Positions 1 through 64,000 of a stretch of 64,000 nt of DNA are shown here, piece after piece. This stretch comes from Eledone cirrhosa (lineage: Eukaryota): assembly GCA_964016885.1 (NCBI GenBank), contig OZ024741.1, positions 239,568,001 through 239,632,000 of the forward strand. The letters are read 5' to 3'. The translations under genes and the position numbers were made by a program. The notes beneath the pieces are model-generated. The model did no database searches and had not been told where the DNA came from. It saw only the letters and a list, made by a program, of their open reading frames with translations. Within the stretch, counting starts at the first letter, position 1, and every line of letters begins with the position of its first letter.

Positions 1-17
1 AGACAAACTAATTAAGA

Positions 18-205
18 ACAATAATAATTGTTTCTACTTTTGGCACAAGGCCAGCAATTACCAAGTACATTACTGGTACTTTATATTATCGACCCCGTAA
101 GGATGAAAGGCAAAGTTAACTTCGGCGGGATTAGAACTCAGAATGGCAAGGGCCGTAACTATGCGTCAAATCATGGCGTCCGGCAGTCTACCAATACTGC
201 CAAAA
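18..205 (-). mobile_element. tRNA-derived SINE with Nin/Deu-like domain
   Basis: B box GAGTTCTAATCC; GCCTTTCATCCTTACGGGGTCGATAA domain; (ATT)n tail. Confidence 0.82.
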
Positions 206-672
206 TGCTGTGATGTTAGCCACCTATTGTGTATTCTGTATAACTGGGCTTACAGATTTGAAATTTCTCAAGTATTATAATTTATATTAAACAGTATTGA
301 CAAGATATCTATTTACTAACTGATATTGATACATTCAGATATATATATACTAAACTGAATAACATTTGATGTTGTTTACATTATCACTTCAATAATTCTT
401 CTCTCAGAAATAACATTTTATTAAAACCTGTCGTTCAGATAAAGTTATAATTTTAACATCTTGGATGTCACCTTAAAAACAGTAAATTATTTTGACTCAT
501 TCTCTACATGATTCTTCATTTCTTATATCAGCAGTTTGAAGCCTTTTTCATTTTGTTTATGTAAAGTATTTATCATATTATAATTAAAATATGAATCATG
601 AGAGCATGCTTTTCTTATAACAGGACTCCATTACAATAAATTAAGACTATTTATCTGATTATATTAAATTTA

Positions 673-859
673 GGGCAGTGGTTTGGCAGTATCGGCAGAG
701 CGTCAGACACCATGTTTTGCAGCATAGTTATGGTCCTTTGCGTTCTGAGTTCAAATCCGCCGAGGTTAACTTTGCCTTTCATCCTTACGAGGTCGATAAA
801 ATAAAGTACCAGTGATGCACTGGGGTAATCTCTGGTTTTGTGCCAACAGTAGAAACTCT
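673..859 (+). mobile_element. Nin/Deu-domain SINE
   Basis: Same family; 12-bp TSD ATATTAAATTTA (661-672 and 860-871); empty site in paralogous introns. Confidence 0.85.
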
Positions 860-1493
860 ATATTAAATTTAACACTTTAACAGAATATATATTTTATTTA
901 AATATCAAACTAGTTTTTTATAAAATCACCAAATTAACAGATTTCCATTTAACTATTTTCTACAGTTGAAAATAAATAAGATTCTGTAAAAAGAAAACCT
1001 GAATCAAATACTTCATGAAACAAATTGTTAATAAATGTCTTTGTGTAATAACCTTTGAAATATTCAGGTGAATATTTGTTACATAAGGTGTTATACATTG
1101 TTGTGATTTAAACCTATGTAATCTACTCCACACCAGACCTTTTTTCAAAAGCATTTCAGCCACAACTCTCCATAATAAGCAGCAAGTTGCTTCATGTTAC
1201 AAAAGTATGACAGATTGAATATTTCTGTATTAATAGCTAGCAAGCCACAATTAGTACATGAATATTGTTAATACAGATTAAGGTTACAGACTCCTTATAT
1301 CTCTTCCTAAATGTTACAAAACTTATAATAGGGATATATTTGGCCTGTTATCTAAAATGTATTAATGATTGTTTATTAAAAACACTAAAGATGCATCATA
1401 TAAGAAAATATAATTTCAAATTTTCAATTCATACAAATCAAATTAATAAAACAATAAAACATTTTCTATGGGCATCAATAAAGATTTACACAC

Positions 1494-1495
<2 letters not shown>

Positions 1496-1528
<33 letters not shown>
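1496..1528. repeat. (TA)n microsatellite
   Basis: Directly visible. Confidence 0.95.
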
Positions 1529-1531
<3 letters not shown>

Positions 1532-1990
1532 TGTATATGTCAGCATGTGTGTGTATACATATACAGAATTATGGTATATAACATTAAAAATTATTTCAAT
1601 GATAATATTTACACAAAACCTACACTACTGTATATATGTAAATGGTATTCTTGTTCAATATTTAGTATGTACTAAGACCATATAATGTCTGACTGAATGA
1701 TTCAATATTAATATATAAAAATGTGAAAATAAAATAAAAAGATAAATATGGTGATAATGAAGGATGACTGCAAATATTTTGAGAAGTGTGTTATATAAAT
1801 CTACAATCAAACATATATTCCTCTCCCTCATTGTTTCTTACAAAATTCTTGATAGCCATGTTGGTAAAGAAGACATTCAGTGAGAACTAACACGGATCTA
1901 ATATGGACACCATTACAATATTATATTTTGATGTTATAATATTAGAGGTTATTATTTTACATGACTTGATAAATAAAGAATAAAACTTAC

Positions 1991-2480
1991 ATTTATTGTG
2001 TAAAATCCTTTGTTATAAACTGAGTTGGTCCCAATGTTCTGTTGTTAATGGTTGTCTGTGTCACTGCTGCTATGGTGTGACAATGGCTTCATGTTGATGG
2101 AATAGTGTTGGTAGTGAGTCAGTGGGAACCAGCAGTTCCTCTTAGTCTTCTGTGTATGTGTGATGTTTACTGAGTGTGAGTGTGTGTGTGAGAAAGAGAG
2201 GTGAGGGAGGGTAATGCTTACTCCAGCCTCACTCAGACTAGATGTGTTTCCCCTCACAGAGAAGAGAGAGAAGACAATATCAGCTCCACTAACAGTCAGC
2301 CATAATATGTCTATATAATACTAACATGTCTGATGTAGAGAGACTGACATAGAAATAATTAGAAGTGAGAGTTTATATTAACAAAATATGGCTGATGTTA
2401 ATGTGTGTAATATAAAATGTAAATACAATATTGATAATAATAGTTAGTGTGTGTCTGACCTAATTCAAAACTAACTCATC
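1991..2480 (-). promoter_or_regulatory. Conserved promoter and non-coding first exon (~1991-2290) of a ninth Pcdh gene beyond the left edge
   Basis: Block repeated once per unit. TATATA at 2312-2317, TTAGT Inr-like motif at ~2290, conservation running to the donor AAT|GTAAGT at 1991. TSS position is inferred. Confidence 0.68.
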
Positions 2481-2863
2481 CATTCAAGATATATTTGGTA
2501 AAGTTTAAAATATATCTTCTCAAATGTTAATAATGACAGTATTTATGTATCAAGATTAAATAAATTTTCTTAATTTTTAATTGTAATTCACCATGAAACT
2601 CTCAAACTATTTCATCCAATATTTCCATTACAATTGATTTAGCTAACTACAGTGTTATAAATGGATTTTCAATATCTAAACATGTTATGTTATTCTTATT
2701 TGTATAAATCATATCAATATAAAATATATTGTATGAAACATATACGAAAATATTCAGCAATATTTCCCTTAACATTATCAAATAATTAATATAATTCTGT
2801 CATTTTGAATATTATGTGAATATTGAAGGTGATATTTCTGTTGTGTTAACTCCTCAGTCTGAC

Positions 2864-2982
2864 TTAACTAGCAACAACATCTGGTGTTGAAGGTAACTGT
2901 CTCTCTGGAGGTTTCACATATCTGTCTTGGTAATGGTCTCTCTCACTGTTGCTTGACACATCAGGTGGGACACCATAGACTC
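2864..2982 (-). CDS. Pcdh: Gene A terminal coding exon (GVYGVPPD...RQLPSTPDVVAS*)
   Basis: TTTCAG| acceptor, phase-1 compatible, TAA at 2864-2866; conserved in all units. Confidence 0.88.
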
Positions 2983-3409
2983 CTGAAACAAGTAAATCAA
3001 CTCAACTTACTACACAGTTCATATAAATACCATATATTTATAGGCTGAAATTAGTAATCAATCTTTTGTCTACTATGTTCACTACATTAAGATATAAAAT
3101 CACAATTATTAAAGAAATGTTTGACCATCCTTAATGTCCTTAGATATAATAATTTCAGTGATCGAAAGATTAGAGGTTGACTGAGAATAAAAGTCAGTTA
3201 TGTAAATGATAATAGGCCCAGAGTGTAATATATATACTCTGGTAAAGTAGAAACTATTAAACATTACATCTGTGTAGAAACATATATTCACTTATAATAA
3301 AATTTATAAAGAAAGATTGATAGAAATGATCTTATATTGTTTCACAGTTGTTGAAATTAGAAATTATGAAAATTGAATTCAAATAAATAGATAAATAAAA
3401 TTGTTTTAC

Positions 3410-3560
3410 CTGACATTGCTGGTATTTCTTCATACTGTCTACTTGACCTTTCACTCCAACACTGGCCACTACTCTTATGACTGGTCAATGTATCAGTGGG
3501 ATAGTTAGCAGATGGTCTGTTGTCTCCATAAGATGTCACCTCTATAGGTTGACTGTATTT
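3410..3560 (-). CDS. Pcdh: Gene A cytoplasmic exon (151 nt; KYSQPIEVTS...RQYEEIPAMS)
   Basis: TGCAG| acceptor and |GTAAAA donor; in frame with the large exon; conserved in all 8 units while flanking introns diverge. Confidence 0.9.
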
Positions 3561-4280
3561 CTGCAGTAAAATATAGATAGGGTGTAAAGATATATGGTAC
3601 CATTATCTAAAAAGAAAAACCCATCAATTCTACAGATGCTTCTTATCTGACATCTTTCAATTCTACACTAGAAAATGTACCAGTATACATAAGACAAAAG
3701 CAAGTGTATTGCAGATAATTATTCTATAGATCACAATTAAAGAGAAGTGCACATACCATTTTTAGACCTTTCTTTATTGGTGACAATATCAATTTACATT
3801 GTGAGTGACTTAGTATGTTTGTAATGAAATGTTAGATTCATACCAGGCAGTAAATTCAACAGATTTGTCTTAGAAAGTAAACTGGATCATACAATGAAAG
3901 CTAGATCCAAGAAGTTAGATAAGATTTTATAAATAAATGTTAGGTTAGACTTGCTGAAAAGTTATGTAGACTGTGCAATGTATGAATAAATCTACAATTC
4001 TCCTGGTGATGGACATTTAAGTGAATCACTTCCAAACAAACATTTTAGAAATATGCAAACAGCAATAAATTTTTGATAATTTCATATTTCCAAAAGGAAC
4101 AGATTACATTTTTCATCAGAACATCATAATATCATGTTTTCAATCAAAGATATTCTATATAAAAACTAATGGGAAAATAAACATTACTCTTAAATTAAAA
4201 GATTAACTATATAAGAAATAATATCCCTACTTAATTAAATATCATTTATTAACAGATAGAAAATATATAATACAGTTTAC

Positions 4281-6659
4281 CTTTGTAGATTTTTGAAGAG
4301 ATCGATTCATTGTTGATATCTTCCAGTCTTCAGGATAGTAATGGCTTCTAGACTGACTATATCTGTCTGATATCTCTCCTCGATTACCTGACATCACAGA
4401 TACACTGTTGTTACCTTGATAGATCAACTGTCTCATCTCATTACGACATTGGTATGCCTGTTTCTCTTCTGTTGTTCTAGCAGAGTTATTTCTCACATTG
4501 TTACATCTCACAATACACAATGTTATAGAAACCACAATAGCTATAGATACTATCACAGCTGCTACTACAACGATAATCAACAATGTTGCATCTATTGTGT
4601 TATCAGTTGGTACATGGACAGCTGTGAACATTGGTGATGTCTTGTTACTAACAGTCAGTGTTAAAGAGACACTAGTTGTTGCTGACAGAACTGGAGTACC
4701 ACTGTCTTTCACAACAAACTCCAGTTGATATGATCCAGCATCATTTTGGTAAACTGTGCGAGAGTAAGATAAGACACCGGTGAATGAGTCCAGTTTAAAT
4801 AACTGTCTCTCATTACCTGAGAGGATTTCATACCTGAGAAAAGCATTCATGTGACTGTCTATATCAGAGGCTTTCAGAAGTGTGATGTCATTCTTACTTT
4901 GTGGATGATAGTGGACATCAAGAGTGAAAGGGTCAACACTAGGAAATGTAAAATATGGAACATTATCATTTTTATCTAATACTTCCACTTCAACATTCAC
5001 TGTGTTATTTAGAGATGGTGTTCCATTGTCTTTAACTAAAACCTCAAAGTCATAGAAATCTCTGTGTTCTCTGTCTAAAGATTGGTTTGTTGAAATAAAG
5101 CCAGAGTTGATAATCTGGAATGGTAGATGATATTGGTGTTTATTTCTCAGATAATAACTTAATTCACCTCCCTTACCAACATCTGGGTCTGTAGCATTGA
5201 TAAAACCAATAGGGAAATTAGCTTTGTCATTCTCATAGGTAAGGAACTTGAATGTATCTTTGGTAAAGTGTGGTTTTACATCATTCACATCTAACACTTG
5301 TATTGAGAGATCTTTATCAGTTTTCAGAGAAGGTAATCCTTTATCTTGACAGGAGACAGTAAAGTGATAATGTTCCTGTGTCTCTCTGTCTACTGCTTTC
5401 TTTAGAACTATTTTATATTCCTTAGATCCCATTGACTGTAGTTTGAATGTATCATGTTTAATATCACAGCTGACCTCTCCATTGTGTCCAACATCATTAT
5501 CAGTGACCATCACATAAGCAATGAAACTACCAACTTTGATATCTTCCAGAATGGTAGCTGTGTTGTGATTCTCTGTAGAAATATAGTTGACATCAATATT
5601 TGGAGGATTGTTGTGTTGGTTGATAATATTTACAATAACAGTTGCTATGGAGCTAAGAGGAGGACTGCCATTATCTCTGGCTTCTATGAATAATTTAAAA
5701 GATTCTTCCATATCAATTTCTGAAGACTTAGCTAAATATAACTTTCCTGTATTTTCATCTAAATCAAAGTATCTTTTCATTTTCTCTGCAGTTTTCCTTG
5801 CAAAATAGAAAGATATTTTACCATTCCTGCCAATATCTAAATCATTGGCAGATAATGTCACTACTGGAATATTCTTTTTATGGTCATGTTGTATAGAGAC
5901 ATTGTAGATACTTTTGGAAAATTGTGGTTTATTATCATTTTCATCTTTTACAGATATTTTAACATTTAAAATACTTTGTTTTGGTGGAGTTCCTCCATCT
6001 TTAGCAATGACTTCAATATTGTAACTGTCTTTCTTTTCTCGGTCTAATTTATCTTCTAAAATAATACCTATTGTTGATATTTCATCAGTTTCTTTGGAAA
6101 CTGATAAAGAAAAATTTCCATTATGCTTTTTTAATTCATATGTAATTAAGCTGTTCTCATACCCCACATCTTTGTCAATGGCGCTGGGAATGGGTCTCTT
6201 CAAACCCTTACCATCTCCATCCCTGAAATACACAGTGATTTCTTTCTCAGGAAACTCAGGTTGGTGGTCATTGATGTCTTCTATTATGACTTTAATTTTT
6301 AATATCTTCATAAATGTCTTGGATTTGTGAACAGCAACTTTAATTATTTCAAAACATTCTTTCTCATAACTACACACAGACTCAGCATCCAATGTCTGTA
6401 CAGTGTACAGTTTACCAGTTTTCGTCACATTAAACAATTGTTCTCCTTTTTGTTGTAGTTGACTAAATGTAATTAAATCCTTATTCTTTAAGGAGTTATC
6501 TGATGTCTGTAAGTCAGTAGCAATGTCCCCTACATAAGTATAGGGAATACTCTCTTCTTTAACATGGTATGTGATATGTTCACTTAAATAACAGTGGAAT
6601 AAAGTCAGTAAAATACACAGAAATAACATCTCTGCTCTTGATGTTAATACAGAGTCCAT
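4281..6659 (-). CDS. Pcdh: Protocadherin gene A, large coding exon (signal peptide, EC1-EC6, TM, proximal cytoplasmic tail)
   Basis: 805-aa ORF with six cadherin repeats (DINDHQPEF, LDRE, DENDNKP, DVNDVKP, DKNDN), the EC1 C-X5-C loop (CSYEKEC) and a TM helix LLIIVVVAAVIVSIAIVVSITLCIV. Similarity among paralogues stops exactly at KSTK|GTAAA (phase-0 donor, exon end 4281). Acceptor TTTCAG| upstream at 6685. Confidence 0.96.
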
Positions 6660-6840
6660 GGAAAATGATTGCTTAAATATTCAATCTGAAACAAACAAAA
6701 ATTATTTATCATACCTCAATTAACTGTTTGTAAAATAAATATATTCAAAAATTATTTATCATATTGATGAGCTATTGTCATATTTGCATAGAGAGAAATT
6801 GTATTATACCTCAAGTAACTGTTTGTAAAATAAATATATT

Positions 6841-6930
6841 TGTTTCTACGTTTGGCACAAGGCCAGCAATTACCCAGTGCATTACTGGTACTTTATTTTA
6901 TCGACCCCGTAAGGATGAAAGGCAAAGTTA
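6841..6930 (-). mobile_element. 5'-truncated Nin/Deu-domain SINE (duplicated copy at ~13999-14088)
   Basis: 3' half of the SINE flanked by TSD AAAATAAATATATT. Confidence 0.8.
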
Positions 6931-8951
6931 AAAATAAATATATTAATCAATGAAAGTGATTGTACAAAATTTCAATATTTGTATTCTTATTTATGGATAT
7001 AAACAAGTCACAATTTTGTGGTCTTTCTATCATGACATTCGCAGTACATATGGTGTGTAGTTTCAGATAAGAAGTCTCTTGTAAACATAACATGTGTAAT
7101 TCCTAAGGTAGATTACTTTGTGTCATAAATATAAGATAGCCCTATTATGAGACAGGTGATAGCTACATCACATCAGATTTAGATGAATTTCTGCAGATTG
7201 TTTAATTAAACTTCAGTGTAGCTTATTTATATTTTATATAGGAATTGAAAATTGGTTGTAATCCAGAAAATTGTTAAAACGTAAACAACTCAGAGGGAAA
7301 CAAGTAGGAAGTTATGAATTATCTCCCTTATATATACTACAAAGTACACCTAAATTATGTTTAACAGAACAAAAATCTACAGGAATATCTAAGTCACTAT
7401 CTTTCCATTGATATTGATGTATTACTATTAATAAAGTTAGATTTCTATTTTAAACTGAAAAAAAAATATTCTAAATTGTGAACATTTATATTCAATAAAA
7501 TTATAATCTTAACATCTTGGATATAATAATAATAATTAAATTATTGTGTACAGTGCTCAGGTGCACTACAACTCATCAAGGAATTCTTTAAAACAATATC
7601 AATTACCACTTGACTCCTCTATTTACTACATAAACAGCTTCCTTATGTGTCAAAAACCACTTTTATATAACAGAGGTTCATTAGATTAAAATCTAACAAT
7701 TAGCTGAAACATTTTAATTTTACATATAAAATCCAAATATATTTTTTGCATAAATATCAAACTAATTTTAAATCATACCACCTAGTGCTAGATATATTTA
7801 CTGAGAATAAATAACTAGATAATAAGCATTTGTTTTCTATAGTTGAAAATCGTTGTAAAAGGAGGGAAAAATCTAAAACAAATTCTAAAACAAATTTTTT
7901 TATGACTTATTCTGAAGTAGAAATAAAATATTTGGTACCATCTTTTTAAGTCATACTGTTATTTAGTCATGTAGATGAATATTTTTTACATAAAACCTAC
8001 CAGATTGATGTTATTTAACCCGATGTAAGATCCTATCTAGCAGACATTATCAAAAGCATTCCAGTCAAGACCACAACCTCTATTTTTCCAAATATAGTTC
8101 CTTTGTGTTACAAAAGGAAATATATGACATCTTACAGTAGTATCGAAATAGATAACAGGCCATAATTAATATATCTATATTCTTTACAAAGATTTAAGAC
8201 TACAGATTCCTCATTTTTTACTGAATTAATGAATATTAATTTTTGTAATGTAATTGGTAATTATTCAAATATACTTCTGACATGTTACCATAAAAGTATA
8301 AAGATACATATTTTGTTGAAACAAATCATACACAAATATATGTAAGGCAAATTTGTAAATTTTAACAAGTAAAAGTAATTTATATAAAAGAAACTATTAA
8401 CACTAATTTTCACATGATATTATAGCAATCAGTAGACATATACAAAAAATAATGATTTACACACGTTCATAGATTTTACATATACACAGTTATTTCAGAT
8501 ATGAAAATACTAATATTTTATAACAAATTTTCTTATTTATAAAGAATATTTAGGTAAAACCTATATTATTGAATGTATTTCAATGATATTCTAGTTCAAT
8601 ATTTAGTATGTAATAAGACCATACAATGTCAGACTGAATAATTTAGTAAAAATATATAATGATGAGCTATGTTAAAATATGATAAACAAGATAAATATAG
8701 TAAACAAATCAAAGATGACAGCAAATATTTTCAGAAGTATGTTATATTAAACTATAATCCAACATATATTCCTCTCTCTCACTGTTTCTTACAAAATAGT
8801 TGATAGCCATGTTGGTAAAGAAGACATTCAATGAGAACTAGCACAGATCTAATATGGCCACCATTACAATATATTTTGATGTTATAATATACTATGTATG
8901 AAGTGATTATTTTACATGACTTGATAAATAATAAGCAATGATAAAACTTAC

Positions 8952-9450
8952 ATTCATTGTGTAAAATCCTTTGTTATAAACTGTGAGTTGGTCCCAATGT
9001 TCTGTTAATGGTTGTCTGTGTCACTGCTGCTATGGTGTGACAATGGCTTCATGTTGATGGAATAGTGTTGGTAGTGAGTCAGTGGGAACCAGCAGTTCCT
9101 CTCAGTCTTCTGTGTATGTGTGATGTTTACTGAGTGTGAGTGTGAGTGTGTGTGTGAGAGAGAGAGGGGTGGGGGAGGGTGATGCTTACTTCAGCCTCAC
9201 TCAGACTAGATGTGTTTCCCCTCACAGAAAAGAGGGAGAGAGAGAGAAGACACAATATCAGCTCCACTAACAGTCAGCCAAATGTCTATATAATAATATG
9301 TCTGGTGTAGAGAGACTGACATAGAAATACTTAGAAGAGAGAGGTTATATTAACAAAATATGGCTGATGTTGTTAATGTGTAATATGTAATATAAATACA
9401 AAATTAATAATAATAGTTAGTGTGTGTCTGGCTTAATTATAAACTAACTT
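8952..9450 (-). promoter_or_regulatory. Promoter and non-coding first exon (~8952-9268) of gene A
   Basis: Same cassette; |GTAAGT donor at 8952 pairs with the acceptor at 6685. Confidence 0.7.
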
Positions 9451-9563
9451 TGCCACAGAAGATATATTTCAGAAAATTTATAGATGTTATATTACCAATA
9501 TCAAATTTATTTTCTGAAATAACAAAATTTACAATATCATATATTTATTATTTATTAGCAGGG

Positions 9564-9754
9564 TGGTGGATTATCTGTCATTAGAGTGTGAGACAAATGC
9601 TTAGCAGTATTTAGTCTGACTCTATACAGTCTGAGTTGAAATCATGCCTTTCATCTTCTGAGGTTGATAAAATAAAGTAACAATCAAGTACCATCGTCAA
9701 TATACTCAAATTGTCCTTCACCTAAATTACTGATTTTGTGCCGGAATCATTATC
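9564..9754 (+). mobile_element. Old Nin/Deu-domain SINE (duplicated copy at ~16671-16863)
   Basis: Degenerate match (GAGTTGAAATC, GCCTTTCATCTTCTGAGGTTGATAAAATAAAGTA); TSD TATTAGCAGGG. Confidence 0.72.
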
Positions 9755-9965
9755 TATTAGCAGGGAAAACAGTCATTAAATGATGATGATAATTCAATCC
9801 ATATTTTCAAATTTAAATTGTATTTCCTGAAGATTTATTACTATTCTAGACACTTTATATTAAATTCCCCATAATTATATCATTTAACTAACATATTTCT
9901 TTTGTTTTAAATATTGTGTTACTGTTGAAGGTGATATTTCTGTTGTGTTAACTTCTCAGTCTGAC

Positions 9966-10084
9966 TTAACTAGCAACAACATCTGGTGTTGAAGGTAACT
10001 GTCTCTCTGGAGGTTTCACATATCTGTCTTGGTAATGGTCTCTCTCATTGTTGCTTGACACATCAGGTGGGACACCATAGATAC
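9966..10084 (-). CDS. Pcdh: Gene B terminal coding exon
   Basis: TTTCAG| acceptor, 119 nt to TAA. Confidence 0.88.
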
Positions 10085-10281
10085 CTGAAAGAAATAATTC
10101 AATTCAACTTACCACATAGTTCACATAGACAATAGATATCTTCTGACATTAATAATCCATCTCTTGTCCAAAATGAAAATTATTAAAAAGGTTCTTTTTG
10201 ACCATCCCTAAAATTCTTCAAAATTATAAACATAAATTATTATAATGATAATAATAAACATGGAAAATGAAATGTTTTTAC

Positions 10282-10432
10282 CTGACATTGCCGGTATTTC
10301 TTCATACTGTCTACTTGACCTTTCACTCCAGCACTGTCCACTACTCTTACGACTAGTCAGTGTATCAGTGGGATAGTTAGACGATGGTCTGTTGTCTCCA
10401 TAAGATGTCACCTCTATAGGCTGACTGTATTT
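10282..10432 (-). CDS. Pcdh: Gene B cytoplasmic exon (151 nt)
   Basis: CAGCAG| acceptor, |GTAAAA donor, paralogous to 3410-3560. Confidence 0.9.
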
Positions 10433-10739
10433 CTGCTGTAAAGTTAGTTAAAACAGATTGTAAAGGTATTTATAATATTGGATATGAAATGTATGCAATA
10501 TCTAGGTAAAAATCAGTACATGTTTACTGTTGAAATATGGTACAACCATCTACAAAAATATCAATTGTCTTTTACAAATGTTCCATTGATTTCACTACAT
10601 TTTTGTCAAATTTCTGCAGGACAATTCTCAAGGGGATTTCAAACTTCCAACTTAAATCCTTCCTTCCAATCCTACCACACAAAATGGATTCATTATACAT
10701 TAGTCAAAGTCTTATGTATTGCAAATAATTATTTCATAG

Positions 10740-10908
10740 CACACTGTAAGTGTGGTTGGTGTTAGCAAGGGCATTCAGCCATAGAAAACCAGCCAGAAAC
10801 ACCCCTATATGAGCGAAACACTGTCACCCAACAACTTGCCTCAAAATAGGATCCACCTAACCCATGCTAGTGTGGAAGATATACGTTAATCGATGATGAT
10901 GATGATGA
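10740..10908 (+). mobile_element. RTE LINE/SINE 3'-tail fragment (duplicated at ~17858-18026)
   Basis: GGTTGGTGTTAGCAAGGGCAT...CCCATGCTAGTGTGGAAGATATACGTTAATC(GAT)n matches the LINE 3' end. Confidence 0.75.
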
Positions 10909-11488
10909 CTTTTAATGAATAAAGGTTCACATGGTCTTTTGACCTCACCGTTAATGGTGATAATATAAATTTATATTGTGCATGAGTTTGCAGTGCAAGG
11001 TAGGAATGACAAGAGGTACAGAATTGAGGAGATTTGTCTTCTGGATAACAGGTTAGAAGAATCTGAATAGTACAAAGTAGAGAGGTTCCACAATTTTAGA
11101 CAACAACCTATTGAGAAATAAATTGCATTCTGCAATGTATGAAATGTATGCAATATCTAGATTTAAATTAGTCATGTTAACTGTTGAAATATGGTACAAC
11201 TATCACCAAAAATATCAAATGTCTTTTACAAAAATGGTGGTAGCCTTGTTAAACATTTATTTACCAACAAATAGCTTACAATTAGCAAACAGCAGTAATT
11301 CATGGATTAACTCACATTTAAAACAAACAAAATAGAATATTTATTTCTATGTCACTATTATTTCTAACAAGACATATTCTATTAAAAACTCTGGAGAAAT
11401 AAATATTAGCCTAAATTGGTAATTTAAATAGTAACAAAGAGAATAAACATTATTTAACAGCAGATAAAAGATATTGAATAGACTTTAC

Positions 11489-13867
11489 CTTTGTAGATTT
11501 TTGAAGAGATCTGTTCATTGTTGATGGTTTCCAGTCTTCAGGATAGTTATGGCTTCTAGACTGACTATATCTGTCTGATATCTCTCCTTGATTACCTGAC
11601 ATCACAGATACACTGTTGTTACCTTGATAGATCAACTGTCTCATCTCATTACGACATTGGTATGCCTGTTTCTCTTCTGTTGTTCTAGCCGAGTTATTTC
11701 TCACATTGTTACATCTCACAATACACAATGTTATAGAAACCACAATAGCTATAGATACTATCACAGCTGCTACTACAATGATAATCAACAATGTTGCATC
11801 TATTGTGTTATCAGTTGGTACATGGACAGCTGTGAACATTGGTGATGTCTTGTTACTAACAGTCAATGTTAAAGAGACACTAGTTGTTGCTGACAGAACT
11901 GGAGTACCACTGTCTTTCACAACAAACTCCAGTTGATATGATCCAGCATCATTTTGGTAAACTGTACGAGAGTAAGATAAGACACCAGTGAATGAGTCCA
12001 GTTTAAATAATTGTTTCTCATTACCTGAAAGGATTTCATACCTGAGAAAGGCATTCATGTGACTGTCTATATCAGAGGCTTTCAGAAGTGTGATGTCATT
12101 CTTACTTTGTGGATGATAGTGGACATCAAGAGTGAAAGGGTCAACACTAGGAAATGTAAAATATGGAGCATTATCATTTTTATCTAATACTTCCACTTCA
12201 ACATTCACTGTGTTATTTAGAGATGGTGTTCCATTGTCTTTGACTAAAACCTCAAAGTCATAGAAATCTCTGTGTTCCCTGTCTAAAGATTGGTTTGTTG
12301 AAATAAAACCAGAGTTGATAATCTGGAATGGTAGACGATATTGGTGTTTATTTCTCAGATAATAACTTAATTCACCTCCCTTACCAACATCTGGGTCTGT
12401 AGCATTGATAAAACCAATAGGGAAATTAGCTTTGTCATTCTCATAGGTAAGGAACTTGAATGTATCTTTGGTAAAATGTGGTTTTACATCATTTACATCT
12501 AACACTTGTATTGAGAGATCTTTATCAGTTTTCAGAGAAGGTAATCCTTTATCTTGACAGGAGAGAGTGAAGTGATAATGTTCCTGTGTCTCTCTGTCTA
12601 CTGCTTTCTTTAGAACTATTTTATATTCCTTAGATCCCATTGACTGTAGTTTGAATGTATCATGTTTGATATTACAGCTGACCTCTCCATTGTGTCCAAC
12701 ATCATTGTCAGTGACCATCACATAAGCAATGAAACTACCAACTTTGATATCTTCCAGAATGGTAGCTGTGTTGTGATTCTGTGTAGAAATATAGTTGACA
12801 TCAATATTTAGAGGATTGTTGTGTTGGTTGATAACATTAACAATAACAGTTGCTATAGAACTAAGAGGCGGACTGCCATTATCTCTGGCTTCTATGTATA
12901 ATTTAAAAGCTACTTCTGACTTAATTTCTGATGATTTGGCTAAATATAATTTTCCGGTATTTTCATCTAAATCAAAGAATCTTTTCATTTTTTCTGAAGT
13001 TGTCCTTGCAAAATAGTAAGATATTTTACCATTCCTACCAATATCTAAATCTTTGGCAAATAATGTCACTACTGGAATATTCTTTTTATGTTTATGTTCT
13101 AAGGAAACATTGTAGATACTTTTGGAAAATTCTGGTTTATTATCATTTTCATCTTCTACAGATATTTTAACATTTAAAATACTTTGTTTTGGTGGAGTTC
13201 CTCCATCTTTAGCAATGACGTCAATATTGTAATTGTCTTTGTTTTCTCTGTCTAATTTATTTTCTAAAATAATTTCTAATGTTGATATTCCACCAGCTTC
13301 CTTAGAAACACTTAGTGAAAATTGTCCATCATCTTTCAGTTCATATTTAATAAATCTGTTTTGATACCCAACATCTTTATCCACAGCATTGGGTATTGCT
13401 CTCTTGGTGTTTTTACCATCAGTTTCAGAAAACTGAATATTGACTTGTTCAGTTGGAAACTCAGGTTGGTGGTCATTGATGTCTTCTATTATGACTTTAA
13501 TTTTTAATATCTTCATAAATGTCTTGGATTTGTGAACAGCAACTTTAATTATTTCAAAACATTCTTTCTCATAACTACACACAGACTCAGCATCCAATGT
13601 CTGAACAGTGTACAGTTTACCTGTTTTCGTCACATTAAACAATTGTTCTCCTTTTTGTTGTAGTTGACTGAATGTAATTAAATCCTTATTCTTTAAGAAG
13701 GAGCTATCTGATGTCTGTAAGTCAGTAGCAATGTCCCCTACATAAGTATAGGGAATACTCTCTTCTTTAACATGGTATTTGATATGTTCACTTAAATAAC
13801 AGTGGAATAAAGTCAGTAAAATACACAGAAATAACATCTCTGCTCTTGATGTCAATACAGAGTCCAT
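11489..13867 (-). CDS. Pcdh: Protocadherin gene B, large coding exon
   Basis: 805-aa ORF with the same domain layout; donor after KSTK at 11489; acceptor at 13893. Confidence 0.96.
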
Positions 13868-16062
13868 GGAAAATTACTGTTTAAATATTCAATCTGAAAC
13901 AAACAAAAATTATTTATCATATTGATGAGGTATTGTCATATTTGCATAGAGAGAAATTGTATTATACCTCAATTAACTGTTTGTAAAATAAATATATTTG
14001 TTTCTACGTTTGGCACAAGGCCAGCAATTACCCAGTGCATTACTGGTACTTTATTTTATCGACCCCGTAAGGATGAAAGGCAAAGTTAAAGATAAATATA
14101 TTAATCAATGAAAGTGATTGTACAAAATTTCAATATTTGTATTCTTATTTATGGATATAAACAAGTCACAATTTTGTGGTCTTTCTATCATGACATTCGC
14201 AGTACATATGGTGTATAGTTTTAGATAAGAAGTCTCTTGTAAACATAACGTGTGTAATTCCTAAGGTAGATTACTTTATTGTGTCATAAATATAAGATAG
14301 CCATATTCTGAGCCAGGTGATAGCTACATCACATCAGATTTAGATGAATTTATGCAGATTGTTTAATTAAACTACAGCGTAGCTTATTTATATTTTATAT
14401 AGGAATTGAAAATTGGTTGTAATCCAGAAAATTGTTAAAATGTAAACAACTCAGAGGGAAACAAGTAGGAAGTTATGAATTATCTCCCTTATATATACTA
14501 CAAAGTACACCTAAATTATGTTTAACAAAACAAAAATCTACAGGAATATCTTAGTCACTATCTTTCCATTGATATTGATGTATTACTATTAATAACATTA
14601 GATTTCTATTTTAAACTGAAAAAAAAAATATTCTAAATTGTGAACATTTATATTCAATAAAATTATAATCTTAATATCTTGGATATCTCCTTGAATAGGA
14701 ATACTTTAAAACAATATCAATTATCACTTGACTCCTCTATTTACTACATAAACAGCTTCCTTATGTGTCAAAAACCACTTTTATATAACAGCTTCATTAG
14801 ATTAAAATCTAACAATTAGCTGAAACATTTTAATTTTACATATAAAATCCCAATATATTTTTTGCATAAATAAACTAATTTTAAATCATACCATCTAGTG
14901 CTAGATATATTTACTGAAAATAAATAATTAGATAATAAGCATTTGTTTTCTATAGTTGAAAATCGATGTAAAAATAGGAAAAAATCTAAAACAAATTCTA
15001 AAACAAATTTTTTTATGACTTATTCTGAAGTAGAAATAAAATATTTGGTACCATCTTTTTAAGTCATACTGTTATTTAGTCATGTAGATGAATATTTTTT
15101 ACATAAAACCTACCAGATTGATGTTATTTAACCCGATGTAAGATCCTATCTAGCAGACATTATCAAAAGCATTCCAGTCAAGACCACAACCTCTATTTTT
15201 CCAAATATAGTTCCTTTGTGTTACAAAAGGAAATATATGACATCTTACAGTAGTATCGAAATAGATAACAGGCCATAATTAATATATCTATATTCTTTAC
15301 AAAGATTTAAGACTACAGATTCCTCATTTTTTTACTGAATTAATGAATATTAATTTTTGTAATGTAATTGGTAATTATTCAAATATACTTCTGACATGTT
15401 ACCATAAAAATATAAAGATACATATTTTGTTGAAACAAATCATACACAAATATATGTAAGGCAAATTTGTAAATTTTAACAAGTAATTTATATAAAAAAA
15501 CTATTAACACTAATGTTCACATGATATTATAGCAATCAGTAGACATATACAAAAAATAATGATTTACACACATTCATAGATTTTACATATACACAGTTAT
15601 TTCAGATATGAAAATACTAATATTTTATAACAAATTTTCTTATCTATCAAGAATATTTAGGTAAAACCTATATTATTGAATGTATTTCAATAATATTCTA
15701 GTTCAATATTTAGTATGTAATAAGACCATACAATGTCAGACTGAATAATTTAGTAAAAATATATAATGATGAGTTATGTTAAAATATGATAAACAAGATA
15801 AATATAGTAAACAAATCAAAGATGACAGCAAATATTTTCAGAAGTATGTTATATAAAACTATAATTCAACATATATTCCTCTCTCTCACTGTTTCTTACA
15901 AAATACTTGATAGCCATGTTGGTAAAGAAGACATTCAATGAGAACTAACACAGATCTAATATGGCCACCATTACAATGTTATATTTTCATGTTATAATAC
16001 AGCTATATATGAAGTCATTATTTTACATGACTTGATAAATAATAAGCAATGATAAAACTTAC

Positions 16063-16560
16063 ATTCATTGTGTAAAATCCTTTGTTATAAACTGAGTTGG
16101 TCCCAATGTTCTGTTGTTAATGGTTGTCTGTGTCACTGCTGCTATGGTGTGACAATGGCTTCATGTTGATGGAATAGTGTTGGTAGTGAGTCAGTGGGAA
16201 CCAGCAGTTCCTCTCAGTCTTCTGTGTGTGTGATGTTTACTGAGTGTGAGTGTGTGTGTGTGTGAGAGAGAGAGAGGTGGGGGAGGGTGATGCTTACTTC
16301 AGCCTCACTCAGACTAGATGTGTTTCCCCTCACAGAAAAGAGGGAGAGAGAGAGAAGACACAATATCAGCTCCACTAACAGTCAGCCAAATGTCTATATA
16401 ATAATATGTCTGGTGTAGAGAGACTGACATAGAAATACTTAGAAGAGAGAGGTTATATTAACAAAATATGGCTGATGTTGTTAATGTGTAATATGTAATA
16501 TAAATACAAAATTAATAATAATAGTTAGTGTGTGTCTGGCTTAATTATAAACTAACTTTG
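16063..16560 (-). promoter_or_regulatory. Promoter and non-coding first exon (~16063-16376) of gene B
   Basis: Same cassette, nearly identical to that of gene A. Confidence 0.7.
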
Positions 16561-17073
16561 CCACAGAAGATATATTTCAGAAAATTTATAGATGTTATAT
16601 TACCAATATCAAATTTATTTTCTGAAATAACAAAATTTACAATATCATATATTTATTATTTATTAGCAGGGTGGTGGATTATCTGTCATTAGAGTGTGAG
16701 ACAAATGCTTAGCAGTATTTAGTCTGACTCTATACAGTCTGAGTTGAAATCATGCCTTTCATCTTCTGAGGTTGATAAAATAAAGTAACAATCAAGTACC
16801 ATCGTCAATATACTCAAATTGCCCTTCACCTAAATTACTGATTTTGTGCCGGAATCATTATCTATTAGCAGAGAAAACAGTCATTAAATGATGATGATAA
16901 TTCAATCCATATTTTCAAATTTAAATTGTATTTCCTGAAGATTTATTACTATTCTAGACACTTTATATTAAATTCCCCATAATTATATCATTTAACTAAC
17001 ATATTTCTGTTGTTTTAAATATTGTGTTACTGTTGAAGGTGATATTTCTGTTGTGTTACTTTCTCAGTCTGAC

Positions 17074-17192
17074 TTAACTGGCAACAACATCTGGTGTTGA
17101 AGGTAACTGTCTCTCTGGAGGTTTCACATATCTGTCTTGGTAATGGTCTCTCTCATTGTTGCTTGACACATCAGGTGGGACACCATAGATAC
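17074..17192 (-). CDS. Pcdh: Gene C terminal coding exon
   Basis: TTTCAG| acceptor, 119 nt to TAA. Confidence 0.88.
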
Positions 17193-17399
17193 CTGAAAGA
17201 TATAATTCAATTCAACTTACCACATAGTTCACATAGACAATAGATATCTTCTGACATTAATAATCCATCTCTTATCCAGTCTGATATAAAATGACAATTA
17301 TTAAAAAGGTTCTTTTTGACCATCCCTAAAATTCTTCAAAATTATAAACATAAATTATTATAATGATAATAATAAACATGGAAAATGAAATGTTTTTAC

Positions 17400-17550
17400 C
17401 TGACATTGCCGGTATTTCTTCATACTGCCTACTTGACCTTTCACTCCAGCACTGTCCACTACTCTTACGACTAGTCAGTGTATCAGTGGGATAGTTAGAC
17501 GATGGTCTGTTGTCTCCATAAGATGTCACCTCTATAGGCTGACTGTATTT
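17400..17550 (-). CDS. Pcdh: Gene C cytoplasmic exon (151 nt)
   Basis: Canonical AG/GT boundaries; paralogous sequence. Confidence 0.9.
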
Positions 17551-18583
17551 CTGCTGTAAAGTTAGTTAAAACAGATTGTAAAGGTATTTATAATATTGGA
17601 TATGAAATGTATGCAATATCTAGGTAAAAATCAGTACATGTTAACTGTTGAAATATGGTACAACCATCTACAAAAATATCAATTGTCTTTTACAAATATT
17701 CTAATGATTCCACTACATTATTGTCAAATTTCTGCAGGACAATTCACAAGGGGATTTCAAACTTCCAACTTAAATCCTTCCTTCCAATCCTACCACACAA
17801 AATGGATTCATTATACATTAGTCAAAGTCTTATGTATTGCAAATAATTATTTCATAGCACACTGTAAGTGTGGTTGGTGTTAGCAAGGGCATCCAGCCAT
17901 AGAAAACCAGCCAGAAACACCCCTATATGAGCGAAACACTGTCACCCGACAACTTGCCTCAAAATAGGATCCACCTAAACCATGCTAGTGTGGAAGATAT
18001 ACGCTAATCGATGATGATGATGATGACTTTTAATGAATAAAGGTTCACATGGTCTTTTGACCTCACCGTTAATGGTGATAATATAAATTTATATTGTGCA
18101 TGAGTTTGCAGTGCAAGGTAGGAATGACAAGAGGTACAGAATTAAGGAGATGTGTCTTCTGGATAACAGGTTAGAAGAATCTGAATAGTACAAAGTAGGG
18201 AGGTTCCACAATTTTAGACAACAACCTATTGAGAAATAAATTGCATACTGCAATGTAATATGTAATATATATATGAATCTTCTAGTGGTATCCTTCTTAA
18301 ACATTCTTTTACCAACAAATAGCTTACAATTAGCAAACAGCAGTAAATCTTGGATTAACACACATTTAAAACATAACCCGTCTAAACCCATGCTAGCATG
18401 GAAGATAGACGTTAAACGAATATATACAATATTTATTTCTATATCATGACAATTATTTTTAACAAGACATATTCTTTTAAAAACTCTGGAGACATAAAAA
18501 TTTGCCTAAATTGGTAATTTAAATAGTAACTAAGAGAATAAACATTATTTAACAGCAGATAAAAGATATTGAATAGACTTTAC

Positions 18584-20935
18584 CTTTGTAGATTTCTGAA
18601 GAGATCTGTTTATTGTTGATGTCTTCCAGTCTTCAGGATAGTAATGGCTTCTAGACTGACTGTATCTGTCTGATATCTCTCCTCGATTACCTGACATCAC
18701 AGATACACTGTTGTTACCTTGATAGATCAACTGTCTCATCTCATTACGACATTGGTATGCCTGTTTCTCTTCTGTTGTTCTAGCAGAGTTATTTCTTACA
18801 TTGTTACATCTCACAATACACAATGTTATAGAAACCACAATAGCTATAGATACTATCACAGCTGCTACTACAATGATAATCAACAATGTTGCATCTATTG
18901 TGTTATCAGTTGATACATGGACAGCTGTGAACATTGGTGATGTCTTGTTACTAACAGTCAGTGTTAAAGAGACACTAGTTGTTGCTGACAGAACTGGAGT
19001 ACCACTGTCTTTCACAACAAACTCCAGTTGATATGATCCGGCATCATTTTGGTAAACTGTGCGAGAGTAAGATAAGACACCTGTGAATGAGTCCAGTTTA
19101 AATAATTGTTTCTCATTACCTGAAAGGATTTCATACCTGAGAAAAGCATTCATGTGACTGTCTATATCAGAGGCTTTCAGAAGTGTGATGTCATTCTTAC
19201 TTTGTGGATGATAGTGGACATCAAGAGTGAAAGGGTCAACACTAGGAAATGTAAAATATGGAACATTATCATTTTTATCTAATACTTCCACTTCAACATT
19301 CACTGTGTTATTTAGAGATGGTGTTCCATTGTCTTTGACAAAAACCTCAAAGTCATAGAAATCTCTGTGTTCTCTGTCTAAAGACTGGTTTGTTGAAATA
19401 AAGCCAGAGTTGATAATCTGGAATGGTAGACGATATTGGTGTTTATTTCTCAGATGATAACTTAATTCACCTCCCTTACCAACATCTGGGTCTGTGGCAT
19501 TGATAAAACCAATAGGGAAATTAGCTTTGTCATTCTCATAGGTAAGGAACTTGAATGTATCTTTGGTAAAGTGTGGTTTTACATCATTCACATCTAACAC
19601 TTGTATTGAGAGATCTTTATCAGTTTTCAGAGAAGGTAATCCTTTATCTTGACAGGAGACAGTAAAGTGATAATGTTCCTGTGTCTCTCTGTCTACTGCT
19701 TTCTTTAGAACTATTTTATATTCTTTAGATCCCATTGACTGTAGTTTGAATGTATCATGTTTAATATCACAGCTGACCTCTCCATTGTGTCCAACATCAT
19801 TGTCAGTGACCATCACATAAGCAATGAAACTACCAACTTTGATATCTTCCAGAATGGTAGCTGTGTTGTGATTCTCTGTAGAAATATAGTTGACATCAAT
19901 ATTTGGAGGATTGTTGTGTTGGTTGATAACATTTACCATAACAGTTGCTATGGAGCTAAGAGGAGGACTGCCATTATCTCTGGCTTTTATGTATAATTTA
20001 AAAGACTCTTCCATATCAATATTTTCAGATTTAGCTAAATATAATTTTCCTGTATTTTCATCTAAATCAAAGTACCTTTTCATTTTTTCTGAAGATGTCA
20101 TTGCAAAATAGAAAGATATTTTACCATTCCTACCAATATCTAAATCATTGGCAGATAATGTCACTACTGGAATATTCTTTTTATGTTTATGGTTTATAGA
20201 GACAGTGTAGATACTTTGAGAGAATTTTGGTATATTATCATTTTCATCTTCTACAGATATTTTAACATTTAAAATACTTTGTTTTGGTGGAGTTCCTCCA
20301 TCTTTAGCGATGACTTCAATATTGTAACTGTCTTTCTTTTCTCTGTCTAATTTCCTTTCGAGAATAATTCTTAATGTTGATATTCCACCAGCTTCCTTGG
20401 AAACACTTAATGAAAATTGTTTTTCATCATCTTTCAGTTCATATTTAATTAATCTGTTTTGATATCCCACATCTTTGTCCACAGCATTGGGTATTGATAG
20501 TTTTGATCCTTTGCTGTCTCTCTCTGAAAACTGAATATTGACTTGTTCAGTTGGAAACTCAGGTTGATGGTCATTGATGTCTTCTATTATGACTTTAATT
20601 TTTAATATCTTCATAAATGTCTTGGATTTGTGAACAGCAACTTTAACTATTTCATAACATTCTTTCTCATAACTACACACAGACTCAGCATCTAATGTCT
20701 GAACAGTGTACAGTTTACCTGTTTTTGTCACATTGAACAATTGTTCTCCCTTTTGTTGTAGTTGACTAAATGTAATTAAATCCTTATTCTTTAAGAAGGA
20801 GCTATCTGATGTCTGTAACTCAGTAGCAATGTCCCCGACATAAGTATAGGGATTTCTCTCTTCTTTAACATGGTATGTGATATGTTCACTTAGATAACAG
20901 TGGAAGAAAGTCAGTAAAATACACAGAAATAACAT
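18584..20935 (-). CDS. Pcdh: Protocadherin gene C, large coding exon
   Basis: 796-aa ORF; donor after KSTK at 18584; acceptor at 20992. Confidence 0.96.
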
Positions 20936-21819
20936 CTCTGCTCTTGATGTTAATACAGAGTCTAGGGAAAATTACAGCTTCAAATATTCTATCTGAAACA
21001 AGAAAAATGTAATATATTAACCGAGTCTAGTACATTAAGTTTTGTCTTTCATGAAATTCTCATGAATTAAACTTAACATCATGTACTTAAGAAATATCTG
21101 CTGTATCTTAAATATATTCTGGAAATACAGAGTGACAATTGCACTGAACATCCCAGTATGTACACTTTTCTCAAGCAGTGAAGGTTTTGCTGTCTGGGCC
21201 ACATCCAACACATGATGAGCTGGCATCTGGCAGAAGGTTCATTGATCAAACCCAACCTATTCTATAATGAGGTCTGCATGAAAAACAGAGACACTCAATA
21301 TTAATTCTAAGATAGCCTTTCAGATGACCAGAACCCTGAACAGGTAACTGAAGATATAAATAAAGTTGCTGCACATTACAGAAGAAAAGTGAACATGAAG
21401 AAAATACAACAGCAGTATCAAGAAATAAATTAACACACATAGATATGACATCTACATCAGAAACTGCCATTGCTGCATTGGACTTTTCAACTACAAGCTA
21501 CATAGCTTTTTAATATCCCCTAAAAGACTATATGAATTTTGAACCTATATCAAGGATTTCTATTTCTTTTTTTTAAGTAAAGAATATTTTAAGTATTTCT
21601 ACTTTAAATGAGATATTAAAATCGGGGTTCTATCTAATTGGTATCAAATTTTAATGGGAAATATTAAGTTGGTAAACTAAAATATAGATATTACTTAGAA
21701 GGACGTTTTGAGTTATCTCTCTTGAACAAGAAAAATTCCAATGTTACACAATTTTCAACAAAACTGAAACATCTTATAAAGGTAATGTAGAAATCAACAT
21801 TATAAAGATATTAACCAAT

Positions 21820-22155
21820 GATTTCTAGTATAGGCACAAGGCCAGCAATTTGGGGGAAGGGGAAAGTCGATTAAATCAACCCCAGTATGTTGCTGGTGCG
21901 TTATTTTATCGACCCCGTAAAGATGAAAGGCAAAATTAACCTCAGCAGGATTTGAACCAATAATAATAATTGTTTCTACTTTTGGCACAAGGCCAGCAAT
22001 TATCCTAGTGCATTACTGGTACTTTATTTTATCGACCCCGTAAGGATGAAAGGCAAAGTTAACCTCGGTGGGATTTGAACTCAGACCATAAAGGGCTGTA
22101 ACTTTATGCTGCAAAGCATGGCATCTGACCCTCTACTGATACTGCCAATCCACCA
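21820..22155 (-). mobile_element. Two tandem Nin/Deu-domain SINEs of different subfamilies
   Basis: Truncated copy with a GGGGGAAGGGGAAAGTCGATT internal segment followed by a full copy; junctions in CCAATAATAA. Confidence 0.82.
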
Positions 22156-23786
22156 CCAATAATAACAATAATGCTGTGATGGTAGTCACCTTCTGTGTAT
22201 AATAGGACGGAATTACAGATTGAACAGTATTGAACAAATTAAACAGTATTGACAAGATATCTATTTACTAACTGCTATTGATATATTCAGGTATATATTC
22301 TGTACTGTATAGTATTTAATATAATTAGAATTACCATTTTAATAACTATTCTCAGAAATAACATAATATTTTGTCAAACCTTGTAGTTCAAATAAAGTTA
22401 TAATTTTAACATCTTCGATGTCACCTTAAAAACAAATTATTTAGACTGCATTCACTACATGATTCTTCTATTTGTTATATCAACAGTTTGAAGCCTTTTT
22501 CATTTTGTTTATGTAAAGTATTGATCGAATTATAATTAAAATATGAATCATGCTTTTCTTAAAAGGGGAAGTATTAATCTGAATACATTAAATTTAACAC
22601 TATAACAGAATATATATATTTTGTTTAAATATCAAACTAATTTTTTATAAAGTCACCTAATTAACAGATTTCCATTTAACTTTCCTACAGTTGAGAATAA
22701 AATTAAGTAAAAAGAAAAATCAGAAACACATTGTTAATGAATTTCTTTTTCTAATTACTTTTAAAATAGTCAGGTGAATATTTGTTACATAAGATGTTCT
22801 ACGTTGTTGTGATTTAAACCTATGTAATCTACTCCACACCAGACCTTTTTTCACAAGTATTTCAGCCACAACTCTCCATAATAAGCAGCAAGTTGCTTCA
22901 TGTTACAAAAGAAAGTATGTGACAGATTGAATATTTCTGTATTAATAGCTAGCAAGCCACAATTAGTACATGGATATTGTTCATACAGACCATGGCTATA
23001 GATACTTCATATCTCATCTTCCTAAATGTTACAAAACTTATAATACGGAATTATAGAAATATCAGGTATATATTTGGCCTGTTATATAAAATATATTGAG
23101 AATTGTAAATATAAAACACTAGACCTTTGATGAGTTGTAGTGCACATGAGCACTGTACACAATAATTTCATTATTATTATTTAAGAAAATATAATTTCAA
23201 ATTTTCAAATCCTAGAAATCAAATTAATAAAACAATAAAACATATTTTCTATAGTCATCAATAGACATTTACATAGAAATAAAGCTTTACACACACATTT
23301 TATATATATATATGCCTGTGTGTGTGAGTGTGTGTGTGTATACATATACAGAATTATGGTAGATAATATTATAAATTATTTCATTGTCTGATAATATTTA
23401 CACAAAACCTACACTACTGTATATATGTAAATGGTATTCTTGTTCAATATTTAGTATGTACTAAGACCATATAATGTTCAACTGAATGATTCAGTTAAAA
23501 TATATAATAATGTGAAAATAAAATAAAGATAAATATAGTTATAATGAAGGATGTCATAAATATTTTAAGAAGTATGTTATATAAAACTACAATTCAACAT
23601 ATTTTCCTTTCTCTCACTGTTTCTTACAAAATACTTGATAGCCATGTTGGTAAAGAAGACATTCAATGAGAACTAACACAGATCTAATATGGCCACCATT
23701 ACATTATATTTTGATGTTATAATATACTATGTATGAAGTTATTATTTTACATGACTGGATAAATAATATAAAATAATAAAACTTAC

Positions 23787-24290
23787 ATTCATTGTGTAAG
23801 ATCCTTTGTTATATTCTTCTGATTTGGTCCCAGTGTTCTGTTGTTAATGGTTGTCTGTGCCACTGCTGCTATGGTGTGACAATGGCTTCATGTTGATGGA
23901 ATAGTGTTGGTAGTGAGTCAGTGGGAACCAGCAGTTCCTCTCAGTATTCTCTGTATGTGTGATGTTTACTGAGTGTGAGTGTGTGTGAGAGAGAGAGGTG
24001 GGGGAGGTGATGCTTACACAAGCTTCACTCAGACTAGATGTGTTTCCCCACACAGAGAAGAGGGAGAGAGAGAGAAGACACTATATCAGCTCCACTAACA
24101 GTCAGCTATAATATGTCTATATAATACTAACATGTCTGATGTAGAGACTGACACAGAAATACTTAGAAGAGAGAGGTTATATTAACAAAATATGGCTGAT
24201 GTTACTATGTGTGTGTAATATAGCATAGTGTGTGTAATATTGACGATAATACTTAGTTTGTGTCTGACCTAATTCAAAACTAACTTATCC
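23787..24290 (-). promoter_or_regulatory. Promoter and non-coding first exon (~23787-24096) of gene C
   Basis: Same cassette with |GTAAGT donor. Confidence 0.7.
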
Positions 24291-24694
24291 ATTGAGGATA
24301 TATTTTAATATTTTATTTATGATATATAATCTAACTAAAATATATCTTCTCGGGTGTTAATAATTGTTTCTACTTTTGGCACAAGTGTTAATAATGACAG
24401 TATTTATGTATTTATATCATGATTAAATAAATTTTCTTAATTTTTAATTGTAATTCACCATGAAAGTCTCAAACTATTTCATCCAATATTTCCATTACAA
24501 TTGATTTAGCTAACTACAGTGTTATAAATGGATGTTCGATATCTGAAGCTGTTATGTTATTCTCATTTGTACAAATCATATCAATATAAAATATTTCCCT
24601 TAACATAATCAATTAATTAATATAATTCTGTCATTTTAAATATTATGTGAATGTTGAAGGTGATATTTCTGTTGTGTTAACTTCTCAGTCTGAC

Positions 24695-24813
24695 TTAACT
24701 TACAACAACATCTGGTGTTGAAGGTAACTGTCTCTCTGGAGGTTTCACATATCTGTCTTGGTAATGGTCTCTCTCATTGTTGCTTGACACATCAGGTGGG
24801 ACACCATAGATTC
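24695..24813 (-). CDS. Pcdh: Gene D terminal coding exon (ends DVVVS*)
   Basis: TTTCAG| acceptor, 119 nt to TAA; separated from the previous exon by a TE-expanded 2.8-kb intron. Confidence 0.87.
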
Positions 24814-25214
24814 CTGAAACAAGTACATCAACTCAACTTACTACACATTTCATATAAATGCCATATATTTACTGACTGAAATTAGTAATCAATCTCTTGT
24901 CTACTATGTTCATGAGGTTAAGACATGAAATAACAATTATTAAAGAAATTATGTTTGACCATCTCTAATGTCCTTAGATATAATAATTTCAATGATCCAA
25001 TGATTAGAGGTTGACTGAGAATAAAAGTCTGTTCTGTTAATGATAATAGACCCAGGGTGTGATATATATATATATCCTTGTAAAGTAGAAACTATTAGAC
25101 ATTATATGAGTAGCAAGACACATTCACATATAATGAAATTTATAAAGAAAGATTGATATAAATAATATTAGATTGTTTCATAATTGTTGAAATTAGAAAT
25201 TATGAAAATGTAAT

Positions 25215-27217
25215 TCTACTCATAATATAATAAAGTGCGGGATTGTGTCCTAAATATATTTTTTTATCCCGTTAGTAAAATAAGTTGGATTAAAATAAGT
25301 TGGATTAAATATTAAATATTACATAATTTATATACTAAATTTTGTAGCTGTTGATTCATATTATCATCATCACCGTTTTACGTCCGTTCTTCCATGCTAG
25401 CATGGGTTAGACGGGTTGTCCTGTTGTGGGCAGTGTCTGGTCAGCTGACCATGCCTTGCTCATACAGGAACTGATTTGGCTTGATTTCTACAGCTGGATG
25501 CCCTTCCTAACACCAACCTCATTTACAGTGAGTGCTCGGTGCTTTTTTGCCGTGGCGCCTCCACGACCACTTTGCAGTGGGAGGAGATGGGGTCATATTG
25601 TCTATATGCTTCAGCTTCGGCTTGTACCTGTGGGAAGTCGGGTCTTCTGTATTACTGCGTGACGCCAGAGGTGCAATTGGGTAAGGTCGGCTTTTATCAC
25701 CTCATCCCAGGTCTTCTTCGGTCTCCCCACTCGGCGGCTTCCATCGACTTCTAGTGCTCTGCACCTTTTTATGCAGCTGTCATCCTTTATATTCATCACA
25801 TGTCCATACCAACACAACCTCCTCTCCTGCACACAGCATTTGATTCCTCTTATGCTTTGTCGTTCGCGTATATTACTATTACACATCCATCGGAGCATGC
25901 AAGCTTCATTTCTTTCTAATCTACACAAGTCTTCTACAGACAGCGCGCCCAGGTTTCACTACCATGTAACATTACTGTTCGTATACATGCATCATACAGT
26001 CTGCCTTTCATTTTGAGGGGAAAGCCTTTTGCAGCTAGCAGTGGCTCCCTGAACTTCTTCCATCCTATTCTTACCCTAGTTATTGTACTTTCCGAACACC
26101 CACCTCTGCTGCTAATTCGGTCACCTAGGTAGCAAAAGCTGTCTACTGTTTCTACAGAGTCCTCTCAGAGTTTGGTGGTGCTTGTTTGCTGTGGCCATTT
26201 GCTGCTTGTTGTCCCAGCGCAACTGTTACATGTGAAGCCTACATTCTTAGCTAAGCTTCCTGAGATCCCACTACATCTCTTGTGTACCCATTGTTTGCAT
26301 TTGGGGCAGAGGATGGAGTTCCTACCTACACCTTTCCTACATACTGAGCAAGGCCATTTCCCTGAGGGGATCTGGGTTCTGTTTTCTCGTCTACTTACAA
26401 GGACCTTAGTCTTTGTCAGGTTGACTTTGAGACCTTTTCTTTCTAGTCCCTGCTTCCATGTTTGGAATTTTTTCTCTAGTTCCACCATAGATTCAGCTAT
26501 AAGTGTGAGATCATCCGCATATAGGAGTTCCCATGAGCATCCGGTCTTAAACTCCTCCTGTACAGCCTGCAAACCTATAATGAACAAGAGAAGGCTAAGA
26601 ACAGAGCTCTGGTGGACACCGACCTGTATCTAAATTCCTCGCTATAGTCATTGCTAACCCTACCTTTGCTGACTGCTCCCCTATACATGGCTTGTACAGC
26701 TTTCACAAGCCATTCATCTACTCCTAGTTTTCTAAGAGCCCACCAGATTATAGCACGGGGGACTCTGTGAAAGGCTTTTTCCAGATCAACGAATGCAGGT
26801 AGATTAAACATAAATATTCTTATATATAATGATTGCTTATTTTAAGATTCACTTTAAAATTTTCAAATATCAATACTTCTGGTTATGATATAACGCACTA
26901 TATTATATCGCTTATATAAACGTTCATATATTTGCATCGTTATATAATGTTTATATATCTGTCGCTAATTTTCTCCTTTTTCGTTTTCATTACATTTCAC
27001 CGTAATGCAGTTTATATAAAATATATTTTTTAAATGTATCGTGGATCACTTTACTGATTGCAGAAGAGAGTAAGTGTCTCTTCAATTTCTGTGCATATTA
27101 TCAATTACGATTTTATTTGATGTATCATATCTAAATGCATGTATATTTGCATATAATATCAATATGCACACTATACATGCTAGCAGAAAACCAACCAAAG
27201 GGTGGTTTTTCTGCTAG
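25215..27217 (+). mobile_element. Putative non-autonomous Helitron-like element interrupted by the RTE fragment
   Basis: Absent from the paralogous intron of gene A. Starts TCTACTCATAATATAATAAAG and ends in a hairpin (CTAGCAGAAAACC...GGTTTTTCTGCTAG) with terminal CTAG followed by T; no TSD. Confidence 0.55.
25363..26802 (-). mobile_element. 5'-truncated, decayed RTE LINE in intron 3 of gene D
   Basis: AFVDLEKAF, LLYADD, WPCSVCRKGVGRNSILCPKCKQWVHKRC, RRLCWYGHV, GRPKKTW, (GAT)n tail; same family as 40440-43942. Confidence 0.92.
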
Positions 27218-27235
27218 TGAATTTAATAACAGACA

Positions 27236-27584
27236 TCATCATCATTCATCATCATCATTTCATTTTACGTCTGCTTTTCCCTGCTTGCAAGGGTGGGACG
27301 GGAACTGATTCTGGCTTGATTTCTACAGCTGGATGCCCTTCCTAACACCAACCTCATTTACAGCGAGTGCTGGGTGCTTTTTTGCCGTGGCACCTCCACG
27401 ACCACTTTGCAGTGGAATGATAGAGACCCCAGTCCCTATCATCTCATTTCTACAGCTGAGTAAACTGGAGCAATGTGAAATAAAGTGTCTTGCTCAAGGA
27501 AACAACACATCACCCGGTCTGAGAATTGAACTCACAACCTTTCGATTGCAAGGCCAATGCTCTAACCACTAAGCCATGTGCCTC
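27236..27584 (-). mobile_element. tRNA-derived SINE with CORE-like centre and RTE-derived 3' tail
   Basis: A box TGGCTTAGTGG, B box GAGTTCAATTC, CCTTGAGCAAGACACTT centre; tail nearly identical to the LINE 3' UTR at ~25370-25580; TSD CAGACA (27230-27235 and 27585-27590). Confidence 0.85.
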
Positions 27585-27612
27585 CAGACAAAGATAAATA
27601 AAATTGCTTTAC

Positions 27613-27763
27613 CTGACATTGCTGGTATTTCTTCATACTGTCTACTTGACCTTTCACTCCAGCACTGTCCACTACTCTTACGACTGGTCAATGTATCAGT
27701 GGGATAGTTAGAAGATGGTCTGTTGTCTCCATAAGATGTTACCTCTATAGGTTGACTGTATTT
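27613..27763 (-). CDS. Pcdh: Gene D cytoplasmic exon (151 nt)
   Basis: Canonical AG/GT boundaries; paralogous sequence. Confidence 0.9.
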
Positions 27764-28474
27764 CTGCAGTAAAATATAGGTACAATATAGATAGGGTGTA
27801 AAGATATATGGTACCTTTATCTATAAAGAAATCAAAACAATTCTATAGATGCTTCTTATCTGACATCTTTCAATCCTACCATAGAAAATGTACCCAGTAT
27901 ACATAAGTCAAAGGCAGATGTATTGCAGATAATTTTCTTATAGATCACAATTAAAAAGAGAAGTGTTAATAGCATTTTTAGACCTTTCTTTATTGGTGAC
28001 AATATCAATTTAAATTCTGAGTGACTTAGTATGTTTGTAATGCAATGTTAGATTCATACCAGGCAGTAAATTCAACAGATTTGTCTTAAAAAGTAAATTG
28101 GATCATAGAATGTAGGCTAGATCCATAAAGTTACTTAAGATCTTATGAATAAATTTAAACTTAGACTTGCTAAAAACGAAGTTATTTAGACTGTGCAAAG
28201 TATGAATAAATCTACGATTCTTCTGGTGAGGGTCATGTAAGTGAGTCTCTTGCCAACAAATATTGTACAATATGCAAACAGCAATAAGTCTTTGATATTT
28301 CAAGAAGTAGCACATTACATTTTTCATCAGAACATCATAATATCATATTTTCAATCAGAGATATTCTATATGAAAAGAGTTCTCTTAAATTAAAAAAGTC
28401 AATATATAAGAAATAATATCCTACTTGATCAAATATTATTTATTAACAGATAGAAAATATGTAATACAGTTTAC

Positions 28475-30844
28475 CTTTGTAGATTTTTGGAGAGATCTGT
28501 TCATTGTTGATGTCTTCCAGTCTTCAGGATAGTAATGGCTTCTAGACTGACTATATCTGTCAGATATATCTCCTCGATTACCTGACATCACAGATACACT
28601 GTTGTTACCTTGATAGATCAACTGTCTCATCTCATTACGACATTGGTATGCCTGTTTCTCTTCTGTTGTTCTAGCTGAGTTATTTCTCACATTGTTACAT
28701 CTCACAATACACAATGTTATAGAAACCACAATAGCTATAGATACTATCACAGCTGCTACTACAATGATAATCAACAATGTTGCATCTATTGTGTTATCAG
28801 TTGATACAGGGACAGCTGTGAACATTGGTGATGTCTTGTTACTAACAGTCAGTGTTAAAGAGACACTAGTTGTTGCTGACAGAACTGGAGTACCACTGTC
28901 TTTCACAACAAACTCCAGTTGATATGACCCGGCATCATTTTGGTAAACTGTGCGAGAGTAAGATAAGACACCAGTGAATGAGTCCAGTTTAAATAATTGT
29001 CTCTCATTACCTGAAAGGATTTCATACCTGAGAAAAGCATTCATGTGACTGTCTATATCAGAGGCTTTCAGAAGTGTTATGTCATTCTTACTTTGTGGAT
29101 GATAGTGGACATCAAGGGTGAAAGGGTCAACATTAGGAAATGTAAAATATGGAGCATTATCATTTTTATCTAATACTTCCACTTCAACATTCACTGTGTT
29201 ATTTAGAGATGGTGTTCCATTGTCTTTGACAAAAACCTCAAAGTCATAGAAATCTCTGTGTTCTCTGTCTAAAGACTGGTTTGTTGAAATAAAGCCGGAG
29301 TTGATAATCTGGAATGGTAGATGATATTGGTGTTTATTTCTCAGATAATAACTTAATTCACCTCCCTTACCAACATCTGGGTCTGTAGCATTGATAAAAC
29401 CAATAGGGAAATTAGCTTTGTCATTCTCATAGGTAAGGAACTTGAATATATCTTTGGTAAAGTGTGGTTTTACATCATTCACATCTAACACTTGTATTGA
29501 GAGATCTTTATCAGTTTTGAGAGGAGGTAATCCTTTATCTTGACAGGAGACAGTAAAGTGATAATGTTCCTGTGTCTCTCTGTCTACTGCTTTCTTTAGA
29601 ACTATTTTATATTCTTTAGATCCCATTGACTGTAGTTTGAATGTATCATGTTTGATATTACAGCTGACCTCTCCATTGTGTCCAACATCATTGTCAGTGA
29701 CCATCACATAAGCAATGAAACTACCAACTTTGATATCTTCCAGAATGGTAGCTGTGTTGTGATTCTCTGTAGAAATATAGTTGACATCAATATTTGGAGG
29801 ATTGTTTTGTTGGTTGATAACATTTACCATAACAGTTGCTATGGAACTAAGAGATGGACTGCCATTATCTCTAGCTTCAATATATAATTTAAAAGATTCT
29901 TCCAAACCAATTTCTGAAGATTTAGCTAAATATAATTTTCCAGTATTTTCATTCAGAACAAAATTCTGTCTCATTTTCTTTGTACTTTTTCTACCAAAAT
30001 AGAAAGATATTTCACCATTTCTGCCAATATCTAAATCATTGGCAGATAATGTCACTACTGGAATATTCTTTTTATGTTTATGTTCAATAGAAACATTATA
30101 GATACGTTGGGAGAATTCTGGTTTATTATCATTTTCATCTTTAACAGATATTTTAACATTTAACATACTTTGTTTTGGTGGAGTTCCTCCATCTTTAGCA
30201 ATGACTTCAATGTTGTAACTGTCTTTCTTTTCTCTGTCTAATTTCTTTCCTAAAATAATTTCTAATGATGATAATCCGTCATCTTCTTTGGAAGCAGATA
30301 AAGAAAACCATTTATCATCATCTTTTAATTCATATGTAATTAAGCTGTTCTCATATCCCACATCTTTATCAATGGCACTGGGAATGGGTCTCTTCTTACC
30401 ATCTCGATCTCCTTCCCCAAACATAAGAGTGATGTCTTTCTTAGGAAACTCAGGTTGATGGTCATTGATGTCTTCTATTATTACTTTAATTTTTAATATC
30501 TTCATAAATGTCTTGGATTTGTGAACAGCAACTTTAACTATTTCAAAACATTCTTTCTCATAACTACACACAGACTCAGCATCCAATGTCTGAACAGTGT
30601 ACAGTTTACCTGTTTTTGTCACATTGAACAACTGTTCTCCTTTTTGTTGTAGTTGACTAAATGTAATTAAATCCTTATTCTTTAAGGTGTTATCTGATTT
30701 CTGTAAGTCAGTAACAATGTCCCCTACATAAGTATAGGGATTACTTTCTTCTTTAACATGGTATGTGATATGTTCACTTAGATAACAGTGGAAGAAAGTC
30801 AGTAAAATACACAGAAATAACATCATCTCTGCTCTTGATGGCAA
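28475..30844 (-). CDS. Pcdh: Protocadherin gene D, large coding exon
   Basis: 802-aa ORF; donor at 28475; acceptor at 30883. Confidence 0.96.
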
Positions 30845-33800
30845 TACAATTTCCTGGGAAAATTACAGCTTCAAATATTTAATCTGAAATAAAAACAATT
30901 TCAATATTTTAATGGAGTCTGGTACATTAAGTCTTATCTTGATTTATTCATGAAATCCTCATTGTGAACTCAATAAAATTTTCATTATGCCTGATTAAAC
31001 TTAACATATTGCACTTGAAACATTTGCTGTATCTACTATATATTTGAGAGTGTATGTGTGTATGTCACCGAAAGGCTCCAAAATGGTGCACCCTAGAGAA
31101 AAATGGATTTAATTTTTGAAATCTGCATCCAAGTAGGTCTTGAACACATGGAGTTTCTTAATTCAGAAAAAATAAAAAAACAAAAAAAATAAAAAAATAA
31201 TAATACTACCAATCACTGTTACTGTGACATTTTAAGTAATCTGACTTTTATTGATCGTCTCATGCATTCTTTTAATGTGACATTATTCCAGCCATCCATA
31301 CTGTCAGTATCATTTTCGTTATGAAGCAGAGTTGTCCATGCAGAGGTCACCTGATGTTTATATGAAGACACTCATGCTAATGTACACAACAAGCCACTGA
31401 TAGCACTTCAATATACAGCTCCACTGAGTAAATTTCTATAGAAACCTCTTGGGGATGATTCATGATTTACGGAGATGGGTCATGGAGAATAAGTAACAGA
31501 AGATGAGACATGAGGAAGATATGGAATTTAAAAAAAAAATTGAAATAAAGGCATTCTATGGTGAATATTGCCCAGCAACGATGAGTGACACTTCTGTATC
31601 CTAAATATATTCTGGAAAGACAGAGTGACAAATGCAGTGGTTCTGTCTTACATGAACATCCCAGTATGTATGCTTTGCTCAGGCAGCAGAGGTAGTACTG
31701 TCTACGCCACATACAATAAATGATGAGCTGACATCTGCGAGAAGATTCATTTGCCAGCACAAGATGTGCAGCAATGCTTGCATGAGAAATATGAAGGCAC
31801 TCAATATTAATACATAATTCTGAGAGACCTTTTCAAATGACCAGAACTCTGAACTGAAGATAGGAGAAACAAAGCTGTTGGACATTGCAGAAGAAAAGTG
31901 AGCATGAAGAAATACCACAGCAGTATCAACAGATAAATTAACACACATAGATGTGACCACTACATCAGAAACCGTCACTATTGAATTAGACTTTTCAGCT
32001 ACAAGCAGCAGCTTTTAAATATCCAAAAATATATATTTTTAAAACCTACATCAAATACGTCTTTCTTTTTTTTTAAGTAAAGAATATTTTGAGTAAGATA
32101 ATATCTAAGTAATATATATTACTTATATTTTATGAGATATTAAAATATGGGTTTTATCTAATTGGTATCAAATTTTAAAGGGAAATATTAAGATGGGAAA
32201 CTGAAATATAAACAGTACTTAGTATGATGTTTTGAGTTATCTTTCTTGAATAAGAAATAATTTCAGATATTACACAATTTTCAACAAAACTGAAACAACT
32301 TGTAAAGGTAGTGTATAAATCAACATCATATTAAGATATTAACCAATAATAATATTGTTGTGATATTAGTCACAACTGTGTATTCTGTAAAACTGGACGG
32401 AATTACAGATTGAAATTTCTCAAGTATTATATTCTATATTAAACAGTATTGACAAGATATTTATTTACTAACTACTATTGATATATTCAGAGATATATTC
32501 TGAACTGCATAGTATTTAATATAATATAATTAGCATTATCACTTCAATAATTCTTCTCTCAGAAATAACAAATTTTATCAAAACCTGTAGTTGAAGTAAA
32601 GTTATAATTTTAACATCTTGGATGTCCCCTTAAAAACAAATTATTTAGATTGCATTAATTACTTGATTCTTCTATTTGTTATATGAGCAACTTGAGCCTT
32701 TTTCATTTTGTTTCTTTATGTAAAGTATTTTTGAAATTATAATTGAAATATGAATCAAGAGATCCCCCATTTTTCATAACAGGATTTCATTACATTAAAT
32801 TGTGACAGCATTAATCTGAATACATTAAATTTAACATTTTACAACAGAATATATATTTTGTTTAAATATCAAACTAATTTTTTATAAAGTCACCAAATTA
32901 ACAAATTTCCATTTAACTGTTTTCTACAGTTGAAAATAAATAAAATGAAATATAAAGAAATTCTTAAAAATTCTTAATAAATTTCTTTTTCTAATTTTTT
33001 CTGAAATATGAATAAAAAATATTTTGTGTCAACATTGTTAGTCATATATTAAATTGGTCCATCATGTGAATATTTGTTATAAAATATTTACAACATTCTT
33101 GTGATTTAACGCTATGTAAACTACTCTCCAGCAGATCTATGTTCAAAAACATTTCTGCCATAACCATCCATAATTTGCAGCAAGTTGCTTGCTGTTACAA
33201 AAGAAAGTGGATAACAGAATAGGTAACAAGCCATGATTAATGCATCAATTTTGTTTATGCAGGATTAAGGTGACAGATTCTTTATATCTCATTTCCTATA
33301 TATTACTAAAAATTATAACCGGAAATTACATTAATATCATGGATGTATTTCACCTGCAATCTAAAATGTATTAATGTATATTAAAAACAAACATTTACTA
33401 TTTAGGATATGTCATATTTGTAAATATACTAATTAATTTGATTTCTATGAATTGAATTTTTTGAAATTATAACATGAAATGCTAAGCATCAATAGACATA
33501 TATATAGAAATAAAAACTTACACACACATTGCAAATCATATATATGTTTGCATGTAAACATACAGAATTATGTATATAATATTATAACAAATTATTTCAT
33601 AGCCTGGTAATATTTACACTACTATATAATAAATATTGTGAATACATGAAGTATATTATATTAACATATATTCTTCTCCCTCACTGTTTCTTACAAAATA
33701 CTTGATAGCCATATTGGTAAAGAAGACATTCAATGAGAACTAACACAGATCTAATATGGCCACCATTACAATCTTATATTTTGATGTTATAATATAGCTA

Positions 33801-33857
33801 TATATGAAGTTATTATTTTACATGACTGGATAAATAATATAGAATAATAAAACTTAC

Positions 33858-34350
33858 ATTCATTGTGTAAAATCCTTTGTTATAAACTGTGAGTTGGTCC
33901 CAATGTTCTGTTGTTAATGGTTGTCTGTGTCACTGCTGCTATGGTGTGACAATGGCTTCATGTTGATGGAATAGTGTTGGTAGTGAGTCAGAGGGAACCA
34001 GCAGTTCCTCTCAGTCTTCTGTGTATGTGTGATGTTTACTGAGTGTGAGTGTGTGTGAGAGAAAGAGAGGTGGGGGAAGGTGATGCTTACTCCAGCCTCA
34101 CTCAGACTAGATGTGTTTCCCCTCACAGAGAAGAGGGAGAGAGAGAGAGAAGACACTATATCAGCTCTACTAACAGTCAGCCATAATATGTCTATATAAT
34201 ACCAATATGTCTGATGTAGAGAAACTTAGAAGAGAGAGCTTATATTAACAAAATATGGCTGATGTTGTTAATGTGTGTATAATTTAAAGTAGAAATAAAA
34301 TATGAACAATAATAGTTAGCATGTCTGACCTGATTATAAACTAACTCTTC
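33858..34350 (-). promoter_or_regulatory. Promoter and non-coding first exon (~33858-34171) of gene D
   Basis: Same cassette with |GTAAGT donor. Confidence 0.7.
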
Positions 34351-34591
34351 TATTCAAGATATACTTAGAAACGTTTAAAGATGATATGCAATCTATGCAA
34401 AATATATTAACATTTACAATAATGTATTTACTATTTATTTAGATTTATATTTAAATCCAATTACTCAGTAAATTCCTATACAAATTTCACTTACCCTCAG
34501 TTATATCTACTAACTAATATACTTCTGTAGTTTTAATTATTGTGTGAATGTTGAATTTCATATTTCTATTGTGTTAACTTCTCAGTCTGAC

Positions 34592-34698
34592 TTAACTGAC
34601 AACAACATCTGGTGTTGAAGGTAACTGTCTCTCTGGAGGTTTCACATATCTGTCTCTCTCATTGTTGCTTGATACATCAGGTGGGACACCATAGATAC
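34592..34698 (-). CDS. Pcdh: Gene E terminal coding exon (107 nt; in-frame 12-nt deletion of DHYQ)
   Basis: Paralogous exon lacking TGGTAATGGTCT (plus strand); frame and stop retained. Confidence 0.87.
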
Positions 34699-35056
34699 CT
34701 GAAACAAGTACATCAACTCAACATACCATACAGTTCACATAGACAGACTTTATAGACATTATCAATATTTTGTCCACTACATACACTAAACTAAGATAGA
34801 AAGTAATAATCATAACAGAATTAATAACATGCCATACAATTGTAACTTTACAATCTTAAACATTAATAAATAACTAAAACAATATATTTAGTAATTTAAG
34901 ATCAATATTACATTCATTGAACATTAAGTTTTTTAATTGACAACATGAGTAAAAGTAATAAATTTGGGAAGTCATTAAAACACAATGCTTTGTTAAGGAC
35001 TTACTCCAATATGTAACAGAGAAAGATGATAAACATTAATGAAAATATTCTTTTAC

Positions 35057-35207
35057 CTGACATTGCTGGTATTTCTTCATACTGTCTACTTGACCTCTCA
35101 CTCCAGCACTGTCCACTACTCTTACGACTGGTCAATGTATCAGTGGGATAGTTAGAAGATGGTCTGTTGTCTCCATAAGATGTCACCTCTATAGGTTGAC
35201 TGTATTT
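35057..35207 (-). CDS. Pcdh: Gene E cytoplasmic exon (151 nt)
   Basis: CATCAG| acceptor, |GTAAAA donor. Confidence 0.9.
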
Positions 35208-35891
35208 CTGATGGAAAATATAGTTACAATATAGATAGGGTGTAAAGATACATGGTACCATTATCTATAAAGAAAACAAAACAATTCTATAAATGCTTCT
35301 TATCTGACAACTTTCAATCCTACCATAGAAAATGTACCCAGTATACATAAGTCAAAGGCAGATGTATTGCAGATAATTTTCTTATAGATCACAATTAAAA
35401 AGAGAAGTGTTAATAGCATTTTTAGACCTTTATTTATTGGTGACAATATCAATTTAAATTCTGAGTGACTTAGTATGTTTGTAATGAAATGTAGTCATAG
35501 CTGACAGAGAATTCAGCCTATTTATTTTAGAGAGTAATCTGAATCCTACAAAGATCATATAAATAAATGTTAGACTTGCTAAAAACGAAGTTATTTAGAC
35601 TGTGCAATGTATGAATAAATCTACGATTCTTCTGGTGAGGGCCATGTAAGCGAGTCACTTGCCAACAAATATTTTACAATATGCAAACAACAATAAGTCT
35701 CTGATGATTTCATGTTTCAAGAAGTAGCAGATTACATTTTTCGTCAGAACATCATAATATCATATTTTCAATCGGAGATATTCGATATAAAAAGAGTTCT
35801 CTTAAATTAAAAGAGTAACTATATAAGAAATAATATCCTACTTGATCAAATATTATTTATTAACAGATAGAAAATATATAATAGAATTTAC

Positions 35892-38264
35892 CTTTGTGGA
35901 TTTCTGAAGAGATCTGTTCATTGTTGATGTCTTCCAGTCTTCAGGATAGTAATGACTTCTAGACTGACTATATCTGTCTGATATCTCTCCTCGATTACCT
36001 GACATCACAGATACACTGTTGTTACCTTGATAGATCAACTGTCTCATCTCATTACGACATTGGTATGCCTGTTTCTCTTCTGTTGTTCTAGCTGAGTTAT
36101 TTCTTACATTGTTACATCTCACAATACACAATGTTATAGAAACCACAATAGCTATAGATACTATCACAGCTGCTACTACAATGATAATCAACAATGTTGC
36201 ATCTATTGTGTTATCAGTTGATACAGGGACAGCTGTGAACATTGGTGATGTCTTGTTACTAACAGTCAGTGTCAAAGAGACACTAGTTGTTGCTGACAGA
36301 ACTGGAGTACCACTGTCTTTCACAACAAACTCCAGTTGATATGATCCAGCATCATTTTGGTAAACTGTGCGAGAGTAAGATAAGACACCAGTGAATGAGT
36401 CCAGTTTAAATAATTGTCTCTCATTACCTGAAAGCATTTCATACCTGAGAAAAGCATTCATGTGACTGTCTATATCAGAGGCTTTCAGAAGTGTGATGTC
36501 ATTCTTACTTTGTGGATGATAGTGGACATCAAGAGTGAAAGGGTCAACACTAGGAAATGTAAAATATGGAGCATTATCATTTTTATCTAATACTTCCACC
36601 TCAACATTCACTGTGTTATTTAGAGATGGGGTTCCATTGTCTTTGACAAAAACCTCAAAGTCATAGAAATCTCTGTGTTCTCTGTCTAAAGACTGGTTTG
36701 TTGAAATAAAACCAGAGTTGATTATCTGGAATGGTAGATGATATTGGTGTTTATTTCTCAGATAATAACTTAATTCACCTCCCTTACCAACATCTGGGTC
36801 TGTAGCATTGATAAAACCAATAGGGAAATTAGCTTTGTCATTTTCATAGGTAAGGAACTTGAATGTATCTTTGGTAAAGTGTGGTTTTACATCATTCACA
36901 TCTAACACTTGTATTGAGAGATCTTTATCAGTTTTGAGAGGAGGTAATCCTTTATCTTGACAAGAGACAGTAAAGTGATAATGTTCCTGTGTCTCTCTGT
37001 CTACTGCTTTCTTTAGAACTATTTTATATTCTTTAGATCCCATTGACTGTAGTTTGAATGTATCATGTTTGATATCACAGCTGACTTCTCCATTGTGTCC
37101 AACATCATTGTCAGTGACCATCACATAAGCAATGAAACTACCAACTTTGATATCTTCCAGAATGGTAGCTGTGTTGTGATTCTCTGTAGAAATATAGTTG
37201 ACATCAATATTTGGAGGATTGTTGTGTTGGTTGATAACATTAACCATAACAGTTGTAATGGAACTAAGAGGAGGGCTGCCTCCATCTCTGGCTTCAATGT
37301 ATAATTTAAAAGACTCTTCTATATCAATTTCTGAAGATTTAGCTAAATATAACTTTCCAGTATTTTCATCTAAATCAAAGAATCTTTCCATTTTCTCTGA
37401 AGTTGTCTTTGCAAAATAGAAAGATATTTTACCATTCCTGCCAATATCTAAATCATTGGCAGATAATGTCACTACTGGAATATTCTTTTTATGGTCATGT
37501 TGTATAGACACATTGTAGATACTTTTGGAAAATTCTGGTTTATTATCATTTTCATCTTCAACAGATATTTTAACACTTAAAATACTTTGTTTTGGTGGAG
37601 TTCCACCATCTTTAGCAATGACTTCAATATTGTAACTGTCTTTCTTTTCTCTATCTAATTTATCTTCCAAAATAATTTCTAACGTTGATATTCCACCAGC
37701 TTCCTTGGAAACACTTAATGAAAAGTGTTTCTCATAATCTTTTAGTTCATATTTAATTAATCTGTTTTGATAACCTACATCTTTGTCAACAGCATTGGGT
37801 ATTGATAGTTTTGATCCTTTGCCATCTCTCTCTGAAAACTGAATATTGACTTGTTCAGTTGGAAACTCAGGTTGATGGTCATTGATGTCTTCTATTATTA
37901 CTTTAATTTTTAATATCTTCATAAATGTCTTGAATTTGTGAACAGCAACTTTCACTATTTCAAAACATTCTTTCTCATAACTACACACAGACTCAGCATC
38001 CAATGTCTGAACAGTGTACAGTTTACCTGTTTTTGTCACATTGAACAATTGTTCTCCCTTTTGTTGTAGTTGACTAAATGTAATTAAATCCTTACTTTTT
38101 AAGAAGGAGCTATCTGATGTCTGTAAGTCAGTAGCAATGTTCCCTATATAAGTATAGGGATTACTCTCTTCTTTAACACGGTATGTGATATGTTCACTTA
38201 GATAACAGTTGAAGAAAGTCTGTAAAATACACAGAAATAACAACATCTCTTCTCTTGATGGCAA
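35892..38264 (-). CDS. Pcdh: Protocadherin gene E, large coding exon
   Basis: 803-aa ORF; donor at 35892; acceptor at 38303. Confidence 0.96.
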
Positions 38265-38352
38265 TACAGTATCCTGGAGAAATTACAGCTTCAAATATTC
38301 AATCTGAAATTAAATGATTTAATATATTAATGTAAAGTTAATGAAGTACTAT

Positions 38353-38400
38353 AATTTGATAGTTACTATACAAAAAACATGTTATAGTAACTATCAAATT
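38353..38400. repeat. Perfect 18-bp inverted repeat with 12-nt loop
   Basis: AATTTGATAGTTACTATA / TATAGTAACTATCAAATT. Confidence 0.92.
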
Positions 38401-38964
38401 GTTTGTTATAACATCACCTATGAGAAAAGCTAATAATACATATACATGTGAACCAGATTCATATGAAACAATGAAATAATGTTCTAACTCTTTTTACACT
38501 TTTACATTCATTTAAGCTGGTTGTACAAAATTTAAATATTTACATTTAGGCTTTATTTATTAAAACTTTTTATGGCTCTATTATCTGTCTATTATAACTT
38601 TTATATAGAGGGTGGTATCTATTTTCATAAGAAGCTAAAACATTGATATGTTTAATCTCTTCTTAGATTACTTTGACTACAACTAAAGATGACAGTACAA
38701 TATAGTTTGTAAAATGATCGCTAAATTGTATCAGGATTAGATGCACAAATTATACGTTTCCTCCCTTTTTCATAAAAGTGCATTTTTTAAATTATAAAAC
38801 GAAGCAAGGTATTATTTATACCGCAAAATTTTGTAAACATAGCGTAAAAAGTTTAAGCAACAATAATCATAATATTTTAATATCTACTGTTTATTTTGTA
38901 AGACAAAGGGAAATTAGAGATTGAAGTTTCTGAAATATTTTTATCATATTAAACACTGACATTA

Positions 38965-39235
38965 CACACACACACACACATATATACATGTGTGTGTGTG
39001 TGTGTGTGTGAGTGAGTGTGAGTGTGTGAGTGTGTGTGTGTGTGAGTGAGTGTGTGAGTGATTGTGTGCAAGTGTGTGTGTGAGTGTGTGAGAGTGTGTG
39101 TGAGTGAGTGTGTGAATGATTGTGTGTGTGTGTGAGTGAGTGTGTGAGTGGGTGAGTGAGTGAGTGTGTGAGTGAGTGAGTGTGTGAGTGAGTGTGTGTG
39201 AGTGTGTGTGAGAGTGTGTGTGAGTGTGTGTGTGT
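38965..39235. repeat. Compound (CA)n/(GT)n/(GTGA)n microsatellite
   Basis: About 270 bp of GT/GAGT repeats, directly visible. Confidence 0.95.
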
Positions 39236-39292
39236 CGGTGTTGATTCTATTCTTGTTTTATTAATTCCATTTCATTACTATTGATAACTTCA

Positions 39293-39423
39293 GTTACGCC
39301 CCTTTATGGTTTGAGTTCAAATCCCGCCGAGGTTAACTTTGCCTTTCATCCTTACGGGGTCGATAAAATAAAGTACCAGTAATGCACTGGATAATTGCTG
39401 GCCTTGTGCCAAAAGTAGAAACA
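39293..39423 (+). mobile_element. 5'-truncated Nin/Deu-domain SINE
   Basis: 19-bp TSD ATTACTATTGATAACTTCA (39274-39292 and 39424-39442). Confidence 0.85.
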
Positions 39424-40439
39424 ATTACTATTGATAACTTCATATTTCCATTATAAATAGATGAACATTTGATATTTTTAACATTTTATGTTCAAGGAAT
39501 AGTATATACAATCCGTCAATACCTATGTCTACCTTACATCAACTGATAATTTTAACATGTTGGTTGTCACCTTAAACAAAAGGAATTTTTTAATACAGTA
39601 TCATTCATTCAACTTATCTATTTATAAGAGAAATAGTTTCTAAACTTACAGAATAATTTTCATCATTAACATAATATTATAAGAAAAATATAAAACCTTT
39701 TATATTGCCAGGCTTTATTACAATAAATTAAGAGTATTTAGTTGGATGATTCTAAATTTAACATATACACCAGAATGTCATACGTTTGTTTAAATACCAA
39801 ACTAATTTTAAATAAAACCATCTAATGTATGATATCTTACAATAAATCAAATAATCAACAAATTACATTTGTTTCCTACCTTTCAATATCAAAATATGAT
39901 ATGAAAAGTTGGTTGTTTGTTTGTTTTCCAGTATCTCCAAGCTTGGCTACACACGTCCATCTTCCGGAAGTCAACTTTATCGTTAGTAAATTAAAATTTT
40001 ACTATTAGTAAATCTATAACAGTTAGCCATAACACTTTAGTTAGAAATTCCATTATAATCATTCACGTTCTCATGACATATTCACCGCCCTCTTTTCCTC
40101 ATTTTCTTCATTTGCTTTAGTTGTACACTGGAAATGGAATCTAGTGGTTGAAAGTCAGTAATGTAGAAATTTTTTTATATTTTTCCTGTCTGTATCCATT
40201 TAGAATTAGAAGCTAGAATTAAGAACTTTGTTAAAAAAAAAAAAATTGGTTGTTTGTTTGTTTTCCAGTATCTCCAAGTTTAGCTACACACATCCATCTT
40301 CCGGACGTCACCTTTCCTCTCCCACCCACCCCCACAGTTATTATAAAACTCAGCGGTTTTATAATAAGACTTCTAATTAATGATAATCTCTCGCAAGGCT
40401 GATATTCTTAAGCTTAGATCTAGGTGTTCGCTACGATAA

Positions 40440-43400
40440 ATGGATTACAGAGTTGGGAAATATTACCACTCACGACAAAGATGAATTCACCTCCCGTTTC
40501 AGGATGAACATGCAGACACTCATCATATCAGATATGGAAACCAAGACCAACATAATTCCATCTCCCACACCTCTCCCTTTGTCCCCATCCCATCCCTTCC
40601 TCGACCCCAGCAAAATCCAAAATTTCAGAATTGGTACCATGAATGTAGGCACATTGAAAGGTCGCTCAAACAAGGTTGGAGAGATGCTTGAACATAACGA
40701 AGTCGATGTTTGTTGTGTTTAAGAGACCAGGTGGAGGGGTGGGTCTGCTAGATTCATTGTGGGCAAGAAACAATGCTATAAGCTTTTCTGGATGGGTTCT
40801 GATAGCAGGCTTGGTGATGTTGGAATTATGTTAGCAGAAAAATGGGTAGACAAGGTAATTGCCGTAGATAGAGTGAATGACAGGATCATTAAAATAAGAT
40901 TAGTACTAAATAGGACAACTGTATCAATTATTTCTGCTTATGAAACCCAATCCAGATTACCAGATGTTACTAAAGACAGGTTCTATGAGTCTCTAATGCT
41001 CACTACCTCCCAGATACCCAACAGTGACTATATAATTATTGCTAGCAACCTTAATGGTCATGTTGGACAACATTGTGATGGCTATGATTGTGTCCATGGA
41101 GGTTATGGGTTTGGTACTAGAAATAAGGAAGTCTTCAGGATCCTGGAATTCTGTAATGCAAATGACCTGACTATCTGCAATACAAACTTCAAAAAAAACG
41201 TGATAGTCATTTGATCCTGTATAGATCAGAGGAGCACATCAACCAGATAGGACTTTATCCTTACTAGGAAACGAGACAAAGTGTCTGTTTTGAACACTAA
41301 GTCCCTCCCTCGTGAAGAATTCGCCTCCCAACATAACTTAATAGTTAAGTGACCTCATAGTCAGGGCCAGATATAATTGCCGACAGAGGAATACCTTAAG
41401 GAGAAGATTATGGAAGTTGAAGAACCCCGCAACCAGTAACAAATTTAAAGGCATATTACTTGATGCTTTTGATAGTAAGGAAGAGCAATTAGAGACATAC
41501 AATATAGAGGAACAGTGGGAATTCCTGAAAATTAACCTGTTGAAGGCGACTGATAAAATCTATGGCTGGAGCAGACCGTTAGGCAGGAGGAGAGGGACAT
41601 GGTGGTGGAACAGTAAGGTGGAGGAGTCCTTCAAGGGCAAAAAGCAGGTGTGGAAAAAATGGGAGGATGGGGGTAGTAGAGAACTCTATCGAGTAGCTAA
41701 GAGAGAAGCGAGACAACAAATATACCTTGCAAAGAGGGAAGCAGAGGATAGTAAGTTCAAGCATATTCTACGACGGGCGGACCAAAGACGTGAAGTATTC
41801 AGGATTGCGAGGCAATGTGTCAAGGAGAATTGTGATATTGTCGGGGGGAGACGTGTCCGTAATGACTGATAGTGATAAGAAGGTAGCTTGGAAATGTCAC
41901 TATGAGAGACTACTGAATGTGGAGAATGAATGGAATAAAGATAGTCTGCCCCACATCGATCCAATAGAAGGACCAGCTGTGCAAGTTAATGGTAGTGTAG
42001 TAAGTAAGGCAATCAAAAATATGAAGACAGGCAAGGCAGCTGGGCCTTCAGGGATAGTTGCTGAAATGTTGAAGGTATCTGGAATGGTGGGACATACTAT
42101 GGTCACCCGGATAGTAAACCAAGTAATACAGAATGGGGTCATACCAAATGACTGGCATAACAGCATCATCATCAACTGTTACAATGGCAAAGGAGATGCC
42201 CTGGATAGAGGAAACTATAGGGGCATTAAATTAGTTGACCAAGTCATGAAAGTGTTATTACTCAACTGATGAGAGACCAAATTGATCTAGATGAAATGCA
42301 GTTTGGGTTTGTGCAAGGTAAAAGTACCACAGTTGCTCTTTTCCTTGTACAGCAATTACAGGAGAAGTACCTAGCTAACAGTAAACCCCTCTACTTAGCT
42401 TTTTTTGACCTGGAGAAGGCCTTTGACAGAGTCCCACACACCTTAATCTGGTGGGCTCTTAGCAAACTAGGAGTGGAAGAATGGCTTGTGAGAGCTATAC
42501 AAGCCATGTATAGAGGAACAGTCAGCCAGGTTAGAATTAACAATGAATATAGTGATTGAATTTAGCGTAATAATAGGGGTTCACCAAGGCCCCGTCCTTA
42601 TTCCCCTCCTGTTTATTATTGTCCTACAGGCTATAACAGAAGAGTTTAAGACTGGCTGCCCATGGGAACTTCTATATGCAGATGATATAACTCTCATAGC
42701 TGAATCCATGGCTGAACTAGAGAGGAAGTTCCAAATATGGAAGCATGGCCTTGAATCAAAAGGCCTTAGTGTCAACTTGTCTAAGACTAAGGTTCTAGTA
42801 TGTAGGAAGGAGAATAGGGCACAGGTACTCTCTGGGAAATGACAATGCTCAGTGTGTATGAAAGGAGTAGGTAGAAACTCCATTCTATGTCCCAAATGCA
42901 AACTATGGGTACATAAAAGATGTGGGATCACAGGTAAGCTATCTAAGAATGTAGATTTTATGTGGCCGATGCTCAGGTGCAGTAAGTAGCAAGGACCCAC
43001 TGGATGCTATCTCCTTCAACTGCCCAGATTGTTCTATAGAAATAGTAGACACTGTTACCTGGGTGACCAAATCAGCAGTGGAGGAAGGTGCTCTGAAAGT
43101 GTAGTAGCAAGAGTTAGAGCGGGATGGAAAAAGTTCAGAGAGCTAATACCGTTGTTGGCCACAAGGGGTTTTTCTCTAAAAATGAAAGGCAGATTGTATG
43201 ATGCATGTATATGAACGGCAATATTACATGTTAGTGAGACTTGGGCATTGTGCTGAAGACCTGCGTAGATTAGAAAGAAATGAAGCTTACATGCTTCGAT
43301 GGATGTGTAATAGTAATGTGCACGAAAGGTGAAGCATAAATGAATTAAGAGAGAAACTAAGCATAAGAGGTATCAAATGCTGTGTTCTGGAGAGGAGATT

Positions 43401-43942
43401 GCGTTGGTATGGACATGTGATGCGTATGAAGGATGACAGCTGTATAAAAAAGTGTAGGGTAATGAAAATTGATGGAAGCTACGGAGTGGGTAGACCAAGA
43501 AAAACCTGGGACGAGGTGATAAAAACTGACTTTGCTCCCTTACACCTCTCTAAGACAATGACACTGGATTGAGACCTTTGGCACCATGCAGTTGTACAGA
43601 AGACCCAACTGCCATTGAATACAAACCTACAGTCAGTAGGCACCTCTTAACTCAATGTACACCCATCCTGCACACCATCTTCCCTTTCCCGTTCCGTCCA
43701 CTGTGTCGATGACACAACAGTCCACACTGTAAGGTGTCCGTGTAGAAGACACGGTAAAAAGGCTCCCAATCCACACTGTTAATGTGGTTGGCGTTATGAA
43801 GGGCATCCAGCTGCAAAAAACCTGCCAGAGACACTTCTGTGTGAGCGAGACATGGTCTCCCAACCATTCCCGCATCAAATGAAACAAAACCGTTTAACCC
43901 ATGCTAGCATGGAAGATGGACGTTAAACGATGATGTTGATGA
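40440..43942 (+). mobile_element. Near-full-length, decayed RTE-clade LINE in intron 1 of gene E (antisense to the gene)
   Basis: Broken ORF pieces: APE endonuclease (RIGTMNVGTLKGR, DVCCV, NLNGHVG), RT (KAAGPSGI, NYRGIKL, QFGF, FFDLEKAFD, LLYADD), Cys-rich finger, RTE-like C-terminus, (GAT)n tail. Multiple stops and frameshifts; 5' boundary uncertain. Confidence 0.92.
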
Positions 43943-44709
43943 CAAAAACCTAAAACAAAATTACAAATTATTTTATCTGTAATTACTCATTCTTAAATAA
44001 ACACAGCCAAACCTTAAACTATTCTTCCAGATGAAGATTTGTAATCTAAGATTTACTAGATGATTTTATTCGCTATGTGTGAAAATATTGAACAGAATAT
44101 GTATTTGTAGTTGAATAGATAGAAGGCCTGAAATAGTATATCAACAGACTTCCAGCAGTCTTAAAGCAATGCATTCCTTATCCCTTTGTTTAATTAATAT
44201 ACATGAATATAATAAATGAAAATTATTGAACTGATATATCTGACATGTTATCCAAAATGTATTAAGATATGAAAATATCAATATGTGTATACACCAATTT
44301 GTATATTGTGGGATAATATTTACATGAAACCTACATTACTGTATATAATTCAATGGCATTCTTGTTCAATATTTAGTATGTACTAAGACCAAACAATTTC
44401 TAACTGAATAATTTAGTAAAATTGTGTAATGTAAAAATAAACGAGATAAACATAGTAAACACATTAAAGATTATTATTAAAAATTTTCAGAAGTATGTTA
44501 TATAAAACTACAATTCAACATATATTCCTCTCTCACTATTTCTTACAAAATACTTGATAGCCATGTTGGTAAAGAAGACATTCAATGAGAACTAACACAG
44601 ATCTAATATGGCCACCATTACAATATTATATTTTGATGTCATAATATAACTATATATGAAGTTATTATTTTACATGACTGGATAAATAATATAGAATAAT
44701 AAAACTTAC

Positions 44710-45210
44710 ATTCATTGTGTAAAATCCTTTGTTATAAACTGTGAGTTGGTCCCAATGTTGTTGTTAATGGTTGTCTGTGTCACTGCTGCTATGGTGTGAC
44801 AATGGCTTCATGTTGATGGAATAGTGTTGGTAGTGAGTCAGTGGGAACCAGCAGTTCCTCAGTCTTCAATGTGTATGTGTGATGTTTACTGAGTGTGAGT
44901 ATGAGTGTGAGAGAGAGAGGTGGGGAAGGGTGATGCTTACACCAGCTTCACTCAGACTAGATGTGTTTCTCCTCACAGAGAAGCGGGAGAGAGAGAGAAG
45001 ACACTATATCAGCTCCACTAACAGTCAGCCATAATATATCTATATAATACCAACATGTCTGATGTAGAGAGACCGACATAGAAATAATTAGAAAAGAGAG
45101 GGTATATTAACAAAATATGGCTGATGTTAATGTGTGTGTAATATAGCATGTAAATACAATATTAACAATAATAGTTAGTGTGTGTCTGACTGAATTCTAA
45201 ACTAACTCTC
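44710..45210 (-). promoter_or_regulatory. Promoter and non-coding first exon (~44710-45019) of gene E
   Basis: Same cassette; intron 1 expanded to ~6.4 kb by a LINE. Confidence 0.7.
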
Positions 45211-45534
45211 CCATTCAGGATATATTTAGTAAAGTTTAAAGATATGTAATCTAACTAAAATATATGTTCTCATATATTAACATTTACAATAGAATGTATT
45301 TACATTTATTTATATGACAATTTAATTGATAATTTTAAATCCTATTACACCAGGTCATATCTACCGATAATTTCTTACAATACTTTCCTTATATATATTA
45401 TATATCTTCTGAAAATATAGGAGTATATTCAGTTATTTGCAGGGAATATCATCAATTAACTAACATACTTCTGTCATTTTAAATATGTGAATGTTGAAGG
45501 TGATATTTCTGTTGTGTTAATTTCTCAGTCTGAC

Positions 45535-45653
45535 TTAACTGACAACAACATCTGGTGTTGAAGGTAACTGTCTCTCTGGAGGTTTCACATATCTGTCTTG
45601 GTAGTGGTCTCTCTCATTGTTGCTTGACACATCAGGTGGGACACCATAGATTC
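45535..45653 (-). CDS. Pcdh: Gene F terminal coding exon
   Basis: TTTCAG| acceptor, 119 nt to TAA. Confidence 0.88.
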
Positions 45654-46539
45654 CTGAAACAAGTACCAAGTACATCAATTCAACTTACCACAGAGTTCAT
45701 AAAAACGATATTTACTATGATTAGATCATCAATCTATTAACTACTACACCCACCAACCTGAAATATAAATCAATAATCATTAAAGACATTGTTTTACCAT
45801 TCCTCAGAAATCATAATCAATTCAGTGATGCAATGATTTTATCCTAGATTAGATTGGTTAAATGTCAGTTCAATGAGTGATATGACTCTCTGTGCCATAT
45901 TATCATTGTCAGTTGTACATTAATTTTTTAATGTTGGCATAAATTAGATAAGACTAATATATGGTTGTATACTACAACCAAATGACTTTCCAGAAACCAA
46001 CCAAACCAGCTTTTTAAGGAACAGAGTTTCACATGTCTAATCTTTGAGTGTGTGGATATTTATGTATGCAGAATGTAAACATTCCCACCTCTGATAGTGA
46101 ATGCAAAGATAAGACAGCTGTCTAACAAATACATAGGCATAAATATGCACATATATACATCATAATAATCATTTTCATTTCATATCTGCTGTTCCAAGTT
46201 GGCATGATTTGGGAGCAGTTGTTACACACAAAGTGCATAGTTAATTGGACCTACTACCTTCCTAGATGGTTCAGTGTAACATATTTGGCTCAATTCATTC
46301 CATTGGAGCACAAACACACAAACAATGGAATTCCTTATAGATTTTATCAACCACATTCACTAATAGGGTATAGGATGGACAAAGGCTATAGTAAGAGACA
46401 CTTGCCAGAGACTAAATAGAACTCAAGTCCACATGCTTGTGAAGAATAAAGTATCAGCTAACATATAAAGTTGAATAATAAAGACATTAATAGAAATAAT
46501 GAAATTAATAACAATCATGAATGAATTAAATGTTTTTAC

Positions 46540-46690
46540 CTGACATTGCTGGTATTTCTTCATACTGTCTACTTGACCTTTCACTCCAACACTGTCCACT
46601 GCTCTTACGACTGGTCAATGTATCAGTGGGATAGTTAGAAGATGGTCTGTTGTCTCCATAAGATGTCACCTCTATTGGTTGACTGTATTT
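46540..46690 (-). CDS. Pcdh: Gene F cytoplasmic exon (151 nt)
   Basis: TAGCAG| acceptor, |GTAAAA donor. Confidence 0.9.
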
Positions 46691-47342
46691 CTGCTACCAA
46701 ATATAGTTTTTGTACATGAAATACACCCAATACCTAGATATTGATAGTTACATGAATGTTGTTAAAATATTAGACCATTGCCTACAAAAGCTTCAAGTAT
46801 CTGACCACTTTCAATCGTAACATAGAAAATGTATCCACAATAATTAAGTTATAATATATACTAATAAAGAGAGCAGCACATGCCTTTTCATGTTTCTGTA
46901 TTGTTGGTAGCGTAAGTTTATATTGTGGTGTTATAGCAATCAGGAAATTTGACTTATGAAACCATCTAAATTTTTCAAAAGATGCTATTGACAAATATTA
47001 TATTAACAAATCTACAAAGTAAGAATTTCAAGCACTAAAAATTACAAATACACCTGTGATTAATATGGTGTTGGAATTGTTAGAGATTCATTACCAAAAA
47101 ATAGCTAACAGGTAAACAGCAGTAAATCTTGGATCAGTTCACTTTTCAAAAACTAACAGAAAATATTTTTTTATTGTGACATCAAACTGGTATTTTAAGA
47201 ACTAGTGATGTTCTATACGAAACTACATCAGAATCTATACAGTAAACTACAATTGGTAATTTACAATATAGCTGTAAAATTTAAAATATTCAGCTTTATC
47301 AATCTTATTATTAACAAATATAAAATATAAAATAGATTTTAC

Positions 47343-49694
47343 CTTTGTGGATTTCTGAAGAGATCTGTTCATTGTTGATGTCTTCCAGTCTTCAGGATAG
47401 TAATGACTTCTAGACTGACTATATCTGTCTGATATCTCTCCTCGATTACCTGACATCACAGATACACTGTTGTTACCTTGATAGATCAACTGTCTCATCT
47501 CATTACGACATTGGTATGCCTGTTTCTCTTCTGTTGTTCTAGCTGAGTTATTTCTCACATTGTTACATCTCACAATACACAATGTTATAGAAACCACAAT
47601 AGCTATAGATACTATCACAGCTGCTACTACAATGATAATTAACAATGTTGCATCTATTGTGTTATCAGTTGGTACATGGACAGCTGTGAACATTGGTGAT
47701 GTCTTGTTACTAACAGTCAGTGTTAAAGAGACACTAGTTGTTGCTGACAGAACTGGAGTACCACTGTCTTTCACAACAAACTCCAGTTGATATGATCCAG
47801 CATCATTTTGGTAAACTGTACGAGAGTAAGATAAGACACCAGTGAATGAATCCAGTTTAAATAATTGTTTCTCATTACCTGCAAGGATTTCATACCTGAG
47901 AAAAGCATTCATGTGACTGTCTATATCAGAGGCTTTCAGAAGTGTGATGTCATTCTTACTTTGTGGATGATAGTGGACATCAAGAGTGAAAGGGTCAACA
48001 CTTGGAAATGTAAAATATGGAGCATTATCATTTTTATCTAATACTTCCACTTCAACATTTACTGTGTTATTTAGAGATGGTGTTCCATTGTCTTTGACTA
48101 AAACCTCAAAGTCATAGAAATCTCTGTGTTCTCTGTCTAAAGATTGGTTTGTTGAAATAAAACCAGAGTTGATAATCTGGAATGGTAGACGATATTGGTG
48201 TTTATTTCTCAGATGATAACTTAATTCACCTCCCTTACCAACATCTGGGTCTGTAGCATTGATAAAGCCAATAGGGAAATTAGCTTTGTCATTCTCATAG
48301 GTAAGGAACTTGAATGTATCTTTGGTAAAGTGTGGTTTTACATCATTCACATCTAACACTTGTATTGAGAGATCTTTATCAGTTTTCAGAGGAGGTAATC
48401 CTTTATCTTGACAGGAGACAGTAAAGTGATAATGTTCCTGTGTCTCTCTGTCTACTGCTTTCTTTAAAACTATTTTATATTCCTTAGATCCCATTGACTG
48501 TAGTTTGAATGTATCATGTTTGATATTACAGCTGACCTCTCCATTGTGTCCAACATCATTGTCAGTGACCATCACATAAGCAATGAAACTACCAACTTTG
48601 ATATCTTCCAGAATGGTAGCTGTGTTGTGATTCTCTGTAGAAATATAGTTGACATCAATATTTGGAGGATTGTTGTGTTGGTTGATAACATTTACCATAA
48701 CAGTTGCTATGGCACTGAGAGGAGGACTGCCATTATCTCTGGCTTCTATGTATAATTTAAAAGTGCTTTTAGTGTCAATTTCTAATGCTTTTATTAAGAA
48801 TATTTTTCCAGTATTTTCATCAACATTAAAGTATCCTTTCACCTTCTCTTCAGTTTTTGGACTAAAGTAAAAAGATGTTTTACCATTCCTGCCAATATCT
48901 AAATCATTGGCAGATAATGTCACTACTGGAATATTCTTTTTATGTTTATGTTCTATGGAGACATTATAGATACTATGAGAAAATTGTGGTCTGTTGTCAT
49001 TTTCATCTTTCACAGATATTTTAACATTTAAAATACTTTGTTTTGGTGGAGTTCCTCCATCTTTAGCAATGACTTCAATATTGTAACTGTCTTTCTGTTC
49101 TCTGTCTAATCTAGCTTCTAAGATAATTTCTAAAGTTGAAATTCCATCTGCTCGTTTCAAAACTGTTAAAGAGAAATTGCCATCATCAGTTAACGTATAC
49201 GTTATGAAACTGTTCTGATATCCTACATCTTTGTCCACAGCATTGGGTATTGATAGTTTTGATCCTTTGCTGTCTCTCTCTGAAAACTGTATATTTACTT
49301 GTTCAGTTGGAAACTCAGGTTGGTGGTCATTGATGTCTTCTATTATGACTTTAATTTTTAATATCTTCATAAATGTCTTGGATTTGTGAACAGCAACTTT
49401 AACTATTTCAAAACATTCTTTCTCATAACTACACACAGACTCAGCATCCAATGTCTGAACAGTGTACAGTTTACCTGTTTTTGTCACATTGAACAATTGT
49501 TCTCCCTTTTGTTGTAATTGACTAAATGTAATTAAATCCTTATTCTTTAAGAAGGAGCTATCTGATGTCTGTAAGTCAGTAGCAATGTCCCCTACATAAG
49601 TATAGGGATTACTCTCTTCTTTAACATGGTATGTGATATGTTCACTTAGAAAACAGTGGAAGATAGTCAGTAAAATACACAGAAATAATAACAT
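47343..49694 (-). CDS. Pcdh: Protocadherin gene F, large coding exon
   Basis: 815-aa ORF; donor after KSTK at 47343; acceptor at 49751. Confidence 0.96.
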
Positions 49695-51954
49695 CTCTGC
49701 TCTTGATGTTAATACAATATCCAGGAGAAATTACAGCTTCAAATATTCAATCTGAAACAAACAAAAATGATTTATCATATTGATGAGCTATTGTCATATT
49801 TGCATCTGAAAGAGAAACAAATATTAATATATTACATCTTGTCTTGCTTTTTTTCATGAAATTCTCAGATTAAATTCAACATCTTGTACTTAGGAAATAT
49901 CTGCTGTATCCTAAACATATTCAGGAAAGACAGACCAGTATGTACACTTTTCTTAAGCAGTAAACGTTTTGCTGTCTGGGACATATCGAACACAAGATTT
50001 GGCATCTGGAAGAAGGTTCATAGACTAGCCCAAGCTGTGCTATCATGATGTTTGCATATAGACACTCAATATTAATGCAGAATTCTGGGAGAGCCTTTCA
50101 GATGACCAGAACCCTGAACAGCTAACTAAAGATAGGAGAAACAAAGCTATTGGATGAAGCAGAAGAAAATTGCACAGCAGTAACAACATATAAATTAAAC
50201 ACATAGGAATGACCTAAACATCAAAACTGTTACTGCTGCAAATAACACTGTTTTAAAAAAAAAAAACAAAGAAAAAAATATTTTTAAAATCTATATAAAG
50301 CCCATTTCTTTTCTTTTCCTGAAAATAAAGAGTATTCTAAGTAAGATGATATCTAAATAATACTGGATTCAACTAACATATGTTACATCTATTTTGTGAT
50401 ATTAAAATATGGGTTCTATTTCATTGGTATCAAATTTTAAGTTTGGAAAACTATTAAAATATAGATATTACATAGGAGGACGTTTTGAGTTATCTCTCTT
50501 GAACAAGAAATGATTTAAGATATTACAGAATTTTCAACAAAATTAAAACATTTTGTAAAGATGTATAAATCAACACTATAAAGATATTAACCAAGAATAG
50601 TAATAATGCTGTCATATAAATCACCTACTGTGTATTCTGTAAAACTGAACGGAATTACAGATTGAAAATTTCTCAAGTATTACAATCTATATTAAACAGT
50701 ATTGACAAGATATATATTTACTAACTGCTATTGATATATTTAGAAATATATTCTAACCTGAATCACATTTTATATTGTTAATATTACCACTTTAATAATT
50801 CTTCTCTCAGAAATAACATAACCTGTAGTTAAAATAACGTTATAATTCTAAAATCTTGGATATCACTTTAAAAACTTTAAATTATTTAGACTGCTTTCAC
50901 ATGGTTCTTCTATTTGTTACATCAGCAACTTAAGCCTTTTTTATTTTGTTTATTTGACAAATTATAATTAAATTATGAAACAACCAATGACAATTGTTTT
51001 TTTTTTATTAAAGGGCTTCAGTGCAATAAATTCTGGAAGTATTAATCTGAATACATTAAATTTAACACTTCAGCAGAATATATATCTTGTGTTTAAATAT
51101 CAAACTAATTTTTTAGAAAGTCATCAAATTAACAGATTTCCATTTAACTGCTTTTTTACAGTTGAGAAATAAATAAAATTAAGTTAAAGCCACAATTAGT
51201 ACATAAATATTGTTCATACAGATTATGGCTACAGATTCCTTATATCTCATCTTCCTAAAGGTTATAAAACTTATAATAGAGAATTATAGAAATATCATGG
51301 ATATATTTGGCCTGTTATCTAAAATATATTAATGATTGTATATTTAAAACACTAAAGATATATCATATTTGTAAATATAATTTCAAAAATAAAATGCTGA
51401 AATCAGATTAATAGGACATATTTTCTATAGACATCAATAAACATATACACACATTATGTATATATATAACTGTGTATTTGTGTGTGGGTGTATACCCATA
51501 CAGAATTCTGTACATAATATCATAAATTATTTGATTGCCTGATATTATTTACATAAAACCTATATTACAGTATATATTTCAATGATATTTTCGTTCAATA
51601 TTTAGTATGTACTAAGACCATACAATGCATGACTGAATAATTCAGTAAAAATATATAATGATGTATTATTTGAAAATGTAATACACAAGATAAATATTGT
51701 AAATACAACAAAGATGACTGCAAATATTTTCAGAAATATATTATATAAAACTACAATTCAACATATATTCCTCTCTCTCACTGTTTCTTACAAAATACTT
51801 GATAGCCATGTTGGTAAAGAAGACATTCAATGAGAACTAACACGGATCTAATATGGCCACCATTACAATGTTATATTTTCATGTTAGAATATAGCTATAT
51901 ATGAAGTTATTATTTTACATGACTGGATAAATAATATAAAATAATAATACGTAC

Positions 51955-52445
51955 ATTCATTGTGTAAAATCCTTTGTTATAAACTGTGAGTTGGTCCCAA
52001 TGTTCTGTTGTTAATGGTTGTCTGTGTCACTGCTGCTATGGTGTGACAATGGCTTCATGTTGATGGAATAGTGTTGGTAGTGAGTCAGTGGGAACCAGCA
52101 GTTCCTCTCAGTCTTCTGTGTATGTGATGTTTACTGAGTGTGAGTGTGAGAGAGAGGTGGGGGAGGGTGATGCTTACACCAGCTTCACTCAGACTAGATG
52201 TGTTTCCCCTCACAGAGAAGAGGGAGAGAGAGAGAGAAGACACTATATCAGCTCCACTAACAGTCAGCCATAATATATTTATATAATACCAACATGTCTG
52301 ATGTAGAGAGACTGACATAGACATACTTAGAAAAGAGAGGGTATATTAACAAAATATGGTTGATGTTGTTTGTGTCTAAGCAATTTAATCTTTAAATACA
52401 ATATTGACAATAATAGTTAGTGTGTGTGACCGAATTACAAACTAT
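51955..52445 (-). promoter_or_regulatory. Promoter and non-coding first exon (~51955-52258) of gene F
   Basis: Same cassette; donor variant |GTACGT keeps the GT. Confidence 0.68.
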
Positions 52446-52891
52446 GTTATATTACAATTCTAAAATATATTTTCTCAAATGATTAAATTTTCAATATCAT
52501 GTATTTAGCTGGAAATCATTATCCATTTGTAGTAAACAGATGTTAAATAATGATGTTGATAATTAAATTTATATTTTCAGATTTAAAGATTATTTCCTGA
52601 ACATTTATTAGTATAGTACACAGATCCTTTATATAATTAATTTCCCTTAATATTATCAAGAAAAGTTTAAAGATGATACGTAATCTATGTAAAATATGTT
52701 CACATTTACAATAATGTATGAACAATTATAGAGATTTATGTTTTAATACAATTCCCCTGTAAATAGTCTTCAACATTACTATCCAAATTTAACTTATTAT
52801 TATCTTAATCTAACTAACATATTTCTTTACTTTTAAATATTGTGATAATGTTGAAGGTGATATTTCTGTTGTGTTAACTCCTCAGTCTGAC

Positions 52892-53010
52892 TTAACTGGC
52901 AACAACATCTGGTGTTGAAGGTAACTGTCTCTCTGGAGGTTTCACATATCTGTCTTGGTAATGGTCTCTCTCATTGTTGCTTGACACATCAGGTGGGACA
53001 CCATAGATTC
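52892..53010 (-). CDS. Pcdh: Gene G terminal coding exon
   Basis: TTTCAG| acceptor, 119 nt to TAA. Confidence 0.88.
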
Positions 53011-53354
53011 CTGAAACAAGTACATCAACACAACTTACCATTTAGTTCACATAGATAGACAATGATTATTTTATTGATAATAATCATCAATTGTTTATCC
53101 ACAACATCCACTGAACTAAGAGAGAAAATAACAATCATAATAGAATTCATACAAGATCATATATTTACATCTTTACAATCTTAATAAACCACTAATTAGT
53201 TAAATAAAATAATATCTTTAGTAATTTAAAATCAATATTAAATTACTTGAACTTTTTGTCTTGAATTGACAACAAACATAGTGCTTTGTTTAGGACTTAC
53301 TCTGATATGTAACACTGAGAAAGACCATAAATATTTATGAAGATATTGTTTTAC

Positions 53355-53502
53355 CTGACATTGCTGGTATTTCTTCATACTGTCTACTTGACCTTTCACT
53401 CCAACACTGTCCACTCTTATGACTGGTCAATGTATCAGTGGGATAGTTAGAAGATGGTCTGTCATCTCCATAAGATGTCACCTCTATTGGTTGACTGTAT
53501 TT
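53355..53502 (-). CDS. Pcdh: Gene G cytoplasmic exon (148 nt; one Ser codon deleted)
   Basis: Canonical boundaries; 3-nt in-frame deletion relative to paralogues. Confidence 0.89.
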
Positions 53503-53529
53503 CTGATGGAAAATATAGTTACAAGATAA

Positions 53530-53665
53530 AGTATAAAGATATCATTTATGACAATGTACCTAAAATATACTAAATGTCCTAGATATTGATAGGTACATGT
53601 ATCTATCAATATCTAGGACATTTAGTATATTTTAGGTACACTGTCGTAAATGATATTTTTATACT
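53530..53665. repeat. 136-bp near-perfect palindrome
   Basis: Two 68-bp arms, no spacer (centre TACA|TGTA), 4 transition mismatches. Confidence 0.93.
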
Positions 53666-54043
53666 CTACTGTTAAAATACTGGACCATTATCTACTAAAA
53701 CATCAATTGTATAAAACTTTCTGTATGACCACTTTCAATCATACCACAGAAAATGTATCCAGTACAGGTTCCAAATCATTATTTGCTATCATACTCCAAG
53801 GTATTTGTTTTTTAGGTCTACCTTTATTGGTGTTACATTCATATTGTGTGAGTTTAGGGTACACACTTGTAGTTATTCCAGGCCAATAATTTGGAAGGTT
53901 TCTTTATAGAAAGACAATTTACAAAACTATATGAATTCCACAATGTTAGCTAAGATCATACTGACATATAATATGACAGCTTGGCAAAAAACAATGTGAT
54001 TCAATACAGCCTTGAATTTCCTGGTATTTGGCTTTTTAGATAA

Positions 54044-54900
54044 ATGAGGGTCAGCTGAAAGGTTCATTGGCTGACTAAGATACTCTCATGGAGTGTGACC
54101 AAATGAGTTTTATTTTTCAACATTAACAGCAGATATGACATTATCACTGCGAAACTGGTTCTCAGCCAAGTGTTTTTCGTGTCAGGGAACAGATGATAAT
54201 CAGATGGGCAAAATGAGAAGAATAAGGAGGGTGATCAATTAGTTCAAAGCCAGTCATGCACAGCAGCCATTGAAACCAAGGACTTGTGTTGGAGCATTGT
54301 CCTAATAAAGCAAGACTCCTTTCATCAGATTTCCTGGGCATATGGTCTTGATAGACTTTCATAACTGCCTTAGCGAGATGGCATAATACTCTCCATTGAT
54401 GGTGTGGCTCTTTTGAAGATGGCCAATAAACATGGATTGCCAATAAACATGAATAGCCAATAAACATGGATTGTCTCTTTGTCTGACTCAAAGTGAAGAA
54501 CCCAACACTCATCCTGGGTTAGGAAACATTCAAAGAAACCAGCTGGATCTGTCTCAAATAATGTCAGATTTCCCTGTGATGTGATCAGCTTGGCGTGCTT
54601 TTGATCAGGTGTCAGAAAACATGGCACTCATCAAGCAGAATCCTTCGTCATACCAAGTTCTTTGTGTAGAATACTCTCAACTCTCACACGGGACACACTA
54701 ATAGCATTGGGTATTTGATTAATAGTCAACTGCTCTCATCCATCACCATGCAGTAAACACGATCAATGTTTTCCTCAGTTGCAGGACTTCTAGAACTCGA
54801 GTCATTTTGAAAGCTCTCCCTTCCCCACCTAAATTCAGTCGCCCACTTTTACACTGTTGATAAAGCTGGAGCATTATCCCTAATGTAGCAACCATTAATT
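54044..54900 (-). mobile_element. Decayed Tc1/mariner (mariner-type) DNA transposon in intron 2 of gene G
   Basis: Transposase remnants APALSTV.KWATEF, TEENIDRV, FLTPDQK, FLTQDECWVLHF, DHPPYS; mariner-like TIR start GAGGGTCAGCTGAAA at ~54046. Confidence 0.88.
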
Positions 54901-55142
54901 TTAACATGTAAACAAGTGTAAATTTTGATTTATCTTAGATTTCCAAAAACAGACAATATATTTTTATCTCCAGATCATAATGCTTTGTGTTTGAAGACAT
55001 TTAAATATTAAATCGAATTTATTATTAATAGTAATTTAAATCAGTAATTTAAACATTAATTTGGTGATCAAACACATTCAGTTTTATCATGCTTAATTAA
55101 ACATTATTTACTAACAGATAGAAAATATACAATAGAATTTAC

Positions 55143-57497
55143 CTTTGTGGATTTCTGAAGAGATCGGTTCATTGTTGGTGTCTTCCAGTCTTCAGCATAG
55201 TAATGACTTCTAGACTGACTATATCTGTCTGATATCTCTCCTCGATTACCTGACATCACAGATACACTGTTGTTACCTTGATAGATCAACTGTCTCATCT
55301 CATTACGACATTGGTATGCCTGTTTCTCTTCTGTTGTTCTAGCTGAGTTATTTCTTACATTGTTACATCTCACAATACACAATGTTATAGAAACCACAAT
55401 AGCTATAGATATTATCACAGCTGCTACTACAATGATAATCAACAATGTTGCATCTATTGTGTTATCAGTTGGTACATGGACAGCTGTGAACATTGGTGAT
55501 GTCTTGTTACTAACAGTCAGTGTTAAAGAGACACTAGTTGTTGCTGACAGAACTGGAGTACCACTGTCTTTCACAACAAACTCCAGTTGATATGATCCAG
55601 CATCATTTTGGTAAACTGTGCGAGAGTAAGATAAGACACCAGTGAATGAGTCCAGTTTAAATAACTGTCTCTCATTACCTGAGAGGATTTCATACCTCAG
55701 AAAAGCATTCATGTGACTGTCTAGATCAGAGGCTTTCAGAAGTGTTATGTCATTCTTACTTTGTGGATGATAGTGGACATCAAGAGTGAAAGGGTCAACA
55801 CTAGGAAATGTAAAATATGGAGCATTATCATTTTTATCTAATACTTCCACTTCAACATTCACTGTGTTATTTAGAGATGGTGTTCCATTGTCTTTGACAA
55901 AAACCTCAAAGTCATAGAAATCTCTGTGTTCTCTGTCTAAAGATTGGTTTGTTGAAATAAAGCCAGAGTTGATAATCTGGAATGGTAGACGATATTGGTG
56001 TTTATTTCTCAGATGATAACTTAATTCACCTCCCTTACCAACATCTGGGTCTGTAGCATTGATAAAACCAATAGGGAAATTAGCTTTGTCATTCTCATAG
56101 GTAAGGAACTTGAATGTATCTTTGGTAAAGTGTGGTTTTACATCATTCACATCTAAGACTTGTATTGAGAGATCTTTATCAGTTTTGAGAGGAGGTAATC
56201 CTTTATCTTGACAAGAGACAGTAAAGTGATAATGTTCCTGTGTCTCTCTGTCTACTGCTTTCTTTAGAACTATTTTATATTCCTTAGATCCCATTGACTG
56301 TAGTTTGAATGTATCATGTTTGATATTACAGCTGACCTCTCCATTGTGTCCAACATCATTGTCAGTGACCATCACATAAGCAATGAAACTACCAACTTTG
56401 ATATCTTCCAGAATGGTAGCTGTGTTGTGATTCTGTGTAGAAATATAGTTGACATCAATATTTGGAGGATTGTTTTGTTGGTTGATAACATTAACCATAA
56501 CTGTTGCTATGGCACTGAGAGGAGGAATTCCATTATCTTTAGCTTCAATATACAATTTAAAAAACTCTTCCATATCAATTTCTGAAGATTTAGCTAAATA
56601 CAACTTTCCAGTGTTTTCATCTAAATTGAAGTGTTTCTTCAGCTTTTCAACAGTTTTTCTAGCAAAATAGAAAGATATTTTACCATTCCTGCCAATATCT
56701 AAATCATTGGCAGATAATGTCACTACTGGAATATTCTTTTTATGTTTATGTTCAATAGAGACATTGTAGATACTTTGAGAGAATTGCGGTCTGTTATCAT
56801 TTTCATCTTCTACAGATATTTTAACATTTAAAATACTTTGTTTTGGTGGAGTTCCTCCATCTTTAGCGATGACTTCAATATTGTAGCTGTCTTTCTTTTC
56901 CCTGTCTAATTTACCATCTAAGATTATTTCTAATGTTGATATTCCATCAGTTTGTTTGGAAACTGATAAAGAAAAATATTCATTATGCTTGTTTAATGCA
57001 TATGTAATTAAGCTGTTCTCATATCCAACATCTTTGTCAATAGCACTGGGAATGGGTCTCTTCAAACCTTTCCCATCTCCATCCCTGAAATATAGAGTGA
57101 TGTCTTTCTGAAGAAACTCAGGTTGGTGGTCATTGATGTCTTCTATTATGACTTTAATTTTTAATATCTTCATAAATGTCTTGAATTTGTGAACAGCAAC
57201 TTTAACTATTTCAAAACATTCTTTCTCATAACTACACACAGACTCAGCATCCAATGTCTGAACAGTGTACAGTTTACCTGTTTTCGTCACATTGAACAAT
57301 TGTTCTCCCTTTTGTTGTAGTTGACTAAATGTAATTAAATCCTTATTCTTTAAGAAGGAGCTATCTGATGTCTGTAAGTCAGTAGCAATGTCCCCTATAT
57401 ATGTATAGGGATTACTCTCTTCTTTAACATGGTATATAATATGTTCACTCAGATAACAGTGGAAGAAAGTCAGTAAAATACACAGAAATAATAACAT
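55143..57497 (-). CDS. Pcdh: Protocadherin gene G, large coding exon
   Basis: 797-aa ORF; donor at 55143; acceptor TTGCAG| at 57554. Confidence 0.96.
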
Positions 57498-58389
57498 CTC
57501 TGCTCTTGATGTTAATACAATATCCAGGAGAAATTACAGCTTCAAATATTCAATCTGCAACAGAAACAATTTCAATATATTAACGGTGTCTCATATTAAG
57601 TCTTGCTTTTTTTCATGAACTACTTATTGATTAAACTTAACATCTTGTACTTCAGAAATATCAGCTGTATCCTTAATATATTCCGGAAAGACAGAGTGAC
57701 AATTGCAGTGATTCTCTCCTGCACTGAACAGTATGTACATCTTTCTCAAGCAGTGATGGTTGTGCTGTCTGGGCCACATCCAAAACATGATGAGCTTGTA
57801 TCTGAGAGAAGGCTCATTGACCAGTCCAACCTATTTTATAATGTCTGCATGAGAAACATATAGACACTCAATATTTTGGGAGAGAATTTCAGATGACCAG
57901 AACCTTGAAAGAGGTAACTGAAAATAGCTATCGGACGATGCCGAAGAAAGTAGCACAGCAGTAACAACAGATGAATTAACACACATAGATATGATCTATG
58001 CATCGAAAACTGTCACTGCTGCATTAGATTTTTCGGCTACAACCAGCACTGCTTTTAAAGAAAAAAGTTTTTTTTATTAAATCTATATAAATGACGTCTT
58101 TTTATTTTTTTTTTTTTATAAAGAATATTTTAAGTAAGATGATATCTAAGTAATACTAGATTCAACTAACATATATTACTTCTATTTTATATGATATTAA
58201 AATATAAGTTCCATCTAATTGGTAACATATTTTAATGGGAAATATTAAATTGGGAAAGTATTAAAATACATTGCATTGGATGACGTTTTGAGTTATCTCT
58301 CTTGAACACGAAATAATTTCAAATATTACACAATTTTCAACAAAACAAACATCTTATAAAGGTAATCACAACAAAGATGTTAACGAATA

Positions 58390-58950
58390 ACAATAATTGT
58401 TTCTACGTTAGGCACAAAGCCAGCAATTTTCCCAGTGTATTATTGGTACTTTATTTTATCGACCCCGTAAGGATGAAAGGCAAAGTTAATCTCGGTGGGA
58501 TTTGAACTCAGAATGGAAAGGGCCGTAACTCTATGGGTCAAAGCACGGCGTCTGACCCTCTGCCGATACTGCCAATCCACTGAATAATAATTGTTTCTAC
58601 TTTAGGCACAAGGCCAGCAATTACCCGGTGCATTACTGGTACTTTATTTTATCGACCCCGTAAGGATGAAAGGCAAAGTCAACCTCAGCGGGATTTGAAC
58701 TCAGATCGTAAAGGGACGTAACTATGCTGGAAAGCATGGCGTCCGACCCTCTACCGATACTGCTGAAAAATAATTGTTTCTACTTTAGGCACAAGGCCAG
58801 CAATTACCCAGTACATTACTGGTACTTTATTTTATCGACCCCATAAGGATAAAAGGCAAAGTTAACCTCGACGGGATTTGAACTCAGACCGTAAAGGGAC
58901 GTAACTATGCTAGAAAGCATGGCGTCCAACTCTCCACCGATACTACCAAT
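58390..58950 (-). mobile_element. Three head-to-tail Nin/Deu-domain SINEs
   Basis: Three ~185-bp copies, each beginning AATAATTGTTTCTAC on the plus strand. Confidence 0.88.
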
Positions 58951-60375
58951 TCGTGATGTTAGTCACCAATCTATATTAAACAGTATTTACAAGATATTTA
59001 TTTACTAACTGATATTGATATATTCAGAGCCCGCTCAGGTAGATTGACCTTCGATGATGATGATGATGATTGTTAACATATTTCATTATAATCTGTCATT
59101 CAAGTAAAGTTATAATATTAACATCTTGGATGTCACCTTAAAAGCAGTAAATTATTTAGACTGCATTACCTACATGATTCTTTTATTTGTTATAGAAGCA
59201 GCTTGAAGCTTTTTTTCGTTTTGTTTATTTCCATAAGGTATAATTAGAATATGAAATAAGAGATCATCCTTTTTTTATTATAGGACTTCATTGTAATAAA
59301 TTGTGACAGTATTAATCTGAATATATTAAATTTAACACTTTAACACATTTTCATTTAACTGTTTTCTACAGTTGAGAAATAAATAAAATCAAGTTAAAAG
59401 AAAATCTGAATCAAATACTTCATGAATTTCTTTGTCTAGTTACTTTTGAAATATCCAGGTGAATATTTCTGACATAAGATTTGCTCCACTGTGATTTAAA
59501 ACTATGTAATCTACTCTCCAGCAGACATTTTTCAAAAGTATTTCAGCCACAACTATCCATAAGCAGCTAGTTGCTTCATGTTACAAAACAAAATATGTGA
59601 CAGATTGAATATTTCTGTATTAATAGCTAGCAAGCCACAATTAGTACATAAATATTGTTCATACAGATCATGGCTACAGATTCCTTATATCTCATCTTCC
59701 TAAATGTTACAAAAATTTATAATAGGGAATTATAGAAATATCATGGATATATTAGGCCTGTTATCAAAAATATATTAATGATTGTATATTTAAAACACTA
59801 AAGATATGTCATATTTGTAAATATAATTTCAAATTTTCAATTCAAAGAAATCAAATTAAAATATATTTTCTATAGGCATCAATAAACATATACACACACT
59901 GTGTATATAACTGTGTGTGTATTCCCATATAGAAATATGCATATAATGTTATAAAAAATTATTTGATTGTTTGATATTATTTATATAAATCCTATACTAC
60001 TGTATAGATATCAAATATATTCTACTTCAATAGTTAGTATTTACTAAGAGCATATAATGTTTGACTGAATAATTCAGTAAAAATATATAATGATGAATTA
60101 TGTTAAAGTTTAATAAACAAGATAAATATAGTAAATATGACTGCAAATATTTTGAGAAATATATTATATAACTACAATTGAACATACATTCCTCTCCCTC
60201 ACTGTTTCTTATAAAATACTTGATAGCCATGTTGGTAAAGAAGACATTCAATGAGAACTAACACAGATTCAATATGGCCACCATTACAATATTATATTTT
60301 CATGTTATAATACAGCTATATTTGAGGTTATTATTTTACATGACTGGATAAATAATATAGAATAATAAAACTTAC

Positions 60376-60860
60376 ATTCATTGTGTAAAATCCTTTGTTA
60401 TAAATTGTGAGTTGGTCCCAATGTTCTGTTGTAAATGGTTGTCTGTGTCACTGCTGCTATGGTGTGACAATGGCTTCATGTTGATGGAATAGTGTTGGTA
60501 GTGAGACAGAGGGAACCAGCAGTTCCTCTCAGTCTTCAATGTGTATGTGTGATGTTTACTGAATGTGAGGGGTGGGGGAGGGTGATGCTTACTCCAGCTT
60601 CACTCAGACTAGATGTGTTTCCCCTCACAGAGAAGAGGGAGAGAGAAAGAAGACACAATATCTGCTCTACTAACAGTCAGCCATAATATGTCTATATAAT
60701 ACCAACATGTCTGATGTAGAGAGACTGACACAGAAATACTTAGAAGAGAGAGATTAATATTTACAAAATATGGCTGATGTTAAAGTGTGTGTAATTTAAA
60801 ATGTATTTAAAATATTGACAATAATAGTTAGTGTGTATTTGACCTAATTACAAACTAAAT
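60376..60860 (-). promoter_or_regulatory. Promoter and non-coding first exon (~60376-60671) of gene G
   Basis: Same cassette with |GTAAGT donor. Confidence 0.7.
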
Positions 60861-61120
60861 CGCCCATTCAGAATATATTTGGAACAGTTTAAACCTGATA
60901 TGCAATCTATGTAAAATATATTAACATTTACAATAATGTATTTACTATTTATTTAGATATATATCTAAATTCAATTTCCCAGTAAGTTCTCTATTATTAC
61001 TATAGAAATTTCACTTACATTTCCCGCGTTAATATTGACTAACTAATATACTTCTGTAGTTTTAATTATTATGTGAATGTTGAAGGTGAGATTTCTGTTG
61101 TGTTAACTTCTCAGTCTGAC

Positions 61121-61239
61121 TTAACTGGCAACAACATCTGGTGTTGAAGGTAACTGTCTCTCTGGAGGTTTCACATATCTGTCTTGGTAATGGTCTCTCT
61201 CATTGTTGCTTGACACATCAGGTGGGACACCATAGATTC
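61121..61239 (-). CDS. Pcdh: Gene H terminal coding exon
   Basis: TTTCAG| acceptor, 119 nt to TAA. Confidence 0.88.
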
Positions 61240-61609
61240 CTGAAACAAGTACATCAACACAACATATTTAGTTCACATAGACAGAAAATAGGTATTTACT
61301 GACATTAGTCATCAATATTTTGTCAATTACATCCAATTAACTAAGATAGAAAATGACAATCATAATAGAATTAATATATCTTTACAATCTTAATAAACAA
61401 CTGATAAGTTAAATAAAACAATATACTTGGTAATTTAAATAATTTAGATATTTTAGATCAATATTAAATTCTTTGTACTTACAGTGTTTGAATTGCCAAA
61501 ATGGGTAAAACTAATATATTTCAGAAGTCATTAAAACACTTTGTTTAGGACTTACTCTGATATGTAACAAAGAGAAAGATGACAAAAATTAATGAAGATA
61601 TTGTTTTAC

Positions 61610-61760
61610 CTGACATTGCTGGTATTTCTTCATACTGTCTACTTGACCTTTCACTCCAGCACTGGCCACTGCTCTTATGACTGGTCAATGTATCAGTGGG
61701 ATAGTTAGAAGATGGTCTGTTGTCCCCATAAGATGTCACCTCTATAGGTTGGCTATATTT
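61610..61760 (-). CDS. Pcdh: Gene H cytoplasmic exon (151 nt)
   Basis: CAGCAG| acceptor, |GTAAAA donor. Confidence 0.9.
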
Positions 61761-62422
61761 CTGCTGTAAAATATAGTTACAATATAGTATAAAGATTTTC
61801 TGAATGTGGACTTCAAATACATTCGATTTCTAGCTAATAATGGGTACTGTTGGAATATTTGACTATTATCAACAAAAGCATCAATTGTATAGATCCTTCC
61901 TACCAAACCACTTTCAATCATACCAGAAAGAATGTATAAGACATTGTAAGAATTCATTGAATAGCTTACTCTGAAGAAGAAATGTATACATGATTTTTCG
62001 AGACATGTCTTTACTGGTGATAGTATAAGTATATATTAAGGTGGAAGGATTAGTCTTAATAGGCAGGAATGTTGACAAGTTGGACTACAGGTGTACAACT
62101 TACAAGAGACGTCTGAAATTACACAACGTTAGGTTCTTCCAAAACTATTCCTAAGATATTATTCACTAATGGTAAATTAGTCTGGCTAAAAATTCAATAT
62201 GATGTACTGCAATATATGTATGCATTTTTTATTGTTTCATTTAGCTTTCTTGATACATATACCAATATGCAAACAGCAGTAAATTGTACATTTATCACAA
62301 ATTTGATTTTAAAAAAGAATACATTTTTCATCGTGATATCATATTTTGGGGGGAAACAAACATTCTATACAAAAAACAATGGGAAATTATACAGTAAACT
62401 GAGAAAGTATAAAATAGTTTAC

Positions 62423-64000
62423 CTTTGTGGATTTCTGAAGAGATCTGTTCATTGTTGATGTCTTCCACTCTTCAGGATAGTAATGACTTCTAGACTGACT
62501 ATATCTGTCTGATATCTCTCCTCGATTACCTGACATCACAGATACACTGTTGTTACCTTGATAGATCAACTGTCTCATCTCATTACGACATTGGTATGCC
62601 TGTTTCTCTTCTGTTGTTCTAGCTGAGTTATTTCTTACATTGTTACATCTCACAATACACAATGTTATAGAAACCACAATAGCTATAGATACTATCACAG
62701 CTGCTACTACAATGATAATCAACAATGTTGCATCTATTGTGTTATCAGTTGGTACATGGACAGCTGTGAACATTGGTGATGTCTTGTTACTAACAGTCAG
62801 TGTTAAAGAGACACTAGTTGCTGCTGACAGAACTGGAGTACCACTGTCTTTCACAACAAACTCCAGTTGATATGATCCTGCATCATTTTGGTAAACTGTG
62901 CGAGAGTAAGATAAGACACCAGTGAATGAGTCCAGTTTAAATAACTGTCTCTCATTACCTGAAAGGATTTCATACCTGAGAAAAGCATTCATGTGACTGT
63001 CTATATCAGAGGCTTTCAGAAGTGTTATGTCATTCTTACTTTGTGGATGATAGTGGACATCAAGAGTGAAAGGGTCAACACTAGGAAATGTAAAATATGG
63101 AACATTATCATTTTTATCTAATACTTCCACTTCAACATTCACTGTGTTATTTAGAGATGGTGTTCCATTGTCTTTGACAAAAACCTCAAAGTCATAGAAA
63201 TCTCTGTGTTCTCTGTCTAAAGACTGGTTTGTTGAAATAAAGCCAGAGTTGATAATCTGGAATGGTAGACGATATTGGTGTTTATTTCTCAGATAATAAC
63301 TTAATTCACCTCCCTTACCAACATCTGGGTCTGTAGCATTGATAAAACCAATAGGGAAATTAGCTTTGTCATTTTCATAGGTAAGGAACTTGAATGTATC
63401 TTTGGTAAAGTGTGGTTTTACATCATTCACATCTAACACTTGTATTGAGAGATCTTTATCAGTTTTGAGAGAAGGTAATCCTTTATCTTGACAAGAGACA
63501 GTAAAGTGATAATGTTCCTGTGTCTCTCTGTCTACTGCTTTCTTTAGAACTATTTTATATTCCTTAGATCCCATTGATTGGAGTTTGAATGTATCATGTT
63601 TGATATTACAGCTGACCTCTCCATTGTGTCCAACATCATTGTCAGTGACCATCACATAAGCAATGAAACTACCAACTTTGATATCTTCCAGAATGGTAGC
63701 TGTGTTGTGAATCTCTGTAGAAATATAGTTGACATCAATATTTGGAGGATTGTTGTGTTGGTTGATAACCTTAACCATAACAGTTGCTATGGAACTGAGA
63801 GGAGGGCTCCCTCCATCTTTTGCTTCAATGTATAATTTTAACGTGCTTTTAGTGTCAATTTCTAATGGTTTTATTAAGAATATTTTTCCAGTATTTTCAT
63901 CAACACTAAAGTATCCTTTCATCTTCTCTTCAGTTTTTGGACTAAAATAAAAAGATGTTTTACCATTCCTACCAATATCTAAATCATTGGCAGATAACGT
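62423..64000 (-). CDS. Pcdh: Protocadherin gene H, large coding exon (5' part outside window; visible from mid-EC3)
   Basis: Frame is open to the window edge (TLSANDLDIGRNGKTSFYFSPKTEEKM...); donor at 62423. Confidence 0.94.

Follow-up and report, generated by a model that had tools for sequence, protein, structure and literature searches.

Eight copies of a 5′ module with a spliced non-coding first exon and candidate YY1 sites in an octopus-type protocadherin array of Eledone cirrhosa

Cephalopod genomes contain 150-300 tandem protocadherins, whose regulation is named as an untested question in a review (PMC10658181). In the coleoid sub-arrays, as described in PMC9068888 and PMC6339937, complete multi-exon genes are arranged head to tail, and PMC9068888 attributes the arrays to whole-gene duplication and gene conversion. 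According to published single-cell data, about 19-21 PCDH genes are expressed per cell, some broadly and others enriched in particular cell types (PMC9712504), counts that are limited by the near-identical 3′ ends of the genes.

The window analyzed here comprises 64,000 nucleotides of the E. cirrhosa assembly GCA_964016885.1 (contig OZ024741.1, 239,568,001 to 239,632,000; coordinates below are those of the window). It contains a head-to-tail octopus-type protocadherin gene array, all on the minus strand, in which every unit is a complete four-exon gene that has exons 3 and 4 to itself (8 of 8 units) and no constant exons are shared. Gene A is composed of a non-coding exon 1 (8952..9268), an intron 1 of 2266 nt (6686..8951, GT..AG), exon 2 (4281..6685, ATG at 6629), which encodes the signal peptide, six cadherin repeats, the TM and part of the tail, and exons 3 and 4 (2864..3563; exon 3 ends at 3410, exon 4 starts at 2982, and the stop codon ends at 2864). 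At higher coordinates lie gene B (9966..16376; exon 2, 13893-11489), gene C (17074..24096; exon 2, 20992-18584), gene D (24695..34171; exon 2, 30883-28475), gene E (34592..45019; exon 2, 38303-35892, intron 1 of 6406 nt), gene F (45535..52258; exon 2, 49751-47343), gene G (52892..60671; exon 2, 57554-55143) and the 3′ part of gene H (61121..64000), the 5′ end of which lies beyond the right edge. The seven intact exon 2 reading frames are 783-785 codons long, and the 783-residue product matches Pfam Cadherin_2 plus five Cadherin stretches. With a single large exon that holds six cadherin repeats, the TM and part of the tail, the locus has the organization of a cephalopod clustered protocadherin array; its nearest protein relatives are protocadherins of Octopus sinensis and Argonauta (82-89% identity). 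The paralogues differ mainly in EC2, with an amino-acid distance of 0.234, compared to 0.062 for EC1 and 0.026-0.027 for EC6, the TM and the tail.

A sequence-only reading of this DNA had described a non-coding block that recurs once per gene unit. A blastn search of the window with copy 1 as query bore this out, yielding eight minus-strand copies with 84-88% identity over 730-950 nt. Copy 1 (1600..2520) has TATATA at 2317, its predicted start at 2290 and its donor after 1991, and belongs to a gene that lies past the left window edge; copy 2 (8545..9480, located by blastn and RNA contigs) forms the 5′ end of gene A. The others belong to gene B (copy 3, a near-twin of copy 2, 15652..16588; TATATA 16400, exon 16376-16063), gene C (copy 4, 23389..24305; TATATA 24123, exon 24096-23787), gene D (copy 5, 33663..34379; TATATA 34198, exon 34171-33858), gene E (copy 6, 44312..45245; TATATA 45046, exon 45019-44710), gene F (copy 7, 51540..52472; TATATAAA 52285, exon 52258-51955) and gene G (copy 8, 59972..60893; TATATA 60698, exon 60671-60376). 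As had been claimed, TATATA precedes TTAGT in all eight copies, the distance from its first T to the A of TTAGT being 27 nt in six copies and 24 nt in copies 2 and 3; in gene A the predicted core promoter spans 9266..9292 (first T at 9292, TTAGT A at 9268). Only copy 7 matches TATAWAWR, and the other seven miss this consensus. The exon ends 296-317 nt from the TTAGT A, at a GTAAGT donor in seven copies and at GTACGT in copy 7, which also reads AACCAT at its upstream YY1-like site. The TATATA/TTAGT pair is the probable core promoter of each gene, as predicted from these motifs.

The RNA data comprise assembled contigs of four runs from related species rather than from the source genome, and carry neither strand nor ends. 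A contig of run X1 joins the donor at 8952 exactly to the large-exon acceptor at 6685, at the predicted GT/AG; the contig joint itself is given as 6665/8952, with 20 letters between that start like exon 2. The joint occurs in at least one of the four runs among the 15 joints listed, and its exon 1 side is 30 letters long, one below the 31-letter rule. The joints between coding exons 3 and 4 likewise have 30 letters on their short side. The exon 1 core is RNA-covered in all four runs (depth at 9002: 143, 546, 68 and 180), as is the bin 8879-9115, and the cover stops at the donor: the adjoining bin over the intron island (8642-8878) has zero cover in all four. The block is thus the 5′ end of the downstream gene and holds a spliced first exon. 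The proposal that it combines a promoter and an exon therefore stands as regards the exon, spliced from 8952 to 6685, but less firmly as regards the start site, since contigs cross the TATA in three of the four runs; accordingly, only the 3′ end of exon 1 is fixed by RNA, and its 5′ end is a prediction.

Exon 1 contains two upstream ORFs. The first (9005..9052, minus strand) has 15 codons in a CAAC-ATG context, and its start is present in all eight copies, with one substitution in copy 4 and a lost stop in copy 8, which extends it to 33 codons. The second starts with an ATG 6 nt before the donor (8952..8957, minus strand; seven of eight copies) and has its stop in exon 2, giving 8 codons in the main-ORF frame in genes C-G and 15 codons out of that frame in genes A and B. 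A coding N-terminal extension in exon 1 was rejected, as in-frame stops occur in all seven genes. A comparison of three non-coding stretches with 159 proteins gave no match beyond E 0.02, and a 24-nt exon 1 pattern had no match among metagenome contigs. Neither trans-splicing nor an acceptor inside the pyrimidine tracts was supported by the loose contig ends listed, of which the one at 9106 is diverged homologous sequence.

The block had also been described as far more conserved than the adjacent introns. Mean p-distances between copies, computed without the recent pair 2/3, are 0.104 for the promoter (-100..+35), 0.043 for the exon core and 0.069 for the intron island, compared to 0.35-0.48 for other segments of the introns and 3′ flanks and 0.51-0.63 for shuffled controls. 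The contrast with the introns is therefore real, but the copies are no more alike in the block than at four-fold coding sites (0.097). The coding region is itself a mosaic (incompatibility of neighboring informative sites 0.384 versus 0.577 when permuted; 0 of 300 permutations), and block distances are uncorrelated with flank distances (Spearman coefficients between -0.25 and 0.07 across promoter, exon and island). For example, copies 3 and 7 differ by 0.009 in the island and by 0.28 and 0.34 in the flanks, and copies 1 and 4 by 0.048 in the upstream flank and 0.074 in the exon. In contrast, the initial 80 nt of intron 1 do track the upstream flank (Spearman 0.53). Because synonymous sites are equally alike, the coding region is mosaic and the flanks are uncorrelated, the likeness of the blocks is weak proof of selection, and it is probably due largely to gene conversion.

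The observation that the blocks contain no CTCF-like motif was upheld: the CTCF consensus, scanned as such rather than as a matrix or an octopus-derived motif, matches none of the blocks even with three mismatches allowed, and in the whole window its matches are at chance level (4 versus 5.35; 59 versus 58.7). CGCT is present once among the blocks, in copy 6. The observed/expected CpG ratio is 0.009 in exon 1, 0.043 in the blocks (7 CpG in 6085 nt, of which all eight first exons contain 1) and 0.11 in the coding exon, so that the promoter is not alone in its CpG poverty; by the vertebrate criterion, none of the eight blocks is a CpG-rich, methylation-switchable promoter. The evidence suggests that this sub-array offers no target for a vertebrate CTCF/methylation switch.

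The reading we prefer, with a probability of roughly 0.6, is that each complete gene carries one promoter and leader, that these are homogenized, and that the paralogues are co-regulated and differ mainly in EC2. The block would be a 5′ module with a probable TATA/Inr-type promoter, a non-coding first exon of about 300 nt with its two upstream ORFs, spliced to the large coding exon, and a putative cluster of cis-elements in the intron 1 island, with YY1 as a candidate factor. Whole-gene duplication would have copied this module each time; gene conversion or unequal exchange would keep it near-identical, the segment having first been held by purifying selection, and would likewise have homogenized EC1, EC4-6 and the tail while EC2 was left diverging. 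Near-identical promoters should answer to the same factors, and so, judging from the sequence, the paralogues are most probably regulated together within shared cell classes. Differences between them would reflect position, noise and read-through, and not a switch based on CTCF and methylation, for which the sequence offers no basis. A stochastic system, however, would require identical promoters just as much.

The contigs that cross the TATA bear on two alternatives. In three of the four runs contigs cover the TATA and the bases upstream of it (bin 9353-9560: 37.3, 4.84, 0.26 and 0), and one X6 contig spans 9226-9369; in X1 the depth across and upstream of the TATA is 49, whereas the exon core reaches 143 and the spliced contig 56. 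Because of this cover, and because the upstream stop codon lies 391-671 nt before the next TATA, read-through or a start further upstream could be at work. Under read-through with promoter occlusion, the 3′ end of each gene would overrun the next promoter, and array position rather than an enhancer would set expression; the upstream transcript would sometimes splice on from exon 1, and neighbors would interfere. This seems unlikely: AATAAA/ATTAAA signals occupy no conserved position, and PCDH gene fusions from read-through transcripts needed correcting in PMC9712504, but each 3′ flank has at least one such signal, and contigs lacking strand and ends would give the same cover with antisense RNA or with a start further upstream. 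The 3′ flank bin 2480-2716 is empty in all four runs, which is uninformative because the runs come from other species, to which a diverged flank cannot be aligned.

We consider it similarly unlikely that the true start is displaced upstream by 100-250 nt, placing TATATA/TTAGT inside a longer first exon. Such a start would explain the upstream RNA, and it fits the conservation (0.22) that persists for about 180 nt upstream of the TATA, the non-canonical TATA with its short spacing (-27, -24) and an initiator-like TCAGTY word at about -55 in six of eight copies. The depth upstream of the TATA, however, is 1-26% of that in the exon core, conservation is highest from -100 downwards, as in a proximal promoter, and TATATA and TTAGT are invariant and correctly ordered in all eight copies.

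Less probable still is that equivalent promoters compete for a shared enhancer via YY1, giving stochastic isoform choice without CTCF, as the sequence-only reading had proposed. Its motif observations are accurate. Three AANATGGC-type sites are expected per block, and 22 of the 24 positions are filled, these being 22 of the 26 matches in the window; the sites noted at 2383-2394 and around 8805-8860 lie at 2385 and at 8806-8813 and 8851-8858. The two misses (the upstream site of copy 7 and the first intron site of copy 1) alter the G beside CCAT, and CCATnTT is unbroken at all 24 sites. As had been said, the sites fit the YY1 consensus GCCATnTT (PMC2743690), again in 22 of 24 cases, which makes YY1 the best-matching candidate factor. 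In gene A, site 1 (9357..9364, minus strand) precedes the predicted start by about 100 nt and is present in seven of eight copies. The other two sites are oppositely oriented within the conserved intron 1 island (8757..8882, minus strand), like the YY1-bound first-intron cluster of PMC2743690, and five of eight copies have a weaker GCCATAnT form between the TATA and TTAGT. EC2-centered diversity resembles the vertebrate specificity domains (PMC4978886), and similar long-range processes are anticipated for cephalopods (PMC10658181).

Against this, none of 5000 shuffles had three AANATGGC in one block, but some non-simple gapped 7-mer occurs three times in 96.5-98% of 200 shuffles, so that the choice of motif is post hoc, and the eight copies represent one ancestral event rather than eight independent ones. 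Of the 21 specified motif columns 2 vary, versus 19-34% in the surrounding segments, a comparison limited by too few columns and non-independent copies. The longer motif, in which a G follows, is absent, copy 7 has AACCATnTT, which served PMC2743690 as a low-affinity mutant, and the 19-21 PCDH genes per cell include cell-type-enriched ones (PMC9712504). A literature search found no paper on cephalopod YY1, PMC5291267 and PMC12513265 being without such content. Enhancer competition and stochastic choice have no support in this analysis. Nor would YY1 represent a wholly different mechanism from that of vertebrates, because it bound human Pcdh-alpha promoters in vitro (PMC3333863). An independently evolved octopus neuronal barcode, in which promoters held interchangeable by gene conversion and diversity in EC2 alone would let single neurons express random subsets of paralogues via YY1 sites and read-through occlusion, is doubtful to a like degree; the sites would flank the first exon and read-through from each gene would occlude its downstream neighbor, free of CTCF and methylation.

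A structured-RNA role for the intron island, as an intronic snoRNA, a pre-miRNA or an editing partner, is very improbable. Its two motifs are inverted repeats and, with one copy excepted, could form a stem of 10 bp, but the fold z-score is unremarkable (+0.45), compensatory changes affect 0 of 49 island and 0 of 59 exon 1 pairs, three Rfam matches lie far under threshold with no family assigned, and the island has no RNA cover in any of the four runs. That the block is solely the 3′ UTR of the upstream gene, without a junction, is hardly credible and largely refuted, despite the nearby upstream stop and the RNA above the TATA, by the exact splice into the coding exon of the next gene, the donor in all eight copies and the cover that ends there.

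In the literature searched, these are the first concrete handles on the regulation of such arrays: a first exon and its junction, a candidate start, three candidate factor sites and two upstream ORFs. They come with two warnings, namely that likeness between copies is no proof of selection, and that 3′-end single-cell counts and short reads cannot separate paralogues whose tail exons differ by 2-4%. Stochastic choice, if true, would make this a convergent barcode that works by a new mechanism; otherwise, this is an ordinary duplicated promoter.

Compared with known systems, the array departs from the published coleoid gene model in one respect: the authors' reply in PMC9712504 names the large exon as the first exon, whereas in this array it is preceded by a non-coding exon that carries two upstream ORFs. 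The array resembles vertebrate clustered protocadherins in having one promoter per ectodomain exon with a conserved upstream element (PMC7811963; 10.1101/360206), in its divergence in EC2(-3) with the remainder converted, and in the YY1 site reported at the alpha promoters (PMC3333863), for which candidate sites are the counterpart here. It differs in lacking a CTCF/CGCT element, in its near absence of CpG, its TATA-like core, its spliced non-coding leader and its lack of shared constant exons; conservation extends over about 900 nt rather than a short motif, and the two systems are not orthologous. The closest vertebrate layout is that of the Pcdh-beta genes, which are not known to have shared exons.

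The first-intron cluster of the YY1 gene (PMC2743690) likewise has GCCATnTT sites within a conserved island where intron 1 begins, with the outer sites opposed. Its spacers are not conserved and binding was shown by ChIP, whereas here the sites are candidates and the whole island is conserved, so that the motifs do not stand out. The tandem 5′ cassettes of chelicerate sDscam (PMC4835542) are a further case of invertebrate neuronal receptor diversity with tandem promoters; those cassettes splice to shared 3′ exons, whereas in the present array every gene is complete.

The window has a G+C content of 32% and contains eight long ORFs, all on the minus strand, which correspond to genes A-H, a head-to-tail array of octopus-type protocadherin genes. 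Genes A-G are complete, and gene H is truncated by the window edge. In each gene, a large exon (783-785 codons, up to a GT donor) is followed by exon 3, which is short, and exon 4, which carries the stop. Gene A exon 2 (6685-4281) encodes one Cadherin_2 domain and five stretches of Cadherin type; among the best 120 of the 3484 matches to its product (7998 candidates scored) are protocadherins of Octopus sinensis (86-89%), Argonauta hians (82-84%), O. vulgaris and O. bimaculoides. The layout is that of coleoid sub-arrays, known from the available text of PMC9068888 and PMC6339937 as complete head-to-tail genes, duplicated and then homogenised by conversion.

Several local features were also observed. 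The latest duplication (4035-10442 versus 11266-17560) extends from intron 2 of one gene across the cassette to exons 3-4 of the next; its breakpoints thus fall within genes and create chimeric units. The O. sinensis isoform models P0028, P0150-P0152 and P0154 combine a single large exon with exon 3 in three forms, and fusions of adjoining genes are found in several models; these could be mis-mapping between near-identical exons or true cross-unit splicing. In some units the exon 3 acceptor is a tandem CAGCAG (e.g., near 10435 and 61760), in agreement with database isoforms having or missing one Gln. Exon 4 of gene E (34592-34698) is four codons shorter than that of the other genes. Insertions of higher G+C occupy gene D intron 3 (25300-27500), with a broken fragment of a reverse transcriptase plus PHD finger at 26168-26629, and gene E intron 1 (39000-44200), whose three ORFs gave no Pfam match. 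Copies of a short interspersed repeat, in which the RNA runs are very rich, lie at 21-240, 682-856, 6836-6931, 13994-14089, 21881-22148, 39292-39431 and 58392-58970.

Between one gene's stop and the following gene's large exon lies the conserved non-coding cassette, present once per unit in eight copies (84-88% identity in a blastn-type match), as the sequence-only reading had described. Alignment and motif scans bear out its proposed order: TATATA, TTAGT 24-27 nt below, a segment of 296-317 nt and a donor, GTAAGT in seven of eight copies and GTACGT in copy 7. The three YY1-like motifs claimed per block are likewise present, AANATGGC occurring at 22 of 24 expected positions (the blocks contain 22 of the window's 26 matches) and the CCATnTT core being unbroken at all 24. 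Three such motifs in one block were found in 0 of 5000 shuffles; some non-simple gapped 7-mer occurred three times in 96.5-98% of 200 shuffles, so that the significance of the motif depends on the prior choice of YY1. The reported lack of CTCF motifs also held: a scan with a CTCF consensus gave no match at ≤3 mismatches in any of the eight blocks, and a chance number across the whole window. On the minus strand of exon 1, 9075-9088 carries what we take to be an AP-1 word, TGACTCA (7/8 copies), adjoining a presumably Su(H)-like TTCCCAC (6/8).

Transcript evidence came from four public runs of assembled contigs from related organisms, aligned on 2480-9560 at 82% likeness; one is recorded as RNA, and the RNA nature of the other three is guessed. 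In run X1, a contig of depth 56 links 6665 with 8952, and the 20 letters separating them start like exon 2, which places the joint at the predicted acceptor (6685) and donor (8952) of gene A intron 1. On the side of exon 1 the joint has 30 letters, one under the bridging rule; the exon 3-4 joints likewise have 30 letters, yet database proteins confirm them. Among the 15 joints listed, out of 71, the exon 1-2 joint appears in X1 only. The core of exon 1 (9268-8952, 5' end predicted) is covered in all four runs, and the conserved island of intron 1 (8757-8882) in none. The block therefore forms the 5' portion of the gene downstream. That it is solely a 3' UTR, the case raised against the promoter proposal, is largely refuted by the joint to the downstream exon 2 and by RNA covering the exon and not the island.

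Leaders built by in-silico splicing of exon 1 to exon 2 measure 355-373 nt and contain two upstream ORFs each, neither of which joins the main frame. The first (15 codons, CAAC-ATG context) lies inside the block's most conserved stretch (9005-9052 and equivalents), with a single substitution in copy 4 and its stop missing in copy 8; the second starts 6 nt ahead of the donor (8952-8957 and equivalents). Genes A and B have an additional ATG in frame, 30 nt upstream of the usual one. Exon 1 contains one CpG in all eight copies summed (o/e 0.009, compared with 0.11 in the coding exon and 0.40 in transposon-rich DNA); octopus promoters show scant methylation in the available part of PMC9476566. Fold, covariation and Rfam tests of RNA structure yielded nothing that stood out.

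The first exon of the proposed promoter-plus-exon unit is thus supported by splicing, whereas the predicted start is less secure, as contigs reaching it run on upstream. Depth at 9268 is 49, 26, 3 and 0 in the four runs, and that of the bin above the TATA 37, 5, 0.3 and 0; a single X6 contig covers 9226-9369, across the start. Since assembled contigs carry neither strand nor end information, this RNA has three readings. It may come from the 3' end of the upstream gene, whose stop lies 391-671 nt off, from a transcription start further upstream than TATA/TTAGT, or from the antisense strand. PCDH fusions from read-through transcripts needed correcting according to PMC9712504. For the array as a whole, near-identical promoters would predict co-regulated paralogues, and co-regulated duplicated promoters are our preferred interpretation (probability about 0.6). 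Read-through and an upstream start are each unlikely, and both partly overlap with it.

The block had been described as far more conserved than the introns. Pairwise distances agree (0.04-0.10 versus 0.35-0.48), but four-fold coding sites are equally low (0.097). The coding region is a mosaic (incompatibility 0.384 versus 0.577 permuted; 0/300 permutations). EC2 (exon 2 codons 124-234, genes A-G) has a four-fold distance of 0.25 and an amino-acid distance of 0.23 (range 0.05-0.31), the corresponding values being 0.08 and 0.06 for EC1, 0.10 and 0.08 for EC3-5 pooled, and 0.06 and 0.03 for EC6/TM/tail. The diverged introns and EC2 indicate that the paralogues are old, and the low distances elsewhere that neighbours overwrite most of each gene. 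The block behaves the same way, its distances not tracking those of its flanks (28 pairs). A 900-nt non-coding island would persist only where selection had held it first; its present identity probably overstates constraint, and the YY1-like words would not be distinguishable by identity. Variable columns number 2 of 21 in the motifs, versus 19-34% in surrounding sequence. Restriction of diversity mostly to EC2, with EC1 homogenised, resembles vertebrate EC2-3 specificity, where EC2-3 escape conversion (PMC4978886, available text); by analogy, this suggests that EC2 encodes octopus binding specificity.

In the mechanism we propose, the promoter would lie at the TATA, a putative cis-element in intron 1, and the upstream ORFs would damp translation. 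YY1 is a fair candidate factor, judged from the motifs: the sites match GCCATnTT, given in the accessible part of PMC2743690 as the YY1 consensus, the intron 1 pair is inverted, as are sites in intron 1 of the YY1 gene itself, and the upstream site of copy 7 has the form described there as low-affinity. YY1 was also observed in vitro at human Pcdh-alpha promoters (PMC3333863, in part). Competition between equivalent promoters via YY1, giving stochastic choice, is nevertheless quite improbable. Octopus cells express ~19 PCDH genes each, of which some are broad and others enriched in particular cell types (PMC9712504), and the picture in squid is similar (PMC12240821), in the portions available; these counts rest on 3' reads, which blend paralogues whose last exons differ by an inseparable 2-4%, and so decide neither for nor against such choice. 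CTCF motifs mark squid domain borders (PMC9023564, available text), so cohesin or CTCF could, by analogy, act from beyond the window.

The regulation of cephalopod protocadherin clusters is counted as an open question in the accessible text of PMC10658181. No description of a cephalopod protocadherin promoter or leader was found in the literature searched, subscription papers (Albertin 2015; Wang and Ragsdale 2017) aside, and public annotations may already include exon 1. The cassette is real and, as far as searched, undescribed, and its mechanism an unproven proposal. Its mode of action resembles that of promoters serving single genes within a tandem family, and it is set apart from the vertebrate CSE/CTCF system, as outlined in the available parts of PMC7811963, 10.1101/360206 and PMC4978886, by lacking three features that define the latter: a CTCF site per promoter, a CpG-rich promoter and shared constant exons.

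Follow-up and report, generated by a model that had tools for sequence, protein, structure and literature searches.

A family-wide YEEIP motif in the cytoplasmic tails of octopod clustered protocadherins

A tandem array of spliced protocadherin genes

The window, that is, the whole stretch of 64,000 nucleotides analysed here from Eledone cirrhosa (contig OZ024741.1, positions 239,568,001 to 239,632,000), contains eight protocadherin reading frames, arranged head to tail and all on the minus strand, the last of which is cut by the window end. Each unit consists of a probable non-coding first exon, a large exon that runs through the transmembrane helix and the first 76 residues of the cytoplasmic tail, and two small tail exons, here called A and B. 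Pfam finds six Cadherin stretches in the window protein and no cytoplasmic tail family at E values up to 1. The genes have six cadherin repeats, one transmembrane helix, and no catenin-binding tail domain, and in 8/8 units they are tandem, same-strand, whole multi-exon genes with tail exons of their own. This is the organization of the coleoid clustered protocadherins, with which they share head-to-tail, multi-exon, fully duplicated genes homogenised by conversion, the six cadherin repeats, and the single helix (Albertin 2022, PMC9068888; Styfhals 2019, PMC6339937). The best-matching proteins are Octopus and Argonauta models named 'protocadherin beta-15-like', and this is therefore an octopod cluster. 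The window genes are ordinary spliced members of an octopod clustered protocadherin subfamily, and their exons and motif types, like the genes themselves, are of kinds already known.

In copy 1, the large exon (4281..6685, minus strand) encodes the signal peptide, the six cadherin repeats, the helix, and the first 76 tail residues. Exon A (3410..3560, minus) is 151 nt long, or 50 codons plus one base, with AG/GT ends, entered in phase 0 and left in phase 1; it carries YSQP, a conserved Trp, and YEEIP. The coding part of exon B (2864..2982, minus; spliced joint 2981-3409) ends with TAA. The introns are 720 nt (before exon A) and 427 nt (between exons A and B). The tail exons of the other copies, likewise on the minus strand, lie at 9966..10432 (copy 2; A 10432-10282, B 10084-9966), 17074..17550 (copy 3; A 17550-17400, B 17192-17074), 24695..27763 (copy 4; A 27763-27613, B 24813-24695, with a 2.8 kb intron), 34592..35207 (copy 5; A 35207-35057, B 34698-34592, with four codons deleted between the two YxxP), 45535..46690 (copy 6; A 46690-46540, B 45653-45535), 52892..53502 (copy 7; A 53502-53355, one codon shorter, B 53010-52892), and 61121..61760 (copy 8; A 61760-61610, B 61239-61121, the large exon of which runs off the window). 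GT-AG ends and matching phases are found for exons A and B in 8/8 units.

The probable non-coding first exon of copy 1 (8952..9396, minus, its 5′ end given approximately) has its donor after 8952. A homologous block with a GT donor is present in 8/8 units, and RNA contigs splice the block to the large exon. The homologues end at 8952, 16063, 23787, 33858, 44710, 51955, and 60376 on the minus strand, with a further one at 2420-1991. Neither a fourth coding exon nor an element of the 3′ UTR, both of which were considered, accounts for this last block: it carries a GT donor, and splicing connects it with the beginning of a large exon, which makes it the first exon of the next gene. First exons begin a few hundred bases past the stop of the preceding gene, and their last 155 bases are 97 % alike across the eight units. 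In contigs from other species these bases are as conserved as the coding exons. The exon includes an upstream frame of only 15 codons, and an ATG lies just ahead of the donor in 7/8. Elsewhere in the window, broken reverse-transcriptase-like frames of LINE type were seen by eye in the open reading frame list at 26133-26633, within intron 2 (2.8 kb) of copy 4, and at 40723-42269. A very abundant short repeat, probably a SINE, lies at about 6836-6931, with similar sequence at about 40-180, and reaches a depth of tens to hundreds of thousands in 4/4 runs.

Contigs from four of the 24 listed runs were placed on the window at 85 % likeness. A contig from run X24, the kind of which is listed as '?' and which shares its organism code with the DNA of X21-X23, connects 2981 directly with 3409; the skipped stretch has CT..AC ends and coincides to the base with the second intron as predicted. 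Contigs from X24, X5, and X1 join 3563 to 4281, which is the first intron plus three bases, and depth is zero in wholly intronic bins in all four runs. The exact 3560 join is absent among the joints listed; the +3 join fits the tandem acceptor of four of the eight copies, copy 1 itself not being among these. Such tandem NAGNAG acceptors, at 61760, 46690, 17550, and 10432, add or omit one Gln, and in 37 NCBI models exon A starts with this residue in 26 and without it in 11. Placement at 85 % likeness means that splicing is shown at the level of the subfamily and not specifically for copy 1. At this level the junctions that the earlier note had proposed as a check show the tail exons spliced as predicted, the second intron exactly and the first with three additional bases. 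The same note had called these exons hidden, which is true of the open reading frame track only. They are already within annotated proteins of three Octopus species and Argonauta, with exon A segments 90-96 % identical in 37 octopod proteins from NCBI/UniRef; as the NCBI models of related species include them, the exons are therefore not hidden.

Tail motifs in the window copies and in distant octopod paralogues

Four tail motifs are each present in 8/8 copies, as had been noticed from the sequence: YEEI, within YEEIP at the end of exon A (3420..3434); YGVP at the start of exon B (2966..2977); YVKP in exon B (2909..2920); and RQLPSTP (2882..2902), which is class I SH3-ligand-like and lies 35 residues past the YEEI tyrosine, all on the minus strand. 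Both of the YxxP sites described earlier are present, and a third, YSQP (3546..3557, minus), which opens exon A, had been overlooked. When the 165-aa tail was shuffled 200,000 times, YEEI and RxLPxxP each arose in 0.15 % of the shuffles, and at least two YxxP in 18 %.

The invariance of these motifs in the eight copies, offered by the earlier note as evidence, is true and uninformative. All 19 motif codons are identical at the DNA level in the eight copies, silent sites included, and the invariance therefore reflects recent homogenisation. Just 11 of the 89 tail-exon columns are variable, so variation would spare every motif residue by chance with a probability of 0.06, and the 12 key residues with one of 0.18. 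Invariance was accordingly rejected as a sign of selection. Between copies, 24 % of residues differ in EC2 and 21 % in EC3, 7.5 % in EC1, and about 2-3 % from EC4 to the stop; fourfold sites in this last region differ by 0-15 %, and the intron ends are merely 58-75 % alike. Divergence confined to EC2-EC3 resembles the specificity-determining repeats of vertebrate clustered protocadherins. Such homogenisation by conversion has been described for coleoid protocadherins (Albertin 2022, PMC9068888). Lineages also differ in the form that predominates at the start of exon B (P0001-P0037), which is YGGA in Octopus, YGSP in Argonauta, and YGVP in the window; this points to concerted evolution. For YEEI, little is gained from close orthologous subfamilies, because exon A is 90-96 % identical throughout.

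Distant paralogues were therefore the informative comparison. The tail sample, octopods only, comprised the best 120 of 2436 matches to a profile including the tail, plus earlier matches, and leans towards YEEI because the tail was part of the profile that chose it. From 127 proteins, three that were too short, three without a clear helix, and one with a repetitive 451-residue tail were left out, and clustering at 60 % identity sorted the remaining 120 tails into 44 clusters. No other 4-mer is as common as YEEI, which occurs in 20 of the 44 tail clusters against a shuffled mean of 0.04 (shuffle expectations, here and below, ignore common descent). The relaxed pattern Y[DE][DET][ILV], picked after the data had been seen, is found in 28/44 clusters and missing from 16/44. 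In an alignment of 37 cluster representatives with tails of at least 120 residues and a mean identity of 25 %, Y-E-E-[IL]-P accounts for four of the eight best-conserved columns: Y is kept in 29 (78 %), the first E in 30 (81 %), the second E in 27 (73 %), I/L/V in 34, and P in 28 (76 %), against a median column of 30 %. Upstream of the motif, Trp is kept in 59 %, Glu in 48 %, and Gly in 40 %; the YSQP site has its Y in 54 % and its P in 32 % of these tails. The variants of YEEI are conservative (YEEL, YEEV, YDEI, YETL). In a quick tree that used EC4-EC6 and the helix but not the tails, YEEI is spread over most of the deep branches within the octopods, among which the tree does not fix the root. 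Between 113 and 153 residues separate the motif from the membrane, and in some models the protein stops 2-6 residues beyond it.

YEEIP is thus conserved above its flanks in distant octopod relatives, and is probably a core held by purifying selection across the octopod radiation. The region of the motif has a polar composition and no Pfam match, and a PDB sequence search with exon A gave 0 matches at E 10. In the ESM Atlas, the best score for helix plus tail was 0.83, under the lead level of 0.9, and a long-tailed paralogue had no usable match. A full-length profile search of representatives was swamped by giant cadherins, and the few single-gene matches looked up were octopod, plus one bivalve. 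A metagenome scan yielded 71 loci with identities of 25-32 %. The tail profile matched none of them, its best E being 0.14, and no YEEI-type motif was seen in the tails displayed; most of these loci show the large exon only, so this is not evidence of absence of the motif.

Two further conserved tail blocks, EMRQLIYQ-like and YPE..W, lie in the large exon at about 4281-4510 in copy 1. A short-tailed clade without YEEI keeps a FYPQYES..W block (P0044, P0045, P0047, P0051, P0052, P0056, P0060, P0068, P0072, P0082, P0088, P0097, P0117), and its members could be non-signalling or differently signalling isoforms.

The proline-rich and YxxP sites have a narrower distribution. RxLPxxP is the class I SH3 ligand consensus, and it is found in 8/8 copies and in 36/36 close relatives with exon B; among these 36, YVKP is kept in 35 and YGxP in 17, the first exon B YxxP having been lost in 19. 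Across the family, co-conservation with YEEI fails: downstream [RK]xLPxxP is found in just 2/20 YEEI clusters and downstream YxxP in 3/20. Overall, [RK]xLPxxP is enriched (11/44 clusters against 0.20 shuffled), in three separate clades and positions, namely the window subclade, a clade with R[RK]LPPVP in mid-tail, and a long-tailed clade ending in YxKPLPxxP. The last also carries YDVP/YDIP near the membrane and YEEL/YETL, and YDxP is present in 10/44 clusters against 0.74 shuffled. Members of the long-tailed clade with a conserved C-terminal block are P0105, P0108, P0112, P0114-P0116, P0118, P0122, P0126, P0258, and P0271. As a guess from alignment by eye, YVKP..LPSTP of the window could be the YxKPLPxxP ending with four residues inserted. 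With an SH2-type YEEI, [RK]xLPxxP enriched in three clades, and YDxP in one, octopod tails repeatedly carry SH2- and SH3-type sites. The WIRS pattern (Phi-x-[TS]-F) has no place in the window tail, which lacks Phe, and occurs in 3/44 clusters against 4.7 shuffled; the RVxF pattern is absent or at chance level in octopod tails.

The four-part module of YEEI, RxLPxxP, and two YxxP proposed in the earlier note is therefore confined to a subclade, and within it the YGxP site is kept in fewer than half of the close relatives. Of the conservation expected in distant paralogues, YEEI is kept far above the rest of the tail, and RxLPxxP and YxxP are not family-wide. The SH3 and YxxP sites are best read as accessories of a subclade, and what endures is a single family-wide motif, YEEIP, not the module.

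Candidate readers of YEEIP

The pYEEI peptide used in crystallography originates from viral middle-T. QYEEIP is the peptide crystallised with the Src and Lck SH2 domains (PDB 1SPS, 1CWE), and it fits the library consensus for Src-family SH2 ligands, pYE[ENY][IML] (PMC2271153 Table 1), so that the identification of YEEI as such a ligand sequence agrees with the published consensus. The window tail shares all six residues with this peptide; here they sit in a native receptor tail, as a candidate ligand only. The interpretation preferred here, held with about even confidence, is that selection has kept YEEIP as a phosphotyrosine/SH2 docking site, the most likely partner being a Src-family kinase. 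Pro+4 and the upstream Trp (59 %) are conserved, though the Src consensus does not require either. No relevant octopus phosphoproteome was found in the literature search.

In such a mechanism, clustering of protocadherins at a matched cell contact would allow a tyrosine kinase to phosphorylate the YEEIP tyrosine. The phosphorylated motif would dock a Src-family SH2 domain, holding the kinase open at the contact, and the docked kinase would signal to actin or adhesion. RQLPSTP, which in the window subclade follows 35 residues later, would offer a further contact through SH3, so that Src would dock at two points as on p130Cas; the tyrosines of exon B would serve as additional substrates close by, though not as required ones.

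A phosphotyrosine site with another reader, such as a Syk/Shark-type kinase, Nck/Dock, or a Cbl/Hakai-type ubiquitin ligase driving endocytosis, is a less probable reading. The two-tyrosine ITAM pattern (Yxx[IL] x6-12 Yxx[IL]) is found in 0/120 tails. The Cbl pattern ([ND]xY[ST]xxP) occurs in 1/120, elsewhere than at YEEIP, and an ITIM-like residue at -2 in 6/120. Nevertheless, the consensus of the Syk C-terminal SH2 domain, pY[QTE][QTE]L (PMC2271153), accommodates the YETL and YEEL variants, and the 76 % conservation of Pro+4 would suit Cbl-family SH2 domains, which have a +4 pocket (PMC3507883). Nck1 prefers pYDE[PDV] (PMC2271153), whereas the +1 residue of YEEIP is E in 30/37.

It is unlikely that the motif instead serves, unphosphorylated, as a YxxPhi sorting signal for clathrin adaptors (AP-2/AP-3 mu chains), setting surface levels as in vertebrate clustered protocadherins, the tails of which are reported to contain trafficking segments (PMC3216661, PMC4660814). 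The pattern fits, with Y and the bulky +3 residue both conserved; however, E+1, E+2, and P+4 are as conserved as Y, and YxxPhi as such is not enriched (34/44 clusters against 30.0 shuffled). A YxxPhi signal does not need conserved E+1, E+2, or P+4.

A longer element, from the Trp about eight residues upstream to Pro+4, might have YEEIP as its core and bind a phosphate-independent partner, the likeness to a Src ligand being coincidental. The upstream Trp (59 %), Glu (48 %), and Gly (40 %) would belong to it, and other conserved tail blocks (EMRQLIYQ-like; YPE..W) are likewise without a known ligand. The spacing between Trp and Tyr is variable, though, several YEEI tails have no Trp, and SH3-type and YDxP sites are enriched within the same family, which makes this quite improbable. 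Conservation at the DNA level, by gene conversion or through a splice enhancer, is very improbable: the codons are identical in 8/8 copies, EC4 to the tail is homogenised to about 2-3 % amino-acid difference, and the motif is at an exon end with its two Glu codons reading GAAGAA, a sequence that can act as a splice enhancer, 16 bases ahead of the donor, yet YEEIP persists in tails merely 25 % alike, the flanks of which have evidently not been levelled by conversion, and Y, I/L, and P are kept too, with conservative swaps.

Comparison with known signalling tails

Cas and FAK have their SH3 site ahead of the SH2 site, whereas in the window tail it comes after. p130Cas combines a Src-SH3 site, RPLPSPP, with YxxP tyrosines recruiting Crk and Nck (PMC2956669). 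An RxLPxxP-type SH3 site and YxxP tyrosines are common to Cas and the window tail, but Cas has 15 YxxP and the window tail three, one labile and none YDxP. An array of many conserved YxxP, mostly YDxP, as in a Cas-type Crk/Nck substrate, is not found in the window tail, and at least two YxxP arise in 18 % of shuffles. For the Abl-Crk/Nck arm of the signalling proposed earlier there is little support in this subclade. The long-tailed octopod clade is a better look-alike of p130Cas than the subclade of the window.

Like the window genes, vertebrate Pcdh-alpha/CNR and Pcdh-gamma have a shared tail behind diverse ectodomains. In the vertebrate alpha and gamma clusters, however, variable exons are spliced to common constant exons, whereas each window gene has its own tail exons; constant exons shared between genes were not found, and the window genes are not clustered protocadherins of this type. 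The earlier note had seen no evident similarity to vertebrate constant regions, and none was found in Pfam or with the octopod tail profile over 147 representatives. In these, vertebrate constant regions were represented by the gamma type, and P0130, by its motifs presumably a vertebrate protein with a gamma-type tail, was not matched at E up to 10. The analogy that had been drawn with Fyn is a lead only. A Fyn link of alpha-protocadherins is stated in PMC2644493 and PMC6339937, but the available text of a 2020 review of protocadherin signalling (PMC7339444) mentions neither Fyn nor Src and lists Pyk2, FAK, and the WAVE complex.

YEEIP in octopod protocadherin tails has apparently gone unremarked in the literature searched. 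In the available text of PMC9068888 and PMC6339937 no SH2 or SH3 motif is named, and Table S2 of Styfhals 2019 (PMC6339937), as far as available, gives EC1, EC5, EC6, TM, and PP1 motifs only. Full-text searches for YEEI in protocadherins, or for SH2 with cephalopod protocadherin, gave no match; Albertin 2015, Wang and Ragsdale 2017, and most of the Albertin 2022 supplement lie outside this search and may note the motif. No cephalopod title is among the YEEIP literature matches listed, and a search for squid protocadherin cytoplasmic domain with Src returned unrelated matches only.

The intracellular signalling of the expanded cephalopod protocadherins, including their intracellular partners, has been described as unexplored (PMC6339937), and a five-residue motif surviving in a tail that is 25 % conserved makes this open question directly testable. 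If Src-family kinases read YEEIP, two independent protocadherin expansions would have reached related kinase signalling via unrelated tails. A broader proposal, doubtful though possible from the motif distribution, is that octopods, independently of vertebrates, built a direct phosphotyrosine output. Its basis would be a nearly optimal Src-SH2 site, YEEIP, inherited from an ancestor and common to much of the expanded family, with SH3 handles ([RK]xLPxxP) and YDxP sites of Crk/Nck type gained later in separate subclades. If this is true, the strength and the adaptors with which ectodomain matching is linked to Src-family kinases would differ from one subfamily to the next, giving a receptor code with graded signalling tails that would converge on the kinase pathway linked to vertebrate alpha-protocadherins.

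Follow-up and report, generated by a model that had tools for sequence, protein, structure and literature searches.

How do the members of a tandem array of adhesion genes, nearly identical over much of their length, come to differ so strongly in two of their domains, EC2 and EC3? The question is raised by a stretch of 64,000 nucleotides from Eledone cirrhosa (contig OZ024741.1, positions 239,568,001 to 239,632,000; hereafter the window, to which all coordinates refer), which contains eight of 32 tandem octopod protocadherin genes. As argued below, and with a probability that we put at roughly 0.7, these are tandem whole genes in which EC2-EC3 is a patchwork of old variants, likely generated by germline gene conversion and unequal crossover, while selection likely keeps the variants and removes combinations that break self-binding.

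The Gene Array

A search of the array in this genome gave 32 full-length matches with 80-100 % identity within 0.28 Mb, all on the minus strand. Gene A (2864-6685) comprises PF08266 and five PF00028 stretches; six cadherin repeats, a transmembrane (TM) segment, and a cytoplasmic tail are present, and the best PDB sequence matches are mostly protocadherins. Its large exon (4281-6685) extends from a 5'UTR acceptor to a GT donor and encodes EC1-6, the TM segment, and part of the tail, followed by tail exons at about 3408-3563 and 2864-2989. Gene B (9966-13893) has its large exon at 11489-13893 and tail exons at about 10280-10435 and 9966-10091, and gene D (24695-30826) its ATG at 30826, its donor at 28475, and tail exons at about 27611-27766 and 24695-24820. 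Own tail exons likewise belong to genes C (17074-20992; large exon 18584-20992), E (34592-38303; large exon 35892-38303), F (45535-49751; large exon 47343-49751), and G (52892-57554; large exon 55143-57554). Gene H (61121-64000) is cut by the window end, and its EC1 and EC2, which lie beyond 64000, were taken from L004.

Two tail exons were found behind all eight window genes, a feature of whole-gene duplication, and an arrangement with shared constant exons was rejected because each of these genes has its own. The core exons of all 32 genes are open, and no silent donor copies were found among the 32. A count of 12-mers in the 1.5 kb upstream of each of the 32 genes found every word confined to at most 11 of them; the true promoters lie beyond a 5'UTR intron.

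Before alignment, L031, L032, and L033 (without end motif), one L036 gene (without start motif), and the L040 fragment were left out; g01 and g34-g41 served as outgroups only, and the near-duplicates g26 and g27 were removed from switch, Mantel, and linkage counts. The g22-g27 duplicates are 99.1-99.4 % identical and could represent a haplotype duplication in the assembly.

The EC2-EC3 Mosaic

Along the minus strand, with secondary structure assigned from a monomer model (pLDDT 85), the region reads in gene A as block 1 (EC2 strands A-B, 6177-6251), the DKDVGY junction (6159-6176), block 2 (EC2 BC helix and strands C-D-E, 6048-6158), the homogenised EC2 strands F-G with the LDRE..KISV anchor (5949-6047), block 3 (EC2-EC3 linker and EC3 strand A, 5880-5948), the homogenised EC3 strand B with the KKNIPVV..GRNG anchor (5820-5879), and blocks 4-5 (EC3 strand C, CD loop, strands D-E-F, FG loop, and strand G, 5613-5819). 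Synonymous divergence (pS) is 0.05-0.08 in EC1, EC4-6, and the tail as compared to 0.27-0.53 in the blocks, of which block 1 is the most divergent (pN 0.26, pS 0.53).

The mosaic is real, and neighbouring blocks have discordant histories. All motifs that a preliminary description of the window had listed as shared are present in the genes it named, and two of them also occur in gene H. Block 1 (75 nt) distinguishes genes C and F at two sites and genes A and E at 33, whereas block 2 (111 nt) separates C from F at 41 sites and block 3 (69 nt) A from E at three. Gene F joins a C-type block 1 to H-type blocks 2-4: at sites where C and H differ, it equals C in 31 of the first 32 and H in 51 of the next 52, diagnostic runs that include a shared 3-nt gap, and the switch falls at 49224-49236 (minus strand), where 11 nt are common to both donors. 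PHI-type z values were -17.5 for the eight genes, -7.4 for their third positions only, and -12.9 for all 32 genes, and the correlation of distances between blocks 1 and 2 is 0.08, as compared to 0.70 in a simulation without recombination. Separate trees per block, one of the checks that the preliminary description had proposed, are incongruent: with 32 genes, every block rejects the concatenated tree as well as the trees of the other four blocks (AU p ≤ 0.0013); with the eight genes, blocks 2 and 4 do not reject each other's tree (AU p 0.05 and 0.16). As these trees were fitted to the same data on which they were tested, simulations without recombination are the fairer control, and in 12 such simulations the gain of a copying model was 758-1063 as compared to 3463 observed. 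The Li-Stephens copying model was rejected for locating switches (94 observed 'strict' switches vs 67-79 in simulations without recombination). A triplet test, calibrated so as to give 0-2 false calls, took its place and found 48 stringent switch groups in 23 of 30 genes as compared to 0, 0, 0, and 2 in four simulations; these groups are not independent events, ten of them lying at one codon. GENECONV-like runs were significant in 32 of 496 pairs, mostly, however, in low-rate anchors, and were not used.

Probable Germline Exchange and Old Variants

The preliminary description had attributed the mosaic to germline gene conversion or unequal crossover, and exchange of both kinds is supported by three kinds of evidence: short tracts, flank-exchanging crossovers, and variants common to other species. 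Between g24 and g28, as between g04 and H, dense differences are confined to a tract at alignment codons ~139-182, and g23 and g26 differ at five adjacent bases in two codons, each state occurring in at least six other genes. As to crossovers, g25 equals g27 up to codon 537; beyond it, g25 mostly matches g22, the introns of the two being 99.3 % identical. Likewise, g26 equals g23 up to codon 410 and then mostly g24. In the window, the B-to-A spacer with the tail exons of B (7579-11139) and the C-to-B spacer (14697-18257) share 97.5 % identity over 3579 nt, a duplication that is a trace of unequal crossover. Gene B has an A-like upstream flank as well as a C-like EC2 start and intron, and is likely an old A/C crossover product; its upstream region (13904-14686) is 97.2 % identical to that of A (6746-7524), and despite this 97 % identity, block 1 of A departs from that of B at 35 of its 75 nt.

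The best sequence matches are from O. sinensis (86-89 % identity). Argonauta and three Octopus species carry these same variants of the blocks, differently combined, and the variants are therefore old and germline. EC1, EC4-6, and the tail, in contrast, are homogenised within each species: the protein distance of EC4-6 is 0.022 within this genome, 0.010 within Argonauta, and 0.073 between them, whereas that of block 1 is 0.418 within this genome vs 0.411 to Argonauta. Compared against 11 Argonauta rows, an Argonauta block 1 is closer than the median paralogue for 32 of 32 genes, and an Argonauta EC4-6 for 0 of 32. Diverged units of other species were excluded from the Argonauta-distance, block-coupling, and linkage counts, and included in the count of 98 units given below.

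A Coupled Residue Pair

Residues 145 (EC2) and 264 (EC3) lie 357 nt apart, in gene A at 6150-6152 in block 2 and at 5793-5795 in blocks 4-5 (minus strand). Of 98 genes in five genomes, 97 have Lys or Arg at exactly one of the two positions; one O. sinensis gene has R-K. Among 30 genes of this genome, 21 have S-K, as do A, D, F, G, and H in the window, and nine have R-T, namely, among others, B (13001-13357; R145 at 13355-13357, T264 at 13001-13003), C (145 at 20453-20455, 264 at 20096-20098), and E (37761-37763 and 37404-37406), all on the minus strand. Argonauta core genes have other residues at these sites, with K or R paired with Q or E. The two codons show r2 = 1.00, as compared to ≤0.74 at any other site, and are alone among 10188 long-range allele pairs in exceeding r2 = 0.99; this is the top pick of ~5400 column pairs among paralogues that are not independent. 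Independent pairs gave six same, none opposite, and one unchanged (p 0.03), and trees of single halves only one to three supported pairs (p ≥ 0.5).

Among 54 more remote protocadherins, none has a basic residue at 145 and 16 have a non-basic one at 264, so that K264 is not generally required. Residue 145 aligns to S138 of gammaA9, which is not among the contacts named in those parts of the vertebrate literature that were compared, and of the two residues only 264 adjoins contacts named there. Across 14 positions hand-mapped from vertebrate trans contacts, mean entropy is 1.14 vs a background of 0.59 (p 0.0015). The coupling fits, without proving, an antiparallel EC2:EC3 contact under selection, and a pair kept matched through shuffling would point to selection for the self-binding of each protein.

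Alternatively, the pattern might be a neutral by-product: conversion homogenises stretches of high homology, diverged islands are passively shuffled, and the combinations as well as the 145/264 coupling reflect shared descent and not binding. In line with this, pN/pS in the blocks is ~0.2-0.5, and thus gives no direct signal of positive selection, and neutral conversion simulations reproduce the background decay of linkage, so that the patchwork by itself needs no selection. A perfect long-range pair appeared in 20 of 1088 matched neutral samples. The codons of R145 and T264 are furthermore the same as in the diverged neighbours g39-g41, and both may therefore be inherited together. However, of 1500 samples simulated under neutral conversion, 52 contained a perfect pair (four at a distance of at least 340 nt), the variants persist across Argonauta and Octopus beside homogenised flanking domains, the mapped interface positions are enriched in variability, the coupling recurs in Argonauta with different residues, and all 32 core exons are open. 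In view of this, we consider a purely neutral origin unlikely.

Where the Switches Fall

The preliminary description had envisaged cassettes exchanged between nearly invariant DNA anchors at which exchange is primed. Of the 32 genes, 24-29 have intact anchor peptides, and three of the anchors have indeed a low pS (0.08-0.21), whereas DKDVGY is conserved as protein and not as DNA (pS 0.54-0.60 over six codons, block-like). Discrete cassettes are contradicted by 33 of the 48 stringent switch groups, which lie wholly within a block, and gene H switches type inside block 1. Anchor priming finds no support as a general rule, all anchors together receiving 0.22 of the stringent switch mass as compared to 0.325 under a uniform expectation; the DKDVGY junction alone is enriched (0.20 vs 0.037 expected) and is overlapped by 13 of 48 groups, 24 of 48 lying within alignment codons 153-178. 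Switch mass is depleted at LDRE..KISV (0.00 vs 0.17 expected) and KKNIP..GRNG (0.02 vs 0.12); shuffling also affects the short block between these two anchors and weakens detection there. The locatable recent crossovers lie in EC4-EC5, away from these anchors. Block 1 assorts independently from all other blocks and has variants common to several species; blocks 2 and 4 remain coupled in three species, and residues 145 and 264 almost perfectly so, which shows that combination is not free.

Programmed cassette conversion of the immunoglobulin pseudogene, pilin, or VSG type relies on silent donor cassettes, fixed exchange boundaries, and somatic rearrangement. An anchor-primed or programmed system of this kind, or a somatic version of it, with invariant anchors as fixed ends of exchange, could account for the DKDVGY hotspot and the three anchors of low pS. 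The octopod array, however, differs in having neither silent donors among its 32 genes nor fixed boundaries; two anchors are depleted in switches, DKDVGY is synonymously diverse, and the variants are common to the assemblies of different species, all of which renders such a system very improbable.

Convergent substitution might also mimic recombination, as the loops are hypervariable and the loose copying model calls many false switches without recombination. Yet the signal persists on third positions and in the stringent test (48 vs 0-2), and shared synonymous runs such as the 31 and 51 diagnostic bases of gene F, gap included, refute convergence for the strong cases, leaving it a slim chance overall. 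Assembly chimeras among near-identical repeats are hardly credible: gene F, checked in contigs only, has no contig across the whole EC2-EC3 and coverage with holes (which prove nothing), and the near-identical g25 and g27 may be a false duplication, but merely 11 bases are shared at the gene F switch, flanks are mostly gene-specific, a 188-nt contig from a second sample equals F with one difference where every other gene differs from F at nine or more sites, the same contig carries both types (albeit with 19 letters on the C side and a depth of 2.8), and a like patchwork occurs in the annotations of four other species.

A Model for Diversification

Germline conversion and unequal crossover under selection would thus operate as follows. 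Long near-identical DNA in EC1 and from EC4 to the tail would allow paralogues to mispair, and crossovers therein would alter gene number and exchange whole 5' and 3' halves, whereas within EC2-EC3 strands and loops would be exchanged by tracts of ~50-250 nt. The block 1 types are deeply diverged, and an exchange between them would have to resolve at the point where homology returns, giving rise to the DKDVGY hotspot. By homology to vertebrate protocadherins, binding is presumably homophilic via an antiparallel EC2:EC3 arrangement, which would place residue 145 at the N-terminal end of EC2 opposite residue 264 of the partner at the C-terminal end of EC3, and a new mosaic may then constitute a new recognition code. 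A bolder proposal, against which we consider the odds to be slightly tilted, is that a library of octopod interface strands and loops predates the split of Argonauta and Octopus, that germline micro-conversion turns it into new codes for neuronal self-recognition, and that selection locks 145 to 264, the two touching across the antiparallel dimer.

Relation to Known Systems

Old short motifs reassorted among copies of recognition proteins are known from MHC micro-conversion with trans-species motifs, Plasmodium var mosaics, and Dscam exon birth by staggered recombination. The octopod array resembles these systems and differs in that exchange takes place among neural adhesion paralogues with both presumed interface halves in one gene. 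For Dscam, the text consulted reports no conversion between paralogous exons (PMC3236188).

Coleoid protocadherin sub-arrays are described as genes duplicated whole, each with several exons, arranged head to tail and lacking shared constant exons, and the similarity of close paralogues has been ascribed to duplication and homogenising gene conversion (Albertin 2022, PMC9068888; Jiang 2022, PMC9795677; Styfhals 2019, PMC6339937). The present array is alike in its tandem, same-strand close paralogues with own 3' exons and its lineage-specific homogenisation; arrays and homogenising conversion are, going by the sections of these papers that were covered, already published. There, conversion figures only as homogenising, whereas in the present array variants that also occur in Argonauta are shuffled by exchange inside EC2-EC3, with one residue pair staying coupled. 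Such shuffling was not found in a literature search, and the supplements of PMC9068888 may bear on its novelty.

Vertebrate clustered protocadherins have six EC repeats in one large exon, a dS that is high in EC2-EC3 and low in EC5-6, and specificity carried by EC2:EC3 with charge-matched pairs across the interface, as far as the excerpts compared extend (PMC4978886, PMC5106212, PMC5001838, PMC8901172, bioRxiv 10.1101/493106). The octopod array shares with the vertebrate alpha, beta, and gamma clusters the six repeats in one large exon and the diverged EC2-EC3, and lacks the shared constant exons to which the variable first exons of alpha and gamma are spliced. In alpha and gamma, promoters are chosen stochastically via conserved CTCF elements, and the proteins form antiparallel homophilic trans dimers through EC1-4; for the octopod proteins, the raised variability at mapped contacts and the EC2-EC3 coupling speak to such a dimer only indirectly. 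While vertebrate EC2 and EC3 are, in the passages covered, apparently not subject to conversion (PMC4978886), their octopod counterparts are heavily recombined. The two kinds of clusters are of independent origin.

Implications

Conversion distorts whole-gene trees and dates for such arrays. The coleoid 'beta' group, to which we infer this array to belong, has been dated to 8-14 Ma from whole-gene distances in the text available; if the assignment is correct, homogenisation would bias this date young. The accessible part of Albertin 2022 (PMC9068888) makes no claim on the function of cephalopod protocadherins, and the array offers natural single-block swaps (g23/g26, g24/g28, F/C, and F/H) together with one predicted contact pair, 145/264. 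The findings bear on a possible role of cephalopod protocadherins as a neuronal barcode and on how their diversity arises without alternative first exons. If the bolder proposal is true, they would be genetic evidence that the octopus and vertebrate lineages arrived convergently at one EC2:EC3 code, whose diversity they built in opposite ways.

Array and gene architecture

The window holds eight long minus-strand frames (A-H), all protocadherins with six cadherin repeats (EC1-EC6), whose closest relatives are proteins of Octopus sinensis (86-89 % identity) and Argonauta hians (82-84 %). A search of the Eledone cirrhosa genome with EC2-EC3 gave 32 full-length matches (80-100 %) inside 0.28 Mb, besides more diverged neighbours, and 41 large exons (g01-g41) were aligned, with g02-g33 (n=32) as core genes. 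Window genes have a splice acceptor about 55 nt upstream of the ATG, and two tail exons of its own lie behind every one of them (8/8); these genes are whole-gene duplicates, matching the description for coleoids (PMC9068888). Between core paralogues, EC1 and EC4 are 96-98 % identical throughout and EC2-EC3 77 %, with 31 of 32 EC2-EC3 sequences distinct, so that EC2-EC3 would have to carry nearly all of any trans specificity.

The diverged flanking genes (g01, g34-g41; loci L026-L030, L035-L039) match the core in the homogenised start of EC4 and end of the tail but have an EC1-EC3 of their own; within g37-g41 there seems to be a second, small mosaic. Upstream of the array, L040 and L031 (G000:C2:239672418 and 239738004; G000 denotes this genome) are partial or aberrant copies, likely pseudogenes. 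The first tail-exon acceptor is a tandem AG-CAG in B, C, F, and H (e. g., 10435, 17553, 46693, 61763) and has lost the first AG in A, D, E, and G (e. g., 3563, 27766, 35210, 53505); one Gln at this junction is present or absent among other species' proteins. In-frame deletions occur in the last tail exon of E (12 nt; 34595-34705) and the middle tail exon of G (3 nt; 53353-53505). A broken retroelement fragment with RVT_1 and PHD matches lies inside the last intron of D (26133-26630), and broken LINE-like frames, judged by eye, lie between E and F (40723-43006), with no Pfam match for the three tested.

A mosaic in EC2-EC3

EC2-EC3 is a genuine mosaic. The shared motifs listed in a preliminary description are all present in the genes, and the signal is stronger in the DNA: C against F gives 2 differences over the 75 nt of block 1 and 41 over the 111 nt of block 2 (both in EC2), and at diagnostic sites F is C-like at 31/32, then H-like at 51/52. 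Site compatibility drops with distance (PHI-type z -17.5 for the 8 genes, -12.9 for the 32), also at third positions only with a window of 30 (-7.4 and -5.3); for the 32 genes at third positions, a window of 100 gives just -1.8. Block 1 distances correlate with those of other blocks at rho -0.06 to 0.08, as compared to 0.62-0.73 in simulations with one tree and the same site rates, while distance correlations of blocks 2-3 and 4-5 (the latter in EC3) fall inside the simulated one-tree range. A triplet test calibrated on simulations detected switches in 23 of 30 genes, falling into 48 groups (simulations: 0, 0, 0, and 2); it replaced a first switch map, discarded when a later check exposed its false-call rate.

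An assembly artefact is opposed, for gene F, by a 188-nt contig from a second sample that spans the switch with one difference from F, other genes all being at least 9 sites off F; with 19 letters on one side of the switch and a depth of 2.8, it upholds the switch weakly. Stronger evidence comes from other species (EC2-EC3 units: O. sinensis 26, O. vulgaris 8, O. bimaculoides 4, Argonauta 19), in which the same motif variants recur, differently combined. EC4-6 cluster by species (Fst-like 0.78, G000 vs Argonauta) but block 1 does not (0.07), which indicates that the variants are older than the species splits and were reassorted per lineage, bearing out the germline exchange proposed earlier. 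Blocks 1 and 4 are uncoupled in 3/3 species tested, and blocks 2 and 4 are coupled in three (rho 0.19, 0.47, 0.49; p 0.02, 0.002, 0.002).

Switch positions and modes of exchange

The idea of exchange primed at fixed, invariant anchors did not hold. Switch groups lie wholly within a block in 33/48 cases (uniform synthetic breakpoints: 84/150), and the anchors' share of switch mass is 0.22 vs 0.325 expected. Anchors are mostly protein-constrained motifs and strands; DKDVGY has a pN of 0.04 and a pS of 0.60, the remaining ones a pS of 0.08-0.21. DKDVGY alone is enriched in switch mass (0.20 vs 0.037), and the two long anchors are depleted. Because the two block-1 types differ at >40 % of bases, a swap has to terminate at the point where homology returns, which likely accounts for this enrichment.

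Two processes leave traces, short tracts and unequal crossovers. The pairs g24/g28 and g04/H are close apart from a dense run of differences at alignment codons ~139-182, and g23 and g26 differ at five adjacent bases in two codons, both states occurring in other genes. Background linkage was reproduced by all neutral simulations with 60-400 nt tracts plus some whole-gene replacement, 150-250 nt being about best as a rough, model-dependent estimate. Unequal crossover is traced by duplicated whole spacers, the duplication ending inside the large exon: g25 is g27-like up to codon 537 and mostly g22-like beyond, g26 is g23-like up to codon 410 and mostly g24-like beyond, and within the window, 97.5 % identity between the C-B and B-A spacers contrasts with 35/75 nt differing between A and B in block 1. 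In g22-g27 (G000:C2:239437000-239498500), spacers and gene halves are duplicated at 99.1-99.4 %, which could reflect very recent unequal crossovers or assembly haplotype duplication; g26 and g27 were therefore excluded from the switch, Mantel, and linkage counts. The genes g28 and g29 (G000:C2:239427201-239434804) have only ~540 nt upstream plus EC1 in common (98 %) before diverging, possibly a conversion tract of ~0.9 kb across the 5'UTR acceptor.

A coupled residue pair

With increasing distance, covariation declines to its lowest level at 61-100 residues (mean z 0.53) and then recovers at 101-140 (1.45). Among long-range pairs, the highest score (z 17.8; runner-up 12.1) belongs to residues 145 (block 2) and 264 (blocks 4-5), 357 nt apart, which also form the sole pair with r2 >0.99 among 10188 long-range allele pairs; complete linkage to R145 is seen at codon 264 only. 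Neutral simulations produced such a pair in 52/1500 samples, 4/1500 at the 145-264 distance. States are S-K in 21/30 and R-T in 9/30 E. cirrhosa genes, K/R with Q/E in Argonauta core genes, and R/K with M, L, T, or A in diverged neighbours; 97/98 units have a basic residue at one of the two positions and not at the other. Independent pairs on the EC2-EC3 tree gave 6 in the same direction, none in the opposite one, and 1 without change (p 0.03), half-domain trees being underpowered. In the cadherin topology, 145 occupies the N-terminal end of EC2 and 264 the C-terminal end of EC3; for the two to meet, the dimer would have to be antiparallel, and a putative contact across such a dimer could underlie the coupling. 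Against this, 145 lies outside the named vertebrate contacts, one O. sinensis gene has R-K, and 264 can be non-basic in distant members of the family.

Comparison with vertebrate protocadherins

Coleoid protocadherin arrays and homogenising conversion are already published (PMC9068888, PMC6339937). The words "conversion" and "recombination" are absent from the main text of PMC9795677, and among openly accessible main texts, a literature search found no work dealing with cephalopod protocadherin binding or with shuffling below the domain level in these proteins. In a monomer model, block 1 corresponds to EC2 strands A-B, block 2 to C-D-E, and blocks 4-5 to EC3 strands C-G; EC2 F-G and EC3 B are the homogenised anchors. 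Vertebrate affinity is described as coming from EC1:EC4 and specificity from EC2:EC3, with an EC3 Phe-X10-Phe loop wedged against the EC2 DE loop and strand B (PMC5001838), and charge-matched pairs are described across the interface (PMC5106212). Variability at fourteen vertebrate contact positions, hand-mapped approximately, exceeds the background in this array (1.14 vs 0.59 bits, p 0.0015). Whereas vertebrate EC2-EC3 is reported to be spared from conversion (PMC4978886), the octopod array has undergone germline exchange within EC2-EC3, and the step from this block exchange to function is one that we infer.

What the first reader, a model, noticed from the sequence alone, without database searches (positions are those of the whole stretch)
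6661..20992. Gene B is a young A/C chimera, yet its EC2-EC3 has already diverged far more than its non-coding flanks
Seen: B's promoter, intron 1 and N-terminus (MDSVLTS, EESIPY, FEIIKV) match A, while its EC2 type, intron 2 (VKSIQYLLSAVK read-through), tail exons and 3' flank match C. This is the C-[A5'/C3']-A product expected from unequal crossover inside the large exon near the EC1/EC2 boundary. The duplicated non-coding DNA is nearly identical, but B and C differ at roughly 14 EC2 positions by my manual count (FSETDGKNTKRA vs FSERDSKGSKLS) and more in EC3. Inference: strong selection or conversion from other donors quickly gives a new duplicate a unique specificity.
Basis: partly seen in the sequence, partly recalled or inferred. 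Interest (0 to 1): 0.7.

Follow-up and report, generated by a model that had tools for sequence, protein, structure and literature searches.

The report
Old protocadherin cores in young flanks
In an octopus array of neuron-adhesion (protocadherin) genes, the DNA between two neighbouring genes was recently copied while the part thought to set binding specificity is much older and is reshuffled between genes, a pattern already known from the separately evolved vertebrate protocadherin clusters.

Summary
The window is an octopod protocadherin tandem array (8 genes, minus strand). The observation mostly holds. A 4.8-kb tract (B tail to A EC1) differs from the next one (C tail to B EC1) by only 1.8% in non-coding DNA (72/4069). 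B and C differ at 14 EC2 and 20 EC3 residues.

The interpretation does not hold as stated. B's 2.3-kb core is not a young copy of C:
- Synonymous divergence in EC2-3 (~21%) exceeds non-synonymous (~9%).
- Proximal intron 2 differs 7.9% plus 7 indels.
- In EC4-tail, B-C ranks 22nd of 28 pairs.
- C's nearest EC2 is E's.
- Both loop types, B-like (ETDGKGTKRS) and C-like (ER..K..KLS), occur in other Octopus species and in Argonauta, so they are ancient.
- No positively selected site class was detected.

Best reading: EC2-EC3 are old cassettes between homogenised blocks (EC1; EC4-tail), and the young event is the exchange of the spacer. This matches regional gene conversion in vertebrate clustered protocadherins, here apparently convergent. 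An import of the core from a donor outside the window, or capture of two divergent alleles, is not excluded.

The parts
6344..11139 (-). Young tract, copy 1: B distal intron 2, B tail exons 3-4, intergenic DNA, A putative promoter and exon 1, intron 1, signal peptide and EC1
   Evidence: 72/4069 non-coding substitutions and 17 indel events vs copy 2; sliding alignment
13549..18257 (-). Young tract, copy 2: C distal intron 2, C tail exons, B putative promoter and exon 1, intron 1, signal peptide and EC1
   Evidence: longest exact run with copy 1 is 546 nt
13455..13548 (-). Junction interval at B's EC1/EC2 boundary (A-like upstream, non-A downstream)
   Evidence: last A=B-exclusive site 13549, first A/B difference in EC2 at 13454
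11140..13454 (-). Old core of gene B (EC2 to proximal intron 2), not a recent copy of C or A
13142..13471 (-). B EC2; carries the T-type loop ETDGKNTKRA
   Evidence: 14 aa plus 1 indel from C, 14 aa from E; ETDGKGTKRS in 7 of 45 distinct units from four other species
12818..13141 (-). B EC3
   Evidence: 20 aa from C, 16 from A, 15 from E; pS 0.20 to C
11489..12817 (-). B EC4-EC6, transmembrane and cytoplasmic part: block homogenised across all eight genes
   Evidence: 20-37 nt differences in 1329 among 28 pairs; window genes form one clade against other species
11138..11232 (-). B-only 95-bp copy of the distal intron-2 segment, at the edge of the young tract
   Evidence: 89.6% to B 10483-10578 and 89.9% to C 17601-17699
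9966..10435 (-). B tail exons 3 (10435-10282) and 4 (10084-9966), predicted
   Evidence: splice motifs; translation matches tails of annotated octopod homologues
11489..13893 (-). Gene B large exon (six cadherin repeats, TM)
   Evidence: Pfam Cadherin_2 plus 5 Cadherin stretches
18584..20992 (-). Gene C large exon; EC2 20569-20237 carries the R-type loop ERDSKGSKLS shared with F (E: ERDGKGSKLS)
4281..6685 (-). Gene A large exon; EC2 of the A/G type

Best explanation
B is an older gene, an earlier sister of C, whose flanks were recently made alike. Each gene of the array has conserved blocks that exchange sequence often between paralogs: leader exon, EC1, EC4-to-cytoplasmic, tail exons. Between these lie EC2-EC3 segments that escape homogenisation and carry discrete loop variants older than the split of Octopus and Argonauta. 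One exchange of about 4.8 kb made the B-to-A spacer a near copy of the C-to-B spacer (or the reverse), with ends in EC1 and in intron 2. It was either a long conversion tract or an expansion and contraction by two unequal crossovers. Short tracts keep reshuffling EC2/EC3 pieces, as between C and E/F.

Shown: the two junctions, the age contrast, the ancient loop variants and the species-specific homogenisation of EC4-6.
Inferred: the recombination route; that EC2-3 sets homophilic specificity as in vertebrate clustered protocadherins; and that selection acts mainly by rejecting homogenisation of EC2-3 rather than by fixing new mutations.
For: (1) Age of the core. B-C pS is 0.22 (EC2) and 0.20 (EC3) against pN 0.079 and 0.099. 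There are 29 synonymous changes vs 2.4 expected at spacer age. Proximal intron 2 is 22/279 vs spacer 72/4069, p=6e-8. The B-only 95-bp copy is about 10% from both possible sources.
(2) No B-C signal in EC4-cyto: rank 22 of 28, no exclusive site.
(3) Ancient variants. ETDGKGTKRS is in 7 of 45 distinct non-window EC2-3 units (O. sinensis 2, O. vulgaris 2, O. bimaculoides 1, A. hians 2). The R-type ER..K..KLS is in 9 of 45, and exactly ERDSKGSKLS in 2 Argonauta units. Two consecutive units in one O. sinensis model (P0136) differ at the same positions 17, 22 and 24.
(4) Concerted evolution. EC4 and EC5-6 differ 2.0% within the window vs 5.9-9.8% to other species and group by species (100/97, 98/95). 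EC2 differs 23% within vs 26-30% between, and a window-only EC2 clade is rejected (AU p=0.004).
(5) Non-coding exchange between neighbours occurs elsewhere: D-E share about 180 intronic nt with one mismatch inside an otherwise more diverged intron.
(6) Every gene is a mosaic, with different nearest neighbours per module.
Against: One window cannot tell 'young flanks copied around an old core' from 'old core moved into young flanks'. A 4.8-kb tract is long for gene conversion (own knowledge). EC2-3 four-fold divergence (13/59) exceeds even proximal intron 2 (22/279, p=0.003), so extra exchange inside EC2-3 is needed, and no in-window donor matches B (26 private nucleotide states). Of 16 B residues private within the window only 8 are seen in other species, so part of B's sequence is lineage-specific change. 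GC enrichment in the homogenised blocks is weak and inconsistent. Only 1 of 21 pairwise conversion runs involving C is strong, and none involving B survives correction. Protein-only comparison cannot exclude convergence at the loop positions.
Confidence: 0.62

Rival explanations
1. B arose recently by unequal crossover between C and A, and its whole 2.3-kb core was then replaced from a B/C-family donor outside the window.
For: The gene order C-[A5'/C-like 3']-A and the EC1/EC2 junction fit. One O. vulgaris unit differs from its nearest O. sinensis unit at 16 EC2 but 1 EC3 position, as a swap would give, while another pair differs at only 3.
Against: It needs an extra event and an unseen donor that is also C-like in proximal intron 2. 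No in-window donor exists.
Confidence: 0.19
2. B and C cores were two highly divergent alleles of one locus (balanced polymorphism). A real unequal crossover in EC1 between the two haplotypes placed both in tandem.
For: It needs only one crossover. The spacer divergence of 1.8% is near published octopod heterozygosity of 0.95-1.44% (passages). B and C are each other's nearest in intron 2.
Against: Alleles would have to differ at 34 residues plus 8% and 7 indels in intron 2. C's EC2 is closer to paralog E than to B. The divergence step at 11139 is abrupt.
Confidence: 0.11
3. Assembly artefact: two haplotypes joined in EC1, giving a false duplication.
For: Spacer divergence is of allelic size. 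Reads could not be examined.
Against: The join would rest on under 100 bp of identity. The window has no N and resolves eight near-identical blocks. It still requires alleles 34 residues apart.
Confidence: 0.05
4. Strong positive selection fixed new point mutations in EC2-3 of a young duplicate.
For: 34 amino-acid differences lie in variable segments; 8 of 16 B-private residues are not seen in 25 rows from other species.
Against: Synonymous sites diverged more than non-synonymous ones. Poisson p=1e-9 even at a threefold faster rate. M0 omega is 0.19-0.23 and M2a is not favoured (own implementation, 7 sequences, low power, recombination ignored). The loop variants are ancient.
Confidence: 0.03

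Closest known systems
Octopod clustered protocadherin arrays (O. bimaculoides chr14, O. sinensis chr14, A. fangsiao chr13; PMC9068888, PMC9795677, passages seen)
   Same: Head-to-tail, multi-exon, whole-gene duplicates with one large ectodomain exon. Best hits over EC2-3 are O. bimaculoides (81%) and O. sinensis (76%) proteins. PMC9068888 already suggests duplication plus homogenisation by gene conversion.
   Different: The passages seen give no domain-level analysis, no junction mapping and no trans-species EC2 loop variants. Window EC4 differs at least 5.4% from the four species sampled, so this is another octopod (inference).
Regional gene conversion in vertebrate clustered protocadherins (fugu PMC1852091, Xenopus PMC4978886, passages seen; Noonan 2004 seen only as cited there)
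   Same: Highest synonymous divergence in EC2/EC3, homogenised C-terminal ectodomains, lineage-specific homogenisation, sharp boundary near EC4.
   Different: Independent expansion. Each octopod gene has its own tail exons, so exchange also covers tails, leader exon, promoter and a 4.8-kb intergenic tract. The GC3 rise is small (about 29% vs 22%) against 54-69% vs 38-45% in fugu.
Antiparallel EC1-EC4 protocadherin trans-dimer (PMC5001838, passages seen; PDB 5K8R, 5IU9 among hits)
   Same: Conserved EC1/EC4 and variable EC2/EC3 match the published affinity/specificity split.
   Different: Homophilic binding and the interface were not established for these octopod proteins in the passages seen.

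Membership tests
Octopod clustered protocadherins | Six cadherin repeats, TM and short tail, ectodomain in one large exon | tested here: met
   Pfam Cadherin_2 plus five Cadherin stretches in A, B, C; exon model
Octopod clustered protocadherins | Head-to-tail array of complete genes without shared constant exons | tested here: met
   8 genes on the minus strand, each with its own exons 3-4
Octopod clustered protocadherins | Closest relatives are octopod protocadherins | tested here: met
   top 12 hits all Octopus or Argonauta
Octopod clustered protocadherins | Neural expression | not testable with these tools
   no RNA data
Regional concerted evolution (vertebrate cPcdh type) | Synonymous divergence high in EC2/EC3, low in EC4-6 | tested here: met
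   mean dS over 21 pairs: EC2 0.45, EC3 0.36, EC1 0.09, EC4-6 0.055-0.070
Regional concerted evolution (vertebrate cPcdh type) | Homogenised domains group by species, variable domains do not | tested here: met
   EC4 and EC5-6 window clade 100/97 and 98/95; EC2 AU p=0.004
Regional concerted evolution (vertebrate cPcdh type) | Raised GC3 in converted regions | tested here: inconclusive
   GC3 about 29-30% vs 21-24%, but four-fold GC is inconsistent (EC5 18.8%, cytoplasmic 9.1%)
Young single-crossover chimeric duplicate | 5' part matches one parent at the age of the event | tested here: met
   A-B promoter, intron 1, EC1
Young single-crossover chimeric duplicate | Whole 3' part matches the other parent at the same age | tested here: not met
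   core 13454-11140 is far more diverged at neutral sites
Positive selection after duplication | dN/dS above 1 overall or in a site class | tested here: not met
   pN/pS about 0.4 for B-C; M2a vs M1a p=0.44 and 0.95, low power
Vertebrate-type homophilic recognition code | Isoform-specific antiparallel EC1-4 trans binding set by EC2/EC3 | not testable with these tools
   needs binding assays or solved structures

The most novel reading that the evidence does not exclude
Octopod protocadherin EC2-EC3 segments are a balanced, MHC-like pool of ancient cassettes that segregate as alleles within species. New genes arise when unequal crossover in the conserved EC1 captures two divergent alleles side by side, so a duplicate has its own binding specificity from birth. 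B and C would be such a captured pair.
Probability: 0.11. Interest if true: 0.8.

Novelty: new variant of a known kind. Interest (0 to 1): 0.42.

Why it matters
It suggests that octopods and vertebrates, whose protocadherin arrays expanded independently, converged on the same evolutionary layout: homogenised scaffold domains around a protected, recombining EC2-EC3 region. That is indirect support for an untested idea, that octopod protocadherins use EC2/EC3 as an identity code, and it names discrete loop variants to test.

It is also a caution. Whole-gene distances have been used to date a 'recent burst' of octopod protocadherins at 8-14 Ma (PMC9795677, passage seen). If EC4-to-tail is homogenised, such distances understate gene age. 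Exchange of a whole spacer also moves promoters between genes, so expression pattern and specificity can be recombined independently.

Tried and rejected
- Complex prediction of a B EC1-4 homodimer, without alignment, gave no answer (score 0.00, controls not run). It is not used as evidence.
- The search for shorter database proteins matching B's EC2-3 found 12 hits, none above 61%, so no independent copy of B or C from this species was found. The near-length search peaked at 81%.
- In-window donor for B: none. B's longest runs with any paralog are not significant after 21 tests.
- Site-model test for positive selection: not significant in EC2, EC3 or EC4-6 (p=0.07); own code, fixed relative branch lengths, recombination ignored.
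- GC-bias signature: inconclusive.
- The direction of the spacer exchange could not be fixed. The 95-bp B segment fits either an old local insertion or the remnant of B's original intron end.
- Albertin 2015 (PMC4795812) is not held; nothing of it was seen. Wang and Ragsdale 2017 and Noonan 2004 were seen only as citations. No supplements were read; those of the octopus genome papers may hold domain-level analyses that would lower the novelty.
- No Octopus-Argonauta divergence date was found, so none is given.
- In one search the exon-3 row for gene H was mis-assigned; it was corrected and H's tail is not used.
- Collections of viral and metagenome contigs were closed, and reads and other eukaryote assemblies were unavailable, so copy number and read support stay unchecked.
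Full report
What the window is. Self-comparison and ORF listing show eight head-to-tail genes on the minus strand, here A to H. A, B and C each match Pfam Cadherin_2 plus five Cadherin stretches. A search with B's EC2-EC3 returned Octopus and Argonauta protocadherins as the top 12 hits, best 81%. EC4 differs by at least 5.4% from all four species sampled, so the source is probably another octopod (inference). Each gene has a predicted leader exon, one large exon and two tail exons of its own; no RNA data were available.

Checking the observation. Non-coding DNA from A intron 1 to B intron 2 (6686-11139) differs from 13894-18257 at 72 of 4069 sites (1.77%) with 17 indel events. A and B are the closest pair in signal peptide and EC1, with 5 exclusive shared sites. 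The switch away from A lies between 13548 and 13455. B and C differ at 14 EC2 residues plus one codon indel, and at 20 EC3 residues. The contrast is far beyond chance: 13 of 59 four-fold sites differ, against 72 of 4069 (p=9e-11).

Where the reading fails. A young crossover product should match C along its whole 3' part. It does not.
- The near-identical tract stops at 11139/18257. The next 349 bp of intron 2 differ at 22 of 279 sites with 7 indels (p=6e-8 against the spacer).
- That stretch holds a B-only 95-bp copy of the distal intron, about 90% identical to both B's and C's distal segment.
- In EC4 to cytoplasmic tail B and C differ at 31 of 1329 nt, rank 22 of 28 pairs, with no exclusive shared site.
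- In EC2, B is 14 residues from C and from E alike, while C is 6 from E. C shares a 57-nt identical run with F (p=0.0005 uncorrected). In EC3, B is closer to E and A than to C.
So the young thing is a 4.8-kb spacer with two ends, and B's 2.3-kb core is older.

Selection on new mutations. B-C pS is 0.22 and 0.20 in EC2 and EC3, and pN is 0.079 and 0.099. At the spacer's age about 2.4 synonymous changes are expected; 29 are seen. My own codon-model test on seven genes gave omega 0.19-0.23 and no support for a positively selected class (p=0.44, 0.95). It has low power and ignores recombination. At the mutation rate given for Hapalochlaena (2.4e-9 per site per generation; PMC7656900 passage) the spacer split is roughly 3.7 million generations old; the rate may not apply to this species.

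The variants are ancient. I extracted 61 EC2-3 units (7 from the window, the rest from named cephalopod proteins) and dropped 9 identical repeats within species, mostly isoform or duplicate records, not verified. Eleven of the 38 Octopus proteins tried gave no full unit. Among the 45 distinct non-window units, ETDGKGTKRS occurs in 7 (O. sinensis 2, O. vulgaris 2, O. bimaculoides 1, A. hians 2) and the R-type ER..K..KLS in 9, with C's exact ERDSKGSKLS in 2 Argonauta units. B's ETDGKNTKRA is the T-type plus two changes. Two consecutive units of one O. sinensis model show the same dimorphism at the same three positions. Of 35 B/C differences in EC2-3, both states occur in other species at 19. Against this, only 8 of B's 16 window-private residues were seen elsewhere. 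The comparison is protein-only, so convergence is not excluded.

Concerted evolution. Mean dS over 21 pairs is 0.45 (EC2) and 0.36 (EC3), against 0.09 (EC1) and 0.055-0.070 (EC4-6). EC4 and EC5-6 differ 2.0% within the window and 5.9-9.8% from other species, and the window genes form one clade (100/97, 98/95; bootstraps rough; 1 and 3 short rows left out). EC2 differs 23% within and 26-30% between species, and a window-only EC2 clade is rejected (AU p=0.004). Every gene is a mosaic: A's EC2 is nearest G but its intron 2 nearest D/E, and F's EC2 start is C-type but its EC3 is H-type. D and E share about 180 intronic bases with one mismatch inside a more diverged intron, so non-coding exchange between neighbours occurs. 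Among five O. vulgaris units, the nearest O. sinensis unit differed at 3, 12, 17, 45 and 47 positions. The 17 split as 16 in EC2 and 1 in EC3, as a tract swap would give; orthology was not established. No two distinct units within a species were closer than 15 residues, which hints at selection against identical EC2-3, but the sample is incomplete.

Mechanism. Most likely (0.62) B is an earlier sister of C, and a long conversion or two opposed unequal crossovers made one spacer a copy of the other. On this reading A may carry B's promoter. Rivals: a young duplication with later import of the whole core (0.19), capture of two divergent alleles (0.11), false duplication (0.05; published octopod heterozygosity 0.08-1.44%, passages), and fast selection on new mutations (0.03). 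All but the last agree that the EC2-3 difference was inherited, not newly made. The role of EC2-3 in specificity is inferred from vertebrate work (PMC5001838 passages; PDB relatives) and is untested here.

Comparison with what is known. Regional conversion that spares EC2/EC3 is described for fugu and Xenopus clusters (PMC1852091, PMC4978886; passages). Homogenisation by conversion has been suggested for octopod arrays without domain detail in the passages seen (PMC6339937, PMC9068888). PMC10084454 (passage) notes the similar large exon. Five searches listed no paper whose title or abstract start pointed to domain-resolved conversion, junction mapping or trans-species EC2 variants in cephalopods. 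Albertin 2015 was not held, subscription journals are mostly missing, and no supplements were read. The GC3 signature seen in fugu is weak here.

Verdict. It is a known process in a convergent setting, with one variant trait: exchange covers whole spacers with promoter and tail. Interest 0.42; the allele-capture reading would merit 0.8 at probability about 0.11.

Noticed in passing
window 9278, 16386, 24106, 34181, 45029, 52268, 60681, 2300 (minus strand): A 24-nt motif about 320 bp upstream of the leader-exon donor is conserved in all 8 putative promoters. It could be an analogue of the vertebrate conserved sequence element; that resemblance is recalled and untested.
   Followed up: no
window leader exons ending 8952, 16063, 23787, 33858, 44710, 51955, 60376: Two short upstream ORFs are conserved in the predicted 5' leader of 7 of 7 genes examined, one crossing the intron-1 junction. 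The leader is itself homogenised, with exact runs over 100 nt between paralogs.
   Followed up: partly
window 6696-6745 and 49751-49840: A carries a 50-bp insertion relative to B just before the large-exon acceptor. F shares the last ~60 bp of intron 1 with A/B at 91-97% although the rest of its intron is C/G-type.
   Followed up: partly
window about 27866-28040 vs 35310-35490: D and E share about 180 intronic nt with one mismatch while their EC2-3 differ at 54 residues.
   Followed up: yes
window 6489-6497: A lacks one EC1 codon exactly as D does, inside the A/B young tract, suggesting a micro-conversion after the spacer event.
   Followed up: partly
window 34698-34592 and 53505-53355: E exon 4 has a 12-nt in-frame deletion and G exon 3 a 3-nt deletion. 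Exon 3 begins at a tandem acceptor that fits the Q+/Q- isoforms seen in homologues.
   Followed up: no
window 25360-27300, 40700-43950: Retroelement remnants: 26168-26629 matches RVT_1 and PHD and is similar to 42390-43549. Three ORFs at 40723-42266 had no Pfam hit.
   Followed up: partly
window 859-3380 vs 22584-25216: A's tail with the next gene's promoter (exon-1 donor near 1991) resembles D's tail with C's promoter at 83%, an older spacer pair.
   Followed up: no
P0001, P0136, P0147, P0158, P0161: Several public Octopus protein models fuse neighbouring protocadherin genes or skip most of the large exon, so published gene counts for this array may be unreliable.
   Followed up: partly
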